A stretch of 64,000 nt of DNA from an uncultured Candidatus Saccharibacteria bacterium (GTDB lineage Bacteria; Patescibacteriota; Saccharimonadia; Saccharimonadales; Saccharimonadaceae). Shown here in pieces: positions 1 through 64,000 of this stretch; positions within the stretch are counted from its first letter, which is position 1; each line of letters begins with the position of its first letter. The stretch lies in NCBI GenBank assembly GCA_964593465.1, contig CAZQJY010000001.1, forward strand, positions 74,480 through 138,479. Direction: 5' to 3'. A program made the position numbers and the translations under genes. The notes below the pieces were generated by a model. The model saw nothing but the letters and a program-made list of their open reading frames with translations, made no database searches and was not told the origin of the DNA.

Positions 1-300
1 TCCACCTCCCACCCGAGAAGTCTCTCACCTCTTCTCCTACCGGTGGCGCAAGCAAAAATAACGACGTAGCCGCTCCCGTTACCCTCCTTGCAATATGTGT
101 ATTTTATTGACTTACTACATATGTAGTGTCTACGTACAATGATAGACCCTATATATGTGGGTTTCAAGCCTTTTATGCGATTTTGTATGGGTAATTTTCA
201 CCACACGGCATCCCGCCTCTGTTATATATTACCTAGTGTCTTGTTTTGTTTTTACAACGCTATATGTAGCGTTTATGATTATGAATGTAATATAATTGTA

Positions 301-329
301 TTGACTTTTTAGATATTTTATGGTAATAT
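301..329 (+). promoter_or_regulatory. sigma70-type promoter of the 363..590 gene
   Basis: TTGACT (301-306), 17-nt spacer ending in TGG, TAATAT (324-329). Confidence 0.6.
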
Positions 330-362
330 GAAAGCATCCCCAACAAGAAGGAGAGGGAGTAC

Positions 363-590
363 ATGAAGAGCTTCATGTCGAACCCGGTAGGGTTCATCGT
401 GGCGATGATAGTCGTACTGGTACTAGCAGCATCATACATCGACACCATTGTCACCGTTGGTGCAATCGTCATCATCGTGATGGCGATCGGATGGGCGGGT
501 AGAGCCTACCTGGAGCGCAACAAGCGCCGCCGACGCCACGAGAAGGTTGAGCTACGAGAGCGCGAATATCGCGCCCGCCGCGGCCACTAG
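363..590 (+). CDS. small membrane protein (two hydrophobic segments, Arg-rich tail)
   Basis: 75-aa ORF with purine-rich SD (GGAGAGGGAG) and upstream promoter; hydrophobic N-half, basic C-tail. Confidence 0.7.
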   Translation: MKSFMSNPVGFIVAMIVVLVLAASYIDTIVTVGAIVIIVMAIGWAGRAYLERNKRRRRHEKVELREREYRARRGH

Positions 591-675
591 CCTATCTCAC
601 CCAGGGAACCCCTTGGGCTCTGTTGAGTCGCCTACGCGATTCCATTGTCCAAGGGGGTATTTTCATTTTAAGCAA

Positions 676-701
676 GATATCGCTTCGCTCCTCCATTCAC
701 T
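676..701 (-). repeat. dispersed REP-like element, copy 1 (end motif of a ~600-800 hairpin-rich tract)
   Basis: gatatcgcttcgctcctccattcact, similar to 3776, 10195 and 20852; nearby hairpins gagtcgc-ctac-gcgattc and gcgcta-cttcg-tagcgc. Confidence 0.55.
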
Positions 702-801
702 TATAAAAATATGTAAACACATTTTTATTTCGTTCATTGCGCCGAACACTCGGGTTGCGCTACTTCGTAGCGCCCGAGAGTTCGAAGCTCGACTCGGAGA
801 A

Positions 802-839
802 ATAGAATAACCACGACCATCTGGTCGTGGTTATTCTAT
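802..839 (-). terminator. tRNA-Ser(CGA) terminator hairpin
   Basis: perfect 18-bp inverted repeat atagaataaccacgacca / tggtcgtggttattctat abutting the CCA end. Confidence 0.8.
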
Positions 840-929
840 GGCGGAGAGGAAGAGATTCGAACTCTCGGTGGATTTTTAGTCCACACCGCTTTTCGAGAGC
901 GGCACCTTCAACCACTCGGACACCTCTCC
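839..929 (-). tRNA. tRNA-Ser(CGA)
   Basis: GGAGAGG..CCTCTCC acceptor stem, CCGCT-CTCGAAA-AGCGG anticodon arm, long variable arm, GTTCGAATC, encoded CCA. Confidence 0.95.
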
Positions 930-998
930 AGAGTGCACTGAATATTTTAGCATAGATCTCTCGCTCAACAGAACTGCCAGTAAAGGCTATTCACAAAA

Positions 999-1032
999 GA
1001 AAATAACCCCACTGAACCGTGAGGTTATTTTC
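999..1032 (-). terminator. tRNA-Arg terminator
   Basis: gaaaataacc..ggttattttc inverted repeat right after the tRNA 3' end. Confidence 0.7.
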
Positions 1033-1033
1033 A

Positions 1034-1110
1034 TGGTACACCCGACAGGATTTGAACCTATGGCCTTTGGCTCCGCAAGCCAACGCTCTATCCAGCTGAG
1101 CTACGGGTGC
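1034..1110 (-). tRNA. tRNA-Arg(GCG)
   Basis: GCACCCG acceptor stem, TTGGC-TTGCGGA-GCCAA anticodon arm, GGTTCAAATCC T-arm, CCA; 77 nt. Confidence 0.92.
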
Positions 1111-1168
1111 TCAAAAGTGATTTGACACTAGAGGTAATTATATCAAAACTATGCACAGAATACAAGAG

Positions 1169-1780
1169 TTAGAGGCGGAACATTTTGACAAGTTGATCGA
1201 CAAAATCTGGATGCAACTCCTGCATAGGCAAACGCTCGCCCACCAGATCAACTATGTTCTCGCCAGCCTCCACCGGAAAGTATACCTGTAAACTCGGACG
1301 AAAACGTTTTACCGGTATAAACTCTATGAGATTTTCCTTGCCATCGTGCATCACGCCAAAGGCTTTGTACTCAGTAAAATCATATAATCTTTCGTTGGCA
1401 TGCAAGCCTTCGCTATCTAGCCTATAACTCACCATTCGTGGTGGGCGAATATGCATCACCACTATTGCGATAGCCATCACAATCCCCAAAGCAGACACGG
1501 TAAAAGGTGTCTTAAGTACAAAGATGTCGAGCAAGATAATTGCCACTACTGCCACTGCCAATATAGCGTACCAAATTGGACCCTTGTCTGGAGAGATAAA
1601 CTCCTTGGACTGCCACTCCACTTTGCTGGGTGCCAGACGAGTTTTACCACCACGCGCACCGTCCATTTGAACAGGCGCAGCCGCACTACCGATAGATAGC
1701 GTGATATTTGGCGTCTGTCGAACAACGGCAGGCTCAGCTGTATCTGTATCCTCCGACAACTTTGGAGCATCTTGCTTCAT
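1169..1780 (-). CDS. conserved CPR-type membrane protein (DUF5673/PH-like C-terminal domain)
   Basis: W-x-S-x-EF..K..WY then two TM helices and Y-x-L..EG..YDF..Y pattern; start moved to ATG 1780 (TATACT 6 nt upstream). Confidence 0.65.
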   Translation of the reverse strand: MKQDAPKLSEDTDTAEPAVVRQTPNITLSIGSAAAPVQMDGARGGKTRLAPSKVEWQSKEFISPDKGPIWYAILAVAVVAIILLDIFVLKTPFTVSALGIVMAIAIVVMHIRPPRMVSYRLDSEGLHANERLYDFTEYKAFGVMHDGKENLIEFIPVKRFRPSLQVYFPVEAGENIVDLVGERLPMQELHPDFVDQLVKMFRL

Positions 1781-1879
1781 ATTGCTAGTATAGCATGAGC
1801 GTTGTGGGAAATACCAGGAAAAACGATTGTCGAATATAAACCTAGGATGCACATATAGCCATCATGGTCACCGCTATTA

Positions 1880-3672
1880 TTACCTGCTAAAATAGCTCCA
1901 TATACTCGAGAATCCTCTATAGCTTGCTGCCTGCTTCTGAAACCCTGTGTTTGGCGCAAGAGGAAGCACTGGCGTAGTAGTGCCGGGCGCAAGCAGTGGC
2001 ACATCCTTGTCCTGATTGTTGGCATCAACTAGAGTACCCTGCTCGGTGTTTGGCTGATCAATAGATTCGGTCGGGTCAATAGGGTCAGTGGGTTCGATTG
2101 GCTCGACAGCTTTTTCTACGTTGAGTGTAAATGACTCACCAAACCACGTACGCATGTCTAGTGGAATTTCGTCGGTAGCAACTTCCAGTACACCATCGAG
2201 CGCATCGTCAGGAATTGTAATCGTAAATGATGCTATATCATTATTGCTCAACGGCACACGAGCGACCGAACCGTCGCTGAGTGTCGCCAGCTGTACAGGT
2301 ATCGTATATGTTGCACCTGGTCGCACAGGATTTGGCAACTCAGCTGTACGCACCACCCATGTAGGGATAACTACTAGCCCTGGATTTTCTGTCACCACCG
2401 CACATGCTGGTGTAGGATCATGCGGGTCTTGACTACACCCCACCAATTTGCAGGTGCAGAAATTGGTGCATCACTGGTGTTCTCGATCCCAACATCATTA
2501 GCCGCCAAACGGTTTTCTGTTATGACAACATTTGTCGGTGAGCCGCTGGCATTGCTTGTACTACGTACAGCGGCATTCAGGCCAACGATTTCGTTACCAA
2601 GAATCGACACCGCATCCATTGCTCCGATTATGCGAATACCCGTTGTATTGTGCGATATATCTGCAGACGAAAATCCATCACCCTCAATAAGATTGCCTTC
2701 GATATGTAAACGTTCAACACTCTGCCCGACACCCGCAAGTGCAGGCGCTTGGACGGCAATTGCATTTTTCATTCCGTTGATAGCACTAATGTGATTGTTA
2801 GTGATTTCAATATCACTAAACCCACCATTGAGCCTACCGGGCGCAGTCTGTGCTATCGTCACACCACGCCCTATAAAGATATTGTTGTCGATTGTGATTT
2901 TGCCCAAATTTGGACCATTAACAGGGATACCATGCCCGATAAACAGCGACGTCGCCCCAAACGGCCCTTCGTGTAGTGTTGAATTCTGCAAAGTGATATC
3001 GTTGCGCCAATCTTCAAACAACACCCCATTACCACGTGTACCAGAAACCTCTATTTGGCTGAGTGCTGCAGCAGGCTCTGGGAGCGATGCAATACCTGCA
3101 AAATAAATACCGTAATCAGTCGCGCTGTCAGACAAGCCAGTCCCCTTAACCTCAATATTCGAAAGACTTACAGGGTATGTCGTTGGAAAAGGAGTTGTCG
3201 CACCTGAACGTACAAAGATACCAAAACGACCACCTGTGGCATTTTTACGACTAAAATTCTGCAATGTAAAACCCGAAAGATTTATCTCGCCATCGCGGCT
3301 GGTATGAATTCGAATTGTACCATCTTGAGTGTAGCCACCGTTTGTAAGTCCTCCGTCAATAATTGTCTGCCCTTTGCCAGCACCAACAATTGTCAGTGGC
3401 TTACTGATAAGAATCTGTGTCACTGTGTATGTGCCCGCTTCTATAGAAATCGTATCATGCGCCGCAGCAGCATCAACTGCCGTCTGGATGTCACTATACG
3501 CACAGCCACTTGGGCAGACATCGAGTATCGCAGCTCGTGCGGGTGATATTACCTGTAGCAACACAACTACAGCCACAAATCCCGCCACTACCACTGCTGC
3601 GATACTCAGAAACGAGATACTGCCTACTGGAGTGTTCAAACGACGAGGTTGCGAGATGTGAAGGTGGTTCAT
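1880..3672 (-). pseudogene. frameshifted secreted parallel beta-helix (pectin-lyase-like) surface protein with LAPNTG sorting motif
   Basis: ORF 2392..3672 (TM/signal, YSDIQTAVDAA..GTY, beta-helix repeats, NWWG) continues in ORF 1880..2446 (GCSQDP..LAPNTG) after a one-base shift at the C4 run 2438-2441. Confidence 0.7.
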
Positions 3673-3775
3673 TGTTGTGTTTTTGTTTTATGTATTTGTA
3701 GATTCTTATGTTAATAATTAGCATAGATTTGTAAAAAAGTCAAGTGTACAGTTTACATGTGGAAAATGAGAACAG

Positions 3776-3803
3776 GATATCGCTTCGTTGCACTTTGCTC
3801 CGC
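3776..3803 (-). repeat. dispersed REP-like element, copy 2
   Basis: gatatcgcttcgttgcactttgctccgc downstream of tRNA-Ser(GGA). Confidence 0.55.
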
Positions 3804-3835
3804 AAAAGTCAGGCTCTCATCACTTGCATCTCACG

Positions 3836-3875
3836 CATAGAAAAACTACGACCAGATAGTCGTAGTTTTTCTATG
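3836..3875 (-). terminator. tRNA-Ser(GGA) terminator hairpin
   Basis: 17-bp inverted repeat catagaaaaactacgac / gtcgtagtttttctatg. Confidence 0.8.
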
Positions 3876-3963
3876 GCGGAGAGAACAGGATTCGAACCTG
3901 CGAAACGGTTACCCGTTTACACGCTTTCCAAGCGTGCGCCTTCAACCACTCGGCCACCTCTCC
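3874..3963 (-). tRNA. tRNA-Ser(GGA)
   Basis: CACGC-TTGGAAA-GCGTG anticodon arm, long variable arm, GGTTCGAATCC, CCA. Confidence 0.95.
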
Positions 3964-4080
3964 AATAAGTCATCTCTATTCTACCAGAATCATACATCAA
4001 ACAGCGAAAAGTTCATCCTACAACATTTCCATCCCGCTCAAGGTTGCGCCATCTCTGTTTTTCACCCTATAATAGTAAGA

Positions 4081-4869
4081 ATGAAAAAATCGACTCCAGC
4101 ACCAGTCATAGCTTTACACGGACTCACAAAGCGCTACGGCATTGGCGATGCCGAGCAGACGGTGCTAGATGGAATTGATCTCGAAATAAAAAAAGGTGAG
4201 TTTATAGCCATCATGGGCCCGAGCGGCTGTGGCAAAACTACCTTGCTCAATGTACTCGGCTTGCTCGACAAGCCAGATGACGGTGAGTACAAGCTCGACG
4301 GCAAAAACGTCGAACGTCTTAGTAGCGCCAAACGTGCCGAAATCCGTTCGGGGCGTATTGGCTTTGTGTTTCAGAGCTTCAATCTCGTGCCACGTCTTAG
4401 TGTTATCGAAAATGTCGCGTTACCACTCGCCTACACTGGCACATCTCACGTCAAAAGCCTCAAAAAAGCCAGTTCTATGCTCGGCCAATTTCACCTCAAC
4501 GAGCGTGAATACTACATGCCATGGCAGCTTTCTGGCGGGCAAACCCAGCGTGTAGCCATTGCCCGTGCACTAGTCAATGATCCAAGCATCATCCTAGCAG
4601 ACGAACCAACAGGCAACCTTGACAGCAAATCTAGCCACATTATCCTCGAAGAGCTTTCTGATATCCACCGTCGTGGCAACACTATCATCATGGTCACGCA
4701 CAACCCCGACATGACTACCTATGCCGACCGTGTCATCACTATGCTCGACGGACGCATAGATACCGACACCAAGACAACTGTTATCAAAAACAGCCGTTCG
4801 GCAAATAACGTCAAAAAAGTTTCACTTGGTTCGCGCAGTAAAAAACCTACCAAAAAGGAGAAAAAGTAA
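4081..4869 (+). CDS. ABC transporter ATP-binding protein, MacB/LolD family
   Basis: GPSGCGKT Walker A, LSGGQTQRVAIARAL, ILADEPTGNLD; start set at ATG 4081. Confidence 0.92.
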   Translation: MKKSTPAPVIALHGLTKRYGIGDAEQTVLDGIDLEIKKGEFIAIMGPSGCGKTTLLNVLGLLDKPDDGEYKLDGKNVERLSSAKRAEIRSGRIGFVFQSFNLVPRLSVIENVALPLAYTGTSHVKSLKKASSMLGQFHLNEREYYMPWQLSGGQTQRVAIARALVNDPSIILADEPTGNLDSKSSHIILEELSDIHRRGNTIIMVTHNPDMTTYADRVITMLDGRIDTDTKTTVIKNSRSANNVKKVSLGSRSKKPTKKEKK

Positions 4870-6105
4870 ATGCGCCTACTCATTTTTAGCCACATTAGTG
4901 TTGCGCGCGAGTCTCTGCGCCGCAATCGCTTACGCACCATCCTCACTACACTTGGTATCACACTCGGTGTCACCTGTATCACCGTTATCCTAGCGCTTAG
5001 CTTTGGTGCAATTAAACTCATCGATGACCAAGTCGATGCACTTGGTGGCAACATCATGGTGCTTCGTCCGGACAACAACAAGCCTCTACGTGATTTTCGC
5101 GACGCAATTATTCCGCTTGGTGGTGACTCGTTTACTGTGAGCTCACTCACCGAACGCGATTACAAGACAATTGCCGATCTCGACGGAGTAGCAGAAGCAT
5201 CTCCACTAATGTCTGTTGCGGGATCTGTTGCAACAGTCAATGGTAAAAACACTAATGCACCTATCATTGCCACAACCCCCGCGCTTGCAGCCATATCGGA
5301 CCTCAAGATCCAAGATGGACAGTTCATAGACCACGTCACCAACCAAACAACAGCTGTCATCGGTCAACAACTCTCCGTCGACATGTTTGGCACCGACCAA
5401 TCAATTGGCCGCGTATTCAAAATCCGTGGCCAGCAATTCACCGTCATTGGTGTACTCAAGCCAGTCAACGACTCAATTAATTACAACAATATCAATATCA
5501 ACAACGCTGCTATCATTAGCCTCGACAGTGGCAAATCATTCAACCAAGGCATTGCCCAGATCCGCCAGATCAACATCAAAGCCAAAAACCCGGCTCAGAT
5601 TCCCAAGCTGTCTAAGCAGATTACTAAACTCATTCGTGACAACCATGGTGGCGAACACGATTTTAGCCTACTTGTCGGCAAAGAAATATCACAACCAACC
5701 TCCACGCTCTTTACTATTATCAGCATGGTAGCTGCAATCGTTTCGGCCGTATCGCTCATCATCGGTGGTATAGGTATCATGAACATCATGCTAGCAAATG
5801 TAGCTGAACGTACCCGTGAAATCGGCATCCGTAAAGCCGTCGGTGCCAGCGACTACCATATCACCTTCCAGTTCCTCATCGAAGCACTTGTGATGAGTGT
5901 ATCGGGCGGTGTTATTGGTTTTTTGCTTGGCTACGCTATTGCCTTGCTGCTAGGCACATTCCTGCCGTTTAGCCCAGGATTTTCGTGGCAAGTACCTGTT
6001 GCATCCATTGGTACATCTGTTATTGTCGGTGTCCTGTTTGGGCTCTATCCGGCCCTACGTGCGGCACGCAAAAACCCTATCGAAGCATTGCGACAGTATC
6101 ACTAG
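4870..6105 (+). CDS. MacB/FtsX-type ABC transporter permease
   Basis: RTILTTLGI, GGIGIMNIMLANVAERTREIGIRKAVGA, GLYPALRAARKNPIEALR. Confidence 0.92.
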   Translation: MRLLIFSHISVARESLRRNRLRTILTTLGITLGVTCITVILALSFGAIKLIDDQVDALGGNIMVLRPDNNKPLRDFRDAIIPLGGDSFTVSSLTERDYKTIADLDGVAEASPLMSVAGSVATVNGKNTNAPIIATTPALAAISDLKIQDGQFIDHVTNQTTAVIGQQLSVDMFGTDQSIGRVFKIRGQQFTVIGVLKPVNDSINYNNININNAAIISLDSGKSFNQGIAQIRQINIKAKNPAQIPKLSKQITKLIRDNHGGEHDFSLLVGKEISQPTSTLFTIISMVAAIVSAVSLIIGGIGIMNIMLANVAERTREIGIRKAVGASDYHITFQFLIEALVMSVSGGVIGFLLGYAIALLLGTFLPFSPGFSWQVPVASIGTSVIVGVLFGLYPALRAARKNPIEALRQYH

Positions 6106-6148
6106 ATTCGTACATCCATTCACATTATAGTTAAATTGTGATATAATA

Positions 6149-6700
6149 GTGAATAATATGCCTAGAAATCCTAGGTATATACAACAAGAGAGGTCAACGA
6201 TGAGCCTAGCAGAAGCAACCGCGGTAGAAGTCGTGCGTACTGGACGTCTGGCCAAAAGCACCGTCGAGAACCTGGCAACATTCGCTAAGCGTCCGTTCGT
6301 CTTCAGTCATGTCGATAACAAGACACGCATCTTGCTCAACAAGATGCAGACCGCAAGACCCGTAAAACCATCTATCGAAGTATACGACGCGGACGGCAGC
6401 ACTCTGGGTTCCTACGAAAATGATGCCGTCACTATTGCACTTGTCCGAAAGTGCCTCGAAGCAGGTGTGCGAGTACAGTTTATATACTACTGTACTGGAA
6501 TCGGTCTCATCTATACCTGCGACCGCAAGCAGAATGATGACAAAGAGCCCCTGCAAGTCACGACAAAAGACTTAACAGTCTACCCACCAAGTGGCCATGC
6601 ATGGCGACAGCCTCTCAATGACTCACTCGAGTTCACGATCACCGATCTATCGGTGCCCAGCGGTGTAATCTTTCACCTCGAAAGGTACATCACGGAGTAG
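6149..6700 (+). CDS. hypothetical protein
   Basis: 183-aa ORF filling an intergenic gap, TGATATAAT promoter upstream; start may be ATG 6200. Confidence 0.6.
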   Translation: MNNMPRNPRYIQQERSTMSLAEATAVEVVRTGRLAKSTVENLATFAKRPFVFSHVDNKTRILLNKMQTARPVKPSIEVYDADGSTLGSYENDAVTIALVRKCLEAGVRVQFIYYCTGIGLIYTCDRKQNDDKEPLQVTTKDLTVYPPSGHAWRQPLNDSLEFTITDLSVPSGVIFHLERYITE

Positions 6701-6714
6701 TATCGGCCACTCTA

Positions 6715-6767
6715 AGCCCGCCCACCAGCGAGTTGCGAGCCACCTTGGCTCCTCGCTAGGGCGGGCT
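6715..6767. terminator. GC-rich nested hairpin between convergent genes
   Basis: agcccgccc/gggcgggct enclosing agcgag/ctcgct and gagcc/ggctc. Confidence 0.5.
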
Positions 6768-6777
6768 CGTAACTTTT

Positions 6778-7818
6778 CTAGGCTAGTTGTTTTTTGAATT
6801 TCTCTATCAGATCTACAGGCACTGGGTCAACACCATTGAGTACTGCAACATATATACTCACAAAATCTGCCAATATACAGCCCCATAGCATCTGTGCCAG
6901 CGGTGTATCGCCCTGCAAATTCACTACGTGCGACTTTGGTCGCCGTCCACTCAGTAATCTATCGCTCACAGCAAATCGCTTTTGAATGCGTTCGTGCTCA
7001 AAACTACTCACCAAGTCGAACACCGCAAACGGTTTCTCCACCGGATGACTCGTCCACCCCATAAATTCATTGTGGTTAAATTCTGGTAGCTCGTTCCAAA
7101 AAGCCACGTTTTTCGCATTTTCGTTCCAGCTAATTTTCCACTTATACGCTACGGGTGCCATGAGATGCCCTGCATAGAACACTGGTGTTTTACCTACCGC
7201 AAACAATGCAAGTTGTTTGGCAATGTTTTTGTCGGTTGTAATCTCTTTTGCCCAGATAGCTGTTTCGCTTTGCAACCACTCGCCATATCTTGCAATCTCA
7301 TCGTAATATTTTTGATCAATCAGCTCAAAATGTATCAACAACTTCACAAGTCCGCGCAGATTATACAGCATCGCCATACGAGGCTGAATCCCACTCGGCA
7401 ATTCTACCGAAGTAACATTTCGCTCACGAGATTTATCCATCAGCCGTCCACCAGCTGCCAACACAGCAAGCTGTGCACCACGGGCCACAGCATCATCAAA
7501 AGCAGCTAGCGTTTCTTCTGTGTTGCCAGAATAACTACTACATATCACCAATGTATGTTCATCTGCGTAGTGTGGTAATTGATATGTGCGCACCACTTCT
7601 ATCTGAAGTGGTAGCACCTCCTGAAGCCAACTTTTTGCCAGTAATGCAGCCAACGCCGAGCCACCCATACCCGTTACAATCACACGCGCAAGACGACGGT
7701 TATCATGCTCTGGGTACAAAATCTTCGCATCATATTGCGTTTGCTCCCATTCTATTGCCGCCACACCCAGTGCATCCGACGGATCTTTTTGCGCATACAC
7801 TTGCACATCGTCTAACAT
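6778..7818 (-). CDS. bifunctional phosphoglucose/phosphomannose isomerase (SIS domains)
   Basis: GMGGSAL, SSYSGNTEET, KWKISWNENAK, ELPEFNHNE motifs. Confidence 0.9.
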   Translation of the reverse strand: MLDDVQVYAQKDPSDALGVAAIEWEQTQYDAKILYPEHDNRRLARVIVTGMGGSALAALLAKSWLQEVLPLQIEVVRTYQLPHYADEHTLVICSSYSGNTEETLAAFDDAVARGAQLAVLAAGGRLMDKSRERNVTSVELPSGIQPRMAMLYNLRGLVKLLIHFELIDQKYYDEIARYGEWLQSETAIWAKEITTDKNIAKQLALFAVGKTPVFYAGHLMAPVAYKWKISWNENAKNVAFWNELPEFNHNEFMGWTSHPVEKPFAVFDLVSSFEHERIQKRFAVSDRLLSGRRPKSHVVNLQGDTPLAQMLWGCILADFVSIYVAVLNGVDPVPVDLIEKFKKQLA

Positions 7819-7914
7819 ACCACTCCTTTTATTGCTTCGTAGGTAACATATTGCTTATGTCTATATATTCATGATACAGTATTTAGTAAAAGAATTGTAA
7901 CTAAAAGTTTAGAG

Positions 7915-8439
7915 GTGGGCATGAATATTCAACCAGATACAACAACCAATATCAGCGACGACCAAGAATTGGCCAAAGTACTTGCTGGTGTCAACGGCGC
8001 CGCAGATGATGCTGCCGAAGAAGTCCAAGAAGAGCCAGAGGTCACCACGGTACCAGCTCCGGAACCAGAACCAATCGCAATCGCACCGCTACCCGTTGCT
8101 TCACCCGTACCCACCCGAGACAATCTCGAAGATGTCAAATTAGAGGCTATCAATGAGCTTCGCCCGCTCATCGACAAACTTGATCTTCCAGCCGAAGAAA
8201 AGTTCGACACCTATCTTCTCCTTATTCGCTGCACAGACGACAAAGAACTCGTACCCCCGGCACACGAAGTTGCCAAACTCATCGAAGACGAATCTCGTCG
8301 TGCACTCGCGCTTCTCGACATCATCAAAGAAATCGACTACCTTGCGAGCAAAACTCCTGTACCAGAAGAACTCGCTACAGAAACTGGCGCACCGGCAGAG
8401 CTTGGTGGTGATATTTCTATCCCAGCTCCAGAATTCTAG
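7915..8439 (+). CDS. acidic hypothetical protein (Saccharibacteria-type)
   Basis: 174-aa ORF with Pro/Glu-rich linker and helical core LKxxAxxELRPL..EKF..YLLLIR. Confidence 0.7.
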   Translation: MGMNIQPDTTTNISDDQELAKVLAGVNGAADDAAEEVQEEPEVTTVPAPEPEPIAIAPLPVASPVPTRDNLEDVKLEAINELRPLIDKLDLPAEEKFDTYLLLIRCTDDKELVPPAHEVAKLIEDESRRALALLDIIKEIDYLASKTPVPEELATETGAPAELGGDISIPAPEF

Positions 8440-8460
8440 GAACTATCACCGTTGTTCCAA

Positions 8461-8529
8461 CAAAACACCCTGTCGTATACAGGGTGTTTTGATTTGCACA
8501 AAGCAAATACCGCTCATACGAGCGGTATT
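8461..8529. terminator. two back-to-back terminators between convergent genes
   Basis: caaaacaccctgt/acagggtgttttg (8461-8491) and aataccgctc/gagcggtatt (8506-8529). Confidence 0.75.
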
Positions 8530-8550
8530 GTCGAATCCTAGTAACCCAAA

Positions 8551-10194
8551 TTACATCATACCCATGCCAGGCATGCCACCGCCAGCCGCTGGCGCTTCTG
8601 CCTCTGGAATGTCGACGACGAGCGCGCCCATAGTCGCAGCTGTACTTGCGATAGATACAGAGTTTTGCACCGCTTCTTTGGTGACGCGTGCTGGGTCGAT
8701 TACGCCAGCTTTTTTGACGTCCACGAGGCCATTTTCTGGCGCGTTGACGTCGATGCCAAAGCCAGGCTTGCCGCTTTCCACCTGCGCAAGTAGCGCTTCA
8801 CTATTGAGTCCTGCATTTGCCATAATCTGGAGGAACGGCTGTTTGAGTGCGTTTTTGAGAATCAATTTACCGGCTGAGTGTGAGTCTGCGCCATCGGCTT
8901 TGATAGCAGTCGACAGATTGACTAGTGTCACACCGCCACCCGCGACGATACCTTCAGCTAGAGCAGCCTTGGTAGCAGCCACAGCGTCGTCTACGCGGAA
9001 TTTCTTTTCGTCAATCTCGGTCTCGCTCGCGCCACCAACTTTAATAACAGCTACCTTGCCGCTCAGCGCTGCTGCGCGTTTTTCGTATTGTTCGCGGTCG
9101 TAGTTGCTTGGTGCGTTTTCGGCCTGTGCCTCGATTTGCGCAATGCGTGCTTTTACGTCGGCCGCTTTGCCCGCACCCTCGATAATGGTGCTCTCGTCTT
9201 TGCCGATAATCATCTTGCGCGCCGAACCAATCACCTCGAGACCTGTGTTTTCAAATGTCGTACCACGCTCTTCGCTTACTACTGTCGCGCCAGTGAGTAC
9301 CGCGATATCTTCGAGTACTTCTTTGCGGCGATCACCAAAGCTTGGTGCTTTGACGACCACACTATTAAATGCACCTTTGAGTTTATTGAGCACGAGAATA
9401 CTTAGCGCTTCGCCCTCGACTTCATCAGCGATAAGCACCAAGTCTTTTTTGCCTACCTGCGCCATTTTTTCGAGAATCGGTGCCACGTCCTGAATGCTGC
9501 TGAGTTTTTTGTCTGTCAACACGATAGACGGCTTCTCAAATACCGCTTCTTGGCGATTGACGTCTGTTACAAACAAGGCCGATGCAAAGCCTTTATCAAG
9601 GTGGAAGCCTTCGACCACTTCGCTCTCGAGCTCGAGTCCTTGGCCAGCTTCTACTGTCACGACACCATCTTTGCCGACTTTTTCGATGATGTTAGCAATC
9701 AACTCACCAATCTCTCGACTCCCCGCTGAAATAGTCGCGACTTCTGCCACACGGTCGCTTTTGCCTTCGATTGATTCAGCTTGCTTCTCAAGTGATTTAA
9801 TCACATCTACAGCTGCCGCTTCGATACCTTTGCGCAGCTCTTGTGGATTGTGGCCAGCTGCGATGAGGCGATTTGCCTCTTTGAGGATGCTATACGTCAG
9901 CACTGTCACGGTTGTTGTACCGTCACCCGCTACCTTGTTAAGCTTGGTTGCTGCCTGCTTGATAAGCTCTGCGCCAACTTTGTAACCTAGTGTTTCGTCG
10001 TCGTTTTCTGGCAGCTCCACGCTCTCCGCTACTGTCACGCCGTCGTGTGTCACCGTCGGGCCACCATAGCCTTTGGCAATCACTACGTTGCCGCCCTTAG
10101 GGCCATAAGTTACCTTTACTGCGTCGTACAGCGCCTTCGCGCCACCAAGTACACGCTCGCGCGCATCTTCGTTATAAAAAATCTTCTTTGCCAT
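8551..10194 (-). CDS. groL: chaperonin GroEL
   Basis: MAKKIFY..VKVTYGPKG, AGDGTTT, VKAPSFGDRRKE, GGMPGMGMM tail; start at ATG 10194. Confidence 0.98.
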   Translation of the reverse strand: MAKKIFYNEDARERVLGGAKALYDAVKVTYGPKGGNVVIAKGYGGPTVTHDGVTVAESVELPENDDETLGYKVGAELIKQAATKLNKVAGDGTTTVTVLTYSILKEANRLIAAGHNPQELRKGIEAAAVDVIKSLEKQAESIEGKSDRVAEVATISAGSREIGELIANIIEKVGKDGVVTVEAGQGLELESEVVEGFHLDKGFASALFVTDVNRQEAVFEKPSIVLTDKKLSSIQDVAPILEKMAQVGKKDLVLIADEVEGEALSILVLNKLKGAFNSVVVKAPSFGDRRKEVLEDIAVLTGATVVSEERGTTFENTGLEVIGSARKMIIGKDESTIIEGAGKAADVKARIAQIEAQAENAPSNYDREQYEKRAAALSGKVAVIKVGGASETEIDEKKFRVDDAVAATKAALAEGIVAGGGVTLVNLSTAIKADGADSHSAGKLILKNALKQPFLQIMANAGLNSEALLAQVESGKPGFGIDVNAPENGLVDVKKAGVIDPARVTKEAVQNSVSIASTAATMGALVVDIPEAEAPAAGGGMPGMGMM

Positions 10195-10290
10195 AATGTT
10201 CGTTTCGCTCCGCTTCACTTGTGAGACAAAACTACGTTTTTTCTCATCGCGCCAAGAAATTTATGCGAAAATTTCGTCGGGCTGCTCTTT
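10195..10290 (-). repeat. dispersed REP-like element, copy 3, in the groES-groEL spacer
   Basis: cgtttcgctccgcttcact plus small hairpins in an unusually long 135-nt spacer. Confidence 0.45.
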
Positions 10291-10329
10291 TTTCCTTGCC
10301 GTGTGTGCGGAGCTGCTCCTTTCTAGTTA

Positions 10330-10593
10330 TTAAACTGTTGCTAAAATATCTTCTTCTTTGACAATCAAATACTCAACATCATTGATCTTAAGCTCTGTCG
10401 TCGAATACTCTTTATAGACAATCTTGTCGCCCTTTTTTACAGCTTTGGCATCTGGCCCTACAGCCACTACCTCTGCTACAACAGGCTTTTCCTTAGAACT
10501 ATCTGGAAGATACAAGCCGCTCGCGGTTTTTTCTTGCGCTTTTTCCCGCACAGCCACAACACGATCTGCCAGTGGTTTGATAGGTGAACTCAT
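10330..10593 (-). CDS. groS: co-chaperonin GroES
   Basis: IKPLADRVV..KTASGLYLPD..EKP..VAVG..YLIVKEEDILA. Confidence 0.97.
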   Translation of the reverse strand: MSSPIKPLADRVVAVREKAQEKTASGLYLPDSSKEKPVVAEVVAVGPDAKAVKKGDKIVYKEYSTTELKINDVEYLIVKEEDILATV

Positions 10594-10645
10594 GTATTTT
10601 CCTCCGTGTTTATTAGCTTTACATGTCTAATTATAGCCAACACAA

Positions 10646-10672
10646 TTGGCACTTGCAAGCATAGAGTGCTAA
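10646..10672 (-). promoter_or_regulatory. CIRCE element (HrcA operator)
   Basis: minus strand TTAGCACTC-N9-AAGTGCCAA (2 mismatches to consensus), directly after a TATAAT at 10673-10678. Confidence 0.85.
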
Positions 10673-10724
10673 ATTATACATTATCTATTGTATATTTATA
10701 GTTATTATGCTATAGTATAAAAAT

Positions 10725-10994
10725 ATGCCTCGTTTAGAACGCTACCATATTGATAGTTTTTCTGCCGAAAAACACCTAGATCACGATAGCTCACTCAATG
10801 AGCCTGTCTTTATGACAACCCCAGGTGGTCAAGGTGCGTTTGAATATCTCTATATCTCTACCTATGACACTTCAGCAGTCAAATCAGCCCGCATTGGTGG
10901 CACTGCACTCCTTGCTGGCGCCAATTTCAATGGACACCTCAGCCTTGTAGACAACAATGGTGAGCTTACCGTGCGTCATCACTCCGTGTCATAG
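10725..10994 (+). CDS. hypothetical protein
   Basis: 89-aa ORF with TGCTATAGT promoter just upstream; overlaps the 3' end of the convergent gene. Confidence 0.55.
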   Translation: MPRLERYHIDSFSAEKHLDHDSSLNEPVFMTTPGGQGAFEYLYISTYDTSAVKSARIGGTALLAGANFNGHLSLVDNNGELTVRHHSVS

Positions 10995-12138
10995 AGACCC
11001 CTGCACGACGCTGCGCAAGCCATGTCTGAAACGGCATATTGTAATACTGCTCAACACGCGAAATGTAGTCGTCACGATCAGTCTGCGGTATATAGTCACG
11101 AATCTTTCCGTCACGAAACCTCTCGGCAAGATGTTTCATATCTCGTCGCAGCTGAGACCCGCGCGTATCATGTCGTCCGTTCATGGCCATAAATGGCGTG
11201 CTGAGCACATATTTACCAAGTCGCTGCTGCCTGTTTGGCGACTCACCAGACCATTCAGTATCGACGTCCTCAATCCCGCCTCTACCATCAGACCGCGACG
11301 CATCATACCAGATAGGCTTCTCTGTATCTGTAATCTTTTTATACATTTCGTCTTGCCCCTGATCATAAAAATCATAGATGTAGGTGCTTGGCGTCGAGAA
11401 AAATACAGGTTCAAAATCTGTATCAGGTAACGCTCTCTGAAGTAACATATCTGCAATTGTGAGTGTAGCCTTTGAAGATTTCACCTCATCGACAATCGCC
11501 ACATGCTTACCGTCCATCACCGTTGGCATGTCCCATAGGGCAATCAGCTCATCTGTTTTACGCGTCCCTGCCTCAACACTCGTAATCAAATCTTCCGCTT
11601 GCGCCATATGCTCGTCGTCCAGGTATAGTGAACGTATGCGCGCCACTTGATTTAACAGAAAGTCTGAATCCATCTTGTCTAGATTTAATTCACTTGGATT
11701 AATATAACGTCCACGAAAATCCTCACGGCTATATCCCATAGCATACAGCCAGTTCTCTTTGTCGATATTAAGAAATGATGCCTGTGGTTTTTGTTCAGAG
11801 GACATATCCCGCCATAGCTCACTCACCAATGCTCGGACAGGTCGCGCCGATTTATCAAGATAAATAGCACCGTCAACTGGACCTTGTGTGCGACGTTCCC
11901 CATAAAGGAAGCAATCACCTTCATCAATAGATCCGTCTAGCGCACCTATCAGGCGATCTGTATCGTTGATCAGATCTTTCTCTACATCTTCAACAGGTTT
12001 CGACACATACTCCATGCGATACAGTTCGTTGCCATGTTTTGGGTCGCGCCCTGCACCCTTAATAACACCACGAGTAGTCTCGTTGATCACTTCGTACTCG
12101 TAGGGAGAAGATGGAGCTATGTTTATTTTTTCTGACAT
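10966..12138 (-). CDS. hypothetical protein with PRTase-like motif
   Basis: 390-aa ORF; KHVAIVDEVKSSKATL resembles the type I PRTase loop; upstream TTGACA..TATGCTAATAT promoter. Confidence 0.7.
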   Translation of the reverse strand: MSEKINIAPSSPYEYEVINETTRGVIKGAGRDPKHGNELYRMEYVSKPVEDVEKDLINDTDRLIGALDGSIDEGDCFLYGERRTQGPVDGAIYLDKSARPVRALVSELWRDMSSEQKPQASFLNIDKENWLYAMGYSREDFRGRYINPSELNLDKMDSDFLLNQVARIRSLYLDDEHMAQAEDLITSVEAGTRKTDELIALWDMPTVMDGKHVAIVDEVKSSKATLTIADMLLQRALPDTDFEPVFFSTPSTYIYDFYDQGQDEMYKKITDTEKPIWYDASRSDGRGGIEDVDTEWSGESPNRQQRLGKYVLSTPFMAMNGRHDTRGSQLRRDMKHLAERFRDGKIRDYIPQTDRDDYISRVEQYYNMPFQTWLAQRRAGVSMTRSDDAR

Positions 12139-12231
12139 GTATGTATGGTTTTTATATTATCTACGTATATAGATAGATATTAGCATAAAACTATACATAT
12201 GTCAATGTCGCAAGCACGTTGTGGCGATTTG

Positions 12232-13518
12232 TTAACCAGCGAGTTCTTTTACCACCGCCGCATCATTCCAAGGAATCCGTTCGCCATTCACAATGCGGAA
12301 TGTCTCGTGCCCCATGCCCGTGACGAGAATTGTATCACCTTTTGTCGCGATAGATAGCGCTTTTTCTATCGCCTCGCGCCTATCAGCTATCTCTGTCATT
12401 TTTGCAGTCGCCTTGGCTTGTTCGACACCCTCTATCACCGCTTTGCGGATGGCATCTGGGTCTTCGTTGTAACTCTCCTCGTCTGTCACGATGATGCGGT
12501 TAGCCAAGCGCCCCGCTATCTCGCCCATGATAGGTCGTTTGAGCTTGTCGCGGTCACCACAAGCGCCAAATACCAAGATGACGCGGTTTTTAGTAATAGC
12601 TTTGGTAGTTTCGAGCAGCTTCTCTAGCGCATCGGGCGTATGCGCATAGTCTACAATCACCTCATACGGCTTATCGCCGATATCCACGCGCTCAAACCGC
12701 CCCGGAATTTCCTCAAGATCGGCCACACCTTCCACAATTTTATCCACACTCACCCCTAGCAAATATGCAATCGTCGCTGCAGCTGTCATATTGCTGATAT
12801 TAAACTTACCTGGTAAGTGCGTCGCCAGCTCCAGCTTGGTCTGATGATCAAACACCACGTCAGCCTCGCTACCTTTTTTGTATAATTTGGTACGTTCGAT
12901 ATGTGCTTCGGCCTCTTTGTGTTCGCCATACGTCATCTTTTGTTCGCCTGCATCAAACTTGTCGTAATAGTCAAACCACTCGTCATCGCGATTGAGTACC
13001 ATATAGCGTGGTTCATCTGCAAACAGCAGCGCCTTGGCAGCGGCATACTCTTCCATCGTCTTGTGATAATCCAAGTGATCCTGCGTCAGGTTGGTCATCA
13101 CGGCCGCCTCTATCGGCACGCCGTCAAGCTTATGCTGATGTAGTGCATGACTGGTGATTTCGAGCATCACATAATCTACCTGAGCCTTTTTGGCATCACG
13201 AAAAAATTCTTGCATACGAGCAGTTGTGCCCACAGTTGCGTTGAGATCATTGAGCTGTATTTCTCCCGCCACTTCTATAAGTGCAGTGCTAAACATCGCC
13301 GTTTTGTAGCCTGCAGCTTTGAGAATCGAATTGATGTAGTTAATCGTCGTCGTCTTGCCATTTGTACCAGTGACAGCAATTACCTTGAGTCCTCGTGCAG
13401 GGTAGCCGTAGCGAGCACTCACCGCTTTGACACGTGTCTTGCGATAGCTCTCTTCCAGCTTACGGACAGATTTCTGTGGCAGCGCTTTACGCACCCCTCG
13501 AACAAGCTTTTCCTTCAT
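12232..13518 (-). CDS. murE: UDP-N-acetylmuramoyl-dipeptide--diamino acid ligase MurE
   Basis: AVTGTNGKTT, EITSHAL, TNLTQDHLDYH..Y..AK, VDYAHTPDALE, VFGACGDRD..KRPIMG. Confidence 0.93.
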   Translation of the reverse strand: MKEKLVRGVRKALPQKSVRKLEESYRKTRVKAVSARYGYPARGLKVIAVTGTNGKTTTINYINSILKAAGYKTAMFSTALIEVAGEIQLNDLNATVGTTARMQEFFRDAKKAQVDYVMLEITSHALHQHKLDGVPIEAAVMTNLTQDHLDYHKTMEEYAAAKALLFADEPRYMVLNRDDEWFDYYDKFDAGEQKMTYGEHKEAEAHIERTKLYKKGSEADVVFDHQTKLELATHLPGKFNISNMTAAATIAYLLGVSVDKIVEGVADLEEIPGRFERVDIGDKPYEVIVDYAHTPDALEKLLETTKAITKNRVILVFGACGDRDKLKRPIMGEIAGRLANRIIVTDEESYNEDPDAIRKAVIEGVEQAKATAKMTEIADRREAIEKALSIATKGDTILVTGMGHETFRIVNGERIPWNDAAVVKELAG

Positions 13519-13591
13519 ACTATTTAGTATACGCCTGGTGGGCGCCGTCCTCAACCGTCATATATAATGACGATTTATAAATTTACAAGGA

Positions 13592-14020
13592 TTAGTTTCT
13601 GCGCCACACCGACACAGGCTCGTCGTCACCGTATGATTCGAGCAGGTCTGAGCCACAAAGCTTGACGCACATCTCTACGTGCAATTCATTCGTGCCTGTT
13701 AGTGTTGTAACACCAGCACAACTACGAGACAATTCCGCCGCTTCTTCTTGACACTTGTCTGCAAAAGCCCCGCACCCCTCAAAAGCATCTTCGACCGCGA
13801 GATTACGACTCAATCGCTGCGGGTCCACTCCTCCATTTCGCTCTAATGCCACAATCCGTTGCGTTCGCGGACTTGCAAACAGGGCTGCTCGTGCAAGCTC
13901 TTCGGCCACAACAAGCTTCTCCTGAATCTGCTTCTTCATCTCTCGTACCTTAGGGCATTCTTGGCAAGCCTCCGGCACAATCAGCTGATCTTCCGCAAAT
14001 ACATCCATAAACTCACTCAT
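13592..14020 (-). CDS. Cys-rich hypothetical protein
   Basis: 142-aa ORF with CxxC (CQEC) and further Cys. Confidence 0.6.
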   Translation of the reverse strand: MSEFMDVFAEDQLIVPEACQECPKVREMKKQIQEKLVVAEELARAALFASPRTQRIVALERNGGVDPQRLSRNLAVEDAFEGCGAFADKCQEEAAELSRSCAGVTTLTGTNELHVEMCVKLCGSDLLESYGDDEPVSVWRRN

Positions 14021-14102
14021 ATGCCAGGTATACTCTTTTTTTGAATTAGTGTCAAATATTATCGCTAAAATTGACCTTCTAGTGGTATAATTTCACTAGT
14101 AT

Positions 14103-15179
14103 ATGTTGATATTGGGAATCGAGAGTAGTTGTGATGAAACCGCTGCCGCAGTCGTTAAAGACGGCAAGCGGCTGCTCAGTAATGTTGTAAATTCACAAAT
14201 TGACATACATGCCGAATATGGCGGCGTTGTGCCAGAGGTAGCAGCGCGGAGTCATCTAGAGGTCGTCAATCCTGTTATTAACAAGGCACTGAGTGATGCA
14301 GGTGTGACGTGGAGTGATATCGATGCGATTGCCGTCACTTACGCGCCAGGTCTCTCCGGCTCTCTACTGATTGGTACAATTGCTGCCAAGACGCTGGCGT
14401 ATTTACACGACAAGCCGCTGTATGCGATTCATCATGTAGAGGCGCATGTGTATGCGAATTTTATCACCGAGACTACGGGCGACTTACGATTACCCAGCAA
14501 GCAGCCTGAATTTCCTATGCTCGCCCTAATAGTCAGTGGCGGACACTCGCAACTAGTTCTCTTCCGCGGCCACGGTAGCTACACGCTGCTTGGGCAAACC
14601 CAAGATGACGCTGTCGGTGAAGCGTTCGACAAAGTCGCCAAGATCGTCGGCCTCTCCTACCCTGGCGGGCCATCTATCGCAAAAGCCGCCGAAACAGGTG
14701 ATGCCATGCGGTTCACGTTGCCAAAAGCCAAGCTCGCGGGCAAATACGACTTTAGCTTCTCCGGCCTCAAGACAGCCGTTCTGCGCACAGTACAGCGAGA
14801 AGTGGGCGTAGACTTCACTTTTCCCTCTCACGAGCTTCCAGCGCGCGTAAACGACGAATTACGGCATGATATTGCGGCGAGCTTCCAGCGAATTGCTATT
14901 GAGACGCTCGTCGATAAAGCCAAGCTCGCCTATGAAGAATACTCTCCCGCTTCCGTTGTCATCGCCGGTGGCGTAGCAGCCAATCAAGAGTTGCGACACC
15001 AGCTCTCTGCCACGCTGCCTCTCGACATCGAATACGCACCAATTCAGCTCTGCACCGACAACGCTGCCATGATTGCCACGCTTGGCTATTACAGAAGTCA
15101 GATCGACCAGCCCATCAGCCCATTCGAGCTAGAAATCCGCCCAAGCCTATCTATGTCAGTAAAGGAGAGTGTTGTATGA
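14103..15179 (+). CDS. tsaD: tRNA N6-adenosine threonylcarbamoyltransferase TsaD
   Basis: ILGIESSCDETAAAVV, HHVEAH, SGGHS, DDAVGEAFDKVA, CTDNAAMI. Confidence 0.97.
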   Translation: MLILGIESSCDETAAAVVKDGKRLLSNVVNSQIDIHAEYGGVVPEVAARSHLEVVNPVINKALSDAGVTWSDIDAIAVTYAPGLSGSLLIGTIAAKTLAYLHDKPLYAIHHVEAHVYANFITETTGDLRLPSKQPEFPMLALIVSGGHSQLVLFRGHGSYTLLGQTQDDAVGEAFDKVAKIVGLSYPGGPSIAKAAETGDAMRFTLPKAKLAGKYDFSFSGLKTAVLRTVQREVGVDFTFPSHELPARVNDELRHDIAASFQRIAIETLVDKAKLAYEEYSPASVVIAGGVAANQELRHQLSATLPLDIEYAPIQLCTDNAAMIATLGYYRSQIDQPISPFELEIRPSLSMSVKESVV

Positions 15180-16117
15180 CACACAACGATTTATCAGTTC
15201 ATTTTTTACAATCGGAGTCGTGGCAAAAATTTCAGGAATCGCTGGGCCGTAAAGTATTTCACCGCACTGGCGATGGCTGGGAGTACCGCGCCATCCTAGA
15301 GCCAGCGCGCTTTGGTTTGAGTCGCCTCTATTGCCCCTATGGCCCGACTGCCTCTAGTCCTCGTTCGCTCAAAACTGCGCTTGATTCACTGGCGGCGCTT
15401 GCTCGCAGTCAAAAAGCAGCATTCTTGCGCGTGCAGCCACTTGGTACAGATTTTAGCGCAGCGCAGCTTAAAAAACTCGGTCTGCACCAAATTGCCTACT
15501 CGCAACCTGCACACACCTGGTGTATAGATACCACTCGCCCTACCGATGAGCTTATTGCCGATATGAAACAAAACAATCGCAACCTCTACCGCACGTATGA
15601 GAAAAAAGGCATAGTGTATCAAAAGAGCCACAAACCCGAAGACGTCTCTCGGCTCACTTCCCTGCTCCATGGTGTAGCGGCACATAATCAGATCTCCATA
15701 CATCCAGATAGCTACTTTGAGGCGCAGGCCGAGGTGTTGCTATCTACCAAGGCCGCATCTCTTCACTTCATGACATACGAGGGTAAAACAATTGCCGCCG
15801 CACTGGTATATGAAGATAACTACGCCTCGTACTATGCACACGCTGCTGCCGCTCACGAACATCGCAAACTTGGTGCCAGTACTGCCCTACTCGCACAAAT
15901 TATCGTCGACACACACGAGCAAGGCAAGCAAGTCTGCGACCTCTACGGCATTACCGATAGCGATGACCCGTCCCATCGCTGGGCAGGATTTACACGGTTC
16001 AAAAAATCGTTTGGCGGCTATGAAAAAGCTCTTTCCAATACATACGAGTACCCTATTGATAGGCTGCGCTATGGCGCCTACAAAATAGCGAAATCCGCCA
16101 AAAAACTTTTGTCATAG
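15176..16117 (+). CDS. FemABX-family (lipid II) peptidyltransferase
   Basis: HFLQSESW, YCPYGP, YDLYGI..WAGFTRFKKSFGG; ATGA overlap with tsaD. Confidence 0.88.
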   Translation: MTHNDLSVHFLQSESWQKFQESLGRKVFHRTGDGWEYRAILEPARFGLSRLYCPYGPTASSPRSLKTALDSLAALARSQKAAFLRVQPLGTDFSAAQLKKLGLHQIAYSQPAHTWCIDTTRPTDELIADMKQNNRNLYRTYEKKGIVYQKSHKPEDVSRLTSLLHGVAAHNQISIHPDSYFEAQAEVLLSTKAASLHFMTYEGKTIAAALVYEDNYASYYAHAAAAHEHRKLGASTALLAQIIVDTHEQGKQVCDLYGITDSDDPSHRWAGFTRFKKSFGGYEKALSNTYEYPIDRLRYGAYKIAKSAKKLLS

Positions 16118-16238
16118 CACCACTAGGGCAACACCTGTGTTTACACTATACCCCGAAGCATGACAACTCTCCCCTATCTATGCTATACTACAAAGTACAA
16201 ACAAACATGTGGCAAAACCTGGGTAGGTAGCCTCGCGT

Positions 16239-16287
16239 ATTTTCACGTGAAAGGTTTAGTTTTGCTCAAGTTTTTTCACGTGAAAAA
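16239..16287. promoter_or_regulatory. tandem parS-like palindromes
   Basis: TTTCACGTGAAA (16241-16252) and TTTTTCACGTGAAAAA (16272-16287); 12/16 and 14/16 to TGTTTCACGTGAAACA. Confidence 0.5.
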
Positions 16288-16310
16288 TTACTTTTTGATC
16301 AGGAACAGAC

Positions 16311-18860
16311 ATGCAGCTAGCAAAAACATACGAGCCGAATCAATACGAACCGAATATCTACGCCATGTGGGAAACCTCTGGCGCTTTTTCTCCAAAAGGG
16401 GAGGGCGAACCCTATAGCATCGTGATGCCGCCACCAAATGCCAATGGCAACCTGCACGTCGGTCATGCACTCATGGTGGAGGTAGAGGATATCTTGATCC
16501 GCTACCACCGTATGAACGGTTACGACACGGTTTACCTACCGGGTGCAGACCATGCTGGGTTTGAAACATGGGTTGTCTACGAACGGATTTTGCGTGAAAA
16601 AGGGCAGAGTCGTTTTGACTTTAGCCGCGAACAACTCTATAGCCAGGTCTGGAACTTTGTTGATGAGCAGCGTGGCAATATGGAATTGCAGCTACGCGCA
16701 CTTGGTGCTAGCGCAGATTGGCCAAAACTAACCTTTACACTCGATAAAAAAGTAATCGACACTGTCTATACCACATTCAAAAAAATGTGGGATGATGGCT
16801 TGATTTACAGAGGTGAGCGCATCGTCAACTACAGCACCAAGTACCAAACAAGCTATGCTGATATAGAAGTAGAACACAAGACGGAGAAGGGTACACTCTG
16901 GAAAATAGCCTATCCGCTAATCGACAAAGTAGGGGAGTTGATCGTAGCAACAACTCGCCCAGAAACACTCCTTGGCGACACCGCCGTCGCTGTGCATCCA
17001 GAGGATGAACGCTACAAGCACCTGATTGGCAGTAAAGTACAACTACCCCTGGTGCACCGTGAAATCCCCGTCATCGCCGACGAGTACGTTGATCCTACAT
17101 TTGGCACCGGTGTCGTCAAGATTACACCCGCTCATGATCCAAACGACTTTGAGATGGGCAATAGACATGATTTGCCACGTATCCAAGTGATTGGTTTTGA
17201 CGGCAAGATGACAGAAGAGGCTGGCAACTACTTCGGTCTAGAAGTAGAGGATGCTCGTAAAAAGGTACTCGCTGCACTCGAAGCACTAGAGCTACGCAGA
17301 GGAGAAGAGGCGATTGAACACTCTGTGGGCTACGATTATAAGAGTGGGCTACCCATCCAGCCGCTCATCAAGGAACAATGGTTCATTAGCGTAAAACCGC
17401 TAGTAGAAAAAGCAAAAGCAGCCATTGAGGCAGGAGAGATTACTTTCTACCCAGAGAGTAAGAAAACCGCCATCCTACAGTATTTCGACAACCTCAAAGA
17501 CTGGAATATCTCGAGGCAAATCCCATGGGGTATCCCAATCCCAGCATTTGTGAATACGCACAACCCAGAAGATTGGATATTTGACACACGTGTCGACGAA
17601 AAAGAAATCGTTGTAAATGGCGCAACATATAGACGCGAAGAAGACACATTTGACACCTGGTTCTCTAGCGGGCAATGGCCTTATATCACTACCGATTATC
17701 TGGACAGCAGCGACCTAGCCAAATATTATCCTACTAGCGTACTAGAAACAGGTCACGACATCCTGTACCCATGGGTATCACGCATGGTTATGCTCGGTCT
17801 CTACGCTACTGGAAAAGTACCATTCAAAGATGTCTACCTCCATGGTCTCGTACTCGACGAGCACGGACAAAAAATGAGCAAAAGCAAGGGCAACGTGGTC
17901 AATCCTATGGAGACATTAGGGAAATATGGCTCCGACGCGCTGCGTTTTGGCCTCATCTCTAGCCGTAGCGCTGGGCAAAACCAAGCTTTTTCTATTAGCA
18001 AAGTAGTCGCGGGGCGCAATTTCTGCAACAAGCTCTGGAATATTTCGCGCTTCATCCTCGACAAACTAGGGGAGGACTACAAGCCCGGTGAACCAGAGAC
18101 TACATCACTTGCAGACGACTGGATTGTACGTCGGCTCAACGAAGCGTCAAAAAATATAGGTGAACAGATCAAACACTACCGCTTCGCAGAAGCGAGTGAA
18201 GCTATGTATCACGCTATCTGGGATGACGTAGCCGACTGGTATATCGAAGCTAGTAAAGCCGAGCCAAATCCAGACTTGCTAGTATGGGTGCTTGAAACCT
18301 GTTTGCGCCTGGCGCATCCATTTGCTCCGTTTGTCACCGAGACAATCTGGCAAACCATAGGCTGGACAGACAGCCTGCTTATCCTCGAACACTGGCCAGA
18401 AGCACTGCATTACGACGAAATTGCCGCAGGACAGTTTACGCGCGTACAAGCACTTGTGAGCGAAGCACGTTACGTGATGAGTGAATTGCCCGGCAACAAA
18501 CGTTATCCGATGCTTTTCCAGCAGGATTCGCTAGTAGGAGACAATGCGCAGCTTATCAAGCAACTATCTCGCGTGAGCGATGTAATGCAGGCAGATCAAG
18601 CCAGGGGTCTTCGTCTGGCAGCGTCTGGACGCGAGGCCTGGCTCGATATCGACGAAGATACACTGTATGAACACCAAACCAACTTAGAGGTACGCCTAGC
18701 TGAAACTAGGCAGAAAAAACTCTCGCTCGAAGCCCGCTTGGCTAATGAAAACTACATCGCCAAGGCTCCAGAGCACCTTGTAGAAGAAACTAAACGCGAC
18801 CTTGAAGCGACCGAAAAGCTAATCGCACAACTCGCAGCAGAGCTAGACGTACTAAGCTAA
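16311..18860 (+). CDS. valS: valine--tRNA ligase
   Basis: PPPNANGNLHVGHAL, DHAG, ATTRPETLLGD, WNISRQ, DTWFSSG, KMSKSKGN, C-terminal coiled coil. Confidence 0.97.
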   Translation: MQLAKTYEPNQYEPNIYAMWETSGAFSPKGEGEPYSIVMPPPNANGNLHVGHALMVEVEDILIRYHRMNGYDTVYLPGADHAGFETWVVYERILREKGQSRFDFSREQLYSQVWNFVDEQRGNMELQLRALGASADWPKLTFTLDKKVIDTVYTTFKKMWDDGLIYRGERIVNYSTKYQTSYADIEVEHKTEKGTLWKIAYPLIDKVGELIVATTRPETLLGDTAVAVHPEDERYKHLIGSKVQLPLVHREIPVIADEYVDPTFGTGVVKITPAHDPNDFEMGNRHDLPRIQVIGFDGKMTEEAGNYFGLEVEDARKKVLAALEALELRRGEEAIEHSVGYDYKSGLPIQPLIKEQWFISVKPLVEKAKAAIEAGEITFYPESKKTAILQYFDNLKDWNISRQIPWGIPIPAFVNTHNPEDWIFDTRVDEKEIVVNGATYRREEDTFDTWFSSGQWPYITTDYLDSSDLAKYYPTSVLETGHDILYPWVSRMVMLGLYATGKVPFKDVYLHGLVLDEHGQKMSKSKGNVVNPMETLGKYGSDALRFGLISSRSAGQNQAFSISKVVAGRNFCNKLWNISRFILDKLGEDYKPGEPETTSLADDWIVRRLNEASKNIGEQIKHYRFAEASEAMYHAIWDDVADWYIEASKAEPNPDLLVWVLETCLRLAHPFAPFVTETIWQTIGWTDSLLILEHWPEALHYDEIAAGQFTRVQALVSEARYVMSELPGNKRYPMLFQQDSLVGDNAQLIKQLSRVSDVMQADQARGLRLAASGREAWLDIDEDTLYEHQTNLEVRLAETRQKKLSLEARLANENYIAKAPEHLVEETKRDLEATEKLIAQLAAELDVLS

Positions 18861-18864
18861 TCGT

Positions 18865-19182
18865 TTATGCCAGCACAATAGTGTGGTCTGTCATATCCGC
18901 CTGACCAGGCAAACGGAAAAAGTCACGATCACTACTGTTGTGATGACGCGCCTTATCGTCACGTGGATCGCGAGCTATAGACGCCTGTGACTTACTGCCA
19001 AGAGGGTTACGCTCACTATGAGTATGCGCATGAGATGCAATAGCCGTACTTGCACCATCTATCTGGTGGTGACGAGCAACGACATGCACCGCTACTTTGT
19101 CGAGATTTGTATCGTGCAAACACACACCGCAAAGTGTGCTGAGTGCCAAAAAGCCGACGATAGGTTGAAAAACTTGTTGCAT
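18865..19182 (-). CDS. small hypothetical protein (N-terminal hydrophobic, His-rich)
   Basis: 105-aa ORF; upstream TTGACT-17-TAATAT promoter at ~19211-19239. Confidence 0.6.
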   Translation of the reverse strand: MQQVFQPIVGFLALSTLCGVCLHDTNLDKVAVHVVARHHQIDGASTAIASHAHTHSERNPLGSKSQASIARDPRDDKARHHNSSDRDFFRLPGQADMTDHTIVLA

Positions 19183-19263
19183 GATGTTTGTTTTAATTGT
19201 TTACGCTATTCATATTAGCATATTTTGTATAAATAGTCAAGCTTATGCTATACTAAACAGCGA

Positions 19264-19467
19264 ATGAGCTATTTCATCAAAAAGACAGCCTATATTCTTC
19301 TCTATATTCCACTCGGACTCATAGTTGCAATAGAGTCACCACATGCAATCGACTTTGTCGACAAGAATCGCATCAATAAACTACCGCTTGCAATGGCAGT
19401 TTTGATTATATTGGTAGCTCTAGCCCTCATTGCGGGGCTACTATATCTGCTATTGATATTCTTATAG
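19264..19467 (+). CDS. small membrane protein
   Basis: 67 aa with two hydrophobic segments; TGCTATACT upstream. Confidence 0.5.
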   Translation: MSYFIKKTAYILLYIPLGLIVAIESPHAIDFVDKNRINKLPLAMAVLIILVALALIAGLLYLLLIFL

Positions 19468-19468
19468 G

Positions 19469-19927
19469 CTATATATGGTGGTATTTGCCACCAGCCGCAA
19501 TCTCTTGTGCGCGATACAGCTGCTCAGTGAGTATTAGCCGCACTAGCTGATGTGGAAACACTAATTTAGACAGCGACCACACGACGTCTGCCCTCGTACG
19601 CAACTCGTCCGTGACCCCATATGCCCCACCAATGATAATAGTTACCGACCGACTGTGGACAAACTGTGTAGAGCAAAGCTCCGCTAGTGCTGGAGAAGAG
19701 ATATTTTTGCCTACTTCATCAAGTAAAATCACATATGAACTGGTATCGAGCTTGGCAAGTATGCGCTCGGACTCTTCTTGGCGTGCGCTAGCGTTCGCCA
19801 GGCTAGAATGGGGGAGTAGCTGCCATTCTACGTCATAGGGCTTGCTGAGGCGCTTTTGGTAACGCTCTATGCCCTCTTGTGCCCATGACTCATGTTTCTT
19901 GCCAATAGCTAGAATCTTGACTGCCAT
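19469..19927 (-). CDS. rlmH: 23S rRNA (pseudouridine1915-N3)-methyltransferase RlmH
   Basis: IIIGGAYG, SLSKLVFPHQLVRLILTEQLYRA..YHH. Confidence 0.95.
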   Translation of the reverse strand: MAVKILAIGKKHESWAQEGIERYQKRLSKPYDVEWQLLPHSSLANASARQEESERILAKLDTSSYVILLDEVGKNISSPALAELCSTQFVHSRSVTIIIGGAYGVTDELRTRADVVWSLSKLVFPHQLVRLILTEQLYRAQEIAAGGKYHHI

Positions 19928-19929
19928 AA

Positions 19930-20325
19930 CTACGCCAGCTTCAGCTGCTCGGCCACAGCCGCCAATACCGTGTGATCCGGCTCGTTGTTCATATCTGGTA
20001 CATGGCGGTATTCGCTTACCTCGCGAAATGGAATCAGATGAATATGCGCATGCGGCACGTCAATACCAATGATTTGCTCACCAATATATGGCACATTCAG
20101 CACCTCGCGCATGTGGCGGGCGATTTTTTGTACACTAGCTTGCAGCGCCTGATAATCAGTTTCGTCGAGATCCCACACAAACTCCACTTGCTTTTTAGGG
20201 ATTACGAGTGTGTGGCCAGGGGTAATAGGGTGGATATCCAGAAACGCATAGGTGTGGTCGTCTTCGTAGATTTTATGGCTAGGGATTTCGCCATTGATAA
20301 TACGGGTAAATATCGAATCTTGCAT
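19930..20325 (-). CDS. HIT family nucleotide hydrolase
   Basis: SIFTRII..AFLDIHP..GHTLVIPK..VPHAHIHLIP. Confidence 0.93.
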   Translation of the reverse strand: MQDSIFTRIINGEIPSHKIYEDDHTYAFLDIHPITPGHTLVIPKKQVEFVWDLDETDYQALQASVQKIARHMREVLNVPYIGEQIIGIDVPHAHIHLIPFREVSEYRHVPDMNNEPDHTVLAAVAEQLKLA

Positions 20326-20370
20326 ATCCCTAGTATACTAAAGTTAGGACACTCGTGTCATACTAGATGT

Positions 20371-20823
20371 ATGGACTCTACAATACTCGCAGTACGAGCG
20401 ATTACCGCACAGTATGGTCGCCAGCTACTCTGGCCGGTGCTGTGGATTGGGCTTGCTATCTATCTAATAATTTTTGGTGTCACATGGTGGCTGGCAACTT
20501 CTCTCAATAGCTGGTGGTGGCTTATAGAGCTTTTTGTCACGCCAATGTTTTTTGTCGGGACACTTTTGTGGATAGCTTGCTTCATTGTTATCCGTCGTAT
20601 TCACCCAAAACTCAACAAAGAGCAGCGCAAGCTTGTGCGTGAAATAGTAGGGCATGCCACCCACATCGCTGCCGAGATGGGTACGCCAAAATTCATCATC
20701 CTTGGACGAATCGTGCGTGATGTCGTGTTTGGCACCAGTATCCGCGGCTCCTACATCGGCGAGCTTACTGCAGAACCAGGCGAGGCGAAGCGGAAATTTG
20801 ACGAGCTGCGGCGGTCTTTGTAG
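20371..20823 (+). CDS. membrane protein
   Basis: 3' part of ORF 19972..20823 from ATG 20371; two TM helices; the 5' part is antisense to HIT and is not coding. Confidence 0.7.
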   Translation: MDSTILAVRAITAQYGRQLLWPVLWIGLAIYLIIFGVTWWLATSLNSWWWLIELFVTPMFFVGTLLWIACFIVIRRIHPKLNKEQRKLVREIVGHATHIAAEMGTPKFIILGRIVRDVVFGTSIRGSYIGELTAEPGEAKRKFDELRRSL

Positions 20824-20851
20824 TTTTTTGGTAAGTAGCATCGGGATGGGA

Positions 20852-20884
20852 GATGTCGCTTCGTTACACTTTACTACTCCGCTC
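20852..20884 (-). repeat. dispersed REP-like element, copy 4
   Basis: gatgtcgcttcgttacactttactactccgctc downstream of tRNA-Ser(GCT). Confidence 0.55.
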
Positions 20885-20948
20885 ATTTGCAAAATAAAAA
20901 GCTGACGCTGCTTTGTTTTTTCATTCGCTACATCGAACTCCGCATCAT

Positions 20949-20994
20949 TCCGCCAAGAAAAAAGACCCTTATCCGGGTCTTTTTTCTTGGCGGA
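20949..20994 (-). terminator. tRNA-Ser(GCT) terminator hairpin extending into the tRNA 3' end
   Basis: 20-bp inverted repeat tccgccaagaaaaaagaccc / gggtcttttttcttggcgga. Confidence 0.8.
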
Positions 20995-21080
20995 GGATGG
21001 GAGATTCGAACTCCCGCTACAGGTCTCCCCGTACTAACGATTTAGCAAACCGTCCCCTTCAGCCACTTGGGTAATCCTCC
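20988..21080 (-). tRNA. tRNA-Ser(GCT)
   Basis: GGAGGAT acceptor stem, ACGGT-TTGCTAA-ATCGT anticodon arm, long variable arm, GTTCGAATC, CCA. Confidence 0.95.
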
Positions 21081-21188
21081 ATGAATCCACTAGCTGACTT
21101 GGATTATTGTAGCATATCCACCCCTGATAGACAAACCTTATGTGTTTATAGTAAAATAGGGCTATCAACTAGCAGGAACTACAGCATC

Positions 21189-21605
21189 ATGAAACGAACT
21201 CTCCAATACATCGCAGTCGCCATAGCAACCAGTTTTTTGATTGGACTCAGTACACCAGCAGCTGCAGCGCAAATGCAAGGTGGCCTCCCTGGTGGCGCAG
21301 CGGCAGCTCGTGGTGACGGTCAGCCTGCGATACTGTTTGGAGATGGGGGTGTATTTGCCAAAATCACCAACATCATGCTGTTTATCGTAGGTGCGATCAG
21401 TGTCATCATGATTATCATCGGTGGTCTGCGCTACGTGCTCTCTGGCGGCGACTCTGCAAATGTGAGTGCAGCAAAAAACACCATTCTCTACGCCATAGTC
21501 GGTATTATCGTATCACTACTTGCGTATGCTGCAGTTAATTTTGTAACTGGTGCATTTGTCGACAACGGCGGCATGGGTGGTGGCGGTGGAGCAACAAGCT
21601 TCTAA
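21189..21605 (+). CDS. VirB2/TrbC-like (T4SS_pilin-type) pilin
   Basis: signal peptide, then ITNIMLFIVGAISVIMIIIGGLRY..GGD..AKNTILYAIVG; start ATG 21189. Confidence 0.85.
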   Translation: MKRTLQYIAVAIATSFLIGLSTPAAAAQMQGGLPGGAAAARGDGQPAILFGDGGVFAKITNIMLFIVGAISVIMIIIGGLRYVLSGGDSANVSAAKNTILYAIVGIIVSLLAYAAVNFVTGAFVDNGGMGGGGGATSF

Positions 21606-21668
21606 TACATTAGCTGACGCGTAGACCCTAGCCAGACAGAGGTAGACATGCTATAGTAGCAAGAGTCT

Positions 21669-21758
21669 GGAGAGATGACCGAGTGGTTGAAGGTACCGGT
21701 CTTGAAAACCGGCGTGCGGTAAAACGTACCGTGGGTTCGAATCCCACTCTCTCCGCCA
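21669..21758 (+). tRNA. tRNA-Ser(TGA)
   Basis: GGAGAGA acceptor stem, CCGGT-CTTGAAA-ACCGG anticodon arm, long variable arm, GGTTCGAATCC, CCA. Confidence 0.95.
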
Positions 21759-21792
21759 AATAAAATAACCCCCTTGCGGGGTTATTTTATTT
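21758..21792 (+). terminator. bidirectional terminator after tRNA-Ser(TGA)
   Basis: aaataaaataacccc / ggggttattttattt. Confidence 0.8.
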
Positions 21793-21819
21793 GATTGTAT
21801 AAAACCCAGCCTTTGTGAC

Positions 21820-22482
21820 CTAGATCTGCCGCATCAACACCAAAAAAGCTACATTTTCGGCCCCTGCGTCTCGCAGACATCTTACTGCTGCAGCAATAGA
21901 TGCGCCAGTAGTAGTGATATCGTCGCACACTACATACAACGCGTCTTGATCTAGCCGCTTAGCTCTCATCACAAATGCAGTATCTGCCTGTCTTTTACGC
22001 TTGGCAGCCGTTGCACCCACCTGTGCCTTGTTGTGGCGGCGTGCGAGCAGGGGAGTATCGCTGTAACCTCTCAACCGAGCAAATGCCCCAGAAAAGTCAC
22101 TTGTGTGATCAAACCCTCTGCGACGAATATGCGTAGTTGATGTCGGTAGCGGCACGATATGTATTAACCCTGGAAAGATTGGAGCAGCTACATCAAAACA
22201 TTTTGCCACCTGACTATATGCGGCTCGCTTGCACGCAAACTTATACTCATCTACAAGCCTCTGTAGCACACCGTCGCGTTCTGCCAAAACCACTTGTGTT
22301 ACACCCGCTAGGTCCAAACACTGCCTGCACTGTAAACCTACCAACAAACTATCACAAAAGATACATTGTTCACGCGGAGTAAGTTCGATGTCAAAAAAAC
22401 AATTATCGCAAATTTGTGCTCCAATCTCACCACAAGACAAACAGTAGTGGGGTGCCAGTCGTGAAAATAGCGAATCAAACAT
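21820..22482 (-). CDS. comF: ComF family protein (zinc ribbon + PRTase-like)
   Basis: CxxC pairs, YKF, VPLPT..RRGFDH, DDITTTGAS. Confidence 0.85.
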   Translation of the reverse strand: MFDSLFSRLAPHYCLSCGEIGAQICDNCFFDIELTPREQCIFCDSLLVGLQCRQCLDLAGVTQVVLAERDGVLQRLVDEYKFACKRAAYSQVAKCFDVAAPIFPGLIHIVPLPTSTTHIRRRGFDHTSDFSGAFARLRGYSDTPLLARRHNKAQVGATAAKRKRQADTAFVMRAKRLDQDALYVVCDDITTTGASIAAAVRCLRDAGAENVAFLVLMRQI

Positions 22483-22589
22483 TGTACTTTTTACGTATTT
22501 ATACCCTTGTTATTGATTATAGACCCTTGTTTGGTATACTAAAAGAGACTATTTGTCGACCTAGAGCCTAGAGAAAAGTGGAGGATATC

Positions 22590-23060
22590 ATGGCCCGTAA
22601 ACAAAACGACGATTTGCTAATCGAAGATGAACTAGCGGCAGCGTTTCTTGACGATACTGATTTGACCCAGGATCCACAAGACGATGTTGCGATAACACAG
22701 CCGACCGTAGACGAAGACGAGGTGGAAGACGACTTTCCCGGACAGCTAGCTGTAGATGTATATGAAACACAAGACGAGCTGGTTGTAAAAGCTCGTACTG
22801 CAGGCGTAAACAAAGATGACCTAGATGTGAGTATCAGCGAGGGTATTCTCACTATCAGCGGTACACTCAGCAGTGGCGACGAATCAGAAGCCAATAACTG
22901 GCACATCCAAGAATGCTACTGGGGTGAGTTTAGCCGCACACTAGCTTTGCCTTTGCCTGTCAAAGAAGACGAAGCTAAAGCCGCTCTCAAAGATGGCGTA
23001 CTAAGCATCAGCTTCCCGAAGGTAGAGCAGGAACAAGCCAAAAAGATTCAAATCATGTAA
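22590..23060 (+). CDS. Hsp20/alpha-crystallin small heat-shock protein
   Basis: VDVYET..LVVKARTAGV..LTISG..ECYWGEFSRTLALP..A.LKDGVLSI..PK; SD GGAGG before ATG 22590. Confidence 0.92.
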   Translation: MARKQNDDLLIEDELAAAFLDDTDLTQDPQDDVAITQPTVDEDEVEDDFPGQLAVDVYETQDELVVKARTAGVNKDDLDVSISEGILTISGTLSSGDESEANNWHIQECYWGEFSRTLALPLPVKEDEAKAALKDGVLSISFPKVEQEQAKKIQIM

Positions 23061-23080
23061 TATACGCCTCCGGGCCATAC

Positions 23081-23120
23081 ATACAAAACTGCCACCAGTT
23101 TCCTGGTGGCAGTTTTGTAT
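23081..23120. terminator. intrinsic terminator of Hsp20
   Basis: 18-bp inverted repeat atacaaaactgccaccag / ctggtggcagttttgtat. Confidence 0.8.
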
Positions 23121-23212
23121 TAGACCTTCCATACCCTGGTCTACATAGCAGTTTATATTCAAAAGAGGATACAGGCCCTGAATTGTTCCATAGAGCCGAC
23201 CTCATCCAAAAA

Positions 23213-23238
23213 ATCACCCCTTCCATGGAAGGGGTGAT
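23213..23238 (-). terminator. terminator of the pilin array
   Basis: atcaccccttcc / ggaaggggtgat with a T-run downstream on the minus strand. Confidence 0.7.
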
Positions 23239-23260
23239 AGGCGAGTAGCAACTATTCGTA

Positions 23261-23677
23261 CTAAGTTGTAGTAAACGTGCTAGTCACGAACTTCACAACT
23301 GCGTAGGCAAGTATCGCCACGATGAGGCCAATGATCGCATACATGATAGTATTTTTGGCTTGCTCTACCTGAGACGTATTACCGTTTGAAGTAGTATAGC
23401 GAATACCGCCAATGATAAGCATAATCACGCTAATCGCACCAATCAAAAAGAGCATCACGTTGGTAATTGTCTGAAATACACCACCATCGCCAATGAGCTC
23501 ATCTGGAGTGTCGTTACCCTTTGAACAGCTTGCACCGCCACTAATAGTCAGAGTGCTAGTGTCACAATCTGCATAGGCCGGGGTTGCCGCAGTGCCAAGC
23601 ACTACACCAAATGCCATCACGAATGCAAATGTTGATGCAGCCGCAATATTTTTTAGTTGTGTTTGTAATTTCTTCAT
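23261..23677 (-). CDS. VirB2-like pilin (array gene 6)
   Basis: ITNVMLFLIGAISVIMLIIGGIRYTTSNG..AKNTIMYAIIGL; Cys pair in the N-terminal region. Confidence 0.87.
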   Translation of the reverse strand: MKKLQTQLKNIAAASTFAFVMAFGVVLGTAATPAYADCDTSTLTISGGASCSKGNDTPDELIGDGGVFQTITNVMLFLIGAISVIMLIIGGIRYTTSNGNTSQVEQAKNTIMYAIIGLIVAILAYAVVKFVTSTFTTT

Positions 23678-23735
23678 CTTTTGATTTCCTTCCTTATAGT
23701 CTGTTTATACCATACCTGAGTACAAAAATAAATGT

Positions 23736-24104
23736 TTACTGGAACCTCGATACGACAAACTGTACAATCGCATATGCCACAATAGCCACAATCAAACCGA
23801 CTACCGCATAGAGGATTGTATCTTTGGCTGATTTTGTCTGGCTCGCATCGCCGTTTGATGTTACGTAGCGGATACCACCGATAATGATTGCGATTACAGC
23901 GATTGCGCCAATGAGGAAGAGTAGTATGTTTGTGATAGTGGTGATACCACTCTCAACAGTCGTGCCTCCAGTTTGTCCAGTTGCACCTGCACCATCTAAA
24001 ATCTTACTCTTGGCGTCTGCGAAGACACTACTTGTCATAGCCAAAGATACCGCCAGTGCGGACAACGTTGCGCCCGAAGCCTTTTTGTATATGTTTTTAA
24101 TCAT
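23736..24104 (-). CDS. VirB2-like pilin (array gene 5)
   Basis: ITNILLFLIGAIAVIAIIIGGIRYVTSNGD..AKDTILYAVVGL; SD AAGGA before ATG 24104. Confidence 0.87.
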   Translation of the reverse strand: MIKNIYKKASGATLSALAVSLAMTSSVFADAKSKILDGAGATGQTGGTTVESGITTITNILLFLIGAIAVIAIIIGGIRYVTSNGDASQTKSAKDTILYAVVGLIVAIVAYAIVQFVVSRFQ

Positions 24105-24147
24105 TTTTATATTCCTTATGTTTTTCATATTGCGTATTATATACTAC

Positions 24148-24546
24148 CTAGAATCTGTTTACAACAAAGTTGACAATACCACCAGCCATCAGTGCCACAA
24201 CCAAACCAATCACTGCGTACATGATTGTATCTTTGGCTGATTTGACCTGGCTTGGGTCACCATTTGCTGTAGCGTATTTGATGCCACCAATGATAATCAT
24301 AATGACTGCAATAGCGCCCAAGAGATAGAGAAGAATATTGATAATATTGCCAATCATCTTGCCTAGATTGTCGCTACCTGCACTACATACTGCATTGCTA
24401 CCAGCCGCCCTACAGCTATCCTGCACAACGTCTATAGCCTGTACGCTGTGTGTTGCTGCCACAGATACCAATAAGATTGAGGCAACCAACGCCACAACAA
24501 CTGCTACCAGCTGCAAAGTTTGCTTTTGTAGTATGTCTTTTATCAT
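24148..24546 (-). CDS. VirB2-like pilin (array gene 4)
   Basis: IINILLYLLGAIAVIMIIIGGIKYATANGD..AKDTIMYAVIGL; Cys pair. Confidence 0.87.
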   Translation of the reverse strand: MIKDILQKQTLQLVAVVVALVASILLVSVAATHSVQAIDVVQDSCRAAGSNAVCSAGSDNLGKMIGNIINILLYLLGAIAVIMIIIGGIKYATANGDPSQVKSAKDTIMYAVIGLVVALMAGGIVNFVVNRF

Positions 24547-24878
24547 TTGGCCATTCCTCCTGCTATAAATGATGTAATCGTAAATGCAGCCATAACAAGC
24601 ACCAGACCGATTACCGCGTAGAGAATAGCGTTTTTCGCCTGCTTAATCTTGGCTGCGTCGCCATCAGCTGTCGCATAGTAGATACCTGCTATCACAATTA
24701 CCAATACAGCTATTGCGCCAGCCAGCCAGTATACATTCTTGAGTACGCCATTTAACACGGCAGTATCTGTCGCTTTTGGTATGCCTGTGCTGCCTACATC
24801 TACGCCACCCAGACTATCACCAAACATAGTCTGGGTAGAGGTAGTGTAGGAAACGATGGTGTGTAGTATGTTATTCAT
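24543..24878 (-). CDS. VirB2-like pilin (array gene 3)
   Basis: WLAGAIAVLVIVIAGIYYATADGD..AKNAILYAVIGL. Confidence 0.85.
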   Translation of the reverse strand: MNNILHTIVSYTTSTQTMFGDSLGGVDVGSTGIPKATDTAVLNGVLKNVYWLAGAIAVLVIVIAGIYYATADGDAAKIKQAKNAILYAVIGLVLVMAAFTITSFIAGGMAK

Positions 24879-24888
24879 ATCTATCCTC

Positions 24889-25290
24889 CTAGATATTACT
24901 TAGTACAAACCTTACGATTGCAACCGACATGATAGATAGTAGCAATCCTATACATGCATTGATAATAGTTTTGCGACCTTTAGTATTGCCATCTACACTA
25001 CCTGCGCTGGTAATATACTGGAATCCACCATAGATAATGAATGCTGCCGATACATACGCCGCTACGTGTAGTAAAATCTCGACGATATTGCCAGCTACAG
25101 TGGCAGCAAACTTTGGAAAGTCCTTGACCTCAATATTACAATTACCGTCCGTTACCCCGCGATACCACGGAGGCATTGTAAGCAAGCCACCGCCACAACC
25201 ACTCTGGGGAGCTGCAGCTGCAACACCACCAAACGCAAGTGAGACACCGAATGCCACCACCCCCGCAAATAGTATAAGTTTTTGCATCAT
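24889..25290 (-). CDS. VirB2-like pilin (array gene 2)
   Basis: C..LLTMPPWY..C, FIIYGGFQYITSAG..GRKTIINACIGL. Confidence 0.82.
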   Translation of the reverse strand: MMQKLILFAGVVAFGVSLAFGGVAAAAPQSGCGGGLLTMPPWYRGVTDGNCNIEVKDFPKFAATVAGNIVEILLHVAAYVSAAFIIYGGFQYITSAGSVDGNTKGRKTIINACIGLLLSIMSVAIVRFVLSNI

Positions 25291-25676
25291 GAGAACACTG
25301 CCCCTGGTACCAAGAAATTAATAGCTGCGCCCATTAGTGCGTAGAGCACAAGGCCTATCACTACATTGCGGATTATCTCTTTGGCTTGATTTACCTGCTG
25401 CTCACTGTCGTGTGCAGATGCATAGAGAATCGACGCGTAAACAATAGCACCTACCGCCACTATACCGATGATGACCGTAAGGATACGGATAAACCACGCC
25501 AACATCTTAATGATGCCTTCCTTGCCCGTACCATCGCCGCAGTCGATGAGAGACGTTTTGATGCCTCCACAGCTAGCTGCTTGTGCCACATCGGGTGTCG
25601 CAAAAGCCAACATGCCGGCTGCACCGAGTCCAACGATGCCTGCCGCAAATATTGATAGTAGTTGTTTGATATTCAT
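25287..25676 (-). CDS. VirB2-like pilin (array gene 1)
   Basis: SCGGIKTSLIDC, IVYASILYASAHD..AKEIIRNVVIGL; start ATG 25676. Confidence 0.82.
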   Translation of the reverse strand: MNIKQLLSIFAAGIVGLGAAGMLAFATPDVAQAASCGGIKTSLIDCGDGTGKEGIIKMLAWFIRILTVIIGIVAVGAIVYASILYASAHDSEQQVNQAKEIIRNVVIGLVLYALMGAAINFLVPGAVFS

Positions 25677-25903
25677 AGTTCTTATGTACCAAGATATACT
25701 ATAGTGCAAATCACTGCAATACTATGCTAATTTTTTACTTTCAAGAGGCACGTCTATACTCTACAAAGACCTTGTGCTTATACTAGGCAATCGTGTAGAG
25801 TATAGACAGAGATGTCGGGGATAAAACAGACATACCATTTTATGAGTATTGCCGCTCAGTCGTGGCTACTGGGTGAGTTTCCTGACACCAAAGGAAAAGT
25901 GTC

Positions 25904-28591
25904 ATGATTCACAAGACGCTCTCCAGGGCTTTTCACCACAACAAACCGCTATTTTTTGCAGTAGCCTTTTTGATGGTCTCGATTACTAGCCTCGCATTCA
26001 ATGTAGCGAATTACTCTGTCTCATATGCTTGGTGCGAGAACAGGATAGATGGCTCATCCGAAAGAAATCACGACTGCCTAATCGATATGTATGACGAAAT
26101 GGGTAGCGAAGACCTAGCAGAAGGGTACACATTCGACCAGTACAATGCAGACATAGACACTTGCATGGGTGGCAATGCAGACGGAACATCCGGTAGTCCT
26201 GACGACCGTTCCGAATGCGCCAATGCCGTACTAACCTGCCGAAGACACTCCGTAGATATAAGCAAGTGCAGCAACGGCGACGTAACAGCCAGTATTGCTG
26301 AGTGGTGCAACGATGGCAAGAGGGGAAGTGCCGGTAGCGATGACTGTGACAGGCTAAAGAGCGAAAACGAAGACAGCTATGGCAAGTTACGCGACTCCTA
26401 CAAGGACAAGGCACGTGAGCATTGTTCTACAGCACAAACTCAACGAGATAGAGAGAATTGCGCAAAAGCCATAGAGGATGCATGTAATATACCTGGGCTG
26501 CAAGATGATGGCACTCCAAGCGGAACAAGTGCAGTAGCCGAGAGAAGACGGCTAAATAGTTGTTACGCAGAGGCACTAATGAATACCGCCACAACAAAAG
26601 AAGATTGTGAAGGTAGGGGTGGTAAGTGGCAAGCAAATAAGTGTGAGCCGGGTGATATTGAGTGTAAAAATGCCGCTGGCGATACAAAAACCGTTAAACT
26701 TGGCGAAGAATGTCCCGCTGGTTACACACCATCCGACCCTAATAATAATCCTCTCGGGGGAGATCCCAACTCTGGGGATCCGGATGCAGGAGGAGAGGAA
26801 GTTACTTGCGCCGTAGATGGAGTAGGCTGGATTGTCTGCCCGATATCAAACTTCCTCGCCAAAATAGCAGACACAGCATACAACCTCATAGAGGGCTTTC
26901 TTGGCTACAACATGATGAGCGACGCAGCTGCTAAAGATAAGCTACAAAAACAATGGTCCGTGTTTGCCAACTTGGCCAATGTAGCTTTTGTAATAGTATT
27001 TCTGATTGTTATCTTTTCGCAGGTGAGCGGATGGGGGATGGATAACTACTCACTCAAACGTATGATGCCGCGTCTTATTGTTGGCGCAATCCTCGTCAAC
27101 GCATCTTTTTGGATATGCGCCATAGCAGTTGATATGTCAAACGTACTAGGCACCAACCTCAAAGAACTACTTACACAGTCGGCAGGGAGCGGTGCGAATA
27201 ATGGCACCTGGGAAAGTGTGATGTCGAGTATTTTGACAGGTACCGCCGTTGTAGGAACAGCTATCGTCATTGGGGCAGTCGGAGCAGCACTTTCGGGCGG
27301 ATTCTTTGCACTACTAGGTCTAGCTCTACCTGTTCTAATAGGTGCACTAGTGGCAATCTTTACAGTATTCCTAATACTAGTAGCTCGCCAAGCACTCATC
27401 ACTATCCTTATAGTGCTTGCGCCCCTTGCGTTTGTAGCCAACCTACTCCCAAATACCGAGCAGTGGTACAAGAGATGGCAAAAAGCATTTATGGGTGTTT
27501 TGGTAGTCTTCCCTGCCATAGCTATACTTTTTGGCGGAGCCCAACTAGCTGCAGGTATTCTCATGAGTGCTGGCGGTATCACTATGAATATCTTTGCACT
27601 TGGCGTGCAGGCAGCACCACTCTTCTTAGTACTTACCGTCCTCAAAAAGCTGATGCAGGTGGATGGAATTGCAGGTATGTCGCAACGGTTTGGCGGCAAG
27701 TTAGGTGGCGCGCTCGGAAAAAAAGGACAAGAGGCAGCGAACAGGCGGCAAGCAAAATTCAATGCAAACCATATGGCACCCAGTAATCACAGCAGGTGGG
27801 ATCCTAGAAGATACGCAGGCGGAGCCGCACGGCGCGCAAAACAACATGCATGGGAGGACGGAATAACAGAGCAAAGAGCCAATGAGGCCTTTCGTAGTAG
27901 TAATTCAGAACGCCTGAGAAACGACCCTGAGTATAGAATGCGTATGGCTGGCAATAATGAAGATACGGCGAATCTACTCCGAGCACAGGCTGAGCAGCAG
28001 GGAGTTGAAGAGGCTACTAAGCATAAACAAGCATTTCAAACTAGATACGATGACATGAGTAGTGATGCGATAATGAGTGAGCTTGGCCTAACAATAGACA
28101 ATGACGGCAACATAGATGGCATGGAGCAAGCACTCGAGCGGAACGGTGCGCAGGTTGCTGCCGCAGTAGCCGCCCTTGGAAAGCGAGGTTTCGACAATAA
28201 CGGACACCTTGCTGGTATATCTAATGCAGTCATTGCGCATGCCGAAGGGTCGTCTATGGCACGTGGCGCAGTGGCTGAGTCTATGACTAATCTCGGTGTT
28301 ATGGGAGCGGGTGCTGCAAACGCAATGCGCATGGAGGGACCTGGTGGAGACAATCTTGATCGGCGACTAGCTGCATCAGCAGCAGGTATGAGCGAAGAGA
28401 ACATCGCAAAACTTCGAGGAAGTGAATTTGCAGCCGTTGCCAACGCAGCCCAACAAACAGGCAACTTCGATGCTATGACGAATTTAGTTGATAAATCAGA
28501 AAGACTTATTAACCCCGACCATCGATTGCATGGTCAGATAAAAGAAGGTACCATCCAAGAGATGGAACGATTAGGAATAAGACGACCATGA
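25904..28591 (+). CDS. VirB6/TrbL-like polytopic membrane protein with Cys-rich N-terminal domain
   Basis: CAVDGVGWIVCP, W..F.N.AN..F.I.FL..IFSQ, LVAR..L...L.PLA...LLP..WY.RW TM core; first gene of the T4SS-like operon. Confidence 0.75.
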   Translation: MIHKTLSRAFHHNKPLFFAVAFLMVSITSLAFNVANYSVSYAWCENRIDGSSERNHDCLIDMYDEMGSEDLAEGYTFDQYNADIDTCMGGNADGTSGSPDDRSECANAVLTCRRHSVDISKCSNGDVTASIAEWCNDGKRGSAGSDDCDRLKSENEDSYGKLRDSYKDKAREHCSTAQTQRDRENCAKAIEDACNIPGLQDDGTPSGTSAVAERRRLNSCYAEALMNTATTKEDCEGRGGKWQANKCEPGDIECKNAAGDTKTVKLGEECPAGYTPSDPNNNPLGGDPNSGDPDAGGEEVTCAVDGVGWIVCPISNFLAKIADTAYNLIEGFLGYNMMSDAAAKDKLQKQWSVFANLANVAFVIVFLIVIFSQVSGWGMDNYSLKRMMPRLIVGAILVNASFWICAIAVDMSNVLGTNLKELLTQSAGSGANNGTWESVMSSILTGTAVVGTAIVIGAVGAALSGGFFALLGLALPVLIGALVAIFTVFLILVARQALITILIVLAPLAFVANLLPNTEQWYKRWQKAFMGVLVVFPAIAILFGGAQLAAGILMSAGGITMNIFALGVQAAPLFLVLTVLKKLMQVDGIAGMSQRFGGKLGGALGKKGQEAANRRQAKFNANHMAPSNHSRWDPRRYAGGAARRAKQHAWEDGITEQRANEAFRSSNSERLRNDPEYRMRMAGNNEDTANLLRAQAEQQGVEEATKHKQAFQTRYDDMSSDAIMSELGLTIDNDGNIDGMEQALERNGAQVAAAVAALGKRGFDNNGHLAGISNAVIAHAEGSSMARGAVAESMTNLGVMGAGAANAMRMEGPGGDNLDRRLAASAAGMSEENIAKLRGSEFAAVANAAQQTGNFDAMTNLVDKSERLINPDHRLHGQIKEGTIQEMERLGIRRP

Positions 28592-28605
28592 GGATAATGT
28601 AGGAT

Positions 28606-29433
28606 ATGGCAGTATATAAAGTACCCCAAGACATCGAAGCCGAAGACAAGCTCCTCGGGCCGTTTACATTTCGACAATTCATCTATCTCATCGTAGTGGC
28701 GATGTCTGGTGGGCTGGGCTATATACTCTGGCAGCTAGCTCCGCCACTCGCGCTCATCTCTGCGCCACCAATTATCGTATTTGGCACACTTGCGCTACCA
28801 CTCAAAAAAGACCAGCCTATGGAAACATACGTAGGCGCAATGGTATCGTTTTACTTCCTCAAGCCCCGCAAGCGTTTTTGGCAGCCAGACGGCATCGAAT
28901 CACTCGTAGAGATTACTGCACCAAAAAACGCACCACCAGATCGCGTGAAGCACATCACGCAAGACGAAGCACGCGACCAGCTTGACTACCTATCCGACAT
29001 CGTAGAGTCTCGCGGCTGGAGTGTGCGTGGTGTTGGTGTTCCCCTGTCTGGCATCTCTGACACCACTGCCATGCAGCAACAACAGCCCGCCACGAGCGAA
29101 TACGACTCAGACGACATGTTTAGCAAAGGTAGCGCCAGCGCCCAAAGGTTTAGCCAAATCCTCGATAGCAGTGGCGGTACAGCTCGCGGCAAGCTACTTA
29201 CACAGTTCCAAGAACAAGCAAGCGCAATGCCCGCAGCACCGCCAGAACCAGCTACAACACAAAATCCTACGCCAAGCACTAGCGTAAACAGTGTATCTAC
29301 TGGTATAATTGACCTTGCAAACGATAACGCGGGACTTTCAGTGTCTGCGATGGCGAAAATCGCCAATATCCAGACCGATACAAAAGACCACGGATTATCA
29401 GATGGTGATGAGGGCGAGTTATCGTTACATTAA
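28606..29433 (+). CDS. PrgI family (VirB3-like) membrane protein
   Basis: YKVPQDIEAEDKLLGPFTFRQF, two TM helices, DQPME..KPRKRFW. Confidence 0.85.
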   Translation: MAVYKVPQDIEAEDKLLGPFTFRQFIYLIVVAMSGGLGYILWQLAPPLALISAPPIIVFGTLALPLKKDQPMETYVGAMVSFYFLKPRKRFWQPDGIESLVEITAPKNAPPDRVKHITQDEARDQLDYLSDIVESRGWSVRGVGVPLSGISDTTAMQQQQPATSEYDSDDMFSKGSASAQRFSQILDSSGGTARGKLLTQFQEQASAMPAAPPEPATTQNPTPSTSVNSVSTGIIDLANDNAGLSVSAMAKIANIQTDTKDHGLSDGDEGELSLH

Positions 29434-29470
29434 ACAGACAAAGTTGTTAGTAAACTAGGAGGGGTAGGGA

Positions 29471-30646
29471 GTGCAACCACAAAACCAGCAATATCCGCCG
29501 GCGGCAGATCCGTATGGCTATAATCCTGCAGCTCAGGGTGTACCCGCACAGCCTCCTATGGACCCGCAGCAGATGCAGCAGCCATATGTTGCCGCTCCTC
29601 AACCTGTGGCGGGAGTAGTAGACCCCTACACACAGCAACCCCCTATAGCACCAGCTTATCCGCCGGCGGCAGATCCGTATGGCTATAATCCTGCAGCTCA
29701 GGGTGTACCCGCACAGCCTCCTATGGACCCGCAGCAGATGCAGCAGCCATATGTTGCCGCTCCTCAACCTGTGGCGGGAGTAACGGATCCGTATGCCGGG
29801 CAACCCTCGGTAGCAATGCCGGAGCCAATCCCCACAGCCCCTACAACAAACCCAAATCTCATCCCCGACACAGCAGTGCAAGGTGCAACAGGTGCCAAAG
29901 AAGCGCCAAAAAAGGCACCTCAGCGCCCCAAAAACACCACCCAAAACACCTTACTCTTCTCGGAAATCCGTGACAATATGGTAGTTATGGCAGATGGCAG
30001 TTTTCGTGCGGTGATTGCCTGCGAATCCATCAACTTCGACCTAATGAGCGCGCGCGAACGCGAGGGTGTCGAGTTTAGTTACCAAAACTTCATCAATTCA
30101 CTCACACACCCAGTCCAAATCCTCATTCGTTCGCAAAAAGTTGACATCGGCCCCTACCTAGACCGCCTGACAAAAATCCGTAAGTCACAAGACAACATGC
30201 TCCTTGGGGTACTCATGGACGACTACATAGATTTTGTGGACATCCTAGCAGAGGAAGCCAACATCATGGACAAAAGCTTCTACGTAGTGATTCCGTATTC
30301 ACCAACAGGCGACCTAAGTAACATCAAAGACAAGGGCAAGGGATTTTTGGCTGGACTATTTGGTAGCACTACCAACCAAGCCATCACCAAGATCGACAAA
30401 ATCACTTACGAAAAAGCTAAGGATGAAATGAAACACCGCATCGACTCAGTCACAAGCGGGCTTTTCGCTATGGGTGTACACTGCGCGCAACTCAATACCA
30501 AGCAGCTCGGTGAACTTTACTATAGCTATTACAATCCAGACATCGCCATCCGCGAGCCTCTGGGTAACTTCGAATCCAACACCTTTACCTATGTACGCAA
30601 AGGCGAGGGCGAAGCACAAAGACCAAACATAGGAGGAAAAATATAA
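29471..30646 (+). CDS. T4SS VirB4 N-terminal-like partner (TcpE/TraC-type) with Pro/Gln-rich repeat N-terminus
   Basis: TQNTL..SEIRDN, NFDLMS.RE.E..Y..F.NSL..PVQI.IRS, FYVVIPY; upstream of the VirB4 ATPase. Confidence 0.72.
   Translation: MQPQNQQYPPAADPYGYNPAAQGVPAQPPMDPQQMQQPYVAAPQPVAGVVDPYTQQPPIAPAYPPAADPYGYNPAAQGVPAQPPMDPQQMQQPYVAAPQPVAGVTDPYAGQPSVAMPEPIPTAPTTNPNLIPDTAVQGATGAKEAPKKAPQRPKNTTQNTLLFSEIRDNMVVMADGSFRAVIACESINFDLMSAREREGVEFSYQNFINSLTHPVQILIRSQKVDIGPYLDRLTKIRKSQDNMLLGVLMDDYIDFVDILAEEANIMDKSFYVVIPYSPTGDLSNIKDKGKGFLAGLFGSTTNQAITKIDKITYEKAKDEMKHRIDSVTSGLFAMGVHCAQLNTKQLGELYYSYYNPDIAIREPLGNFESNTFTYVRKGEGEAQRPNIGGKI
29492..29782 (+). repeat. 126-bp perfect direct repeat (29492-29617 and 29657-29782; period 165 bp)
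   Basis: identical nucleotide copies encoding YPPAADPYGYNPAAQGVPAQPPMDPQQMQQPYVAAPQPVAGV. Confidence 0.92.
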
Positions 30647-32481
30647 TGGCCAAAAAGCAAGACGCTGTCGATATTGCTGCGCAGCAGCGTGCACGTGAAC
30701 AGGCCGAGGTGGAACAGGCATTCCTCAAGGGTGTCAATACACTTCGTGACCTGATTGCTCCTAGTAGCCTAGAATTCCACGCCGATCATTTCCGCCTAGG
30801 TACCAAGTATGGCCGCACGCTCTACATCTACGGCTATCCACGCCAGCTCTACACTGGCTGGCTTAGTAGTATTATCAACATGGACGAAGTGCTCGACGTA
30901 AGTATGTTCCTCTACCCAGTGGACACGCAAGTAGTGATGAACAACCTCAAGAAAAAGGTGACTCAGCTCGAAGCTAGCATGGCTATTAATCAAGAAAAAG
31001 GCAAGACACGTGACCCAGGCCTTGAAGCTGCGCTGCAAGATGCAGAGGAACTGCGAGACGAGTTGCAGGTGGGTAGCGAGAAATTCTTCCGCTACGGCCT
31101 CTATATTACGCTATACTCCGACAACCTAGAGGATATGACGTTTGTTCAAAACAAGGTAGAAACATTGTTTGGCCAGCAGCTCGTATTTAGCAAAGTAGCA
31201 AGCAGCCAGCAGGAACAAGGGCTCAATAGTACCGTGCCACACCTGATGGATCAGTTGCAGATTCGCCGCAACATGAACACAGGTGCTATCTCGACGTCGT
31301 TCCCATTTACCAGCGCCGACCTGACGCAAGAGCAGGGTATCCTCTATGGTATAAACATGCACAACAACGGTCTGGTAATCTTTGACCGCTTTACACTAGA
31401 AAATGCCAACATGGTGGTGTTTGCAAAGTCTGGTGCTGGTAAATCATTTACCGTCAAACTCGAGGCAGTTCGCTCGATGATGGTGGGCGCAGATGTACTT
31501 ATTATCGACCCAGAAAACGAGTACCAGAAGCTTAGCGATGCCGTGGGCGGCAGCTACATTCGTCTGAGCCTCAACTCTGACGTGCGCATCAATCCGTTTG
31601 ACCTACCAAAGGTAATCGACACAGAAGATAGCGACGACGCGCTACGCGCCAACCTTGTAACACTCCACGGCTTGCTCCGTCTCATGCTTGGCGGTGCTAC
31701 AGCTACAAACACCAACGTGACACTTAGCCCAGAGCAAGAAGCCGACCTAGACCAGGCACTTATCGACACCTATGCACGTATCGGTATCACTAGCGATCCA
31801 CTCACACACACCAGCCCTCCACCAACTATGAGTGACCTCTATGATACATTACTCCATATGGGTGGCACCGGGCCACAGCTAGCGCAACGCCTACGCAAGT
31901 TTACGAGCGGTACGTTTGCGGGTATATTCTCACAGCAGAGCAACGTAGACATCAACAACTCTATGGTCGTCTTCAATATTCGCGACCTAGAGGACGAGCT
32001 ACGGCCAATTGCCATGTATATCGTACTCAGCCACATCTGGAACATTACTCGCTCACAGCGCAGGAAGCGTATGCTCATTGTGGATGAGGCATGGCAACTC
32101 ATGAAATACGAAGACTCAGCAAACTTCCTCTTTAGCCTCGCCAAGCGAGCTCGTAAATATTACCTGGGGATCACCACAATCACACAGGATGTCGAAGACT
32201 TTATGAGTAGCAAAATGGGCCGCGCTATCGTAGCCAACAGCTCTATGCAGCTACTACTCAAACAATCCGCTAGTGCAGTAGATGTACTCGGCGATGTATT
32301 TAAACTCACAGAAGAAGAGCGCAAGCGCCTCGGCAGCTTCCCGGTAGGGCAGGGGCTTTTCTTTGCGGGGCAAAATCACGTACATATACAGGTGATAGCT
32401 AGCCAGACAGAGACGCAACTCGTCACGACAAATCCGCTCGAAGCAGTTAAGCAGGAAAAACAGCAAGAACAGCAAGGGTAA
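30646..32481 (+). CDS. VirB4-like T4SS ATPase
   Basis: AKSGAGKS Walker A, IIDPENEY, INPFDL, IVDEAWQLM Walker B, KRARKY, TQDVEDF. Confidence 0.92.
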   Translation: MAKKQDAVDIAAQQRAREQAEVEQAFLKGVNTLRDLIAPSSLEFHADHFRLGTKYGRTLYIYGYPRQLYTGWLSSIINMDEVLDVSMFLYPVDTQVVMNNLKKKVTQLEASMAINQEKGKTRDPGLEAALQDAEELRDELQVGSEKFFRYGLYITLYSDNLEDMTFVQNKVETLFGQQLVFSKVASSQQEQGLNSTVPHLMDQLQIRRNMNTGAISTSFPFTSADLTQEQGILYGINMHNNGLVIFDRFTLENANMVVFAKSGAGKSFTVKLEAVRSMMVGADVLIIDPENEYQKLSDAVGGSYIRLSLNSDVRINPFDLPKVIDTEDSDDALRANLVTLHGLLRLMLGGATATNTNVTLSPEQEADLDQALIDTYARIGITSDPLTHTSPPPTMSDLYDTLLHMGGTGPQLAQRLRKFTSGTFAGIFSQQSNVDINNSMVVFNIRDLEDELRPIAMYIVLSHIWNITRSQRRKRMLIVDEAWQLMKYEDSANFLFSLAKRARKYYLGITTITQDVEDFMSSKMGRAIVANSSMQLLLKQSASAVDVLGDVFKLTEEERKRLGSFPVGQGLFFAGQNHVHIQVIASQTETQLVTTNPLEAVKQEKQQEQQG

Positions 32482-32484
32482 TAC

Positions 32485-35400
32485 ATGTCTACTGCGCTCG
32501 ACGATGACAAGCTAAACCCTGCCAATACCTCCACTTGGGATGACGAAAGAGGTGCGCCAGCAATTAAAAGCGCCCGTGATGGAGAGCAGGCTAATTTTGA
32601 TCGTGAGCTCGACGGTATAACAAATGACTCCAATATATCCGACCTAAAAAATGCCGAAGGTAGCGGGGGCAACAAATCTGCAACTGACGGCAATATCGAG
32701 AAGAAAAAGGAAGAAGACGAAGAAGAGTCTGGTTTCAAAAAACGCCTCAAAAAATCTGGACCACTAATCGGTGTTGGTGGTATCATCGCAGCATTCATGG
32801 GTACTGCGAGCTTTTTTGGATTGCCTGCCGCACTACTTGTTACATTCGAGGGTGTTCTCACTAACGCAAACTCACACGATACGCGCGCTAATACAGTATT
32901 GATGCGTGGTCGCATGGGTGCAATGTTTAATAATATGCTTGGTACGGGCCGCGACTGCTCTGCCAGCAAAATCAAATGTAAAGTCGCAACCATGGGTAAT
33001 CGAGAGTTGAAGCGACTAAAGGCAATCGACGGCGTAGAGGTCGAGACCAATAAGTCCAAGAAAAACCCTTTTCGTAACAAAGTAAGAAAGATGTCTATAC
33101 CTCTAAGCGATGGCACGAAGGTAGAAGTGAAAAACGCCGCTGAGTTTAATCAGCTTATGCGTGATAACCCTGATTTTAGGCGAACAATGTTTCGTGTCCA
33201 GCATCCTATAGCCTCTGCATTTATAGGGGTTGGTAAAAATGGATGGTCAAAATTTAAAGACAAGATTCTCAAAAAATACAATATCAATATGGGAGATAAG
33301 TTTAAGGCATCCAAAAAAAAGGACCCTGAAGAGCGTGATAAAGAAAATAAAAAGAATATGAATGAAAAGACAGGTGCAGATACTGACAAGGATAAGAATT
33401 CGAGGATAGATAAGTATAAGAAGAAACTCAAAACCTCACAGCTTGGCAAAGCAGCCGACAAAGCCAAAGGTGGTATTAGAAAAGCTGCCATCAAATCTGG
33501 TGCTGGTGGTATAGCAGCGGGAGTTTCTTTGGCAACAATGCCAGTAGAATTAGCCTGTATGTCGTACAATATCATACGTGCATCGGTTGCTACAATCAAA
33601 GTAGCCTACATGAAAGATCTTGTGTCCTTTGCATATCCTTTTTTTCGCATAGCTAGCCAGTTACGCAATCAGGGAGATGTAGACCCTACCGAAGCAGAAT
33701 ATGTAGGTAAGAGAGTAGGTCTACAAGTAACCAAGTCTAGTGATAGCTCGATAGTTGGCAAAAATGCTACTGATTCTCAAGGTTTTCAGGCAGCCTTAAA
33801 CGGAGATGCCAGTAAACTAAAGGATCACACCAAGAAGCTTATGCCATGGTATATGGTTGGAGGAGTAAAGGGATCTGAGCTAATTAAAGGCGTACAAGAA
33901 ACCTTAGGTGGCAAAAAAAATATACGCAATATGTGTATAGCCGCAACTATAGCAGGGTTTGCAACAGGCGCAATTAGTGGAGTCGCCGCACTCGCGCAAT
34001 GCGCAACTATAGTTGGGTGTATTGCTCCGATTGCCGGAATGATACTAGGTTTTGTTGGTGGAGCGGTACTTGCAGATATTGTCGTAGACCAAGCTATAGA
34101 GGCTCTCACTAGCGAATCAGCTCAACGAATAGTCGAGGCGGGACTTGATGCCGATCTTGTAGGACCACCCCTAGGAGATGCTCTTGCCGGAGCAATGGCT
34201 ATCATGGGGACAGAAAAAGATCGCGCTTCTGGCCTTCGACCAGCAACAAGTACAAACGAAGTACTCGTCTACAACAAGACAACCGAGTCATATTACCAAG
34301 ACTACCTTGCTTTCGAGAAAGACGAGGCCGGAGAGACACCACTCAATCCATATAGAGAATTTTCGTTTGCAAATCAATTTATAAAAAGTATGTATCCTGA
34401 CGGGGTAAAAACAGATTCAATAGGAGGGATGCTTGGCAATCTCACGACAATCGCCATGACCCCAATGAAGCTCTTGGGCGGATCGGCCGCTTCTGCGGCG
34501 GCACGCAGTAGCGGATACTATATGCCAAATCCAATCACAGACGATATTGATAATCTTAAAAATGCTATTTCGCGTTGCGAAGATGTTCAGATGGAAGAAG
34601 TTGGATTTATATGCGATATGCACGGACGACCAGTGAGCGTCATAGACCCTAGGGTGCTAGGTTGTGCAGACAAGATGGCCAAGGGTGAAGATTTGATTGA
34701 TGTCGATGACGAAGGCACAAAGATGACAAAATGCTTCAGTGACATGATTGATTATATGACAGATAATGATTATATCGATGAGGAAGGCAAACCCACTAAA
34801 TTCGATACCTATAGCGACTGTGGGGGCGAGGAGGAGAAGAAGTGCGAGACAGACTACCTCTACTTCAAGGCATACTGCACAGAAGATAGGGTATACCCAT
34901 GGGGCACATCCGTCAGAGAGATAGATAGTGATATGATGAGCCCCAGCGCCACTAAGGCAAATAGCTGGAGAGATGGCGTACTATGCTCGGGCAAGAACGA
35001 AGCGGGAGAGGAAGATAGAGCATGGGCAAACAAAATCTATAACTTCTCATTCTACTACAACTTCTGCGAGTCACAGCTATCATTGCCAGAAAGTACAGAT
35101 GGATGCTGGGAAGACGAAGAAGCTGGGGGTAGCGGAAATGAAGCAAACACAAGCTCTGCTGAGAAAAATACTGGAGACTGGGAAGCGCCTGCAACTGGTA
35201 CGTGCGATGCGGCGTCCGGTGGATTCGGCTCCAGAGGTGGTGCGCACAAAGGTATCGATATATCAGCACCGTCAGGAACACCGCTTCTCGCGCCCACAAG
35301 TATGAAAATAATTTTTGTAGGAGTAAGTAGCGACGGTAGTACAGGTAACCAGGTCACCGCAACAGCAACCGACGGCTCAGATTATAGCTTTAGATTTATG

Positions 35401-35607
35401 CATATGCTCGAGAAAGGCCCGATGCAAGAAGGGCAAGAGGTGTCAAAGGGTACAGAGATTGGTAAAATAGGCAGCACAGGCGACTCTACCGGACCACACC
35501 TACACCTTGATGTATTCCCACCGAACGTTGATCCTATGTCATACGGCGGACAAGTTGATCCGATAAAAATATTCCAAGAACACGGAGTTACAATACCATG
35601 TCCATAA
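32485..35607 (+). CDS. giant membrane-anchored M23 peptidase (cassette 1)
   Basis: N-terminal TM, Gly/Ala hydrophobic stretches, C-terminal HKGIDI..HM..STGPHLH. Confidence 0.82.
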   Translation: MSTALDDDKLNPANTSTWDDERGAPAIKSARDGEQANFDRELDGITNDSNISDLKNAEGSGGNKSATDGNIEKKKEEDEEESGFKKRLKKSGPLIGVGGIIAAFMGTASFFGLPAALLVTFEGVLTNANSHDTRANTVLMRGRMGAMFNNMLGTGRDCSASKIKCKVATMGNRELKRLKAIDGVEVETNKSKKNPFRNKVRKMSIPLSDGTKVEVKNAAEFNQLMRDNPDFRRTMFRVQHPIASAFIGVGKNGWSKFKDKILKKYNINMGDKFKASKKKDPEERDKENKKNMNEKTGADTDKDKNSRIDKYKKKLKTSQLGKAADKAKGGIRKAAIKSGAGGIAAGVSLATMPVELACMSYNIIRASVATIKVAYMKDLVSFAYPFFRIASQLRNQGDVDPTEAEYVGKRVGLQVTKSSDSSIVGKNATDSQGFQAALNGDASKLKDHTKKLMPWYMVGGVKGSELIKGVQETLGGKKNIRNMCIAATIAGFATGAISGVAALAQCATIVGCIAPIAGMILGFVGGAVLADIVVDQAIEALTSESAQRIVEAGLDADLVGPPLGDALAGAMAIMGTEKDRASGLRPATSTNEVLVYNKTTESYYQDYLAFEKDEAGETPLNPYREFSFANQFIKSMYPDGVKTDSIGGMLGNLTTIAMTPMKLLGGSAASAAARSSGYYMPNPITDDIDNLKNAISRCEDVQMEEVGFICDMHGRPVSVIDPRVLGCADKMAKGEDLIDVDDEGTKMTKCFSDMIDYMTDNDYIDEEGKPTKFDTYSDCGGEEEKKCETDYLYFKAYCTEDRVYPWGTSVREIDSDMMSPSATKANSWRDGVLCSGKNEAGEEDRAWANKIYNFSFYYNFCESQLSLPESTDGCWEDEEAGGSGNEANTSSAEKNTGDWEAPATGTCDAASGGFGSRGGAHKGIDISAPSGTPLLAPTSMKIIFVGVSSDGSTGNQVTATATDGSDYSFRFMHMLEKGPMQEGQEVSKGTEIGKIGSTGDSTGPHLHLDVFPPNVDPMSYGGQVDPIKIFQEHGVTIPCP

Positions 35608-38144
35608 TGCGATTTATTCGATCGATAATACTTTTTTCTATGGCCACTACCATCGCCTTTACTTCTGTAACAGGGGCTACAGAGTACGGCTTCAGGGCAT
35701 CAAATGGAGTACTATACTATGATGAAGATGATAGGTGTGGCCCTAGCGGAGATAACTCCTCCAGCTCATCAGATGACGCGGATCTATCTAATGTATATAT
35801 CGTGGGAGACTCTATCACTGTAGGAGGATTGCGCTATGGTGATTATGTTGAAAAATTAAAATCTGCTGGTGCAAAAGAGGTACGGATTGTAGGGTCTAGC
35901 GGTGGTCGATTAGATGCGCCAGGTAGTGATGGGTGGATGGTTGAAACCGATGGTACACCCAAGCCACGTCCTGATAAACCCGGATTTGACTACATGCAAG
36001 AAGATAAAGATTTTATCAAAGACGCGACCACTGTCGTGATCGCACATGGCACCAATGGCATGCCGGGCGGCGCCAATGATATCCAAAAAGCTATCGATAT
36101 CATCAAGAACGACGCGGAGTCAAAAGCTAAAATATACTGGGTAGACATAGCTATTACTAATGGATCAGGATCAGGAACTCCAGGCACTGGTCCAGGAACA
36201 TACCATGACATATCCAGAAATCTCAATAAAGTTATTCACGACAATACCAGCAAGGGCTACTCTGTCATCTCATGGGCAAAGGCTGTCGATAGTGACTTTG
36301 ACCCGAATAAAAGCGAGCCTGCAAAAGACGCAAACAATATGCTTGGCGACGGTATTCACCCTGCCGACTACAATAAATATACAGATGTAATAGTAGACCA
36401 GCTCAAGGGCTCCGGGAACACCAATACGCCTTCAGATAACTCAGCCACCCCAGTAGCAACCGGCGAAGAGAACAGAGTTGTCATGACTAATGGCTTCACG
36501 GCAGGTAAAAACGGCCGTAAACGAATTATCGTGCACTGGACTGGCGCAAATTCGCTAGACAAAGCTCTAGAGTATAGAAGAAATACTGGAGACGGGTATC
36601 ATATACTCATAGATAAAGACGGCAAAGAAACCCGCACAGCAGAAGATGAACAAATAGCCTGGGGTGCGGCCGACTCAAACAAGGACAGCCTACATGTCTC
36701 AATGGTATCTGACGGATCCGAGAAGTTCGATCCAGAGTCTCCTCAAGTACGAGCACTCTCTGCACGTATTGGCAAATGGGCAAAACAGTACGACATACCC
36801 CTTAAGAAGATAAGTGGACCCGGTGTACTAGACAGTGGAGATGAAAAAGGTGTGCTTGGCCATCTAGATGTTCAAAATGCATCACCAGGTTCATACCCAA
36901 ACAAAGACCATCCAGATCCAGGAGAAGATTTTCCATGGGATGAAGTACTAAAAAACGCCGGCGGTGATACATCGGCGAGTGATGTTAGTGATGTATGTTG
37001 TGCTTCTGGCGGAAACACAGGCGGGTCAATAATTAACGCTAGTGTCGGAGGAGGAGGTGGCTGCGGTGTGGACAAAGATGGCGATCAAGGTAATAAGGAG
37101 CAGATCTGGTCATTTCTAATCAATAAGTTCGAAGGTGAAGGCTATAATCGAGATGAAGCCGAAAAAGCAGCCTCTGGAGTTATGGGGAATATGTGGCAAG
37201 AGACAGGTGGTAGTTTTAACCCTCATATTGACCACGGTATGGGTTGTAATAGCGGACCCGCAATAGGACTGAATCAGTGGTGTTTTGAGCGACAAACTAA
37301 TCTAAAAAACTTTGGCGAAGAAAAGGGTAATGGCTGGCAATGTCTGGGCACTCAATTAGAGTTTTTATGGGGTGAAATGACAACAACCCATAAGCATTTG
37401 TTCGAAGTTATGAAGGGTAAGCCTCCACGTGAAGCTGCCGAGATTTTCGACCATGGCGGGGATGGAGCGAGCCAGGGTATTGCAGGATTTGAAGAATCTT
37501 GGGATAGCCAAAAGGGAATGCATGTGCGCGCTGGATTTGCTGATGAAATTTACAAAGAGTTTACAGGTAAAGATCCTTCCACCCTCAGTAGCAATAGTAG
37601 TGCAAATTGCACCAACAAGAGCAGTACCGGTGCGCCAAACGGAAGCATCGCCGAAGTAGCAGAAGAGATGGCAAGCTGGGCCAAAGAGGCCGGAGGTACC
37701 TGCTACGCAAGTGAGGGTCACGGGACCCCTACCGAAGATATTAAACGAAGAGTAGAGAACCATTTTAGAGGGGTAGAAAACGGCGTCGACTGCTCCAGTT
37801 TTGTGCGAGCCGTCATGGTAACTGCTACAGGTAAAGATCCAGGGGAGAATGGGGCAAGGTCAAATACAACAACAGGAATCTGCAACTCACCATGGTACAA
37901 AGAAATATCTGAAAATGAAGCTGGCCCTGGCGATGTAATAGTAACCGGCGCAGGATGCAGCTCTCATGCAGCTGTCATCATCAAGGATGAGGGGAACGGA
38001 GTATTTACAACTGCCGACTCCCAAAGCCCTGGCTGCGGCCCAGATGGTTTTGGTCCTAATGTAGTTGAGGGTAGCCCGGGAAGCTGGAATAATGGTCAGC
38101 ACCCTAGAAAAATATTTAGGTTTGTCGAAAACACTCAAGTTTAA
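35598..38144 (+). CDS. secreted multi-domain cell-wall hydrolase: SGNH + amidase_2 + phage-tail-lysozyme-like + NlpC/P60 (cassette 1)
   Basis: signal peptide; GDSIT..HGTN..DGIHP; IIVHWT..YH.LID..LGHLDV..HPDPG; GVMGNMWQET..GLNQW; GVDCSSFV..PGD..H. Confidence 0.82.
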   Translation: MSIMRFIRSIILFSMATTIAFTSVTGATEYGFRASNGVLYYDEDDRCGPSGDNSSSSSDDADLSNVYIVGDSITVGGLRYGDYVEKLKSAGAKEVRIVGSSGGRLDAPGSDGWMVETDGTPKPRPDKPGFDYMQEDKDFIKDATTVVIAHGTNGMPGGANDIQKAIDIIKNDAESKAKIYWVDIAITNGSGSGTPGTGPGTYHDISRNLNKVIHDNTSKGYSVISWAKAVDSDFDPNKSEPAKDANNMLGDGIHPADYNKYTDVIVDQLKGSGNTNTPSDNSATPVATGEENRVVMTNGFTAGKNGRKRIIVHWTGANSLDKALEYRRNTGDGYHILIDKDGKETRTAEDEQIAWGAADSNKDSLHVSMVSDGSEKFDPESPQVRALSARIGKWAKQYDIPLKKISGPGVLDSGDEKGVLGHLDVQNASPGSYPNKDHPDPGEDFPWDEVLKNAGGDTSASDVSDVCCASGGNTGGSIINASVGGGGGCGVDKDGDQGNKEQIWSFLINKFEGEGYNRDEAEKAASGVMGNMWQETGGSFNPHIDHGMGCNSGPAIGLNQWCFERQTNLKNFGEEKGNGWQCLGTQLEFLWGEMTTTHKHLFEVMKGKPPREAAEIFDHGGDGASQGIAGFEESWDSQKGMHVRAGFADEIYKEFTGKDPSTLSSNSSANCTNKSSTGAPNGSIAEVAEEMASWAKEAGGTCYASEGHGTPTEDIKRRVENHFRGVENGVDCSSFVRAVMVTATGKDPGENGARSNTTTGICNSPWYKEISENEAGPGDVIVTGAGCSSHAAVIIKDEGNGVFTTADSQSPGCGPDGFGPNVVEGSPGSWNNGQHPRKIFRFVENTQV

Positions 38145-38160
38145 TAAGAGGAGATTCTCA

Positions 38161-38550
38161 GTGGATATAGAGTACATACAAAGTTGGATATATAGGTATC
38201 GTTTCTTATTAATCATCATTTTTGTCGTAATCATAGCGGGCTTAGTGGGCGTTACCTCAATGCAAAACTACCGTGATACACATATAGCAAAAGAAACGAT
38301 AAATAAAGTCGTTGATCCTGCAGAATTTGAAATAAAAAAAGTACTTCTGTCGAATGAAGGCTGGAAGTACGTACAGATTGCATATACACAAGGAGAACTC
38401 AAAGGCACGACCGCCGTAGCAATACTCCACGACGAAGCAGATAGAACAGTTCTTAAGGTTGGGCCCGGAACTAGTTTATCAAAAAGTGTTATGAAAAACG
38501 CAGGTGTACCAAATAATATCCAAGCGGAAATACTAAGAATATCCCTATAG
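38161..38550 (+). CDS. small single-TM accessory protein (cassette 1)
   Basis: SD GAGGAG then GTG 38161; N-terminal TM; ends in GPGT..GVP..I. Confidence 0.7.
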   Translation: MDIEYIQSWIYRYRFLLIIIFVVIIAGLVGVTSMQNYRDTHIAKETINKVVDPAEFEIKKVLLSNEGWKYVQIAYTQGELKGTTAVAILHDEADRTVLKVGPGTSLSKSVMKNAGVPNNIQAEILRISL

Positions 38551-38568
38551 TTCGCGAGAAAATTTATT

Positions 38569-40101
38569 ATGAATCGTAATCCACTAGATCCACTCAAAAA
38601 AATAATAATCTACACCACAGTAATAGGTGCCATTACCTTAAGTCTGTTATTTTTTATCATCAATTATACGTTTGCCTATATAGCCGTCGAGAAACCAGAC
38701 GGTATACGTGATACGCGCATATCACTGTACTACAACTCCTACCAGAAAGAGATTGGAAAACCAGGTCTCCATATAGTCAAAAGGGGGGCTGATGAAATAT
38801 CCGTCTGGTCTGGTGATAATATACATACATCGTCACCTTTTAAAACTCCTTGGTATGGATTCTCCTATAAAAAGATTAAAATTCAGTATGATAAGAATGC
38901 CGATAAAGCCGCGTATCAATCCATGCTTGATGATGCATGTGGTACGTACAGTAAAAATCTAGCCACCTTGTTGCAATATAAGTGTACAGCACCGAGGGCA
39001 TTAACTCGGTTCAATACGCCTGACCGCGGAGAGTGGACAACGAATAGCATATATTCTGAAATTTATTTTGCAAACATGTCACCAAAGCCTTATATAGGGG
39101 GGTTATTGGGCGTGGACTACGACCTACACCACCCGCCCAGCATAGTCGCTATTCGCGATAACGGCAGCACAAGAAAATTCAATCCACCAGAAGGATATAG
39201 GCAGGATACATTCTCATCCGCAAAGATCTTTACCGATACGCACACTACGGAAAATAATCGCTTTGTAATTGTAGAGTCAGACGGAACAATATATTTAGCC
39301 ACACCTACATCCGATGATTTGTCGGCTATAGAATATAAAAAGATTGAGACACCAAAAGATTACGATATAAACAACTCTCAAACAATATGCGACATCAAAA
39401 AAACTATTGTTGCATGTTACACAGGGCAGACGAGCACGCCAAAAGGAGCGGTAAGCTCTAAGCCAACGAGGTCATATATAACAATAATGAATTTCGAGAA
39501 TAATGATCGACGTGAAATCAAACTACAGGATAATTTAATTTTACAGAATTTCGTTATTACAACAGACAGTAGGATGTTTGGTAGTAATCGTGGTGAGTTA
39601 CTATACTTCAAACAAGATAGAAGTGGGGACAAAGCTTTAGGTATTAAAATGTCTAAAGAAATCTCGGCAATCTCGGCTGATGACGATATATACTTCATTA
39701 AAAACAATGGCATCTACAAGGCAAGCACTACCACCTTTGAGTCGTATCGAGTGTTCTATTCTCCAAGTATACAGCCGGTAAAACTTATGACAGTCGATAA
39801 AAAGGTGTTTACCATCGGTAAATCAACATTTATTAAAAACTATACCTATGCATGGCAACTCAATAACCAAGATAATACTACTAATTCTCCCCGAGCTATT
39901 GACCTACTTCCATCTGTACCAGAATCCTCAACATATGGCACAACTGACCTTTCAGAAGATAAGTTATACATAGTAACACCTCTCACTCGTTCATCAAGTA
40001 ATAAAGATACTGAAAGAATAAAGCGTAACACTCTCGACTATCTTAAGCTTATTGGAGTTAATACCGACGAATTTACTATCGTATATCCATACGACAAGTA
40101 G
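38569..40101 (+). CDS. single-TM extracellular accessory protein, probably beta-rich (cassette 1)
   Basis: 510 aa; N-terminal TM; AT-rich; C-terminal ..LDYLKLIGVNTDEFTIVY. Confidence 0.75.
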   Translation: MNRNPLDPLKKIIIYTTVIGAITLSLLFFIINYTFAYIAVEKPDGIRDTRISLYYNSYQKEIGKPGLHIVKRGADEISVWSGDNIHTSSPFKTPWYGFSYKKIKIQYDKNADKAAYQSMLDDACGTYSKNLATLLQYKCTAPRALTRFNTPDRGEWTTNSIYSEIYFANMSPKPYIGGLLGVDYDLHHPPSIVAIRDNGSTRKFNPPEGYRQDTFSSAKIFTDTHTTENNRFVIVESDGTIYLATPTSDDLSAIEYKKIETPKDYDINNSQTICDIKKTIVACYTGQTSTPKGAVSSKPTRSYITIMNFENNDRREIKLQDNLILQNFVITTDSRMFGSNRGELLYFKQDRSGDKALGIKMSKEISAISADDDIYFIKNNGIYKASTTTFESYRVFYSPSIQPVKLMTVDKKVFTIGKSTFIKNYTYAWQLNNQDNTTNSPRAIDLLPSVPESSTYGTTDLSEDKLYIVTPLTRSSSNKDTERIKRNTLDYLKLIGVNTDEFTIVYPYDK

Positions 40102-40148
40102 CAGTACTTCAATACAGACAATTACTTCTAGCAATTCCATTATATATA

Positions 40149-40177
40149 TTGCATAATAAGCAATTTTACGCTATACT
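40149..40177 (+). promoter_or_regulatory. internal sigma70-type promoter before cassette 2
   Basis: TTGCAT, 17 nt, TATACT. Confidence 0.5.
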
Positions 40178-40249
40178 CTATCTGTAACTACGTAATCTCG
40201 TGTGCCATAGTGTGGGAGCTTACGAGAGATGGGAAACTACCACTGCTCG

Positions 40250-43165
40250 ATGTCGACAAATTTAGACGACAATCCAGATAAATACGCACCTCGCTACGAC
40301 GGTGAGTATTTACGTAAGAGTGAGCAGCAGCCAGACACCCATACAACAGACGAGCAGCAGCGCCTAGATCCCCCTCAGACACACACAAATCCATCACCGC
40401 GAAGCCGCAAGCAATTGCTACAAAAAGCTTTTAGCAACATACGTGGCACGCGTTCCGCATCACCTATACTCCTCATTGCAATACTACTATTTGGTGGCGG
40501 TAGTATATTCACTGCTATATTAGCACCAGGTGCGACACTTTTGCATCTAGCCGATACACTCGAGCGTGACCTCAACAGTCAGCTCTCTGCAATGGACAAG
40601 ACCTCTATGCAGCTATGGCGCACGAAGCTCAAGCAAACAACCTCAGGCTCGTGCGGGGCAGTGAAGCTAAAATGTCGCTTTGCCACAGTCAATGAAGAAA
40701 AATTCAGCAAAGCCGTACAACGCGCAAATGGCGGACGCACAGACGTGCTCCGTGTTCACTACGACGAAACAAAAAAAGGAGTGCTTCCTGGCAGATCAGC
40801 CATAAAATCTTTTGAGTATATCGACGACAAAGGCGTCTCGCACTCACTTGATTCAGCTGAAAAGTTTACTAGCTTTATGAAAGAAAATACCGGATTTCGC
40901 TCGATGATGTACGGTGTGTATAGTCCGCGCTTTTCACCGTTTAAAAACAAAGCTACGATGAAGTTCTTGAACAAAAACAAAACCAGCTGGGCAAAAAAGC
41001 TTGTTGGCAAAAACGAAAAGGAAGTTGACGCCAGTGCCAAGCGAGCTATAAAAGGCACAACCACACTAGCAGTAACAAAACTTACACCCGTAACAGACGA
41101 AGACGGCAACCAGACGGGGGAATACGAAGACGAGAAGGGTAATAAATACAGCGCCGACGAAGCCAAGGGCTTACTCGAACAAGAAGAGCGGATCAAAAAA
41201 AGCCCGACAACACAAAAGGTACTTGGTAACATGGCAAAGGGTGTACTGATCACAGGTCTTGCCGACACAGCCTGCACCATCTATAACACCTCGCGTGCAG
41301 TAAGTGTCAGCGCCAAAACTATTCGTGCCGCCGAATTGGTACGCACAGGTAATATCTACGCTATAAACGAACCTCATGCTATCAAAGCCGAGATGGCCAC
41401 GCCAGAAACGGTACAATACGCCTCAAACAACATCATGGCCATGGAACCGCGCACAAAAGTAGCCGACGAATCCCAGCTTGCCAGTACACCGGCTGGTCAA
41501 AAGCTTGCTGAAATAGATAATCCTAGTGGTGGCCAGACCGGTATGGATTCTCCTATATACAAAATATCGAGCAGCCAAGACTACCCAGAAAAGCTTGATG
41601 CCGAGACACAAGCACTGCTACCTGGCGGTGGACTCACGGGCACACTTGATAGTGTTAATACTGACATCGCAAACGCACTTGGATCTAACGATCCCGCTAC
41701 ACTATCCGAACGCTGCAAGATAATCCAAAACCCAGTTGTGCGTGGTGGCTCGCTCATTATCGGTATTGCAGCGGGTGTTGGTAGTTTTGGTACAAGTACG
41801 GCTTTTTCCGTAGCAGGTAGTGCGGCACTTGGGCTCGCCCTACCATACCTGACAGCACAGCTTGCTGATATGGTCGCAGGTAATGTCACCGAGGGACTCA
41901 AGGGTAAGAATCTTGTAAGCGCTGTATCTGTGGGGGCATCGCTTACCTACAACGGTATTGCACGCAGCCAAGGCATGATGACGATGAGCCCCGAAAATAT
42001 GGCTGATTATCAAAACGGTAAACGTGAGTCACTTGTAGCATATGACGAGATAGACAAGATGGCAGCACGCAAAAACCCTTTTGATGTGACAAATCAATTC
42101 TCATTTACCGGCTCGCTAGTACGCAGCAGTCTGCCAATCGCAGCAACAATTCGCAGCAATGGCGCAGGCTTAATTCAATCTCTCCCACAAATAGCATCAG
42201 TTGCAGCCAAAGCAATACTGCCGATAGCTGGCGCCGCAAGCGAACGAGATACACTCGTCCGTGCAGAGAGGTATAAGATGTGCGACGATGTGGACTACAA
42301 GGCACTTGGCGACGATGTAGCTGTTGATATAACTTGTGTGATGAACTTTGGCCTGCCACAAGAAGCAATGTCACTAGAAATAGATGAGGCGACAGATTAT
42401 ATGATTGCCAATGGCGAGGTGGATGCTAATGATATATCTGGCGATCCTGTTGACAATGGCAACACCTGGAATTACGCCAAATACTTAGAGCAGTGTCGCG
42501 ACAGTCAACCAGGTGCTGTCGAAGATATAGAGTCCGAACCAACCAACGGTGCCGGTTGCACTGATGAGAAAAATTTTGAGAAAAATTATCACTATGCGAA
42601 GTTTGAGGTGATTCGAAATTCTGATGACGGTATAAGCCAAGAGCTTCCCGGCATGGACAGTGGCGCACAACAAGAGTTTACTGATGGCTCTGCAGGTGAA
42701 ATTGGACTCGACGGCTGGGCATATCCAACCGACAAAAACAAGACAGAGGTATCGAGTAATTTTGGTCCTCGTGACGGAAAACAACACAATGGTGCTGATC
42801 TTACAGGGCCTCTTGGTACACCTATTTATGCCGCGAGAGACGGCGAGGTGATTGCTGCGGGACCCGCTAGCGGCTTTGGTAACTGGATTGTCCTTCAGCA
42901 CGACGTCAACGGCAAGCGTGTCGACACCGTCTACGGCCATATGCAGCGCAGCGGCGTGCTGGTGCGCGTAGGGCAACGAGTAAAAGCTGGCGAGATGATT
43001 GGCCGCATTGGCAATGAAGGCCAAAGCACCGGACCACACCTTCATTTTGAAGTATGGGATGGCGGGCGTAGCGATATGGAAGGTGGGTCTGGCGGCAAGG
43101 CAGTCGATCCGGCATCGTTTCTCGAAAAAGCATCAAGTAGCAACAGTAATGCGAGGGATGTTTAA
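40250..43165 (+). CDS. giant membrane-anchored M23 peptidase (cassette 2)
   Basis: start MSTNLDD (ATG 40250) mirrors MSTALDD of the paralog; HNGADL..YGHM..STGPHLHFEV. Confidence 0.85.
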   Translation: MSTNLDDNPDKYAPRYDGEYLRKSEQQPDTHTTDEQQRLDPPQTHTNPSPRSRKQLLQKAFSNIRGTRSASPILLIAILLFGGGSIFTAILAPGATLLHLADTLERDLNSQLSAMDKTSMQLWRTKLKQTTSGSCGAVKLKCRFATVNEEKFSKAVQRANGGRTDVLRVHYDETKKGVLPGRSAIKSFEYIDDKGVSHSLDSAEKFTSFMKENTGFRSMMYGVYSPRFSPFKNKATMKFLNKNKTSWAKKLVGKNEKEVDASAKRAIKGTTTLAVTKLTPVTDEDGNQTGEYEDEKGNKYSADEAKGLLEQEERIKKSPTTQKVLGNMAKGVLITGLADTACTIYNTSRAVSVSAKTIRAAELVRTGNIYAINEPHAIKAEMATPETVQYASNNIMAMEPRTKVADESQLASTPAGQKLAEIDNPSGGQTGMDSPIYKISSSQDYPEKLDAETQALLPGGGLTGTLDSVNTDIANALGSNDPATLSERCKIIQNPVVRGGSLIIGIAAGVGSFGTSTAFSVAGSAALGLALPYLTAQLADMVAGNVTEGLKGKNLVSAVSVGASLTYNGIARSQGMMTMSPENMADYQNGKRESLVAYDEIDKMAARKNPFDVTNQFSFTGSLVRSSLPIAATIRSNGAGLIQSLPQIASVAAKAILPIAGAASERDTLVRAERYKMCDDVDYKALGDDVAVDITCVMNFGLPQEAMSLEIDEATDYMIANGEVDANDISGDPVDNGNTWNYAKYLEQCRDSQPGAVEDIESEPTNGAGCTDEKNFEKNYHYAKFEVIRNSDDGISQELPGMDSGAQQEFTDGSAGEIGLDGWAYPTDKNKTEVSSNFGPRDGKQHNGADLTGPLGTPIYAARDGEVIAAGPASGFGNWIVLQHDVNGKRVDTVYGHMQRSGVLVRVGQRVKAGEMIGRIGNEGQSTGPHLHFEVWDGGRSDMEGGSGGKAVDPASFLEKASSSNSNARDV

Positions 43166-45235
43166 ATGAAAAAGCTTCGTATTATCTCGCTGCTATTTGC
43201 TGCTATCCTAATCACGCAAGAAGTGATTTTTCCTATCGACGTAATGGCGATATCCGACCCAAATAGGTTAATACGTCAAGATGCGTGGGGTATTGATGAC
43301 GAATGCGGCGTACCAACAAGCACCAGTGAATCTACCGATAACCTGCAGGAGGTAGTGAACGAAATTGTAGACGACGCAAAAAATAAAGGTGTCAATGCAT
43401 CCATAAAAATAAGTGGTGATCAATCCGCCTCTGCCGGATCATCAAGTCAGATGCCATCTGCGTCTATTATAAAACTCTTGGTTGCTGTAGCACTGATGAA
43501 AAAAGATATACCCCTCAATGACGTACGCACAGACCTAGAAACTATGATTCGAGACTCTGATAATGCGGCCGCCAATAGACTTATCAATGCCGCTGGCGGG
43601 TTTGATGCTATCAATACAGCAGCTCGTGAACTAAACATAGAGAATGATATTCATATCGGACGAAAAATGCTCGAAACACCCACAGGTTCCGACCCAAACA
43701 CTATCTCATCTACAGGCTCCGATATACTACTTGGCGCTATCAAAAAGTCTGCTGATAGCAGTGATCCTGTGAGTAAAGAGTACGCAACTGCTATCATCTC
43801 TGCTATGAAGAGCCAAACTGTAAACACGAAATGGGGCTCTTCTGGTATTCCTAGGCAACATATCGCCCATAAAACAGGTGAACTTGGTGGTGCGCAGCAT
43901 GATGTGGGATATTTTCTCAAAGATGATAGGTGGCTAGCCGTAACAATCCTCACGAACGAGCCTAATAGTAATGGCTCTCAGGGTATAGAGGTGGTGAAAA
44001 ATGCAGCCAAAAAAATCTGGGACGCATGGGAAAAAGGAGGTGAGATAGGCGACGACAATCAAGAGTCTGAAACTGTAGGCTCTCAAGACGAGCTAACTAC
44101 TAGTAGCTCATGCTGTCTCGACCCAAGCGCCAGCCGCGTTGCTCTAGCCGGCAATAACAATGTCGAAAAAATACTCAACTTCTATATGCGTAAAGGCCTC
44201 AACCTTGCCCAAGCAAGCGGTATCGTTGGTAATATGATGCAAGAGTCTGGCCTCAAACCAAATATCGTACAGGGTGGACGACTTATAGCACCAGGCGAAA
44301 ACTATCGCATGCAAAACGGTGTAGGGTTTGGGCTGATTCAATGGACATTCACTGGCAGACAAAAACCACTCCAGGATCATGTCGATAAAATGGGTGTTAA
44401 GAATACCGACCTCAGTGGGCAATTGAGTTTTACATGGGTAGAATTAACCGGGCCGTATCTTTCAACGTTGAATAATCTCCGGCGTACCAACGATCCTATA
44501 CAGGCGGCTGTTGTTGTACACGATGGCTACGAAAAATCTGCTGACTCTGCAGGGCAGGTGCGAAGTGTGCGTGGTGGTAATGCAAAGAAAATTTTCGACC
44601 AATACAAAAACGCGCCGGCATTAGCTGGAAGCTCCGCTGCAAGCGCCATGAATAATCCGTCGGGATTAGAAGAAGTTGACGCACATGGGCAAGCTGACAC
44701 AGAAACAGCAGCTAGTGTGGACGAAAGTGGTGAATCCACAGGAGGCTGCGGCAGTGCAGCTGGCGGCAACTTCATAGATACTCTCAAAGCCTACGCTTGG
44801 CCAACATGGAAAGGTCTAGACACTAAACCCACCAACTCTTACGCAGGAGCTGTATCAAGAGCTTTGAGTGGAGGATTTTATGTTGGCGGCATCAGGTATA
44901 GAGGGATTGACTGTGGTGGATTTGTTACACTTCTAGTACGTGATAGTGGTTATGACAAGGGCTATAACTTCGATGGCAAAGGAGGCCCCACAAGCTCTCA
45001 GGAACAATGGATGCGCTCAAACTGGCAATCACTCGGGTCGAGCTCTAGTATTAACGCTGGTACGTTGCAACCTGGCGACGTTGCAATTAATTCAACTCAC
45101 ACGTTTATATACGTTGGAGATGTTCCAGGGTTTGGATCTAAAATAGCGTCCGCCTCACTCGATGAACGTGCACCAATGGCCGATACGCAACAGAGTCCAA
45201 CTCAACCGGGTTATAATTGGTACAGGAAAAAATAA
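43166..45235 (+). CDS. secreted multi-domain hydrolase: class A beta-lactamase-like serine peptidase + phage-tail-lysozyme-like + NlpC/P60 (cassette 2)
   Basis: signal peptide; SIIK, SDN, HKTG; GIVGNMMQESG..GLIQWT; GIDCGGFV..PGD..H. Confidence 0.85.
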   Translation: MKKLRIISLLFAAILITQEVIFPIDVMAISDPNRLIRQDAWGIDDECGVPTSTSESTDNLQEVVNEIVDDAKNKGVNASIKISGDQSASAGSSSQMPSASIIKLLVAVALMKKDIPLNDVRTDLETMIRDSDNAAANRLINAAGGFDAINTAARELNIENDIHIGRKMLETPTGSDPNTISSTGSDILLGAIKKSADSSDPVSKEYATAIISAMKSQTVNTKWGSSGIPRQHIAHKTGELGGAQHDVGYFLKDDRWLAVTILTNEPNSNGSQGIEVVKNAAKKIWDAWEKGGEIGDDNQESETVGSQDELTTSSSCCLDPSASRVALAGNNNVEKILNFYMRKGLNLAQASGIVGNMMQESGLKPNIVQGGRLIAPGENYRMQNGVGFGLIQWTFTGRQKPLQDHVDKMGVKNTDLSGQLSFTWVELTGPYLSTLNNLRRTNDPIQAAVVVHDGYEKSADSAGQVRSVRGGNAKKIFDQYKNAPALAGSSAASAMNNPSGLEEVDAHGQADTETAASVDESGESTGGCGSAAGGNFIDTLKAYAWPTWKGLDTKPTNSYAGAVSRALSGGFYVGGIRYRGIDCGGFVTLLVRDSGYDKGYNFDGKGGPTSSQEQWMRSNWQSLGSSSSINAGTLQPGDVAINSTHTFIYVGDVPGFGSKIASASLDERAPMADTQQSPTQPGYNWYRKK

Positions 45236-45894
45236 TGCAATACGAGCCAGCTTACTACATCGGAAAATATCGTACTCATATATTTGTGACATTTATCGTG
45301 CTATTAGTGGCTATTATTAGTTTTGTTATATATACGCAGTGGCGAAATTCTATCGAGCGAGCCGGCAAGATTGCCGTGCCTGTAGAGGTAGCTCCACGAG
45401 ATGCAAGTGTAAAATTAGGTGATGATTCTATAACTAGTCGCGGCACAGCCTGGATTACACCAGGCGAATACGAGGTCGTGGTGACACGCGAGGGATTTAA
45501 ATCACAAACACGTACAATTCGCGTATCCGAAGATGCTGAGCCATATATTTATATCGCACTCGCTGGCAACACAGACAAGGCAAAGAAGTGGCAAGAGTCG
45601 CACCAGTCGGAATACAAACGTCTCGAGCTACTCACAATTCAAAAATCGCGCGAATACAATACCAGGTTCAAGTCAAACAACCCAATTGTAAATATTTTAC
45701 CAATCAAAGATCCGTATTATTCCATAGATTATCGCAATAATAATGACAAGAATATTGAGCTAATTATTTATGGCACATCACCGCAATATAGGCAGGTAGC
45801 TGTGGATTTCCTGCGCAAACAGGGATACGATCCGATAGACTACAAAGTGACATATGAGGGATTTAAAAATCCGCTAGGAAACAACGATGAATAG
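45235..45894 (+). CDS. single-TM PEGA-like accessory protein (cassette 2)
   Basis: TAATG overlap with the hydrolase; TM; PGEYEVVVTREGF PEGA-like motif; LP..DPYYSIDY..AVDFLRKQGYDP. Confidence 0.78.
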   Translation: MQYEPAYYIGKYRTHIFVTFIVLLVAIISFVIYTQWRNSIERAGKIAVPVEVAPRDASVKLGDDSITSRGTAWITPGEYEVVVTREGFKSQTRTIRVSEDAEPYIYIALAGNTDKAKKWQESHQSEYKRLELLTIQKSREYNTRFKSNNPIVNILPIKDPYYSIDYRNNNDKNIELIIYGTSPQYRQVAVDFLRKQGYDPIDYKVTYEGFKNPLGNNDE

Positions 45895-46504
45895 TGTACG
45901 AGCTGGCAAGATTACTCGAATGATACTCATTGTCATTGCTGTAACTGCATGTCTTTATGGTGTGTGGGCATATATATTTTCGTTTCAAACAGTCACTTTC
46001 ACATTTGATGATAAGCTTGGCTACATAGAAATAGAGAATAGTAGTAAACAAAAATTGTACCCAAAAAACAATCAAGTCGCACGACTCAAAAAGGGTGAGT
46101 ACACAGCCAAAAATATTGGCAAAAACATCACCAAAGATACACGAAAAATCACTATAGCCAGTGGTATACAGAGCGTAGAGACATCATTTAGCTATACCGA
46201 AAAATATTTAGAAAAGCTATATGCAGCAGAAAAGGAAACTATCTACAAGGTACTTCTGCGTGAGTATCCAGAAATTAGCAAGTTGTATGTAATTCGCACA
46301 GACAGACTCTACGCTCGCGGTAATGTGTTTGGCGCGACACTCATTGCTAAAGATCAAAATAGTGATAATGCAGATACCTTGCGAGTAGTTATGCAAAAAA
46401 AATCCGATAGATGGGAAGTGCAATCCAAGCCGCCAACACCAATCCTTAGCGCAGCAGAATACCCGGATATACCGCGTGACGTCTTACTTAAAATCAACAA
46501 TTAG
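45887..46504 (+). CDS. single-TM accessory protein (cassette 2)
   Basis: N-terminal TM; LKKGEY; C-terminal WEV..PP..YPDIP..L. Confidence 0.75.
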   Translation: MNSVRAGKITRMILIVIAVTACLYGVWAYIFSFQTVTFTFDDKLGYIEIENSSKQKLYPKNNQVARLKKGEYTAKNIGKNITKDTRKITIASGIQSVETSFSYTEKYLEKLYAAEKETIYKVLLREYPEISKLYVIRTDRLYARGNVFGATLIAKDQNSDNADTLRVVMQKKSDRWEVQSKPPTPILSAAEYPDIPRDVLLKINN

Positions 46505-46507
46505 TAG

Positions 46508-47548
46508 TTATTGAAGCTCTATAACCGCAGCGCTATCGATACCCGTATAGGCATTTGTACTAGTAATAAACATTTGATTACCTCGGCATTTTTCCGCCAA
46601 GCGTTGTTGTCGTGATTCGTCGAGCTCAGCAAACACATCATCAAGCAATACGATAGGTGAGAGGCCAGTAGACTCGGATGCAACATCTACTTCGATAAAC
46701 TTGAGCGCCAGAATAATACTACGGATCTCTCCGCGCGATGCTACCGCCACTGCAGGCGATCCATTAAACTCGGATACTATATCATGCCTGTGTGGACCGA
46801 TACTTGTAAATCCTAGATAGGTGTCGCGTTCAAAATTTGTATGCAAGTCGTTCGTGAGCTTCTGTTCGATATTATCTATCATTGTGTGTGAATAATGGAG
46901 CGCTACAGCGTCATTTACCCCGGCAATAGTAGCATATGTATCGCCAAGTGACGTGTTTATGCGCTCTACCACTTGTGTACGTTCACGGATAATTTCGGCG
47001 CCATACTCTGCCAGCGACACATCCCATATAAACACCTCATCGCGCGATATATTTGAACTTTTAAGTAGAGCATTGCGTTGTCTTAGCGCTCGTTCATATT
47101 TGCGTACTGTAGTAGGGTAGTGTGGGTTGAGCTGCGAGATAAACGTATCTATAAACTGTCGACGACGCGTTGGTGAACCATGAAGTAGGCGTAGTTCGTC
47201 TGGCTCAAAGAGTATTACGGGATACTTTGCCCCAGGTGTCATGCGGTAGCTTTTTTTGCCGTTGATATCAAATTGCTTACGCCCAGACTGCTTAGTGCTA
47301 TCAAATTTTATAGTGCGCACATCATCACCAGCACTAACATCCACTCGCCACCATGTCTCGTCTCGTGCTAAAAAATCTACATCACTACCACGAAAAGAAG
47401 TGCCGCGAAGTGCGATATTAAGCGCTTCTAGAAGCGTTGTCTTGCCGGAGCCATTGCGTCCGGTAATCACGCTTACACGAGACGATATATCAAACCGCGC
47501 ATCATTATGAGAGCGAGTGTGTTGGACGCGCAAGCTTGTTATGTTCAT
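46508..47548 (-). CDS. recF: DNA replication and repair protein RecF
   Basis: GRNGSGKTTLLEA, LFEP..L..GSP.RRR.F.D, GPHRHD, SRGE.RS, LLDDVFAELD. Confidence 0.93.
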   Translation of the reverse strand: MNITSLRVQHTRSHNDARFDISSRVSVITGRNGSGKTTLLEALNIALRGTSFRGSDVDFLARDETWWRVDVSAGDDVRTIKFDSTKQSGRKQFDINGKKSYRMTPGAKYPVILFEPDELRLLHGSPTRRRQFIDTFISQLNPHYPTTVRKYERALRQRNALLKSSNISRDEVFIWDVSLAEYGAEIIRERTQVVERINTSLGDTYATIAGVNDAVALHYSHTMIDNIEQKLTNDLHTNFERDTYLGFTSIGPHRHDIVSEFNGSPAVAVASRGEIRSIILALKFIEVDVASESTGLSPIVLLDDVFAELDESRQQRLAEKCRGNQMFITSTNAYTGIDSAAVIELQ

Positions 47549-47551
47549 GTG

Positions 47552-48652
47552 CTAGCTCTTGAGCGGCATTACGATATGCTTGTAGTTTACTTTTTTCTCG
47601 TCACTCGTAAGAATCGTTGGCGCAAGCTTGCCAGAAAAGCTAAACACAACAGTATCGCCATCTACTACAGATAATGCTTCACTCAGATAACGCGAATTGA
47701 GCGTCACTGTGCCACCACCTGTCACAGCAGCATCAGCCTCGGAAGTGTTTTCACCCAATTCGGATGCCACAGAATGGAGTGATAATGTACCTGCATCTGC
47801 ATCGGCGGTAATAGTCACACTGCCACCACTGTCGCGAGCAAATAGCCCAGATATTTTAGTGATTCGCACAAACTCAGCTTTTGGTAGTACAACACGTGTT
47901 TCCGTCTTCTCGGGTATGAGCTGACGATATGGCGGAAAGTTACCACTAATAAGCTGACTTGTCACCTCGGCTTCATCAATACAGAAGCGCACCTGTAATT
48001 CATCAAAAAGTATCTCAACTTCTTCTGTAGCCTCGCCAATAGTGCGCAGGACTTCTTGTAGGGTGGTGGTTGGTATAATAGCCGCAACCTCACTTGTCGT
48101 ATCCACAAGCCATCGCTCTGCCAGGCGATATCCATCCGTACCAGCTAAATACAGTCCGCCTTCGTGAGAATGCCAGTATACACCCGTAAGAATTGGTCGT
48201 GTCGAATCATTTGATGTCGTGATGATAGTCTGTGCGACCGCTTGCTTGAAGTCACTCGCTGCAATACGATAGCGTACTGCTACATCTTCTTCAACAACAG
48301 GTAGTTCAGGGAAGTCCTCAGCATCAAGTCCATTAATTACCGAGCTGTACTTGCCAGATGTAATATGCAGCTGAGTACCTTTTACTTTGAGTTCGATTGT
48401 ATCTTTGGGTAGGCTTGATACAAAATCAGTAATCAAGCGAGCGGGAACTGTAATAGATCCAGGTGTGACAATCTTCGTGCCAATAAACTGGGTTGAGGCA
48501 ATTTCCATGTTCATCGCAGCCACTAATAGGCGATTGCCATCTGTACGTAACAAAATGTTATTCAATATTGGAAGCTGGGTACGGCTACTTGCAACTCTAC
48601 CCACTGCACTAAGTGCACGAGCTAAGTTTTCTTGGAGGACAGATAGTTCCAT
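47552..48652 (-). CDS. dnaN: DNA polymerase III beta clamp
   Basis: LPILNNILL, AMNMEI, TDGYRLAE, FPPYRQLIP, HIVMPLK. Confidence 0.97.
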   Translation of the reverse strand: MELSVLQENLARALSAVGRVASSRTQLPILNNILLRTDGNRLLVAAMNMEIASTQFIGTKIVTPGSITVPARLITDFVSSLPKDTIELKVKGTQLHITSGKYSSVINGLDAEDFPELPVVEEDVAVRYRIAASDFKQAVAQTIITTSNDSTRPILTGVYWHSHEGGLYLAGTDGYRLAERWLVDTTSEVAAIIPTTTLQEVLRTIGEATEEVEILFDELQVRFCIDEAEVTSQLISGNFPPYRQLIPEKTETRVVLPKAEFVRITKISGLFARDSGGSVTITADADAGTLSLHSVASELGENTSEADAAVTGGGTVTLNSRYLSEALSVVDGDTVVFSFSGKLAPTILTSDEKKVNYKHIVMPLKS

Positions 48653-48914
48653 AGTTGTTATTTATCCTTTCTTTTCTTTGTGTGTAGTTATAGTAGGGGG
48701 TGTGGATACGGTGGAAAAATAGTCTAAGTACAGAGGTGAAAGATGTGTAGTTGGTTGTTGAAAAAGTCTAGTAAAACTTGCGGATATAGTTGTGAAAAAG
48801 CTGTGTGTTTTGCACGATTTTTGTGCAAAGTATCGCAGTGCTGCATGATCTGTGGATATGGGTACACATTTTATCCAGCTAGTTGTGCGCAGTGAATACA
48901 CATATTGTCCACAA
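48653..48914. other. oriC unwinding sub-region (dnaA-dnaN intergenic)
   Basis: TAG TTA TAG TAG (DnaA-trios, 48685-48696), GGGG, TGTGGATAC GGTGGAAAA (48701-48718); further boxes at 48851, 48871 and 48905; plus strand changes from C-rich to G-rich here. Confidence 0.85.
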
Positions 48915-50285
48915 TTACGCATAGAGTTGCTCCCGAATCTCGGCAACGTGTTCACGCACGATAAAGTCTAGTTTGGTGGCTTTTTCTATCTTTTCGACAG
49001 AATGCATAGCTGTTGTATGATCCTTGCGGCCAAGTTCGCTTGCTATGATGGGAAAACTGAGGTGTAGCTCGCTTCGGAGCAGATACATAGCAATCTGACG
49101 CGGCAAGACGATGTGTTTGTCTCGCTTAGATCCACAGATTTCTGCCACAGGAATCTGAAAGTGCCGAGCAGTTTTATCGACAATCTGTTTGGCTGTGAGG
49201 TGGCGTGGTCGGGTTCGACGCACGTTGCCCAGTAGTCCCTCGGCTGTAGAGATATCTGGCGTAACACCGCGCATCTCTGCATAGGCGAGTAGTTGATTGA
49301 GCGCACCTTCAAGCTCACGGATATTTGTCTTAATGTTTTCCGCTAGGTATTCCACAGTCTCTTCGCCTAAATGTACGCCAGACATTTCAGCTTTGGCTTG
49401 GATGATGGCGCTACGCGTTTCAAAGTCCGGCATTTGTACATCGATAGTCATACCCCACTCGAATCGACTGCGTAAACGCTCTGTGAGCGTAGGGATGCTT
49501 TTGGGCGGCTTGTCGCTACTGATGATAATTTGTTTGTTGGATTGATGGAGAGTGTTGAAGGTGTGGAAGAACTCCTCCTGAGTTTTCTCTTTACCGGCAA
49601 TAAATTGCACGTCATCAACAATCAACACATCGGCATTTCGATATGTATCAGCAACCTTTTTTTTATTGCGGATGGCTTCGGTAAATTCTTTAACAAAAGT
49701 ATCGGTATTTATATAGACCACATTTTGCGAAGAATCCTTGGCTTTAATGGCGTTACCAACAGCCTGCATAAGGTGGGTTTTACCGAGCCCAACACCACCG
49801 TATAGAAAGAGAGGGTTGTATTTTGTACCCGGCTGCTCGGCTACGGCTTGGCATGCAGTATATGCTAGGTCATTACTAGATCCAACAATAAAGTTTTCAA
49901 AAGAGTAGCGTGGGTTGAGCTGTGGCGTTGCCGTGCGCCTGTTTCCAGGCACAGTGAGTTGTATAGCATCTTCTAGCGCAGGGGTGGATCTATTGGCCGT
50001 AACCTCTCGGTTTACAACAGTACGTTTACCCTTTGAGTTTACAACATAGTTGATTTTTTGTACGTCTATCCCGTTTTTTTCTAAAGCAGCTTTTACCTGG
50101 GAGTTGTACTTTGTCTGAAATTGACGGATAGCAAAGCTATTCTGTACAGCAATTTCTACGTAGCCGTCATTAGCATCTACAAGTTCTGTAGTTTGAAACC
50201 ACGTCGCAAAAATAGCTTTCGAAATAGACTTATCTAATTCTATTTCGCCTAATACACTTTGCCATAACGCATGAGTGGTTGCCAT
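48915..50285 (-). CDS. dnaA: chromosomal replication initiator DnaA
   Basis: LNPRYSFENF, YNPLFLYGGVGLGKTHL, DDVQFIAGKE.TQEEFFHTFN, RELEGAL, KDHTT; start ATG 50285. Confidence 0.98.
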   Translation of the reverse strand: MATTHALWQSVLGEIELDKSISKAIFATWFQTTELVDANDGYVEIAVQNSFAIRQFQTKYNSQVKAALEKNGIDVQKINYVVNSKGKRTVVNREVTANRSTPALEDAIQLTVPGNRRTATPQLNPRYSFENFIVGSSNDLAYTACQAVAEQPGTKYNPLFLYGGVGLGKTHLMQAVGNAIKAKDSSQNVVYINTDTFVKEFTEAIRNKKKVADTYRNADVLIVDDVQFIAGKEKTQEEFFHTFNTLHQSNKQIIISSDKPPKSIPTLTERLRSRFEWGMTIDVQMPDFETRSAIIQAKAEMSGVHLGEETVEYLAENIKTNIRELEGALNQLLAYAEMRGVTPDISTAEGLLGNVRRTRPRHLTAKQIVDKTARHFQIPVAEICGSKRDKHIVLPRQIAMYLLRSELHLSFPIIASELGRKDHTTAMHSVEKIEKATKLDFIVREHVAEIREQLYA

Positions 50286-50379
50286 TGTAGCCGTACTCTC
50301 CCTATATTGAATTTGTACCTCGATACCTTGTAGTAGGGTTTCGAAGTGTTCTATATAAAAACTATAACGAAGTATATAG

Positions 50380-50492
50380 TTTTCCACAAGCTATAGGACG
50401 ATGTAAAAAACTATCCAAAAAAGCTACAATTTATCCACATATCAGCAACAACATTAGTAATACTGTGGATAAACTATACATAAATGAGGATA
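50380..50492. promoter_or_regulatory. DnaA-box cluster upstream of dnaA (second oriC part / autoregulation)
   Basis: perfect TTATCCACA (50431) and TGTGGATAA (50464); near matches at 50380, 50411 and 50484. Confidence 0.85.
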
Positions 50493-50584
50493 ACTCGATA
50501 ACTACAGTATGATTTTTACCGCCCTGCAAGTGCAAACAGGCATCTCTTGAAAAAACAACAAATATAGGGTACTATAGGACAGAT

Positions 50585-50722
50585 ATGCCAAAGCGAACAC
50601 ACCAACCACATACTCGTCATCGCGCACGCACGCACGGTTTTCGTGCTCGTGTTTCGACCAAAGCTGGTCGTGCGGTGATTAAGCGCCGCCGAATTAAAGG
50701 CCGCGCTCGCCTCACTGTCTAG
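50585..50722 (+). CDS. rpmH: 50S ribosomal protein L34 (absent from the ORF track)
   Basis: own translation [45 protein letters not shown]. Confidence 0.96.
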
Positions 50723-50742
50723 TTTGACTTTTGAGGTATTCT

Positions 50743-50782
50743 AAATAACTGTCTCGGGTTTAAGCTTGAGACAGTTATTTTT
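50743..50782 (+). terminator. terminator/attenuator between rpmH and rnpA
   Basis: aaataactgtctc / gagacagttattt plus T-run. Confidence 0.75.
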
Positions 50783-50829
50783 AATTGTAGTACGGCTACT
50801 AGTACCACAAGGTGGTATACTTTTTATAT

Positions 50830-51183
50830 ATGTTAGCTCAGAAAAATCGGTTTCATGGTCATGCGAGCCTTAAATATGTGTATCGCAATGGGCTTGTCTC
50901 GCGCTCGCGATTTTTTATTGTAAGAGTAACAGTAAATACCCGTCGAAAAGCACCACGATGCAGTGTGGTGGTAAGTAAAAAGGTTCTAAAAAGTGCGGTA
51001 GGACGCAATCGTATTCGACGTCGTGTGTACCATATCCTCCATGAGCAGCTTGTGACTTTTGATGGTAGTCAAGATGTAGTGGTGGGTGTTTGTCTATCTG
51101 AGGTGGCTTTTATGGATCACATAGAGCTTAAAAAGCAGCTCACACAACAACTCAAAGAAGTGTCAGCTATCGCTACAAAGTAG
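50830..51183 (+). CDS. rnpA: ribonuclease P protein component
   Basis: VVVSKKVLKSAVGRNRIRRRV RNR motif; follows rpmH. Confidence 0.92.
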   Translation: MLAQKNRFHGHASLKYVYRNGLVSRSRFFIVRVTVNTRRKAPRCSVVVSKKVLKSAVGRNRIRRRVYHILHEQLVTFDGSQDVVVGVCLSEVAFMDHIELKKQLTQQLKEVSAIATK

Positions 51184-51235
51184 CAAAAATGATATAATTA
51201 GCTGAGTTACAAGTAAAAAAGAAGTGTGAGTTTAC

Positions 51236-52267
51236 GTGAATCTAATTGATACTGTTATTATCCAACCTATATTTAACGCGCTAATGTTGATATATGGACT
51301 GATCCCTGGTGGTGATTTTGGGGTGGCCGTTATACTGTTTACGATTTTAGTACGTCTACTTATGTGGCCGCTTGTCAAAAAACAACTCCATCAAGTTAAG
51401 CTCATGCGTAAACTTCAGCCAGAGTTGGTAAAAATCAAGAAAAAAGCCAATGGTAACCGCCAGCAAGAAGGTATGATGCAGCTAGAGCTGTATAAGAAGC
51501 ACAGTGTTAATCCTTTTCGTACAATCGGTATTTTACTAATTCAACTTCCAATTTTTATTGGACTTTTTCATGTGATACGTATTTTTACAGACCATCGTGA
51601 TGAGTTAGCAAAATTTACCTACTCTTTCCTGGAGAACTGGCAGCCGGTTGCAAACCTTATAGCAAACCCAGATACATTCAACCAGATGCTGTTTGGGATT
51701 GTTGATCTTACTAAGCACGCAGTTAATTTTAGTACGGGTGATTTTAGTCCATTTTTGATATTTATAGCGGTAGCGGCAGGTGTTTTGCAGTATGTCTCTA
51801 CTAAGCAGACTATGCCTCAACAAGAGAGTAAAAAAGGCCTCAGGCAGCTCATGGCCGAAGCTGCTGACGGCAAGCAGGTAAGCCAATCCGAAATGAACGG
51901 TGTGGTGATGCAAAAGATGGTTAAATTCATGCCAGTTATGATGGTGTTTATCATGGTGAGCCTACCAGGTGCTCTTGCATTGTATTACGCGGTTTCGACA
52001 GCTGTGGCAGTGTTGCAGCAACATATTTTACTTAAGCGCGACGAAGAGGAGATGGAAGATATTGCAGATATTGCCGACAAGGCTGTCAAAGATGCTGAGA
52101 AACAAGCCAAACGTCGCGAATCTAAAGCACAACAGGCGGAAGTAATTGCTACCGACACAAAGCCTCGTAAAAAAGCTGCAAGAGTAAAATCAACCAAAAA
52201 GAAGCCAACCCAAAAAGCTACTGTGCGTGTTGTTGCAAAGTCAAGCAAGAAAGGGAGGAAGTCATGA
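51236..52267 (+). CDS. yidC: membrane protein insertase YidC (short, monoderm type)
   Basis: FGVAVILFTILVRLLMWPL, LQPEL..IKK, LIQLPIF, ALALYY; Lys-rich tail. Confidence 0.93.
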   Translation: MNLIDTVIIQPIFNALMLIYGLIPGGDFGVAVILFTILVRLLMWPLVKKQLHQVKLMRKLQPELVKIKKKANGNRQQEGMMQLELYKKHSVNPFRTIGILLIQLPIFIGLFHVIRIFTDHRDELAKFTYSFLENWQPVANLIANPDTFNQMLFGIVDLTKHAVNFSTGDFSPFLIFIAVAAGVLQYVSTKQTMPQQESKKGLRQLMAEAADGKQVSQSEMNGVVMQKMVKFMPVMMVFIMVSLPGALALYYAVSTAVAVLQQHILLKRDEEEMEDIADIADKAVKDAEKQAKRRESKAQQAEVIATDTKPRKKAARVKSTKKKPTQKATVRVVAKSSKKGRKS

Positions 52268-52722
52268 GCCAACAAGAATCAATAGAGCTTGCCAGCAAAA
52301 CCGTGCAAGACATCATATCCTTTTTTGAGGTAAATGTAGATATCGAAACCCAGGTCGAGGATGATGTAATTAATATTGCAGTTGGATCGAGTGAACTTAA
52401 TAGTTTACTGATTGGGCGTAACGCTGAGACGCTTCGTAGTTTGCAATCTATCGTTGTAAGCGTACTGCGCAATCAAGATGCTGAAATCCAGCGCGTCAAC
52501 ATCGATATTGCGGACTATAAGAAGCAACGAGCCGAGAAGCTGGCAGAAAAAGCTCGTAGCTGGATAGAGGAAGTTCGTACCACGGGTGAATCACATGTAG
52601 CAAACCTCAACGCAGCTGATAGGCGTGTAGTGCATCACGTAGCGGCAGAGTATAGCGACATCAAGACATTTTCTGAAGGCGAAGGCCGAGATCGTCGATT
52701 GATTATTGCTCGTACCCAGTAG
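52264..52722 (+). CDS. jag: Jag/KhpB-like RNA-binding protein (KH + R3H, no Jag_N)
   Basis: LIGRNAETLRSLQ, DIADY, DRRVVH, SEGEGRDR. Confidence 0.88.
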   Translation: MSQQESIELASKTVQDIISFFEVNVDIETQVEDDVINIAVGSSELNSLLIGRNAETLRSLQSIVVSVLRNQDAEIQRVNIDIADYKKQRAEKLAEKARSWIEEVRTTGESHVANLNAADRRVVHHVAAEYSDIKTFSEGEGRDRRLIIARTQ

Positions 52723-53173
52723 TCGAGTTCTGTTCTTGTTGAGCTTTGCGTAACTTGGCGTAGGTACTTGCGCCAACGAGCGCAGCGCTTGCAATGGCTG
52801 TTGTAAGTGGGCCACCAGGTGCACGCTCAATAACCTGTTGAGCAGCCTCGTATGTATCCTGAGTGATGCCAGGTTTTACATGTTCAGCGGCGATCCATAC
52901 GCTGCTACCTATAAAAATGACAGCATGGGCAGTGTTTCTAAAAGCATCTACTTTTTCTTGGAATGCACTGCGCCTGGGTGTTTCTATCGAACCCTCTTGA
53001 TAATTTGATGGTCCATATTCATCCTGAGCTGGTTCAAAAGTGTTTTTTGCCACACCATAGGGCTGCATATCAGGGGTACCATCAGAATTCCATATATTAA
53101 CAGCAGTGGTATTGGGTGTAATTTCGGGGATAGGCCGCTATTCTTCGGTATTTGTTTTTAGAGTTTCTACCAT
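52703..53173 (-). pseudogene. hypothetical membrane protein with an in-frame TAG near its 5' end
   Basis: ATG 53173 is in frame with ORF 52703..53068 but has TAG at codon 12 (53138-53140); TTGACT-17-TAAAAT promoter ends 6 nt before that ATG. Confidence 0.45.
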
Positions 53174-53226
53174 GTATATATTTTAGCATAATTATTATAA
53201 AAAGTCAATATGCTTCTATATACCTA

Positions 53227-54318
53227 TCAATGTAATGCAATTTTATATTGATCAAGCGTTTCTTTGGCCATAGTGTGCCAAGAGTATTTTTCTCGCTGTT
53301 TTTTGCCGTTTGTAATGAGATTGGTGCGTAGTTCGTCGTTAATAAGTACATCACTTATAGCCCGTACGATATCATCGACACTGGTGGGTGTGAAATAGTG
53401 AGCTGCGTCGCCTAGTACTTCTGGCATACACGAGGCGTTACTACTTATCACGGGTGCATCGTATTGCATTGCCTCGAGTGGTGGTAGACCAAAACCTTCC
53501 ATGAGCGAAGGAAACACATATGCAGCGCAGTTCTTGTAAAGCCAGTCACGCTGGTCATCTTCGATAAATCCGGTAAAGTGAATGTTTTTATAGCCTTTTT
53601 TCTCAAAATACTCTTTAGTTATTTGTGCACTTTTATTGACGCGCCCTACAAGGATGAGTCCGAGATCAGGATGATTAGCTAATAGTTTTTGATGTGCATC
53701 GCCAAGGCGTTTGATATTTTTGTAATCACTTTGCTGGCCGACGTAGAGTAGAAATTTTTTATATGGTGTGTCATACGGTGTTACTTTGCCAGCTTGAAGT
53801 TTATCGGCTGCTTCGTAGGTGACAACTACTTTATCTTCTATACCTTTGTGAAATGCTTCTACCTCGCGTTTAACGGTCCATGTCGGCACGAGTACGCGAG
53901 TGCTAGTAGTGAGTGCACGGTGAAACGCGTATCGTCCTATGAGTTGTTTGATGTGAAATACTAACCAGTTTTTATCTGAGTTGTAGGTATTAAGAAGAGT
54001 GAGGTCGTGAAACGTGGTGATGTGCGTGCCCTTGTAACGTAGCGGTTGCTGTGGCATACAGAAATGTACCAAGTCTGCATTTAGCTCATTGAGATAACGT
54101 AAAAACCGTGTCTGTTCGGCAAATGAATAATTCTTAAAATCAATAGTTTGTACAGAAAAGTTTGGATTAGTCGGAGTATAAAAATCCCTGTCTTTACTTG
54201 GCACCAGGATTGTATAAGTATTATCGATATCAATCTGCTCAAGATAGTGGATTAAGCGCTCGACATAACGACCGGTAGAGCTGTTGATGATGCGAGCATC
54301 GATAGCGATATGGCTCAT
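53227..54318 (-). CDS. glycosyltransferase family 4
   Basis: IAIDAR, HDL, LYVG..YKNI, FVFPSLMEGFGLPPLEAM. Confidence 0.92.
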   Translation of the reverse strand: MSHIAIDARIINSSTGRYVERLIHYLEQIDIDNTYTILVPSKDRDFYTPTNPNFSVQTIDFKNYSFAEQTRFLRYLNELNADLVHFCMPQQPLRYKGTHITTFHDLTLLNTYNSDKNWLVFHIKQLIGRYAFHRALTTSTRVLVPTWTVKREVEAFHKGIEDKVVVTYEAADKLQAGKVTPYDTPYKKFLLYVGQQSDYKNIKRLGDAHQKLLANHPDLGLILVGRVNKSAQITKEYFEKKGYKNIHFTGFIEDDQRDWLYKNCAAYVFPSLMEGFGLPPLEAMQYDAPVISSNASCMPEVLGDAAHYFTPTSVDDIVRAISDVLINDELRTNLITNGKKQREKYSWHTMAKETLDQYKIALH

Positions 54319-55190
54319 GAAGATTGCCTCAGTAATTTTTGTAAGGCCGGGGTGATGTTCGTTACGCTATCGCACATAGTTACTCCAGCTTCTTGTAGCT
54401 TGGTAGTTTTGTAGCCTGCAGATTCCTGTTTACTTCCAAGAATAGCGCCAGCGTGACCAAGTTGTATACCTGCTGGTGCAGCGTGACCTGCAACATAACC
54501 AACGATAGGTTTGGTGATATGCGTTGCGATATAGTCTGCGGCTTTGTTTTCACTCTGACCGCCTATTTCACCAATCATCACGATAGCATCGACAGTTTCA
54601 TCTGATTGGAATTTTTTGAGACAATCGACAAAGTCTAGCCCCTTAATCTGATCGCCACCAATTCCTACTACGTAGCGCTCGCCAAGCCCTACTGTGGAAA
54701 GTGCTGCTACAACCTCGTAAGTGAGCGTACCACTGCGACTCACGACGCCGATTCGACCCGGTGTGAGGATTTGATTTGGGATAATACCAAGCTTGGATTC
54801 ACCTGGCGTGGCGATACCGGGGCAGTTGGGGCCAATGAGTATTGAATTACTCTTGGCTAGTTTTAGCTGCACTGCGAGCATGTCATGGACAGGAATACCT
54901 TCGGTGATACATACGATCAGTGGTACTTTGGCATCAATCGCTTCAAACAATGCACCGCGAGCATGAGCAGCAGGGACAAATATGACACTAGCATCTACCT
55001 TATGTTCTTTTTGTATGTCATGGATGGATTTATAGACAGGCACACCGTCAACTATTTGACCTGCCTTGTTTGGGGAAGTGCCGGCTACAATATTTGTACC
55101 GTAGGCGCGCATAGCTTGAGCGTGAAATGAGCCGTGTGAGCCAGTAATACCTTGTACTATCACGTTTTTTGGCGTGAATATGTTAGTCAT
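54315..55190 (-). CDS. sucD: succinyl-CoA synthetase alpha subunit
   Basis: VQGITG..G.FH, GPNCPG, SRSGTLTYE, GIGGD, IGEIGG, LGHAGAI phospho-His. Confidence 0.92.
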   Translation of the reverse strand: MTNIFTPKNVIVQGITGSHGSFHAQAMRAYGTNIVAGTSPNKAGQIVDGVPVYKSIHDIQKEHKVDASVIFVPAAHARGALFEAIDAKVPLIVCITEGIPVHDMLAVQLKLAKSNSILIGPNCPGIATPGESKLGIIPNQILTPGRIGVVSRSGTLTYEVVAALSTVGLGERYVVGIGGDQIKGLDFVDCLKKFQSDETVDAIVMIGEIGGQSENKAADYIATHITKPIVGYVAGHAAPAGIQLGHAGAILGSKQESAGYKTTKLQEAGVTMCDSVTNITPALQKLLRQSS

Positions 55191-56253
55191 TTAACTTTCC
55201 TATACTTGAGATTGCGGATGTTAGTGAGGAGTGAAGTGTAAGATCGCTTTTGGTTAATATTTCACGTGCCTCATGGATATTAGTACCCTCTAGACGAATG
55301 TAGAGCGTAGGGAGAGTGTCAATTTCATCGCGCGCAGCAAGAATGGCACGTGCTACTTCGTCGCAGCGAGTAATGCCAGCAAAGATATTGATAACGATGG
55401 CTTGGAGTTTAGGGTAGTCCATAAGCTTACGAAACGATGCTAATACCGACTCTTTGTTGGCACCACCACCTACGTCGAGGAAGTTGGCGGGTTCGTAGCC
55501 TGCGGCTTGCACCGCATCAACCGTCGCCATGGCAAGGCCTGCGCCATTAGCTATGGTTGCGACAGTGCCGTGACGATTTAGCTCTACAAAATTAGCACTG
55601 GCGGGCTTGTCGTAAAAATCCCAATCGGCGTGGCGAAATGCAGCGGCGTTATCGAGCTCCATCTTGCAGTCCGCTGCTACGGGTTTGTTGTCTGTTGTGA
55701 TGACGAGCGGGTTGATTTCGAGTAGTAGCGCGTCGTTGGCGTGCATGCAATCAAGTAGATTTTTTAGTAGTTCGCTTAGTGCAAATTCTTGATTTTCAAG
55801 CTCCAGGTATTCGGCTAGTGCAAGGGCGGTTGTCTCGATGGTAGCGGCACTGAGTATCTCACGGAAGAAAGCCTCGATAGGCTGCGACTCAATATCAACA
55901 CCGCCATCTTTGTGTGCCAGAAGGACGATCGCCTGTTCGTCACGATTAATGGTGAGATTGAGATATATTTCTCGGTCGATATCTACCAACTCTTCGACCA
56001 ACACGCTGACTGCTTTGTAGCCCTCTATATCCGCGGCGAAAACCGTAGGAAGCGTTTGCTTAAGTTCGGCCTGTGTTTTTACGATTTGTATACCACCGTA
56101 TTTATTACGTCGTCCAGTGAGTACTTGGGACTTGAGAACGGCGGGAAGATTTGATAAAAAACCACTAGTAGGATCAGTAATTAGTTGAGATTCTGGCACC
56201 GCGACGCCAGAAGATGCGAGCAGGGATTTTGCTTCATATTCAAGGAGTTTCAT
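55183..56253 (-). CDS. sucC: succinyl-CoA synthetase beta subunit (divergent)
   Basis: LLEYEAK, EINPL, DCKMELD, NGAGLAMATVD, ANFLDVGGGA, NIFAGITRCD, RLEGTN. Confidence 0.9.
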   Translation of the reverse strand: MKLLEYEAKSLLASSGVAVPESQLITDPTSGFLSNLPAVLKSQVLTGRRNKYGGIQIVKTQAELKQTLPTVFAADIEGYKAVSVLVEELVDIDREIYLNLTINRDEQAIVLLAHKDGGVDIESQPIEAFFREILSAATIETTALALAEYLELENQEFALSELLKNLLDCMHANDALLLEINPLVITTDNKPVAADCKMELDNAAAFRHADWDFYDKPASANFVELNRHGTVATIANGAGLAMATVDAVQAAGYEPANFLDVGGGANKESVLASFRKLMDYPKLQAIVINIFAGITRCDEVARAILAARDEIDTLPTLYIRLEGTNIHEAREILTKSDLTLHSSLTSAISSIGKLND

Positions 56254-56271
56254 CTCTTACTAGTATACCAC

Positions 56272-57279
56272 TTACTTACCGGTGAAGAATCTGCGAAACT
56301 TACGTAGACCAGTTTGGTCTGGCGGCAGATCGAGCCATAGGATGGATTTTATATAGTCTGCTGAGACTTTTCTGTTACGTTGTATTTTGATACGAGCCGG
56401 GACTGCATGGAACCAAAATAAGTACACACTCATAAGCAAACCCTTGACCGCAGGTGTGTATCGCTTTTTTTTGATTGCGTGTCCAAATATAAGCCAGTAG
56501 GCAAGCAGAAAGCGAAAACCGATAGGGAATAGTAGTCTAGAAGGGGTATTTTTTGCAAAAAGTAGCGGGAGATTTTTGAACGTATGGTAGATGGGTAGGT
56601 CGGGTAGACTCGAACTGGAGGCTCCACGTTTATGATAGATAATGGCTTTGTCTGTAAAATATGCCTTGTATCCATGAAGCTGTGCTCGAAAGCTCAGGTC
56701 TACATCTTCGTAGTACATGAAAAATGTTTCATCGAATAGTCCTACTTGCTGAAAAACCTCCGTATTGTAGAGTGTGCCTGCGCCACTGCCGCCAAAGACA
56801 AAACCACTTTTTGATGCATACTTAGTGAGTTTATCGCGATCTCTCGGAAAGGGAAGTCCCCATGTGGAGTACCAATCACCAGTACTATCGATTGTCTTGC
56901 GGTCACTATGGAGTACGAGACTTGTAGTGATACTACTAGCATATTCTTTACTAGCTGTCACAAGTTCTGTGAGCCATTTCGGGTGGGCGACAGCGTCGTT
57001 ATTGATGAGTGCTACATAATCAAAGCCGTACAGTAACGCGTTGCGTATACCAGTATTAACGCCGCCAGCAAAGCCAATGTTTTTTTGGTTATGAATTATA
57101 TGTATGCTATCCGATTTTATAGAATCGAGCAATACACGTGTACTTGGCTCGGATGACGCATTATCTACAACAAAAATCTCAAAATTTGTGTAACTTTGGC
57201 GTGTAAGTGACTCAACACAAGCAAGTGTGTCCGAGATTCCATTCCAATTTAGTACGATAACAGCAACTTTTTTAGTCAT
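56272..57279 (-). CDS. glycosyltransferase family 2 (rhamnosyltransferase-like)
   Basis: IVLNWN, VVDNAS, N.GFAGG.N, NNDA, GLFDE.FFMYYEDVDL..R. Confidence 0.9.
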   Translation of the reverse strand: MTKKVAVIVLNWNGISDTLACVESLTRQSYTNFEIFVVDNASSEPSTRVLLDSIKSDSIHIIHNQKNIGFAGGVNTGIRNALLYGFDYVALINNDAVAHPKWLTELVTASKEYASSITTSLVLHSDRKTIDSTGDWYSTWGLPFPRDRDKLTKYASKSGFVFGGSGAGTLYNTEVFQQVGLFDETFFMYYEDVDLSFRAQLHGYKAYFTDKAIIYHKRGASSSSLPDLPIYHTFKNLPLLFAKNTPSRLLFPIGFRFLLAYWLIFGHAIKKKRYTPAVKGLLMSVYLFWFHAVPARIKIQRNRKVSADYIKSILWLDLPPDQTGLRKFRRFFTGK

Positions 57280-59806
57280 TGATTTGATCCGTATAGGTAC
57301 GTGAAGTATATGATGCAATGATGCTTTGTGATTTTTTACTCATAGCGAGCAAAGCTTTGTTGCTGGTTTTTTTGTTGGCTATCTTTTCGATAGCACGGGC
57401 GATATCTTGTATGTTGGTATGATCAATAAGGTAGCCATTTTTACCATCGAGTAATTGCTCATCTACTCCTGAAGAGTTATTACGTAGTACGATGTGCCCC
57501 ATAGTCATACCTTCGGCAATATAGAGCCCAAACGTTTCATTGATAGAGCAACAGAGTACGGTATTACATTGGCTTGCGATTTGCATAGCCTCGGGCTTTG
57601 GTACGGTGTCGTGTATGGTGACAAACTTGCTTAGGGTTGATGCGGCAAGCCAACGGATTTGTTGTGATATATAGTCGTCTTGGCGCACGGAGAGGAGGCT
57701 AAGGTGAACGTTTCGATAGAGAGAAGGGTTCTTTGTATAGTAGTGGTCGACAAAATACTGCAATGCACTAAGTGCGAGCACCTGGCCTTTGCGACCATCC
57801 GAAGAGGTGCCGGAAAGCCACATATGTATCGTGTCGAAATCTTTTGCTACGCGAGGTTTGGTGTATTCGCTCGGTACATCAACTCGTAGGTGTACTACTT
57901 GGCCTTTTGTGCTTAGCATCTCTGCATACTCGTCGGCAGTTTTTTGTGAAGGATAGAGGAGGCTTAATTTATCTGAGTTTGCGAGTGATGTAATGCGTCG
58001 CAGGTTTTGCGTGTCAGAAAATACAGGATTTACTGCAGGGATTTGTGAGGGGTCTTCGTGTATGAACCAATGCGCGTGCTTAAGTCGCCCGAGCTTAAGC
58101 CAGGTGAGGATAAAATCTCGATACGAATCATAGATAGCGATGGTGTTGATGAGTACGAAGTCATCTGGATGCAAGCCAAGCTGCAGGCGAATAAAACGAA
58201 AACTAGCGCCATACACAGCCTTTTCTGGCTTGATTCCAAGCGATTTGAGGTAGTTTTCCTGTGGCTGGGTGATTCCTGGTGTAATAACACGCACGCATGC
58301 CGCACCGTAAGTATCCACATACTCCTCTATCATCTGTAGTAGTACGCTTGGTGCACCAGTGTGATCGATAGGGTGTGATATGAAGACAAACTGTTTATCT
58401 CTAGAGTTTGTGCGTTTATGGGTCTGTGCGGCGATAATATCGAATGCGACTCTGGCAGTTTTTCGAATGCCTTTAGTGCGGACTTTTTGCACGAGCTTGG
58501 CAGGGTTTTTGATAAGTGAGTAGGTTCGTGAGGTGTGAGGTTGTGCTATGAGTTGAGGTGTAGCTACTGCAATTAACTTTCTGAGAGATGCTTCTTGATT
58601 GTAGGGTAGTGTACCTGTATCGATGATGCGTGCAAGTGGTGCTGTGGCAGTATCCCAGTAGTAGGTTGCTTTGAGTTTCTGTACGTTTTTACGGATTTTT
58701 TGCAGCTGCTTTGGTTGCGTATGAGCTGCTGTAATGAGTTTCTCGATGCTTGTAGCTGACAAATCATCAAGCTGCATGGCAGCACCTTTTTGAACCATCT
58801 CATCACTTAGGGGGTCGCCACCATTAGTGATGGTTGCGGTTTCACCCCATACAAAATCAATCACGCGTGTACGCCACGAAAACTTGTTTTCTTCACCTGG
58901 TTGATTTAAGCTGACGATAATGTCGGCATGACTAAACCAATCAACTCGATCGTCGTAATCTATCCAATCAACAAAGAATACAGAGCGGTCTATGAGCTTG
59001 TGGTGGGTTGCGAACTCAAGTGCAGTGTCATATTGTCTGGCCATATCAGGGTTTGGATTGAAAGGATTTTTTCCACCCACAAACACAAACTTAATCGATG
59101 GATTACACGACAGTCGTTTGATCGCCTCTAGGTATTCTTCGACACGAAACCAAGGGTATAGCCCCCCAAACCACAGTACGACAAAATCATCCCTGGTGAT
59201 ACCTAGTGTACGATAAGGATTTTTAGTTGTAGCTGGTTTTTCACGGTGTAATCCAAACGGTGTATGGATGAGGCGCTTGGTATGGTACGATGCAGGGTTT
59301 ATGATGCCGAGCGCAGCCAGTACGCCTGTGTATAGTAATTCCTGCGCAGGGTTAGCATAGAGGAAGAAATCCCCACGTCGTAATGTGTGGTTGTGTCGTG
59401 CGAGGTCGGCCATGTAATTTTGATACTCAGTGGTTATGTCCTGTGCATTGCGTGCAGACACTTCTATATAAATAGGGACATATACATCAAGGATGAGCTG
59501 TGCGTCATCCCGAATATGGTCGGCGATAAATACCGATACGTCACCCATGCAGTAGCTCGCGATAACAGTGTCGTAAGAGTTGATAACTTGTATGAACTCA
59601 CTGTCGAGCTGCCATTGTATAAGTTTGATACCATCGTATTCTTCGAGTGTGAGGTTGAACCCGGCATTGATCGCGATAGTTACTTCGACACCCTGACTTG
59701 AAAGACCCTTAGCAAGCCCCCATGCCCGCATGCCACCACCCTCTATGGTCTGATGCTCTGGCGTGGGGACTGGTCCGTATGACACCACAAGACAGCGTTT
59801 ACTCAT
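57272..59806 (-). CDS. two-domain GT-B (GT4-like) glycosyltransferase
   Basis: GGGMRAWGLA, WFGGLYPW, RTRVIDF; second half with RKGQ..A, ETFGL.IAEGM..G. Confidence 0.8.
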   Translation of the reverse strand: MSKRCLVVSYGPVPTPEHQTIEGGGMRAWGLAKGLSSQGVEVTIAINAGFNLTLEEYDGIKLIQWQLDSEFIQVINSYDTVIASYCMGDVSVFIADHIRDDAQLILDVYVPIYIEVSARNAQDITTEYQNYMADLARHNHTLRRGDFFLYANPAQELLYTGVLAALGIINPASYHTKRLIHTPFGLHREKPATTKNPYRTLGITRDDFVVLWFGGLYPWFRVEEYLEAIKRLSCNPSIKFVFVGGKNPFNPNPDMARQYDTALEFATHHKLIDRSVFFVDWIDYDDRVDWFSHADIIVSLNQPGEENKFSWRTRVIDFVWGETATITNGGDPLSDEMVQKGAAMQLDDLSATSIEKLITAAHTQPKQLQKIRKNVQKLKATYYWDTATAPLARIIDTGTLPYNQEASLRKLIAVATPQLIAQPHTSRTYSLIKNPAKLVQKVRTKGIRKTARVAFDIIAAQTHKRTNSRDKQFVFISHPIDHTGAPSVLLQMIEEYVDTYGAACVRVITPGITQPQENYLKSLGIKPEKAVYGASFRFIRLQLGLHPDDFVLINTIAIYDSYRDFILTWLKLGRLKHAHWFIHEDPSQIPAVNPVFSDTQNLRRITSLANSDKLSLLYPSQKTADEYAEMLSTKGQVVHLRVDVPSEYTKPRVAKDFDTIHMWLSGTSSDGRKGQVLALSALQYFVDHYYTKNPSLYRNVHLSLLSVRQDDYISQQIRWLAASTLSKFVTIHDTVPKPEAMQIASQCNTVLCCSINETFGLYIAEGMTMGHIVLRNNSSGVDEQLLDGKNGYLIDHTNIQDIARAIEKIANKKTSNKALLAMSKKSQSIIASYTSRTYTDQIND

Positions 59807-59833
59807 TTAGATATAGTATATCACCAAAGGTGT

Positions 59834-60649
59834 TTATTCTGCGATGCAGCGATTGACGATATTGATGTCGACATAAAGGTGGTTTTCTGAGTCGGTTGCA
59901 TCGGCATCGTAGTAGCTATATTTTTCTGCAATAATAATGCGATCTGCCGACACTCCACGCTCGGTAAGCCCTCGGGTCAGTGTGGCTGCTCGTTGTTGAA
60001 ACAAGTTGTTTAGCGCTTCTTTTTCTTCATCTTTGATTGTATCAATCCTCTGGTAGCCTTCGAGTTCAAATACAAAATCCTTGCTCTCGGCGTTCTTGTA
60101 AAAGTCTGCCATTCTGTCAACAAGTAAGTTTCCACCAACAGGCGTCTTGTACTCGTCCGATTCTGGCAAAAATATCATAGTTGCGCCTCGTATTTTACGT
60201 GCGTACACTTTGGTAGAGTCTATATATGAGAGATCTGATTTATCGAGACAGTGCGATGCGATTGATGCTTCTTGAGGGGTTTCGGCTTTGTCATCTTGTG
60301 GTAGGTTGCCAATACTGTCGCCGTATTTTATTGATACGATGCGATTATTTTCTATACCGATGCGGATTTTTTTTGGACTATAGATGTCAGTGAAATTATA
60401 GAGTATATATATAGTAGATTCGTGCTGGTTCGCAGCTACTTTAGTGTAGTTACGATGAGTAATTTTTGTTGCGGCCGGTAGTTCAGAGTAGAGAGACTGC
60501 ATGGCGGCTGTATCTCCCGCTAGGGCAGCTTTCATGTAATCATTTGCAAATGCTGTGGCGCGTGCTTGCGGAGACAAAAAGAAAAAATACCCACCGATAC
60601 TAGCACCTAGAACGAGGATGGTTGTAAGTATAACAACAAGCTTCTTCAT
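59834..60649 (-). CDS. membrane-anchored protein with degenerate OmpA-like C-terminal domain
   Basis: N-terminal TM; IF..ESD..FELEGY..N.LFQQRA..L..RGV.ADRI; start ATG 60649. Confidence 0.6.
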   Translation of the reverse strand: MKKLVVILTTILVLGASIGGYFFFLSPQARATAFANDYMKAALAGDTAAMQSLYSELPAATKITHRNYTKVAANQHESTIYILYNFTDIYSPKKIRIGIENNRIVSIKYGDSIGNLPQDDKAETPQEASIASHCLDKSDLSYIDSTKVYARKIRGATMIFLPESDEYKTPVGGNLLVDRMADFYKNAESKDFVFELEGYQRIDTIKDEEKEALNNLFQQRAATLTRGLTERGVSADRIIIAEKYSYYDADATDSENHLYVDINIVNRCIAE

Positions 60650-60668
60650 AGTGTTTACTAGTATACAC

Positions 60669-61775
60669 TTATGTGTCCGTGTTGCGTAGTACGGCCTCAC
60701 GTAGCTTATTGACATTTTTTGACCATGAAAACTGTGCAAGATGCGAAGATACACCCCTGTCTGGCACAGGATGACCATTTGCGAGTGTAACTTGAATTTG
60801 ATGGGCAAACTCTGCTGCGTGTTTAGGTGATGCGTACCGTACTGCGCTACCACCAGCTTCTCTGAGTATCGGGATGTCTGATGCTACAACTGGCGTATCT
60901 GATGTGAGGGCTTCTAGTACAGGCATACCGAAGCCTTCGTATAGAGATGGCATGATGAAAATAGATGCACCTTGGTAGAGTGTCGACCTATCTTCTTGAT
61001 CAATAAATCCTATGTGAGCTATATTACACCCCTGGCGTTTGGCGGATGCGATAACCTCTTCTGTCTCTTCTGTACCCCAGCCTTTTGCGCCCCCGATCAC
61101 AAGCGGGTGAGTATTACGAATGGATTCTGGCAGTAATTCATAGGCGTGAATAAGTGTTACGAGATTTTTGCGAGGCTCCATGGTGCCTAGGAAAAGCATA
61201 TAATCTCCATCTGGGATATTGTATTTACTACGAACTGTAGCAATGGCTTTGGCGGATTGTTTGCCAGTGAATGATTCATCGGGTGGAATTGTTGTGACAA
61301 CACAACGTTGTGGGTCAATATCAAATTCTTCTACCAGTTCTTTTTTGACTGTCTCTGATACTGTGATGATAAAATCTGCTTGTTGGATCGACTGCGGTAC
61401 AACTCGACGCAAGTGCGCTAGGTTTTTACTTTCTACGGCATCTGGGTAGTAGAGGTAGGTAAGGTCGTGAATGACAGTTGCACGCAATGTAGAGTGTGTG
61501 GTGGACCATGTATCAAAGTTTGGAAATATTGTAAGGTCAACATCCGGACACCCTAGATCAAATGGGATTAGCAGTAGCCCGTAGCTACTAAGTTTGGTAT
61601 AGGCTCGATAAGTGAATTGTGACGGTGTGTGGTGGGAGGAGAAAAAGTTTACATAATATGTATCGAGTGAAATATCTTGCTCACGAGAAAGCGCATCAGC
61701 AAGAAGCTGTGTGTAGTTTGCCACACCAGACTTGTTGGGTAGCGAGAGGCAGCCTGCTTCAAGACGAACTTTCAT
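60669..61775 (-). CDS. glycosyltransferase family 4
   Basis: KSGVANY, IHDL, LFLGTMEPRKNL, PSLYEGFGMPVLEA. Confidence 0.92.
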   Translation of the reverse strand: MKVRLEAGCLSLPNKSGVANYTQLLADALSREQDISLDTYYVNFFSSHHTPSQFTYRAYTKLSSYGLLLIPFDLGCPDVDLTIFPNFDTWSTTHSTLRATVIHDLTYLYYPDAVESKNLAHLRRVVPQSIQQADFIITVSETVKKELVEEFDIDPQRCVVTTIPPDESFTGKQSAKAIATVRSKYNIPDGDYMLFLGTMEPRKNLVTLIHAYELLPESIRNTHPLVIGGAKGWGTEETEEVIASAKRQGCNIAHIGFIDQEDRSTLYQGASIFIMPSLYEGFGMPVLEALTSDTPVVASDIPILREAGGSAVRYASPKHAAEFAHQIQVTLANGHPVPDRGVSSHLAQFSWSKNVNKLREAVLRNTDT

Positions 61776-61851
61776 ATCTACTAAGCATTATACTACCTGT
61801 CGTCGGGTCGCCATATATATTGGATTATATGTGGTAAAATGAGTGGTGAAT

Positions 61852-62661
61852 ATGAAAACTAGTTTCTTTGAAAAATACCACTATTCCATGGTGTTGCTAC
61901 GCCAGCTTGTCATTACCGAATTCAAGCTTCGTTATCAAGGTTCAGTGCTTGGGTATGTCTGGTCGCTGCTTCGTCCGTTATTTTTATTTTTGATTTTATA
62001 TGTCGTGTTTGTCCACTTTCTCAAGATCCAGGGTGGCGAACATTGGCCTGTTGCGATGCTGTTGGGTATTGTACTATGGAGTTTTTTTGCCGAAGTAACA
62101 AACAATGGTATCACATCGATTGTTGGACGAGGAGATGTGATACGAAAAATCAACTTCCCTAAATACGTCATTGTTATAGCCGGGACAATTTCTGCATTTA
62201 TCAATCTACTTCTCAATATGCTTATTATTGCGGTGTTTATGCTTATTAATCAGGTGGAGCTTTCTTGGCACGCATTACTTTCACCATTATTAGTAGTAGA
62301 GGTGTTTGTATTTGCGCTAGGCTTGTCCTTTTTACTAAGTGCGATATTTGTAAAGCTTCGCGACATCAACTATATATGGGAAATTATTATGCAGGGGCTT
62401 TTCTATGCTTCGGCGGTAATCTACCCAATTTCGATGGTGGCGGAAAAAAGCGAGGCTGCAGCCAAATTCTTGCTACTTAACCCTGTGGCGCAAGCAATTC
62501 AGGATATGCGCTTTACACTTGTAAGTCAGGATACGCTCACACTTGTTTCACTGGCTGGATGGAAGTGGATGGCTATCCCTCTCGGTATTGTTGCGGTCAC
62601 GTTTGTAGTCGGTGCGCTGTACTTCAAGAAAAAATCGCCGACATTTGCGGAGGAGATATAA
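61852..62661 (+). CDS. wzm: Wzm-type ABC-2 polysaccharide export permease
   Basis: EFKLRYQGSVLGYVWSLLRPL, RDINYIW, FYAS..YP, LNP. Confidence 0.88.
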   Translation: MKTSFFEKYHYSMVLLRQLVITEFKLRYQGSVLGYVWSLLRPLFLFLILYVVFVHFLKIQGGEHWPVAMLLGIVLWSFFAEVTNNGITSIVGRGDVIRKINFPKYVIVIAGTISAFINLLLNMLIIAVFMLINQVELSWHALLSPLLVVEVFVFALGLSFLLSAIFVKLRDINYIWEIIMQGLFYASAVIYPISMVAEKSEAAAKFLLLNPVAQAIQDMRFTLVSQDTLTLVSLAGWKWMAIPLGIVAVTFVVGALYFKKKSPTFAEEI

Positions 62662-62664
62662 GAC

Positions 62665-63918
62665 ATGAGTGATGATCAAGTAGTAGTTAGTGTCAAAAAT
62701 GTCAAAAAGGATTTTCATCGCCCGCACGACAAAAGTTCAAAATCTATCAAGTCGGCTATAATCCACGCTGGTAAAAAGAGGAACAAAGAGATTGATACTC
62801 AACATGCACTCAGGGGTGTATCATTTGATGTCAAAAAAGGCGAATTTTTTGGCATAGTTGGCCGCAATGGATCTGGTAAATCTACGTTACTCAAGATGAT
62901 TGCAGGTATATATCAGCCAACGAGTGGAGAGATAGAAACGCACGGTAAACTTGTGCCATTTATTGAGTTGGGTGTTGGATTTAACCCAGAGCTTACGGGT
63001 CGCGAGAATGTTTATCTCAACGGCGCACTCCTCGGATTCACGACCAAAGAAATTGACGCGATGTATGATGATATCGTAGAGTTTGCGGAACTTCACGAGT
63101 TTATGGAGCAAAAACTCAAAAACTACTCAAGCGGCATGCAAGTTCGCTTGGCATTTGCCGTTGCTATCAAAGCACAGGGTGATGTGCTGATTCTAGATGA
63201 GGTACTGGCAGTGGGCGACGAGGCTTTTCAGCGTAAGTGCAATGACTACTTCTTTAAGGCGAAGCGCGAAGGTCGTACAGTTATCCTTGTAACACACTCT
63301 ATGGATAGTGTGCGTCAATTCTGTAGTCGTGCGATACTCATCGACGAAGGTAAGATCCAGGCAGAGGGTAATCCAGATAAAGTCGCGGCTCGGTATAGCA
63401 AGATGTTCATCGATGAATATATAGAAGAAGTTAATCAGCAGAGTGATGATACCGATAAGCCGGTAAAGCCAAAACTGAGTGATGTAGAGGTCGCATCTCT
63501 CAAGGTCTTGCAGGATGGCAAGCCTAAAAAATCAGTAGAGTTCCGAAAACCCTTTTCCATAGAAGTGACGTTTGACTCTGGGTCGGCCTATGAAAAGGTT
63601 GTTGTGGGTGTGCACGTAGTAGATCCTGCGGGACGCACGTTACATAGGGTTTCAACGAGACGTCTCGAAAAATATAGCATCAAAAAAGGCATCAATACGC
63701 TGAGGTTTGATATTGACAACATACTGACAGACGGTGAGTATGTAATAAACCTAGCCGCAGAAGAAAAAGATAGTAAAAAGCTACTTGTTCAGGAGCATGG
63801 CGAACATGCTTTTACTGTGATTGGTCTCGATACGTCAAAGTACAGCAAACTGAGTATGACCCATCCGGACATTACAATCGTAGTAGATGGGGAGAAGCAA
63901 TCGGATGAGGCGCATTAA
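62665..63918 (+). CDS. wzt: Wzt-type ABC ATPase with C-terminal carbohydrate-binding domain
   Basis: GRNGSGKSTL, YSSGMQVRLAF, DEVLAVGD..F; ~150-aa Ig-like C-terminal extension. Confidence 0.9.
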   Translation: MSDDQVVVSVKNVKKDFHRPHDKSSKSIKSAIIHAGKKRNKEIDTQHALRGVSFDVKKGEFFGIVGRNGSGKSTLLKMIAGIYQPTSGEIETHGKLVPFIELGVGFNPELTGRENVYLNGALLGFTTKEIDAMYDDIVEFAELHEFMEQKLKNYSSGMQVRLAFAVAIKAQGDVLILDEVLAVGDEAFQRKCNDYFFKAKREGRTVILVTHSMDSVRQFCSRAILIDEGKIQAEGNPDKVAARYSKMFIDEYIEEVNQQSDDTDKPVKPKLSDVEVASLKVLQDGKPKKSVEFRKPFSIEVTFDSGSAYEKVVVGVHVVDPAGRTLHRVSTRRLEKYSIKKGINTLRFDIDNILTDGEYVINLAAEEKDSKKLLVQEHGEHAFTVIGLDTSKYSKLSMTHPDITIVVDGEKQSDEAH

Positions 63919-64000
63919 AAAGATCTATGATAAATACAGTCCTGTAAAGCGTAATACGCAGTATTTAGAACGAGTAGTTTTAGAGCAGGCGAACAAAGCC
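63905..64000 (+). CDS. 5' fragment of the next polysaccharide-cluster gene (truncated by the window edge)
   Basis: ATG 63905 overlaps the wzt stop; open to the edge (MRRIKKIYDKYSPVKRNTQYLERVVLEQANKA). Confidence 0.55.
   Translation, partial: MRRIKKIYDKYSPVKRNTQYLERVVLEQANKA

Follow-up and report, generated by a model that had tools for sequence, protein, structure and literature searches.

A set of seven divergent VirB2-like pilins beside a type IV secretion system in a Saccharibacteria genome

The window analysed here, a stretch of 64,000 nucleotides from an uncultured Candidatus Saccharibacteria bacterium, contains seven intact ORFs for VirB2-like pilins, six in tandem on the minus strand (P1 to P6) and one apart on the plus strand (P7). 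Judged from their sequences, they are ancient positional orthogroups across Saccharimonadales, each with head features of its own. Because they are old, position-fixed families with group-specific heads, the seven are probably non-redundant subunits of a single extracellular structure associated with a type IV secretion system (T4SS), either a heteromeric pilus or a conduit spanning the wall. The pilin array has already been published for Saccharibacteria (Wang 2023; Quinonero-Coronel 2025; a 2025 FEMS review), the present locus being this genome's copy, and the whole inference of the original prediction, a heteropolymeric or switchable filament for host recognition, is likewise already in the literature. 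What we add is that the pilins form position-fixed old gene families with group-specific heads, that the array is a single operon with one terminator, and that it shows no sign of a switching system.

Seven pilins with a common membrane core

A profile search with PF18895 (T4SS_pilin) matched all seven ORFs, six of which scored higher than the curated cut-off of 26.6 bits, bearing out the prediction of seven VirB2-like pilins at these positions; in the Pfam search, P4 and P5 also passed PF04956 (TrbC/VirB2). Nowhere else in the 925-kb genome does PF18895 find a match, so the clustering of P1 to P7 is far from chance. All seven also matched NF045849, a model of 80 positions for a pilin-like protein of Mycoplasma ICEs, over the two-helix core, with P4 and P5 above its 40-bit cut-off and the remaining five under it.

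P1 (25287–25676, minus strand; 129 aa; PF18895, 33 bits) opens the array and is the most divergent of these pilins, with a signal peptide, a Cys loop (ASCGGIKTSLIDC), a two-helix hairpin and a C-terminal PG(A/G)xF. P2 (24889–25290, minus; 133 aa), which at 21 bits falls under the PF18895 cut-off, carries the head motif C...PxWYRG...C. P3 (24543–24878, minus; 51.5 bits), whose 111 aa are the maximal ORF, is free of Cys and of an N-terminal signal peptide, its only hydrophobic segments being the two core helices. P4 (24148–24546, minus; 132 aa; PF18895 56 bits, PF04956 33.8, NF045849 44.6) has a Cys pair of the form C-x8-C, and P5 (23736–24128, minus; 130 aa; 39.5, 28.6 and 42.1 bits, respectively) a Gly/Thr-rich head without Cys. 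The last array gene, P6 (23261–23677, minus; 138 aa; PF18895 48.7 bits), encodes a canonical pilin with a well-conserved core, a Cys pair and the motif QG.DQP..LFG; a search for its relatives returned 1870 homologs and, among the matches listed, all belonged to PF18895. P7 (21189–21605, plus; 138 aa; PF18895 33.3 bits), monocistronic and Cys-free, ends in a Gly-rich tail, GGGGGATSF, and has P6 as its closest paralog (51% identical).

Pairwise identity among the seven paralogs is 24–51%, and only six columns are invariant in their alignment. As predicted, a two-helix core common to all is joined to divergent N-terminal heads, four of which hold a Cys pair in the stretch that follows the signal peptide and precedes helix 1 (P1 C36/C46, P2 C32/C51, P4 C45/C54, P6 C38/C51), the pair being absent from P3, P5 and P7. 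The motif proposed originally, G..Y..S.GD....AK..I.YA..GL, has the wrong spacing, since GD and AK are separated by six residues, not four; the consensus is GGIxYxTSxGDxxQVxxAKxTIxYAVIGL, degenerate in P1 and P2. A signal peptide followed by two hydrophobic helices is found in six of the seven, and P3 has the two helices only. AF2 models place the hairpin at residues 67–96/101–136 of P6 (pLDDT 79.9) and 52–87/92–122 of P1 (pLDDT 70.1). A Foldseek search against the PDB gave no significant match. A fold as simple as a helical hairpin is not diagnostic in any case, and PF18895 has no solved structure.

A single operon next to a Gram-positive-type T4SS

The genes P1 to P6 form one operon with a single strong terminator. 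The P1 stop and P2 start, as well as the P3 stop and P4 start, overlap by 4 nt, the remaining gaps are of 10 nt (P2/P3), 19 nt (P4/P5) and 58 nt (P5/P6), and an intrinsic terminator (23213–23238, minus; an 11-bp stem with 6 GC pairs, then a T run) sits 23 nt past the P6 stop. A promoter-like site just upstream of P5 (24164–24136, minus) may be an internal promoter, and another lies ahead of P7 (21128–21157). The divergent intergenic region between the pilin and T4SS operons (25677–25903) contains a perfect 14-nt inverted repeat (25752–25765/25794–25807). We searched the DNA for long repeats, silent cassettes and invertible elements or promoters, and found none.

The pilin genes adjoin a T4SS of Gram-positive type, comprising VirB6-like, PrgI/VirB3, TrsD-like and VirB4 proteins together with wall hydrolases (M23, amidase and lysozyme). 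In the VirB6-like position is a polytopic membrane protein of 895 aa (25904–28591, plus) with a Cys-rich N-terminal ectodomain, for which no Pfam or NCBIfam match was found. It is followed by a PrgI/VirB3-like protein (28606–29433, plus; PF12666, 51.9 bits), a TrsD-like protein with a weak match (29471–30646, plus; NF041427, 25.8 bits, far under the cut-off) and a VirB4-type ATPase (30646–32481, plus; PF19044, PF12846, PF01935), 81–91% identical across Saccharibacteria. Neither a relaxase nor a coupling protein is present in the cluster. Between the array and P7 lie two synteny markers, a gene for an Hsp20 small heat-shock protein (22578–23060, plus; PF00011, 69 bits), which is beside the pilin array in all relatives examined, and one for a ComFC-like phosphoribosyltransferase (21820–22482, minus; weak PF00156 match), which is outside the pilin system. 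P7 is flanked by tRNA-Ser(GCT) (20988–21080, minus) and tRNA-Ser(TGA) (21669–21758, plus), both identified with ARAGORN.

Correspondence with Ca. Southlakia epibionticum ML1

The array of Ca. Southlakia epibionticum ML1, described by Wang et al. (2023, Cell; PMC10633639) and reviewed in PMC12857230, is syntenic with that of the window gene for gene, the correspondence being one of position. P1 to P6 match, in order, SEML1_0014, 0015, 0016, 0017, 0018 and 0019 (annotated 'pilin'), and P7 matches SEML1_0024; both members of the class Saccharibacteria thus have six tandem genes and one opposite-strand gene of family PF18895, of similar length one by one, 132/185/103/126/127/138 + 144 aa in ML1 and 129/133/111/132/130/138 + 138 aa in the window. 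They also share as neighbours Hsp20 (SEML1_0020, essential in ML1; PMC10633639), ComFC (SEML1_0021, K02242 in the ML1 table), a tRNA-Ser (SEML1_0022, counterpart of the TGA isoacceptor) and the divergent VirB6/PrgI/VirB4 operon. Only in ML1 does an extra gene of 1392 bp part the tRNA-Ser from the single pilin gene, and in place of the single 895-aa gene it carries two large VirB6-like genes and a small one, positional counterparts annotated as TrbL/VirB6-like by structure (PMC10633639).

The functional data come from ML1. In single-host co-culture, the six tandem orthologs were all scored essential (SEML1_0014–0019, GD/ES/ES in every case), and the P7 ortholog SEML1_0024 was dispensable (NE; PMC10633639, Table S1). 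Per-gene non-redundancy is nevertheless unproven by these calls, because they concern short genes of one operon with 11–15 candidate sites each, were made with a smoothing HMM, and come from a paper in which polar effects are not discussed.

Conservation of position and of head features

Reciprocal best hits in 13 other Saccharibacteria genomes were found for P1 in 13, P2 in 12, P3 in 11, P4 in 7, P5 in 9, P6 in 11 and P7 in 12, with P4 and P5 thus poorly separated as orthogroups. Pilins with the same position label clustered in a tree of 105 sequences from 16 genomes, the labels requiring 31 changes as compared with 71.9 after shuffling (0 of 200 shuffles were as low), and SH-aLRT support was 100 for the P1 clade and 94 for P2 and P3. 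The set is not rigidly fixed across lineages: some have recent duplicates, such as two identical copies in the genome L050. PF18895 copies per genome range from 0 to 14 in the order (median 7; 41 genomes). The family is carried by 150 of 151 sampled Patescibacteria genomes.

Heads differ between paralogs, as predicted, but recognisable motifs are kept within each orthogroup. Among the 13 P1 orthologs, most have CGGVxTxxIxC in conserved or recognisable form, a PxWYRG-type motif and the Cys pair are conserved in those of P2, and P3 orthologs (94–115 aa) likewise have no leader; the Cys pair occurs in all seven reciprocal-best P4 orthologs and in most of those of P6, and the P7 group retains its Gly-rich tail. 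In each orthogroup, conservation was lower in the head than in the core (21–57% versus 47–78% identity to orthologs; 45% versus 70% for P6). P7, at 78% identity in its core, is the best conserved pilin; over its full length it is 87% identical to its counterpart in G005, a genome of the same genus. The array pilins diverge more quickly than neighbour genes, being 37–65% identical to those of G005 as compared with 75–86%. The original idea of a heteropolymer fits these results in that the multiplicity points to non-redundant subunits, with reciprocal-best orthologs in most of the 13 genomes and six genes scored essential in ML1, and is compatible with heteromeric assembly.

A proposed structure and its alternatives

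The locus is the form that the T4SS pilin array of Patescibacteria takes in Saccharibacteria, with P1 to P6 probably transcribed together, divergently from a VirB6/VirB3/TrsD/VirB4/hydrolase operon, and P7 as a seventh, monocistronic paralog some 1.7 kb beyond the array. Each pilin is a membrane hairpin of two helices, and its N-terminal head would point outward; six are exported via a signal peptide, which P3 lacks. The seven would co-assemble, and may form a filament and have a role in host contact; P4, P5 and P6 (and P7) may be shaft-type subunits, and the deeply divergent P1, P2 and P3 specialised minor subunits for priming, as adaptors or at the tip.

Instead of an extended pilus, the hairpins could be membrane- or wall-spanning parts of the T4SS channel, as a short stalk or a ring built together with VirB6 in which different paralogs take different layers, or membrane anchors. 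We consider this unlikely, although no filament or pilus has been observed for any Patescibacteria T4SS (PMC12857230), the monoderm cell has a wall to be crossed by a channel, and P1 to P3 differ strongly from the canonical pilin type. Other Patescibacteria fuse PF18895 hairpins to very large proteins (frames of 1239–3312 aa), showing that this domain is capable of an anchoring role; in the window, however, the heads are short and unfused, and P4, P5 and P6 retain the canonical VirB2/TrbC signature. Moreover, in a Gram-positive T4SS, that of pCF10, the VirB2-like protein PrgF has been modelled and probed as a pilus, predicted to stand on a VirB6 pentamer (ter Beek et al. 2025, bioRxiv 10.64898/2025.12.18.695078). 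PrgF (MPF-FATA-type) and the window pilins are alike as small VirB2-like hairpins encoded near virB6 in monoderm T4SSs, but the PrgF system is conjugative, has a relaxase and uses one pilus-forming protein per plasmid; where Gram-positive plasmids encode several VirB2-like candidates, modelling likewise gave a single pilus-former per plasmid, which counts against a heteromeric structure. A tblastn search of P3 against plasmids found nothing.

Several tandem, divergent VirB2 paralogs also occur in T4SSs of other host-dependent bacteria, namely Bartonella Trw (trwL) and Anaplasma phagocytophilum (virB2), diderm systems with lineage-specific amplifications proposed to diversify the host-contact surface. 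The window pilins would resemble them if they formed a repertoire of variants, serving host range or antigenic variation, with alternative major pilins of which one or few are used at once or selected by the host, which we regard as improbable. The lower conservation of heads, the fast divergence of array pilins within the genus and the variable copy number agree with such a repertoire, and the analogy is offered by Quinonero-Coronel et al. (2025, Microb Genom; PMC12102498), whose available text treats arrays as variable. Conversely, the window organism is monoderm and its paralogs are ancient, in conserved order and with group-specific motifs, rather than recent lineage-specific amplifications. 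These orthogroups, the fixed head features and Cys pairs, the single operon, whose junctions are coupled and which has one terminator, the lack of switching elements in our search, and the essentiality of six ML1 orthologs with a single host favour fixed, non-redundant subunits and speak against the switchable filament proposed originally.

That the seven are redundant, functionally equivalent major pilins serving dosage is very improbable, since, despite similar cores in P4, P5 and P6, the closeness of P6 to P7, a dispensable P7 ortholog and recent duplicates in some genomes, the paralogs are mostly far apart, their heads are conserved group by group, every tandem ortholog scores essential in ML1, and the orthogroups persist throughout the order in genomes of ~0.6–1.1 Mb, which lose redundant genes.

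In its available text, PMC12102498 describes 441 Patescibacteria VirB2 arrays, of 2–11 tandem PF18895/PF04956 genes near virB4, abundant in Saccharimonadia and in clusters without relaxase, all as in the window; their within-array identity (mean 25%, maximum 54%) is close to ours. Multi-copy arrays are the Patescibacteria norm, and the window cluster has neither relaxase nor coupling protein; on both counts the premise that conjugative T4SSs normally have one major pilin needs qualifying. Positional orthogroups, group-specific Cys motifs and a leaderless P3 were not found in that text, which left open a co-option of the pilins from diderm systems. The NF045849 matches tie the window pilins to Mycoplasma ICEs and thereby to a monoderm (MPF-FATA-type) lineage, although the Mycoplasma proteins (Mbov_0395, ICE_MMCAP2_0565) are single-copy and belong to a mobile element whose host lacks a wall.

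Seven pilin genes in the window

As originally predicted, the window contains seven VirB2-like pilin genes, all of them intact ORFs. Six are arranged in tandem on the minus strand and are numbered here in transcription order, P1 (25287-25676), P2 (24889-25290), P3 (24543-24878), P4 (24148-24546), P5 (23736-24128) and P6 (23261-23677), and a separate gene, P7 (21189-21605), lies on the plus strand. In profile searches, all seven products matched the Pfam T4SS_pilin family PF18895, six with 33-56 bits, above the curated cut-off of 26.6 bits, and P2 with 21 bits; P4 (33.8 bits) and P5 (28.6) also passed the cut-off of 27.9 bits for PF04956 (TrbC/VirB2). All seven could likewise be aligned to NF045849, the NCBIfam pilin-like protein of Mycoplasma ICEs, with P4 and P5 above its cut-off. 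These last matches hint that the family may belong to a monoderm (MPF-FATA-type) T4SS lineage, rather than being borrowed from diderm systems; co-option of the pilin from diderm systems is left open in the available text of PMC12102498. Searched in six frames, the complete 925-kb assembly yielded exactly these seven PF18895 genes.

Identity among the paralogs is 24-51%. Their alignment revealed a common C-terminal core, GGIxYxTSxGDxxQVxxAKxTIxYAVIGL, which is degenerate in P1 and P2; the residues of the motif originally described were thus right, although the spacing from GD to AK is six residues and not four. By hydropathy profile, six of the proteins have two helices preceded by a hydrophobic N-terminal segment; in P3, the two helices stand alone. 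The Cys pair noticed earlier in four of the pilins is found in P1, P2, P4 and P6, once in each, between the signal peptide and helix 1.

A published counterpart in strain ML1

The array is a real feature that had been correctly recognised, and it is already known: both the observation and the inference drawn from it are in print, having been reported by Wang et al. and Quinonero-Coronel et al., and the window therefore adds one more instance only. The 2025 survey of Quinonero-Coronel et al. lists, for 383 Patescibacteria assemblies, 441 VirB2 arrays with 2-11 genes each and a mean identity within an array of 25% (PMC12102498, as given in the parts available).

The closest published parallel is in Ca. 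Southlakia epibionticum ML1, for which the available supplementary tables list six tandem genes, SEML1_0014 to SEML1_0019 (Table S1), and PF18895 in five of them, 0014, 0015, 0016, 0018 and 0019 (Table S2; PMC10633639). All six are classed as GD/ES/ES, with almost no insertions, and ML1 is the only strain for which essentiality is known; the genes so classed are short and belong to one operon, and the available text leaves polar effects unaddressed (PMC10633639). Next come Hsp20 (0020), ComFC (0021), tRNA-Ser (0022) and a hypothetical gene (0023), followed on the other strand by a seventh 'pilin', SEML1_0024, non-essential and with around 22 insertions per time point (PMC10633639, same tables). 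Apart from the extra gene 0023 in ML1, order and gene lengths in ML1 and the window match gene for gene.

Array positions correspond to old orthologous groups

We examined a tree of 105 pilins from 16 Saccharibacteria genomes, each labelled by its position in the array. The labels clustered strongly on the tree, requiring 31 changes as compared with 71.9 after shuffling (0 of 200 shuffles were as low), with SH-aLRT values of 100 for the first-position clade and 94 for those of the second and third positions. The separate copies grouped together, beside the last-position genes. Reciprocal best hits, sought in 13 genomes, were obtained in 13 for P1, 12 for P2, 11 for P3, 7 for P4, 9 for P5, 11 for P6 and 12 for P7.

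Each group also carries features of its own: CGGVxTxxIxC and a C-terminal IPGGxF in the P1 group; C...PxWYRG...C in P2; a length of around 94-115 aa, with no signal peptide and a head (the N-terminal region) without Cys, in P3; a Cys pair spaced 8-12 residues in P4; QG.DQP..LFG, usually with a Cys pair, in P6; and, in P7, a Gly-rich tail that ends in TNF or TNV, the Cys pair being absent. Heads and cores (the shared two-helix hairpin) were compared by segment amino-acid identity, and in every group the heads were less conserved (21-57%) than the cores (47-78%). The original description of variable heads holds to this extent, but the variation lies mostly between old paralogs. Synonymous sites are saturated for a head versus core dN/dS, because P6 shares only 64% identity with its nearest homolog in the database, and identity to same-genus orthologs is 35-74%. 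In the nearest genome (G005, of the same genus), identity to the window is 75-86% for housekeeping neighbours and 87% for P7, but only 37-65% for the pilins of the array, indicating a higher rate of change in the array than around it. Of the seven pilins, P7 is conserved best, with a core at 78% on average, although its ML1 ortholog, SEML1_0024, is the sole non-essential one; P7 may be needed in a life stage that co-culture misses.

The family was found in 39 of 41 genomes of the same order, with a median of 7 copies and exactly 7 in 16 genomes, and in 150 of 151 genomes spread over the phylum, with 1-15 copies. Nanosynbacter, Microsaccharimonas and several environmental lineages share an arrangement in which around six genes stand in tandem and one more copy lies on the opposite strand, at a distance of 2-4 kb; the complete layout of array, Hsp20, ComFC, tRNA-Ser and opposite-strand pilin is also present in 11 of the compared genomes (G042-G045, G047, G048 and G001-G005). 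Thirteen distant genomes of other Patescibacteria classes contain arrays of 5-9 genes; on these, HMMs of the Saccharibacteria orthogroups did not discriminate, the top two scores being nearly equal, and the seven orthogroups are therefore shown within Saccharimonadales only.

Several loci depart from this pattern. In G005 (locus L101), around 2 kb of other sequence (8366-10293) separates the rest of the array (5870-8365) from the P1 ortholog and an extra pilin (10294-11193). Two adjacent pilin genes of a Saccharibacteria MAG (L050:1289-1714 and 1819-2244) have identical kept-column sequences, a very recent tandem duplication from which it follows that arrays still gain copies. In other Patescibacteria, some array members have 7-12 cysteines, and the PF18895 hairpin is embedded in ORFs of great length, 1239 and 1260 aa (L108:2841-6560 and L109:2407-6189), and, at G140:C1:86515-86718, in an open frame of 3312 aa.

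Expression signals and interpretation of the array

P1 and P2, as well as P3 and P4, overlap by 4 nt, the other gaps being 10, 19 and 58 nt. Shine-Dalgarno sequences are clear for P3, P4 and P6, and a single strong intrinsic terminator, with a stem of 11 bp, follows P6. Promoter-like sites were predicted ahead of P5 and for P7. The pilin operon and the VirB6-like gene diverge from a 228-bp region that contains a perfect 14-nt inverted repeat (25752-25807; GTCTATACTCTACA / TGTAGAGTATAGAC, 28 nt apart), which could be an operator common to both operons.

The best reading of these data, and in our judgement the probable one, is that P1-P6 would be co-expressed, non-redundant subunits of a single T4SS-associated extracellular structure, because positional orthology is ancient in these very small genomes, heads are conserved and group-specific, the genes are laid out as an operon, and all six orthologs are published as essential. 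On divergence alone, P4, P5 and P6 (and P7) would be shaft-type pilins, and P1, P2 and P3 specialised minor subunits. Type IV pili and T2SS pseudopili are established cases of such a division of labour, which, to our knowledge, has been shown for no T4SS pilus. More tentatively, and with the balance somewhat against so specific a scheme, the six fixed pilins of the Saccharibacteria T4SS might form an obligate heteromer, in which P3 would be a leaderless subunit, the deeply divergent, Cys-looped P1 and P2 would serve as minor pilins in priming or at the tip, and P4-P6 would build the shaft, with P7 as a dispensable, better-conserved pilin of another life stage.

What comparison adds to the known feature, as read from the sequences, are the fixed orthogroups, their conserved Cys motifs and the leaderless P3, together with a conserved P7 whose ML1 ortholog is dispensable and a connection with the pilin-like family of Mycoplasma ICEs. 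These additions leave the category of the finding unchanged and are useful for experiment design, as they name candidate shaft and minor subunit genes for the tractable ML1 system. The pilin array is the oddest feature of the Patescibacteria T4SS, and the comparison moves the question that it poses away from pilin variability serving host range and closer to an assembly of several fixed subunits.

A short channel or anchor, in place of a long pilus, is an unlikely but reasonable alternative, in favour of which it can be said that the hairpin is fused to giant proteins in other members of the phylum and that no filament has been seen: the literature consulted on polymerisation into an extracellular filament, in the parts available (including PMC12857230), contains no report of it for any Patescibacteria T4SS. 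AF2 models of P6 (pLDDT 79.9, from a 62-sequence alignment) and P1 (pLDDT 70.1, 13 sequences) each show a long hairpin of two helices preceded by a signal helix, with a short extra helix within the Cys loop of P6 and heads of low confidence in both. A Foldseek search of the PDB with the P6 model retrieved only generic helical hairpins, a fold too simple to discriminate (best E-value 1.7), and the seven-paralog profile found no relative among PDB sequences, its sole match being by chance (E = 0.48). A tblastn search with P3 for a PrgF-like link gave no match in 72,556 plasmids. Family membership rests on profile matches and genomic linkage; the fold agrees with VirB2 without proving it.

The switchable filament raised in the original prediction, which would draw on a repertoire of variant pilins, is weakened to the point of being improbable. 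Heads and copy number do vary, as such a repertoire would have it, but the paralogs are old positional groups, and the repeat scan detected only 44-97-nt stretches at 70-77% identity, corresponding to core-coding homology, with no long repeats, silent cassettes or invertible promoter and no inverted repeats bracketing a promoter, so that nothing was seen that might drive cassette switching, and such a mechanism was rejected. Recent lineage-specific tandem amplification, in the style of Bartonella Trw or Anaplasma, was rejected, as the window paralogs group with their same-position counterparts in other genomes and not with one another.

The neighbouring T4SS genes

Relatives of its VirB4 place the genome in Saccharibacteria (Saccharimonadales). 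In Patescibacteria, epibiotic growth requires the T4SS (PMC11665869, PMC12857230). In window coordinates, a Gram-positive-type T4SS lies downstream of the array on the opposite strand, in the order 895-aa polytopic protein (VirB6 position), PrgI/VirB3, a weakly TrsD-like protein and a VirB4-type ATPase; the cluster also includes large wall hydrolases (M23, amidase and lysozyme). PrgI (PF12666) and the VirB4-type ATPase (PF19044, PF12846) are 3-5 kb from the array, and the six tandem pilin genes 5-7.4 kb from virB4. Between the array and P7 are Hsp20, a ComFC-like gene and tRNA-Ser, with a second tRNA-Ser on the other side of P7.

The relaxase family PF03432, the only one searched, was absent from the whole genome. 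Weak TraG-D_C / T4SS-DNA_transf matches (G000:C10:7775-8173 and G000:C3:89299-89691) occur in ORFs of 999 and 915 aa, possible candidates for coupling-protein-like ATPases, on other contigs and unlinked to the T4SS cluster. With one relaxase family covered, these results agree with the published view, according to which the system is probably no standard machine for DNA transfer.

At many VirB4-anchored loci (L007-L020 and others), there was no pilin within 10 kb upstream of VirB4, the arrays being further away there; the distance from array to virB4 is around 5 kb in the window (25676-30646) and around 16 kb in G041:C2 (L007, L087), whose VirB4 is the closest one (91%). The VirB6-like region between array and virB4 is highly plastic. 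Among widely differing Saccharibacteria (L007-L086), VirB4 (30646-32481) keeps 79-91% identity, against 35-41% for ComFC and 31-40% for the VirB6-like protein in the same genomes, which is an unusually strong constraint on the ATPase.

Follow-up and report, generated by a model that had tools for sequence, protein, structure and literature searches.

Is the T4SS-like operon that lies beside the replication origin of this organism, a member of the Saccharimonadales found in metagenomes of wastewater or compost, a conjugative element or a fixed chromosomal machine, and does its orientation towards the replication fork carry meaning? We analysed a window of 64,000 nucleotides (the whole stretch of DNA examined) and find that the locus is very probably this organism's copy of the conserved chromosomal T4SS-like system of Patescibacteria, non-conjugative and vertically inherited, with a head-on orientation that is most simply explained as ancestral. 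As the earlier note stated, such loci are already known. Wang et al. 2023 (PMC10633639) and Quinonero-Coronel et al. 2025 (PMC12102498) describe a relaxase-free, chromosomal system near dnaA/dnaN with a pilin array, essential for epibiotic growth. In Southlakia epibionticum the cluster SEML1_0006-0019, pilins included, is essential in Tn-seq, and no relaxase or coupling protein can be recognized in it (PMC10633639); the phylum-wide survey found the T4SS close to dnaA (PMC12102498). The machine is among the few functions with demonstrated essentiality for epibiotic life in this phylum. The window offers a tidy example of the locus, well annotated and with two wall-hydrolase pairs, and no new kind of system; its fork-facing orientation, a small detail, is the sole addition to the published picture. 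Replication-relative orientation is discussed in neither PMC10633639 nor PMC12102498. The features are as follows (window positions, strand).

21081-21605 (+): solitary VirB2-like T4SS pilin gene (PF18895 T4SS_pilin, 8.9e-8)
23261-25709 (-): six diverged VirB2-like pilin genes, divergent from the T4SS operon (PF18895 in 6/6)
25710-25903 (no strand): divergent intergenic region of 194 bp between pilin array and VirB6-like gene, presumed promoter region
25904-28591 (+): VirB6/TrbL-like polytopic membrane protein, 895 aa, with Cys-rich N-terminal outer domain and long C-terminal tail
28606-29433 (+): PrgI/VirB3-like membrane protein (PF12666, 1.1e-13)
29471-30646 (+): TrsD-like protein, a separate VirB4 N-terminal domain (NF041427 TrsD, 8e-6)
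30646-32481 (+): VirB4 ATPase, monoderm (CD1110/MPF_FATA-like) type (NF045971, 4.5e-112; PF19044, PF12846)
32485-35607 (+): 1040-aa membrane-anchored protein with C-terminal M23 peptidase, first wall-hydrolase pair (PF01551, 3e-19)
35598-38144 (+): 848-aa secreted multi-domain hydrolase (lysozyme-like PF18013, 9e-20; Amidase_2 PF01510, 6e-15)
38065-38550 (+): possible small membrane protein, 161-aa ORF with uncertain start, ORF only, in a low-GC stretch (GC 0.39)
38569-40101 (+): 510-aa protein, low GC, no family match
40229-43165 (+): 978-aa membrane-anchored M23 peptidase protein, second wall-hydrolase pair (PF01551, 5e-29)
43166-45235 (+): 689-aa secreted hydrolase with class-A beta-lactamase/DD-peptidase-like fold and lysozyme-like domain (PF18013, 9e-29; PF13354, 4e-20)
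45217-45894 (+): 225-aa bitopic membrane protein (AF2 pLDDT 85.7)
45887-46504 (+): 205-aa bitopic membrane protein, built like the 225-aa protein, last operon gene (AF2 pLDDT 84.8)
46508-50387 (-): recF 46508-47548, dnaN 47552-48652, dnaA 48915-50387 (Pfam), convergent with the T4SS operon
48653-48914 (no strand): dnaA-dnaN spacer with three near-consensus DnaA boxes and a sign change of coding-corrected GC3 skew
50388-50585 (no strand): AT-rich dnaA-rpmH spacer with four DnaA boxes, two of them perfect

The operon at 25904-46504 (+) encodes VirB6-like, PrgI/VirB3, TrsD (VirB4 N-domain) and VirB4 proteins, together with four large hydrolases of the cell wall and four further products that are small or unknown. 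Profile matches bear out PrgI, TrsD/VirB4-N and VirB4 where they had been placed, so that of the proposed VirB6-PrgI-VirB4N-VirB4 core three parts are matched directly and VirB6 indirectly, via homologues. The VirB6-like protein of the window had no direct Pfam match and no PDB sequence match. Among its 1686 homologues, 29 were aligned together with the window protein, and 12 of these 30 members matched PF04610 TrbL/VirB6 (best 3e-8), the window protein itself not being among them; support for calling the 895-aa protein VirB6 is therefore only indirect, by transitive homology. VirB4 scored 375.7 bits against NF045971 (CD1110 family; curated cut-off 325), and its translation carries intact Walker A (GAGKS) and Walker B (LIVDEA) motifs. 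By pairwise comparison it is 49-57% identical to the VirB4 listed from other Patescibacteria classes. The TrsD-like protein, which also matches VirB4_plasma positions 98-234, has a Pro/Gln-rich, tandemly repeated N-terminus (159-nt tandem repeat at 29492-29815), and the stop of its gene overlaps the virB4 start. TrsD-like and PrgI/VirB3 genes lie directly upstream of virB4 in the same order in four relative genomes, and this order holds in most of 80 loci where the upstream flank is present.

These parts point to an ancestry in monoderm (MPF_FATA-type) conjugation machinery. The locus shares with pGO1/pSK41 Trs, pCF10 Prg, pIP501 Tra and CTn2 CD1110 a CD1110-type VirB4 above the curated cut-off, PrgI, an N-domain protein of TrsD type encoded on its own, as in pGO1, wall hydrolases of several domains comparable to PrgK, TraG and TrsG, and the lack of outer-membrane core components. 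It differs from them in having no relaxase, linked coupling protein, oriT or adhesin, in its VirB2-like pilins, which are missing from the Gram-positive systems, and in being chromosomal, universal and vertically inherited.

Two wall-hydrolase pairs follow virB4. The 1040-aa M23 protein shows HxxxD and HxH motifs in translation and is a full-length paralogue of the 978-aa product, which is 48% identical to its counterpart in relative G003. The 848-aa hydrolase begins with a signal-like sequence and additionally contains weak SGNH/GDSL-like (PF13472, 2e-4) and NlpC/P60-like (PF00877, 2e-3) domains. Taken together, the hydrolases bear signals of the Sec type or are anchored by TM segments, and the substrates of their domain families are glycan strands (lysozyme-like), the MurNAc-L-Ala amide bond (Amidase_2) and peptide bridges (M23, weak NlpC/P60). 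The 161-aa ORF had no family match, and the 510-aa protein is patchy among relatives, with homologues in 2 of 80 loci. The AF2 model of the 225-aa protein, which is conserved in 25 loci, consists of a TM helix, a transthyretin/PEGA-like beta-sandwich and a small alpha/beta domain, and its Foldseek matches were carboxypeptidase regulatory/transthyretin-like domains; the 205-aa protein gave weak beta-sandwich matches only. The VirB8 NTF2-like fold was not seen in these two conserved 3' proteins, whose Foldseek PDB matches included no VirB8, PrgL or TraM, and the channel architecture is thus incomplete.

On the left, the locus extends further than had been thought. While the operon boundaries stand, the earlier note overlooked the divergent pilin array and the additional copy at 21081-21605. 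The profile search yielded seven PF18895 matches near virB4, six of them in tandem, and three of the six array pilins also matched PF04956 TrbC/VirB2. The array is closed by a strong terminator-like hairpin (23238-23213) and is also found in relatives G003, G006, G018 and G027. The solitary pilin gene sits between two tRNA-Ser genes (20988-21080 and 21669-21758).

The direction of the operon relative to replication depends on the position of the origin. Seven DnaA boxes surround dnaA, clustered at 48.70-48.91 kb and 50.38-50.49 kb. Cumulative GC3 skew, once corrected for coding, is lowest at 48652, and both observations support the previously proposed origin at ~48.7 kb. The gene layout is the canonical divergent one (rpmH-rnpA-yidC-jag versus dnaA-dnaN-recF). 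We infer from the boxes and the corrected skew that oriC lies at dnaA, with the dnaA-rpmH spacer as the putative second half of a bipartite oriC region; the T4SS operon, on the lagging-strand template, would then be transcribed head-on to the fork leaving oriC. The cumulative GC-skew check suggested earlier agrees with this placement in its coding-corrected form only. The bulk minimum of contig C1 falls at C1 ~100 kb (window ~25.5 kb), away from dnaA. An origin there, between pilin array and virB6, would make the T4SS co-directional and dnaA-dnaN-recF head-on, and it is very unlikely. The bulk signal is accounted for by an excess of G at the first codon position of the T4SS genes (position-1 skew +0.33), while their third-position skew (-0.19) is of the left-arm type (plus-strand genes: left arm -0.28, right arm +0.13), and the DnaA-box scan found no box in 25710-25903. 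Bulk GC skew should thus be used with caution, as it misplaces the origin here.

With the origin at dnaA, the claims that the operon abuts recF-dnaN and that this ~20-kb plus-strand block faces the fork both hold: the last T4SS stop lies 3 bp from the recF stop of the minus-strand recF-dnaN-dnaA genes. The earlier note had named absence from most relatives as a refutation of its reading; VirB4 is instead present in 38 of 41 same-order genomes (71-94% identity) and in 294 of 301 Patescibacteria genomes sampled. A synteny comparison across Saccharibacteria, likewise suggested there, shows the locus fixed beside recF-dnaN-dnaA: in 30 of 31 same-order genomes with both genes on one contig, VirB4 is convergent with dnaA at 4.7-18 kb, and in 55 of 59 named Saccharimonadales loci, including Nanosynbacter, dnaN follows downstream of VirB4 and is encoded on the minus strand. 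The order pilins / VirB6-PrgI-TrsD-VirB4-hydrolases / recF-dnaN-dnaA / rnpA-yidC-jag is common to G003, G006, G018 and G027. The T4SS is vertically inherited in this position. Compared with SEML1_0006-0019, the order of VirB2-like pilin array, VirB6, PrgI/VirB3, TrsD, VirB4 and peptidase/lysozyme homologues is the same, as are the lack of a linked relaxase or T4CP and the chromosomal site adjoining dnaA/dnaN; VirB4 of named Saccharibacteria (Nanosynbacter, Microsaccharimonas) is ~81-83% identical to that of the window. Unlike other Patescibacteria T4SS, which have one wall-hydrolase pair, this genus has two, stretching the VirB4-dnaA distance to 15-18 kb (~7-10 kb elsewhere), and here the low-GC 510-aa gene lies between the pairs.

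Could the locus nevertheless be an ICE, a recent ICE or a remnant that still moves DNA through unlinked T4CP-like ATPases and an unrecognized relaxase? Its ancestry of the monoderm conjugation type (CD1110/MPF_FATA-like VirB4, TrsD) and the tRNA-Ser genes at its pilin end would fit, and the genome does encode two T4CP-like ATPases, on contigs C3 and C10, unlinked to the T4SS. The statement that VirD4 is missing consequently holds for the window only. Both ATPases are themselves core, however, being present in 41 of 41 genomes (our own and 40 relatives), whereas the truly patchy second VirB4 paralogue, found in seven relatives at 38-39% identity, has its own T4CP within ~3 kb and looks like a mobile module, in contrast to the T4SS at oriC. 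As had been reported, no relaxase, integrase or att-like repeat was found within the window. Relaxases of PF03432, PF03389, PF01076 and PF02486 were absent from all 22 contigs; this search covered these four families and not MOBC, MOBM, MOBH or MOBF, which leaves some room for an ICE, although the published survey found relaxases in only 103 Patescibacteria genomes (PMC12102498). The sole tyrosine recombinase of the genome is ~95 kb away, no flanking direct repeats beyond chance matches were detected at the locus, and housekeeping genes lie on both flanks. Given in addition the universal presence, synteny and high conservation of the locus in order and phylum and the amelioration of T4SS-gene skew to its replichore, we consider a mobile element extremely improbable. 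Fixed synteny, conservation, ameliorated skew and missing mobility genes all support the chromosomal system favoured by the earlier note.

Why, then, does this chromosomal system face the fork? Most simply, the head-on orientation dates back to an ancestor and became fixed along with the linkage to dnaA, and it reflects no requirement of the machine. Outside the class, copies within 25 kb of dnaA (n=33) are mostly convergent and hence head-on (28 versus 5 co-directional), with convergent linkage spread across at least 17 families. Selection for a head-on, origin-abutting position would be compatible with this spread and its near completeness in the order. It could couple T4SS expression to replication initiation or to the cell cycle (attached mother cell versus swarmer), by collisions of the fork with RNA polymerase or by convergent transcription running on into recF-dnaN-dnaA, or else it could speed the evolution of host-interface genes. 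We judge it unlikely. Five of six copies relocated away from dnaA are co-directional, so that the orientation looks inherited rather than required, and at least two dnaA-linked lineages (family f40 and G143) are co-directional as well. Further, the compared genomes share ancestry, and the orientation counts are therefore not independent events. No other head-on block of the contig is as long as the operon (20.6 kb), yet 34% of contig coding sequence is head-on, including a 9-kb block beyond oriC. Envelope parts diverge fast within the genus (identity of VirB6 40%, PrgI 49%, hydrolases 24-48%), as accelerated evolution would have it, but the equally head-on VirB4 is better conserved (93%) than DnaA (76%). 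No terminator or hairpin was found at the 3-bp T4SS/recF junction, and over 57 loci the median gap there is -1 bp; convergent genes commonly lie this close in the genome, with 20 bp or less between the partners in 41% of 143 convergent pairs. That the terminator-less, tail-to-tail abutment with recF-dnaN-dnaA, head-on and ~2-25 kb from oriC, is a selected regulatory arrangement thus appears quite doubtful. If it were true, expression of the host-interface machine would be linked, in attached mother cells, to the initiation of replication, by collisions between fork and polymerase or by antisense transcription that continues into the replication operon. The orientation is a small refinement of the published idea of a position near the origin for gene dosage.

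As to function, we infer 'host attack or feeding', as do the published papers, while a 2024 perspective calls the role of the Patescibacteria T4SS 'completely unknown' (PMC11665869). A VirB4 hexamer, held by PrgI and VirB6, would power assembly of a VirB2-type filament or conduit that crosses the epibiont's own wall. The attached hydrolases would open this wall, and probably that of the host too, at the contact site, and the conduit would carry macromolecules between epibiont and host. Alternatively, the hydrolases may serve only the remodelling of the epibiont's own wall (the VirB1 role), without host attack. The core status of the two T4CP-like ATPases makes it less safe to say that the system has no coupling protein, and substrate coupling, even of DNA, is possible. 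Southlakia can dispense with comEC-dependent competence, and an essential role in DNA uptake is thus conjectural. Bordetella Ptl, Brucella VirB, Helicobacter ComB and archaeal Ced are precedents for VirB4-driven machines without a T4CP in the operon, and also for import instead of export; they are diderm or archaeal systems with other accessory parts. As regards Ced, VirB4 of the window gave weak, sub-threshold matches to CedB and CedD.

The window corresponds to C1:74480-138479 of the genome under study (925 kb in 22 contigs, 47% GC), and contains twelve closely packed ORFs on the plus strand at 25904-46504, which form a type IV secretion system (T4SS)-like operon with a single copy of VirB4.

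Features of the T4SS operon (25904-46504) with family matches
First gene of the operon, plus strand: polytopic membrane protein, 895 aa, labelled VirB6 via homologues
Plus strand: PrgI/VirB3 (PF12666, 1e-13)
Plus strand: TrsD-like protein (NF041427, 8e-6), matching the N-terminal part of VirB4 models
Plus strand: VirB4 (NF045971, 4.5e-112, over the curated cut-off), Walker A and B intact
Plus strand: two ~1000-aa membrane-anchored proteins with an M23 peptidase domain at the C-terminal end
Plus strand: first secreted multi-domain hydrolase; Amidase_2 and lysozyme-like, weak SGNH and NlpC/P60 matches
Plus strand: second secreted multi-domain hydrolase; class-A beta-lactamase-like fold and lysozyme-like domain
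Plus strand: 510-aa protein and possible 161-aa protein, no family match
3' end of the operon, plus strand: two small bitopic membrane proteins, 225 aa and 205 aa

The VirB6-PrgI-VirB4N-VirB4 core proposed in an earlier note was recovered, with PrgI, the TrsD-like protein and VirB4 identified by profile matches and VirB6 via homologues. The 895-aa protein itself gave no match in Pfam, NCBIfam or PDB sequence or profile searches. It has 1686 homologues, and PF04610 (TrbL/VirB6) was matched by 12 of 30 aligned sequences (29 homologues and the window protein, the latter not being among the 12), which makes VirB6 a reasonable but indirect label. Two tandem VirB6-like paralogues are present in G003, a relative of the same genus (G003:C1:23490-27506), compared with one in the genome studied here. 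Both small 3' proteins, which are conserved, were modeled by AF2 (pLDDT ~85) as a TM helix followed by a transthyretin/PEGA-like beta-sandwich and a small alpha/beta domain. They were considered as VirB8 candidates and rejected, as AF2 and Foldseek yielded beta-sandwich matches only and no VirB8-like chain was found among their Foldseek PDB matches.

Six VirB2-like pilin genes form a minus-strand array (23261-25709) directly upstream of the operon and divergent from it, with a strong terminator-like hairpin at its end and a seventh pilin copy at 21081-21605. All seven genes match PF18895 (T4SS_pilin). Since the pilin genes are part of the T4SS, the true locus extends from ~21.1 kb (or 23.3 kb) to 46.5 kb. 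The earlier note was thus correct in the operon content at 25904-46504 but missed the pilin array on the left. The solitary pilin gene is flanked by two tRNA-Ser genes (gct, minus strand; tga, plus strand; 20988-21758), and a search of the far end of the T4SS locus found no repeat of either tRNA-Ser end.

Within the window, both flanks consist of housekeeping genes (left: GroEL, Mur ligase, TsaD, FemAB, ValRS, RlmH, HIT, a ComF-like protein and Hsp20; right: RNase P protein, YidC, Jag, glycosyltransferases, SucCD and ABC transporters). The relaxase families PF03432, PF03389, PF01076 and PF02486 had no match in the whole genome, the sole tyrosine recombinase is encoded ~95 kb away from the T4SS, and a search for flanking direct repeats as att sites returned short chance repeats only. 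The proposed lack of mobility genes therefore holds for the four relaxase families, a nearby integrase and att repeats. The lack of VirD4, however, is true for the window but not for the organism, because two coupling protein (T4CP)-like ATPases, both matching TrwB_AAD_bind, T4SS-DNA_transf and TraG-D_C, are encoded on contigs C3 and C10. These are core genes, given that a homologue was found in 41/41 genomes searched (our own and 40 relatives), most of which carry both paralogues. A second VirB4 paralogue of 38-39% identity is present in seven of the 40 relatives (G004, G010, G015, G017, G031, G032 and G039) and missing from our genome; each copy has a further T4CP-like gene at most ~3 kb away (e.g. 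G015:C2:388314-393015). In contrast to the universal T4SS locus of the window, this module is patchy and has its own nearby T4CP, and it may represent a separate, possibly mobile T4SS in Saccharimonadales.

The T4SS operon adjoins recF, dnaN and dnaA (46508-50387, minus strand), from which rpmH, rnpA, yidC and jag diverge on the plus strand. Three near-consensus DnaA boxes are located in the dnaA-dnaN spacer (48.70-48.91 kb), and four more, two of them perfect, are clustered in the AT-rich dnaA-rpmH spacer region (50.38-50.49 kb), the first beginning within the dnaA 5' end at 50380. For contig C1, bulk cumulative GC skew follows a V shape with a minimum at ~25.5 kb, and the scan found no DnaA box near 25.7 kb. 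Gene-by-gene codon-position analysis led us to reject bulk skew as an origin marker, as the anomaly results from the strongly G-rich first codon positions of the T4SS genes (skew +0.33). Third-position skew was -0.19 for T4SS genes, -0.28 for other left-arm plus-strand genes and +0.13 for right-arm plus-strand genes. While the cumulative GC skew check fails in its bulk form, the cumulative GC3 skew corrected for coding strand has its minimum at 48652 in the dnaA-dnaN spacer, which together with the boxes in that spacer supports the proposed origin at ~48.7 kb. Based on the DnaA-box clusters at dnaA, third-position skew and the corrected minimum, we place the ~20-kb operon on the template of the lagging strand within the left replichore, transcribed head-on to the fork as the earlier note had claimed and with a composition ameliorated to this position. 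GC3 skew in G003 mirrored that of our genome, while in two further relatives (G018 and G027) it was uninformative as a replication signal due to the dominance of the coding strand.

At 20.6 kb, the operon is the longest head-on block of the contig. Head-on transcription applies to 34% of the contig's coding sequence overall, among it a 9-kb glycan cluster directly right of oriC. This minus-strand block (52703-61775) contains sucC (55183-56253) and sucD (54315-55190) amid GT2 and GT4 glycosyltransferases, followed by Wzm/Wzt-type ABC transporter genes. A second DnaA-like ORF was observed outside the window at C3:1272-2651, with an open frame of 540 aa and 33% identity to the window DnaA (E 5.7e-73); it seems particular to this genome, since no second DnaA was matched in 40 relatives at a cut-off of 1e-30.

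VirB4 was detected in 38/41 genomes of the same order (71-94% identity) and in 294/301 genomes sampled evenly across the phylum, and is 79-91% identical across named-record loci, including Nanosynbacter and Microsaccharimonas; these loci place the lineage in Candidatus Saccharimonadales / Saccharibacteria. The window sequence recurs in DNA runs of metagenomes, most strongly in those of unspecified source and also in compost and wastewater ones. tblastn maps of four fetched genomes showed a common order of pilins, VirB6-PrgI-TrsD-VirB4-hydrolases, recF-dnaN-dnaA and rnpA-yidC-jag. Of the 31 same-order genomes in which one contig carries both VirB4 and dnaA, 30 have the two genes in convergent orientation at a distance of 4.7-18 kb, the exception being G016, where the T4SS locus is relocated. 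In 59 named loci the sequence downstream of VirB4 extends for at least 9 kb. A dnaN on the opposite strand occurs 5-9 kb past VirB4 in 55 of these, and none has it on the same strand. This conserved synteny beside dnaA, combined with the lack of the four relaxase families, a nearby integrase and att repeats, argues for a chromosomal machine rather than an ICE, as originally suggested.

Head-on orientation could reflect a functional need or an inherited arrangement. Outside the class, copies at most 25 kb from dnaA comprise 28 convergent cases (at least 17 families) and five co-directional ones (four in one family), and five of six copies located 46-187 kb from dnaA are co-directional. Orientation thus goes with dnaA linkage and is lost with it, as would be expected of inheritance more than of a functional need. 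The most likely explanation is conserved synteny and not selection acting on head-on transcription.

As proposed, the operon abuts recF-dnaN: the stops of the last T4SS gene and recF are 3 bp apart. No terminator-like site or stable hairpin was found at this junction (z = -0.02), and the median gap across 57 loci is -1 bp. Though conserved, the terminator-less junction was rejected as a special feature because gaps of at most 20 bp occur in 41% of all convergent gene pairs of the genome. In a single wastewater metatranscriptome (X6), near-identical contigs of 200-475 nt cover hydrolase genes, recF and dnaN, with none across the junction (45.9-46.5 kb). This is consistent with expression of these genes, with DNA carry-over also being possible.

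Much of this has precedent. The T4SS cluster of Southlakia epibionticum (SEML1_0006-0019) is essential in Tn-seq, includes an essential pilin series, and is nearest to Gram-positive conjugative systems, while neither coupling nor relaxase proteins could be recognized in it (Wang et al. 2023, PMC10633639). In a phylum survey, VirB4 formed a clade of its own related to MPF_FATA, and TrsD, PrgI and VirB6 were reported as well; VirB2 arrays had 2-11 genes, virB4 was followed by peptidase and lysozyme genes, T4CP homologues mostly lay at a distance from virB4, and only 103 genomes had relaxases; proximity to dnaA, dnaN, rnpA and rpmH was read as a gene-dosage effect (Quinonero-Coronel et al. 2025, PMC12102498). 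The same points are repeated in a 2025 review (PMC12857230), and a 2024 perspective calls the system's role "completely unknown" and mentions uptake of nutrients or DNA as an option (PMC11665869). Overall, the observation in the earlier note is confirmed with three corrections (pilin array, unlinked T4CP-like genes, bulk-skew artefact), and its interpretation is supported but had been published before. None of these four papers mentions orientation relative to replication, and among the papers listed by a full-text literature search, none joins "head-on" with Patescibacteria terms. The sole addition made here is the documented phylum-wide head-on, convergent arrangement.

Comparison with G003 gave identities of 93% for VirB4, 81% for DnaN, 76% for DnaA, 65% for TrsD, 49% for PrgI, 40% for VirB6 and 24-48% for the hydrolases. 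Judged from these identities, the VirB4 ATPase is strongly constrained while envelope-exposed parts change fast. The two M23 proteins are paralogues over their full length (23% identity), and the two secreted hydrolases have only the lysozyme-like domain in common. VirB4 and dnaA are separated by 15-18 kb in this genus compared with ~7-10 kb elsewhere, the extra length being due to a second pair of hydrolases together with the low-GC gene for the 510-aa protein. Only two of 80 related loci (L036 and L039) yielded a homologue of this protein. This rarity suggests that the gene is accessory and came in between the hydrolase pairs by insertion. GC content is 0.39-0.41 at 38000-41000, compared with ~0.47 for the genome; this stretch takes in the 161-aa ORF and the 510-aa gene and extends into the beginning of the second M23 gene. 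Further upstream, a 159-nt tandem duplication (29492-29815, copies 92% identical) gives the TrsD-like protein a repeated Pro/Gln-rich segment at its N-terminus.

Follow-up and report, generated by a model that had tools for sequence, protein, structure and literature searches.

Saccharibacteria are ultra-small bacteria that live on other bacteria. [quoted passage not shown] PrgK itself is large and anchored, and it bears a LytM domain. CwlT (ICEBs1), PrgK (pCF10), TraG (pIP501) and TcpG (pCW3) are all encoded in T4SS operons after the VirB4 gene, and are multi-domain proteins that combine a glycosidase with a cysteine or metallo-peptidase behind an N-terminal anchor or signal. In Ca. Southlakia epibionticum ML1, the genes SEML1_0004-0007 adjoin virB4 (SEML1_0008) in the T4SS locus and were scored ES (essential) by Tn-seq in co-culture (Wang et al. 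2023, PMC10633639, Tables S1/S2). By their annotation, they encode a giant that ends in a LAS-type peptidase, a hydrolase with lysozyme and Cys-proteinase domains, a PEGA protein (SEML1_0005) and a prealbumin-like plus BT0923-like protein (SEML1_0004). The ML1 locus has no recognisable relaxase and coupling-protein genes, so the Saccharibacteria T4SS is probably not conjugative (PMC10633639). Additionally, the peptidase and lysozyme pair downstream of virB4 has been remarked on (Quinonero-Coronel et al. 2025, PMC12102498).

The window analysed here, 64,000 nucleotides of a Saccharibacteria genome, contains a T4SS gene run on the + strand. The first gene of this run encodes a VirB6-like polytopic membrane protein of 895 amino acids (25904–28591). 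It had no Pfam match at E<0.01, but its family was recovered in 99 related loci by jackhmmer and its positional counterparts in ML1, SEML1_0011/0013, are annotated TrbL/VirB6-like (PMC10633639). It is followed by PrgI (VirB3-like, 275 amino acids, 28606–29433; Pfam PF12666, E 1.1e-13), by a conserved T4SS-locus protein of 391 amino acids with no assigned function (29471–30646; no Pfam match, 78 jackhmmer matches in related loci) and by the VirB4 ATPase (611 amino acids, 30646–32481; Pfam P-loop_TraG at E 6e-29, AAA_10 and DUF87), which is 72–94% identical across the order. Two four-gene sets, A and B, then fill the interval up to recF (46508–47548, − strand), which is followed by dnaN and dnaA and marks the distal boundary of the module by synteny in ~100 loci. 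The module occupies the stretch from virB4 to recF/dnaN, near oriC, and shares the strand of virB4.

The coordinates (32485–40101 and 40250–46504) and gene order originally given for two paralogous cassettes docked on the T4SS agree with the open reading frames; both sets are co-oriented with virB4 and abut it in one compact run. A1 starts 3 nt past the virB4 stop, A2 overlaps A1 by 10 nt, B2 begins on the base after the B1 stop, and the gaps between genes within each set range from −19 to +18 nt. No terminator-like site was found on the + strand between 30 and 47 kb. Both sets probably share a transcript with virB6-prgI-virB4, with translational coupling between the genes. Because an independent Logan assembly from a conspecific strain (SRR23005868, L131) has an identical layout and identical gene starts, the two-set arrangement is not an assembly artefact.

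The first gene of each set encodes a giant carrier, A1 (1040 amino acids, 32485–35607) or B1 (40250–43165; 971 amino acids from the conserved MSTNLDD start, 978 from an ATG at 40229). Each is a membrane-anchored protein of ~1000 amino acids with an M23 peptidase at its C-terminal end, and the HxxxD and HxH motifs of M23 are intact in both (Pfam E 3e-19 for A1 and 5e-29 for B1). A1 consists of an N-terminal cytoplasmic tail, a TM segment at ~94–121, a helical ectodomain of ~750 amino acids with a Gly/Ala-rich hydrophobic hairpin at 485–538, and the C-terminal M23 domain (920–1011). As predicted, the giants belong to one family: an alignment over their whole length gave 23% identity at E 2e-21, and both match the gN profile together with M23. 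The motifs listed as common to the two are present, although their spacings had been slightly miscounted. In an AF2 model of B1 (pLDDT 78), known folds were matched by the M23 domain only, and no structural match linked the gN module to a known T4SS part. Comparable phage proteins include internal or tape-measure proteins with lytic domains, but the long alignments to phage internal proteins were not structurally meaningful (TM score ~0.12).

The second gene of each set encodes a Sec-exported hydrolase. A2 (848 amino acids, 35598–38144) has a signal-peptide-like N-terminus and four domains: an SGNH-like esterase at 69–255 (a weak match, E 2e-4, under the Pfam cut-off), Amidase_2 at 308–442, the lysozyme domain PF18013 at 499–620 and an NlpC/P60-like Cys peptidase at ~710–830. 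For B2 (689 amino acids, 43166–45235), Pfam, NCBIfam and PDB searches yielded a class-A beta-lactamase/PBP-A-like serine peptidase at 123–263, with SxxK, SDN and KTG all intact, PF18013 at 332–480 and an NlpC/P60-like Cys peptidase at ~560–680. The two proteins therefore share the predicted core and differ in their extra catalytic domains, SGNH and Amidase_2 in A2 versus the beta-lactamase/PBP-A-like domain in B2. Within the core, the phage-tail lysozyme PF18013 was matched at E 9e-20 (A2) and 9e-29 (B2), and the C-terminal Cys-peptidase domains form one family (hhalign 100%); the Pfam match of the latter to NlpC/P60 is weak (E 0.002), and family membership was assigned via hhalign. As judged from sequence, the paralogy of A2 and B2 is solid, as is that of A1 and B1.

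The lysozyme domain of the hydrolases is homologous to phage phi29 gp13 (PDB 3csq; profile E 9e-26), a tail-knob enzyme which sits at the end of a machine that delivers DNA and attacks a Gram-positive wall from its outer side. Similar to gp13, the hydrolases of some relatives pair the lysozyme with M23. Unlike gp13, the genes described here are cellular T4SS-operon genes rather than virion parts, and M23 is found on a separate membrane-anchored giant.

Each set ends in two accessory genes: A3, a small bitopic protein (129 amino acids from a GTG at 38161, 38161–38550; the reading frame opens at 38065), and A4, a bitopic protein of 510 amino acids (38569–40101), in set A; and B3, a bitopic PEGA-type protein (219 amino acids from an ATG at 45235, 45235–45894; the reading frame opens at 45217), and B4, a bitopic protein of 205 amino acids (45887–46504), in set B. 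Their C-termini had been predicted to pair across the sets in swapped order. Full-length BLAST, HMM and hhalign comparisons of A3/A4 with B3/B4 gave no match. In domain-restricted hhalign, the C-terminus of A3 aligned with that of B4 over 64 columns (probability 63%), with a score of 27.3 where shuffled columns gave 9.9 ± 2.1, and A3 directly matched a B4-family protein by BLAST (E 1e-3). The C-terminus of A4 shared only a 23-column motif with B3 (score 26.4, null 9.3 ± 1.7). Homology of the giants and hydrolases is thus upheld, while among the accessory genes of this genome A3 and B4 make a moderate case for paralogy and A4 and B3 a weak one. In the sister species G002, set A contains clear B3-like and B4-like genes in set B order (E 1e-26 to 1e-34), and there paralogy is evident for all four families.

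The locus had also been put forward as a candidate new system, which it is not, as Saccharimonadales typically carry this four-gene module. Of ~100 loci from the lineage, almost all have a single copy between virB4 and recF, in the order virB4, gN giant, (small ORF), PF18013 hydrolase, accessory genes, recF. The annotated and essential ML1 genes resemble it, by position and annotation, in their virB4-recF location and four protein kinds, with SEML1_0005 and SEML1_0004 as the positional counterparts of B3 and B4 (PMC10633639). Where ML1 has one copy with a Hedgehog/DD-peptidase tip, the present locus has two with M23 tips. The extra domains are also different, and the copy nearer virB4 is exchanged here among strains and species. 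Among the ~100 loci, a second copy occurs only in the source genus and two other lineages. The module is not described as polymorphic or duplicated in the sections and supplementary tables of PMC10633639 and PMC12102498 drawn on here. The literature searched held no report of a second copy, of order-wide polymorphic catalytic ends, of congeners in which the copy next to virB4 has been replaced by a non-orthologous one, or of an imported divergent A1-A2 allele between conspecific strains.

Single copy is the rule, yet relatives are far from invariant: second copies exist, and the catalytic domains of both large proteins vary widely across the ~100 loci, which supports the predicted swappability of their content. 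Scanning the last 300 amino acids of 91 giants found ten Pfam families, including M23 (27), VanY (25), CHAP (5) and C39_2 (4) as well as M14, BSP, EEP, SGNH and M15_4. PF18013 was present in 71 of the 77 hydrolases scanned. The extra hydrolase domains comprised M23, C39_2, CHAP, SGNH, Amidase_2/3, GH3, glucosaminidase, SLT, beta-lactamase-like, M15, GH43, GDPD and EEP.

Comparison within the genus indicates that copy B is vertically inherited while copy A has been replaced between strains and species. The B giants of the genus form an orthologous clade (100% support), sister to the second giants of two other loci (L053 and L055), and B1 is 48–74% identical to its congeners. In contrast, set A is non-orthologous between congeners and A1 is hypervariable; compared with each congener, it matches the B1 of that species best, at 23–24% identity, whereas VirB4 is 92–94% identical there. 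Monophyly of the genus's A giants was rejected by the AU test (delta lnL 130, p-AU 1.4e-6). In strain L131, A1 and A2 are 88% identical in nucleotide sequence (~12% differing), compared with 99% for A4, B1, B2 and dnaN, and their dS is 0.59–0.66 versus 0.02–0.04 in flanking genes. With a dN/dS of 0.04–0.05, this difference reads as an imported divergent allele under purifying selection. The divergence of copy A is too deep (≤33% identity to anything) to point to donors, and fast divergence adds to exchange in this copy.

The observations made here cover paralogy, the domains and their intact catalytic motifs, synteny, polymorphism and replacement. We consider it fairly likely that the two sets are anciently diverged wall-hydrolase modules of a chromosomal, origin-adjacent Gram-positive-type T4SS, of which A is exchanged, and that their targets would include the host wall. 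The giant holds an exchangeable peptidase (here M23) at the tip of a conserved, membrane-anchored helical gN module of ~800 amino acids, and the Sec-exported hydrolase adds exchangeable extra enzymes to a fixed lysozyme and NlpC/P60-like core. The remaining two parts of each copy are bitopic beta-sandwich proteins which would position or restrain the enzymes. We infer a physical association with the T4SS, although the hydrolases carry Sec signals and so need not depend on it. The enzymes may cut through peptidoglycan, and the wall polymers associated with it, at two sites: where the T4SS and its pilus pass the wall of the epibiont itself and, as the more important site, where they meet the wall of the host. 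Copy A would be a slot refilled by recombination with divergent alleles, next to a vertically transmitted, recF-proximal copy B, and would widen or retune the range of breachable wall chemistries. Since one copy is faithfully inherited and the other repeatedly exchanged, the exchanged copy may help set which hosts can be breached.

Less probably, both sets are housekeeping VirB1-type autolysins only, which cut the cell's own peptidoglycan for assembly of the T4SS channel or pilus, with the second set as redundancy and the variability as drift. Essentiality in S. epibionticum does not show a host-wall target, because Gram-positive T4SSs need a VirB1-like hydrolase for their own wall. The operon position is that of PrgK, after PrgJ/VirB4, the enzymes carry a Sec signal or membrane anchor, and the hydrolase genes share the T4SS operon with VirB4, VirB6 and PrgI. 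The muramidase and Cys-peptidase architecture is likewise similar to that of CwlT (PMC12102498). However, a constant own wall does not predict the range of chemistries seen at one locus (teichoic-acid-type GDPD, GH43, GH3, SGNH, VanY, M14, beta-lactamase-like), nor does it predict that congeners would have replaced copy A or that an A1-A2 allele would be imported and kept under purifying selection. Unlike CwlT, PrgK, TraG and TcpG, the muramidase here is of the PF18013 phage-tail type and not SLT or CwlT-type (SLT is found in some relatives), the work is divided among a giant carrier, a secreted enzyme and two accessory proteins, and the domain content is polymorphic. It is very improbable that the enzymes mainly free host wall fragments (amino sugars, peptides, glycerophosphate) for import by an auxotrophic epibiont, with T4SS linkage being only co-regulation. 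The exo-acting or trimming domains of relatives (GH3 NagZ-like, GDPD, VanY, M14, amidases) and the reduced biosynthetic capacity of Saccharibacteria (PMC10633639) would fit such harvesting, but the module has no linked transporter genes, and the membrane-anchored giants and the close coupling to virB4 in nearly all loci point to a role at the machine.

A strict polymorphic effector-immunity array, in which the giants and hydrolases would be antibacterial toxins against competitors or hosts and A3/A4 and B3/B4 their cognate immunity proteins, also seems to us decidedly unlikely. The module does share with polymorphic toxins (Rhs/CDI, T7SS LXG, T6SS Tae/Tge) a conserved carrier with exchangeable C-terminal enzyme tips, small genes directly downstream, extra tandem cassettes and alleles swapped by recombination. 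SCOP assigns the BT0923-like superfamily to the BLIP-like fold, which also includes an inhibitor protein. The second domain of the B4 counterpart in S. epibionticum is annotated BT0923-like (PMC10633639). Additionally, accessory type matched the C-terminal peptidase type of the hydrolase in 40 of 40 single-copy loci (NlpC-type with B3/B4, M23-type with a long accessory protein), but this co-variation rests on 2–4 independent switches only. B3 and B4 are also kept in loci with different enzyme domains, whether B2 has the beta-lactamase-like domain or lacks it, and neither Foldseek nor profile searches with B4 gave an inhibitor-like match. Unlike polymorphic toxins, the single-copy module is essential for growth in ML1 and not accessory (PMC10633639), and toxicity and immunity are only putative here. 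Membrane-anchored beta-sandwich accessory proteins also fit scaffolding, and a structural or regulatory role as partners is just as conceivable for these genes.

Set B carries a PEGA-type and prealbumin/alpha-beta accessory pair, for which set A has divergent substitutes. B4, with 898 representative homologues, had no PDB sequence match by profile; its AF2 model (pLDDT 96.6) shows a TM segment, a transthyretin/PEGA-like beta-sandwich and an alpha2-beta4 domain, and was matched by transthyretin-like domains in Foldseek. We rejected B4 as a VirB8-like protein of NTF2 fold, as TcpC (3ub1) was matched only at Foldseek E 0.1 and probability 0.3; ML1 has a separate NTF2-like protein, SEML1_0012 (PMC10633639). 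B3 has weak PEGA/CarboxypepD_reg matches, and its family is large and found at the same position across the order; the 219-amino-acid gene call recurs in L131. The 129-amino-acid call of A3 is likewise present in the independent assembly, and A3 has a homologue in G005. The A4 family is narrow and fast-evolving, with only 3 clusters among 5.8 billion proteins and 5 members in the surveyed loci, and the G+C of A4 is low (0.39).

Sets A and B, the two cassettes of four genes each that lie nearest to virB4 (A1–A4, 32485–40101) and to recF (B1–B4, 40250–46504), probably form an operon with the T4SS core. Positions 25.9–46.5 kb form one same-strand gene run in a source genome of ~0.93 Mb, passing from a VirB6-like gene through PrgI (VirB3-like; PF12666, E 1e-13), a conserved 391-amino-acid protein and VirB4 to the eight cassette genes, whose distal end is marked by the convergent recF-dnaN-dnaA genes. 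Spacing within the run is very small or negative: A1 starts 3 nt downstream of virB4, A1 runs 10 nt into A2, B2 follows B1 with no base between them, and B3 runs 8 nt into B4. A4 and B1 are the only neighbours set apart by a sizeable gap (~130–150 nt), and no terminator-like sites were found on the + strand between 30 and 47 kb. This layout was reproduced in L131 (SRR23005868), an independent assembly of a conspecific strain from another sample, which also fixed the starts of A3 (129 amino acids) and B3 (219 amino acids). Upstream of the VirB6-like gene are a VirB2-type pilin gene (21081–21605, + strand; PF18895, E 9e-8) and, on the opposite strand, an array of six small ORFs (23261–25709, − strand), an arrangement that matches published pilin arrays at T4SS loci of Saccharibacteria.

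The giant proteins encoded by the first gene of each set belong to one family, as the original prediction held. A1 (1040 amino acids) and B1 (978/971 amino acids) align over their full length (23% identity, E 2e-21), and each ends in an M23 domain with intact HxxxD and HxH motifs. In both, the N-terminal tail begins with MST-LDD, a single strong TM segment is present, and a hydrophobic stretch rich in Gly and Ala lies near residue 500. The predicted model of B1 is a large helical body (pLDDT 78); apart from its C-terminal M23 domain, or tip, the conserved ~800-amino-acid helical module of the giants (gN) had no match in PDB or BFVD. The motif MST.LDD..NP occupies the extreme N-terminus of both giants, within the predicted cytoplasmic tail (32485–32530 and 40250–40295); the consensus of 53 giants shows it in weaker form, as M-A-x7-D-x3-NP. 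The T4SS motor may dock at, or recognise, this conserved N-terminal peptide.

The hydrolases A2 and B2 have the predicted common lysozyme and NlpC/P60 core with differing additions. Each has a signal-peptide-like N-terminus, a PF18013 lysozyme domain and a C-terminal Cys-peptidase domain of one family (hhalign 100%) in which DCGxFV and GHT motifs are conserved. The core profile is homologous to gp13, the wall-penetrating tail enzyme of phage phi29 (E 9e-26). Additionally, A2 carries Amidase_2 and SGNH-like domains, and B2 carries a class-A beta-lactamase/PBP-A-like domain with SxxK, SDN and KTG present. Thus the proposed amidase, glycosidase, endopeptidase, serine peptidase and esterase chemistries stand as domain-based predictions, the esterase being the weakest (SGNH, E 2e-4). 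Judged by motif, the enzymes of both sets are catalytically intact, and the set proteins are predicted to be extracytoplasmic through an anchor or a Sec signal. In A2, Cys468 and Cys671 (36999–37001 and 37608–37610) flank the PF18013 domain and are (nearly) invariant in an alignment of 77 hydrolases; insertions of extra domains lie outside the Cys-flanked segment, which agrees with an earlier remark on Cys linkers.

The accessory proteins had been proposed to pair by their C-termini in swapped order, and this holds in part. Full-length comparisons of A3 with B4 and of A4 with B3 were negative by BLAST, a 157-sequence HMM and hhalign. In a domain-restricted profile comparison, the C-terminal domains of A3 and B4 aligned over 64 columns in register (probability 63%), scoring 27.3 against a column-shuffle null of 9.9 ± 2.1 (maximum 19.0 in 200 shuffles), and A3 had a direct BLAST match in another genome, a member of the B4 family (E 1e-3). 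For A4 and B3 the same kind of comparison recovered a 23-residue motif only (26.4 against a shuffle null of 9.3 ± 1.7). A deep profile of A4 could not be built, as its family is very narrow and our search returned only 3 clusters among 5.8 billion proteins. Set A of the sister species G002 has unambiguous B3-like and B4-like members, arranged as in set B (E 1e-26 to 1e-34). At the level of the genus, paralogy of all four families thus holds, and A3 and A4 of the present genome are divergent substitutes. G+C content falls to 0.39 across A3–A4 (38001–40000), compared with 0.45–0.49 in neighbouring genes. The AF2 model of B4 (pLDDT 96.6) consists of a TM helix, a transthyretin-like sandwich and an alpha2-beta4 domain, and B3 shares a sandwich segment with B4 (probability 94%). 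We also considered B4 as the missing VirB8 homologue; neither structure and profile searches nor the annotation of a cultured relative supported this.

We collected the region 3′ of virB4 from 20 relatives and, with VirB4 as query, from 80 further Saccharimonadales genomes, and used window-seeded profiles to label the genes. The relatives of the window are all Saccharimonadales MAGs. The near-universal order is virB4, a gN giant, often an ORF of ~150–180 amino acids, a PF18013 hydrolase, accessory genes, recF and dnaN. The accessory genes are either B3 and B4 (~210 amino acids each) or a single protein of ~430–550 amino acids. Because nearly every locus has a single module between virB4 and recF, one copy is the norm. 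Together with an annotated counterpart in Ca. Southlakia epibionticum ML1, the nearest known equivalent of the two sets, this shows that they are not the new system originally predicted. As listed in PMC10633639, SEML1_0007 is a giant with a Hedgehog/DD-peptidase tip, SEML1_0006 has two lysozyme domains and a Cys proteinase, SEML1_0005 is a PEGA protein and SEML1_0004 combines prealbumin-like and BT0923-like domains, and each was scored essential. The B4 model agrees with the SEML1_0004 annotation. Essential peptidase and lysozyme homologues 3′ of virB4 are also remarked on in PMC12102498.

Across the ~100 loci, content varied and copy number was one or two. Giant tips (last 300 amino acids, n = 91) comprised M23 (27), VanY (25), CHAP (5), C39_2 (4) and, once each, M14, BSP, EEP, SGNH and M15_4, the remainder having no recognised domain. 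PF18013 was kept in 71 of the 77 hydrolases, together with many combinations of extra domains: M23, C39_2, CHAP, M15, Amidase_2/3 and beta-lactamase-like, as well as SGNH, GH3, glucosaminidase, SLT, GH43, GDPD and EEP. One single-cassette relative (L038, genome G021, 12133–18109) combines a CHAP-tipped giant with a hydrolase made of GDPD (glycerophosphodiesterase), an EEP phosphatase/nuclease fold, PF18013 and a C39-like peptidase; judging by its domains, this set seems directed against peptidoglycan and teichoic-acid-type polymers alike.

Tandem pairs were confined to the window's genus (G000–G005, L051) and two further lineages (L053, L055). The second giants of these two lineages fall into one well-supported clade with the B-type giants, indicating that the duplication is old. 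A recent tandem duplication is ruled out by this clade, the 23% identity of A1 and B1 and the lack of DNA repeats between the sets. Compared with four congeners (G002–G005), identity was 92–94% for VirB4, 81–90% for dnaN and 74–77% for recF, and in set B it was 48–74% for B1, 55–79% for the B2 core, 53–72% for B3 and 43–54% for B4. Set A differs in kind across the five species. The best match of A1 in each congener was that species' own B1 (23–24%), A2 had single domains only in common with its positional counterparts, and A3 and A4 had counterparts in G005 only. The A2 position encodes SGNH, Amidase_2 and lysozyme in the present genome, SGNH, beta-lactamase-like and SLT in G005, SLT and M23 in G004, GH3 and lysozyme in G003, and lysozyme and Amidase_3 in G002. 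In gN trees A1 does not join four further A giants of the genus but falls among those from other genera, as sister to L056 (96% support), and a single origin of the genus's A giants was rejected (AU test, delta lnL 130, p = 1.4e-6). The best match of A1 anywhere (33%) was in L053, where the same set includes an A4-type gene (31%). This genome likewise has two cassettes, and there the giant and the hydrolase next to virB4 are both broken up, each into two ORFs (L053:11900–16300), which might reflect either pseudogenisation of the variable copy or a MAG assembly error.

Exchange is also evident within the species. Between the window and L131, dnaN (99.9%), recF, B1, B2 and A4 are 99–100% identical, while A1 and A2 are 88% identical without indels. 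Their dS values are 0.59 and 0.66, compared with 0.02–0.04 in flanking genes, at a dN/dS of 0.04–0.05. Such high dS with low dN/dS indicates an imported, divergent but functional A1–A2 allele rather than relaxed selection, and it rules out positive selection. Within 29737–32236, divergent patches also occur in the 391-amino-acid gene (~93%) and in virB4 (31737–32236, 88.8%), so recombination tracts reach upstream of set A into T4SS core genes. Between these two strains, tract limits lie in virB4 and where A2 meets A3. In the literature searched, we found no description of the module's duplication, polymorphism, slot replacement or conspecific allele exchange.

We suggest that gN would act as a T4SS-associated carrier presenting a peptidase, that the secreted enzyme would supply glycosidase, amidase and peptidase activities, and that the sandwich proteins may position or restrain these enzymes. 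With copy B stable and copy A exchangeable, the enzyme repertoire would be wider. The single-copy module is essential in cultured ML1 (PMC10633639). VirB1-like hydrolases of Gram-positive conjugation systems resemble the module in architecture and position, and phage tail-tip enzymes do so through lysozyme-domain homology. A purely self-directed, VirB1-type role is unlikely. The diversity of chemistries, some of them in relatives predicted to act on wall polymers other than peptidoglycan (GDPD, GH43), and the exchange of alleles under purifying selection argue that the relevant substrate varies, which points to the host wall rather than only the epibiont's own; were the enzymes to serve self-wall assembly alone, such extreme polymorphism would require a new explanation. 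In evolutionary behaviour the locus resembles polymorphic toxin loci, and a strict toxin-immunity system, close to the effector/immunity array first envisaged, has one lead: among about 60 closed cassettes (L031–L130), an NlpC/P60-like hydrolase end was followed by B3 and B4 in 38/41, and an M23 end by one accessory protein of at least 400 amino acids in 9/10; counted over 40 single-copy loci, the match between the two types was perfect. However, this co-variation reflects 2–4 independent switches on the VirB4 tree, too few for significance, and is a lead rather than a result; we consider such a system quite improbable. Nutrient harvesting is very improbable.

Our own tentative proposal, possible though well short of even odds, is that the virB4-proximal slot determines host range, with exchanged hydrolase cassettes matched to the host wall and accompanied by cognate accessory regulators. 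Homologous recombination, with the conserved sequences of virB4 and gN as anchors, would swap cassettes in whole or in part. The gN stalk, associated with the T4SS, would then present differing sets of wall-cutting enzymes fitted to a particular host's peptidoglycan, teichoic-acid or arabinogalactan chemistry, and each cassette's bitopic accessory proteins would spare the epibiont's own wall. Two-cassette lineages would retain a stable general opener (copy B) and an exchangeable specialist (copy A). The locus joins an ultra-conserved motor (VirB4, 72–94% identity across the order) to those genes of the operon that change fastest and show the most domain shuffling, and this genus offers a natural pair of stable and exchangeable copies. 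It provides a concrete handle on how Saccharibacteria breach and choose Actinobacterial hosts and on the role of their essential, relaxase-less T4SS. Should the type of cassette follow the wall chemotype of the host, sequence could be used to predict the host range of uncultured CPR bacteria. Wall hydrolases of narrow spectrum would be a further yield from these enzymes.

A third gN paralogue (892 amino acids) lies outside the window, on contig C7 of G000 (C7:37461–44536). It has no catalytic tip and keeps the C..C, AC..Y and NP..F motifs of the giants. Its gene directly follows a second VirB6-like gene (652 amino acids, weak TrbL match) and a ClpB-like AAA+ gene, and similar proteins of ~900 amino acids are present in relatives. 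The recurrent pairing of VirB6-like and gN genes suggests that the two families work together.
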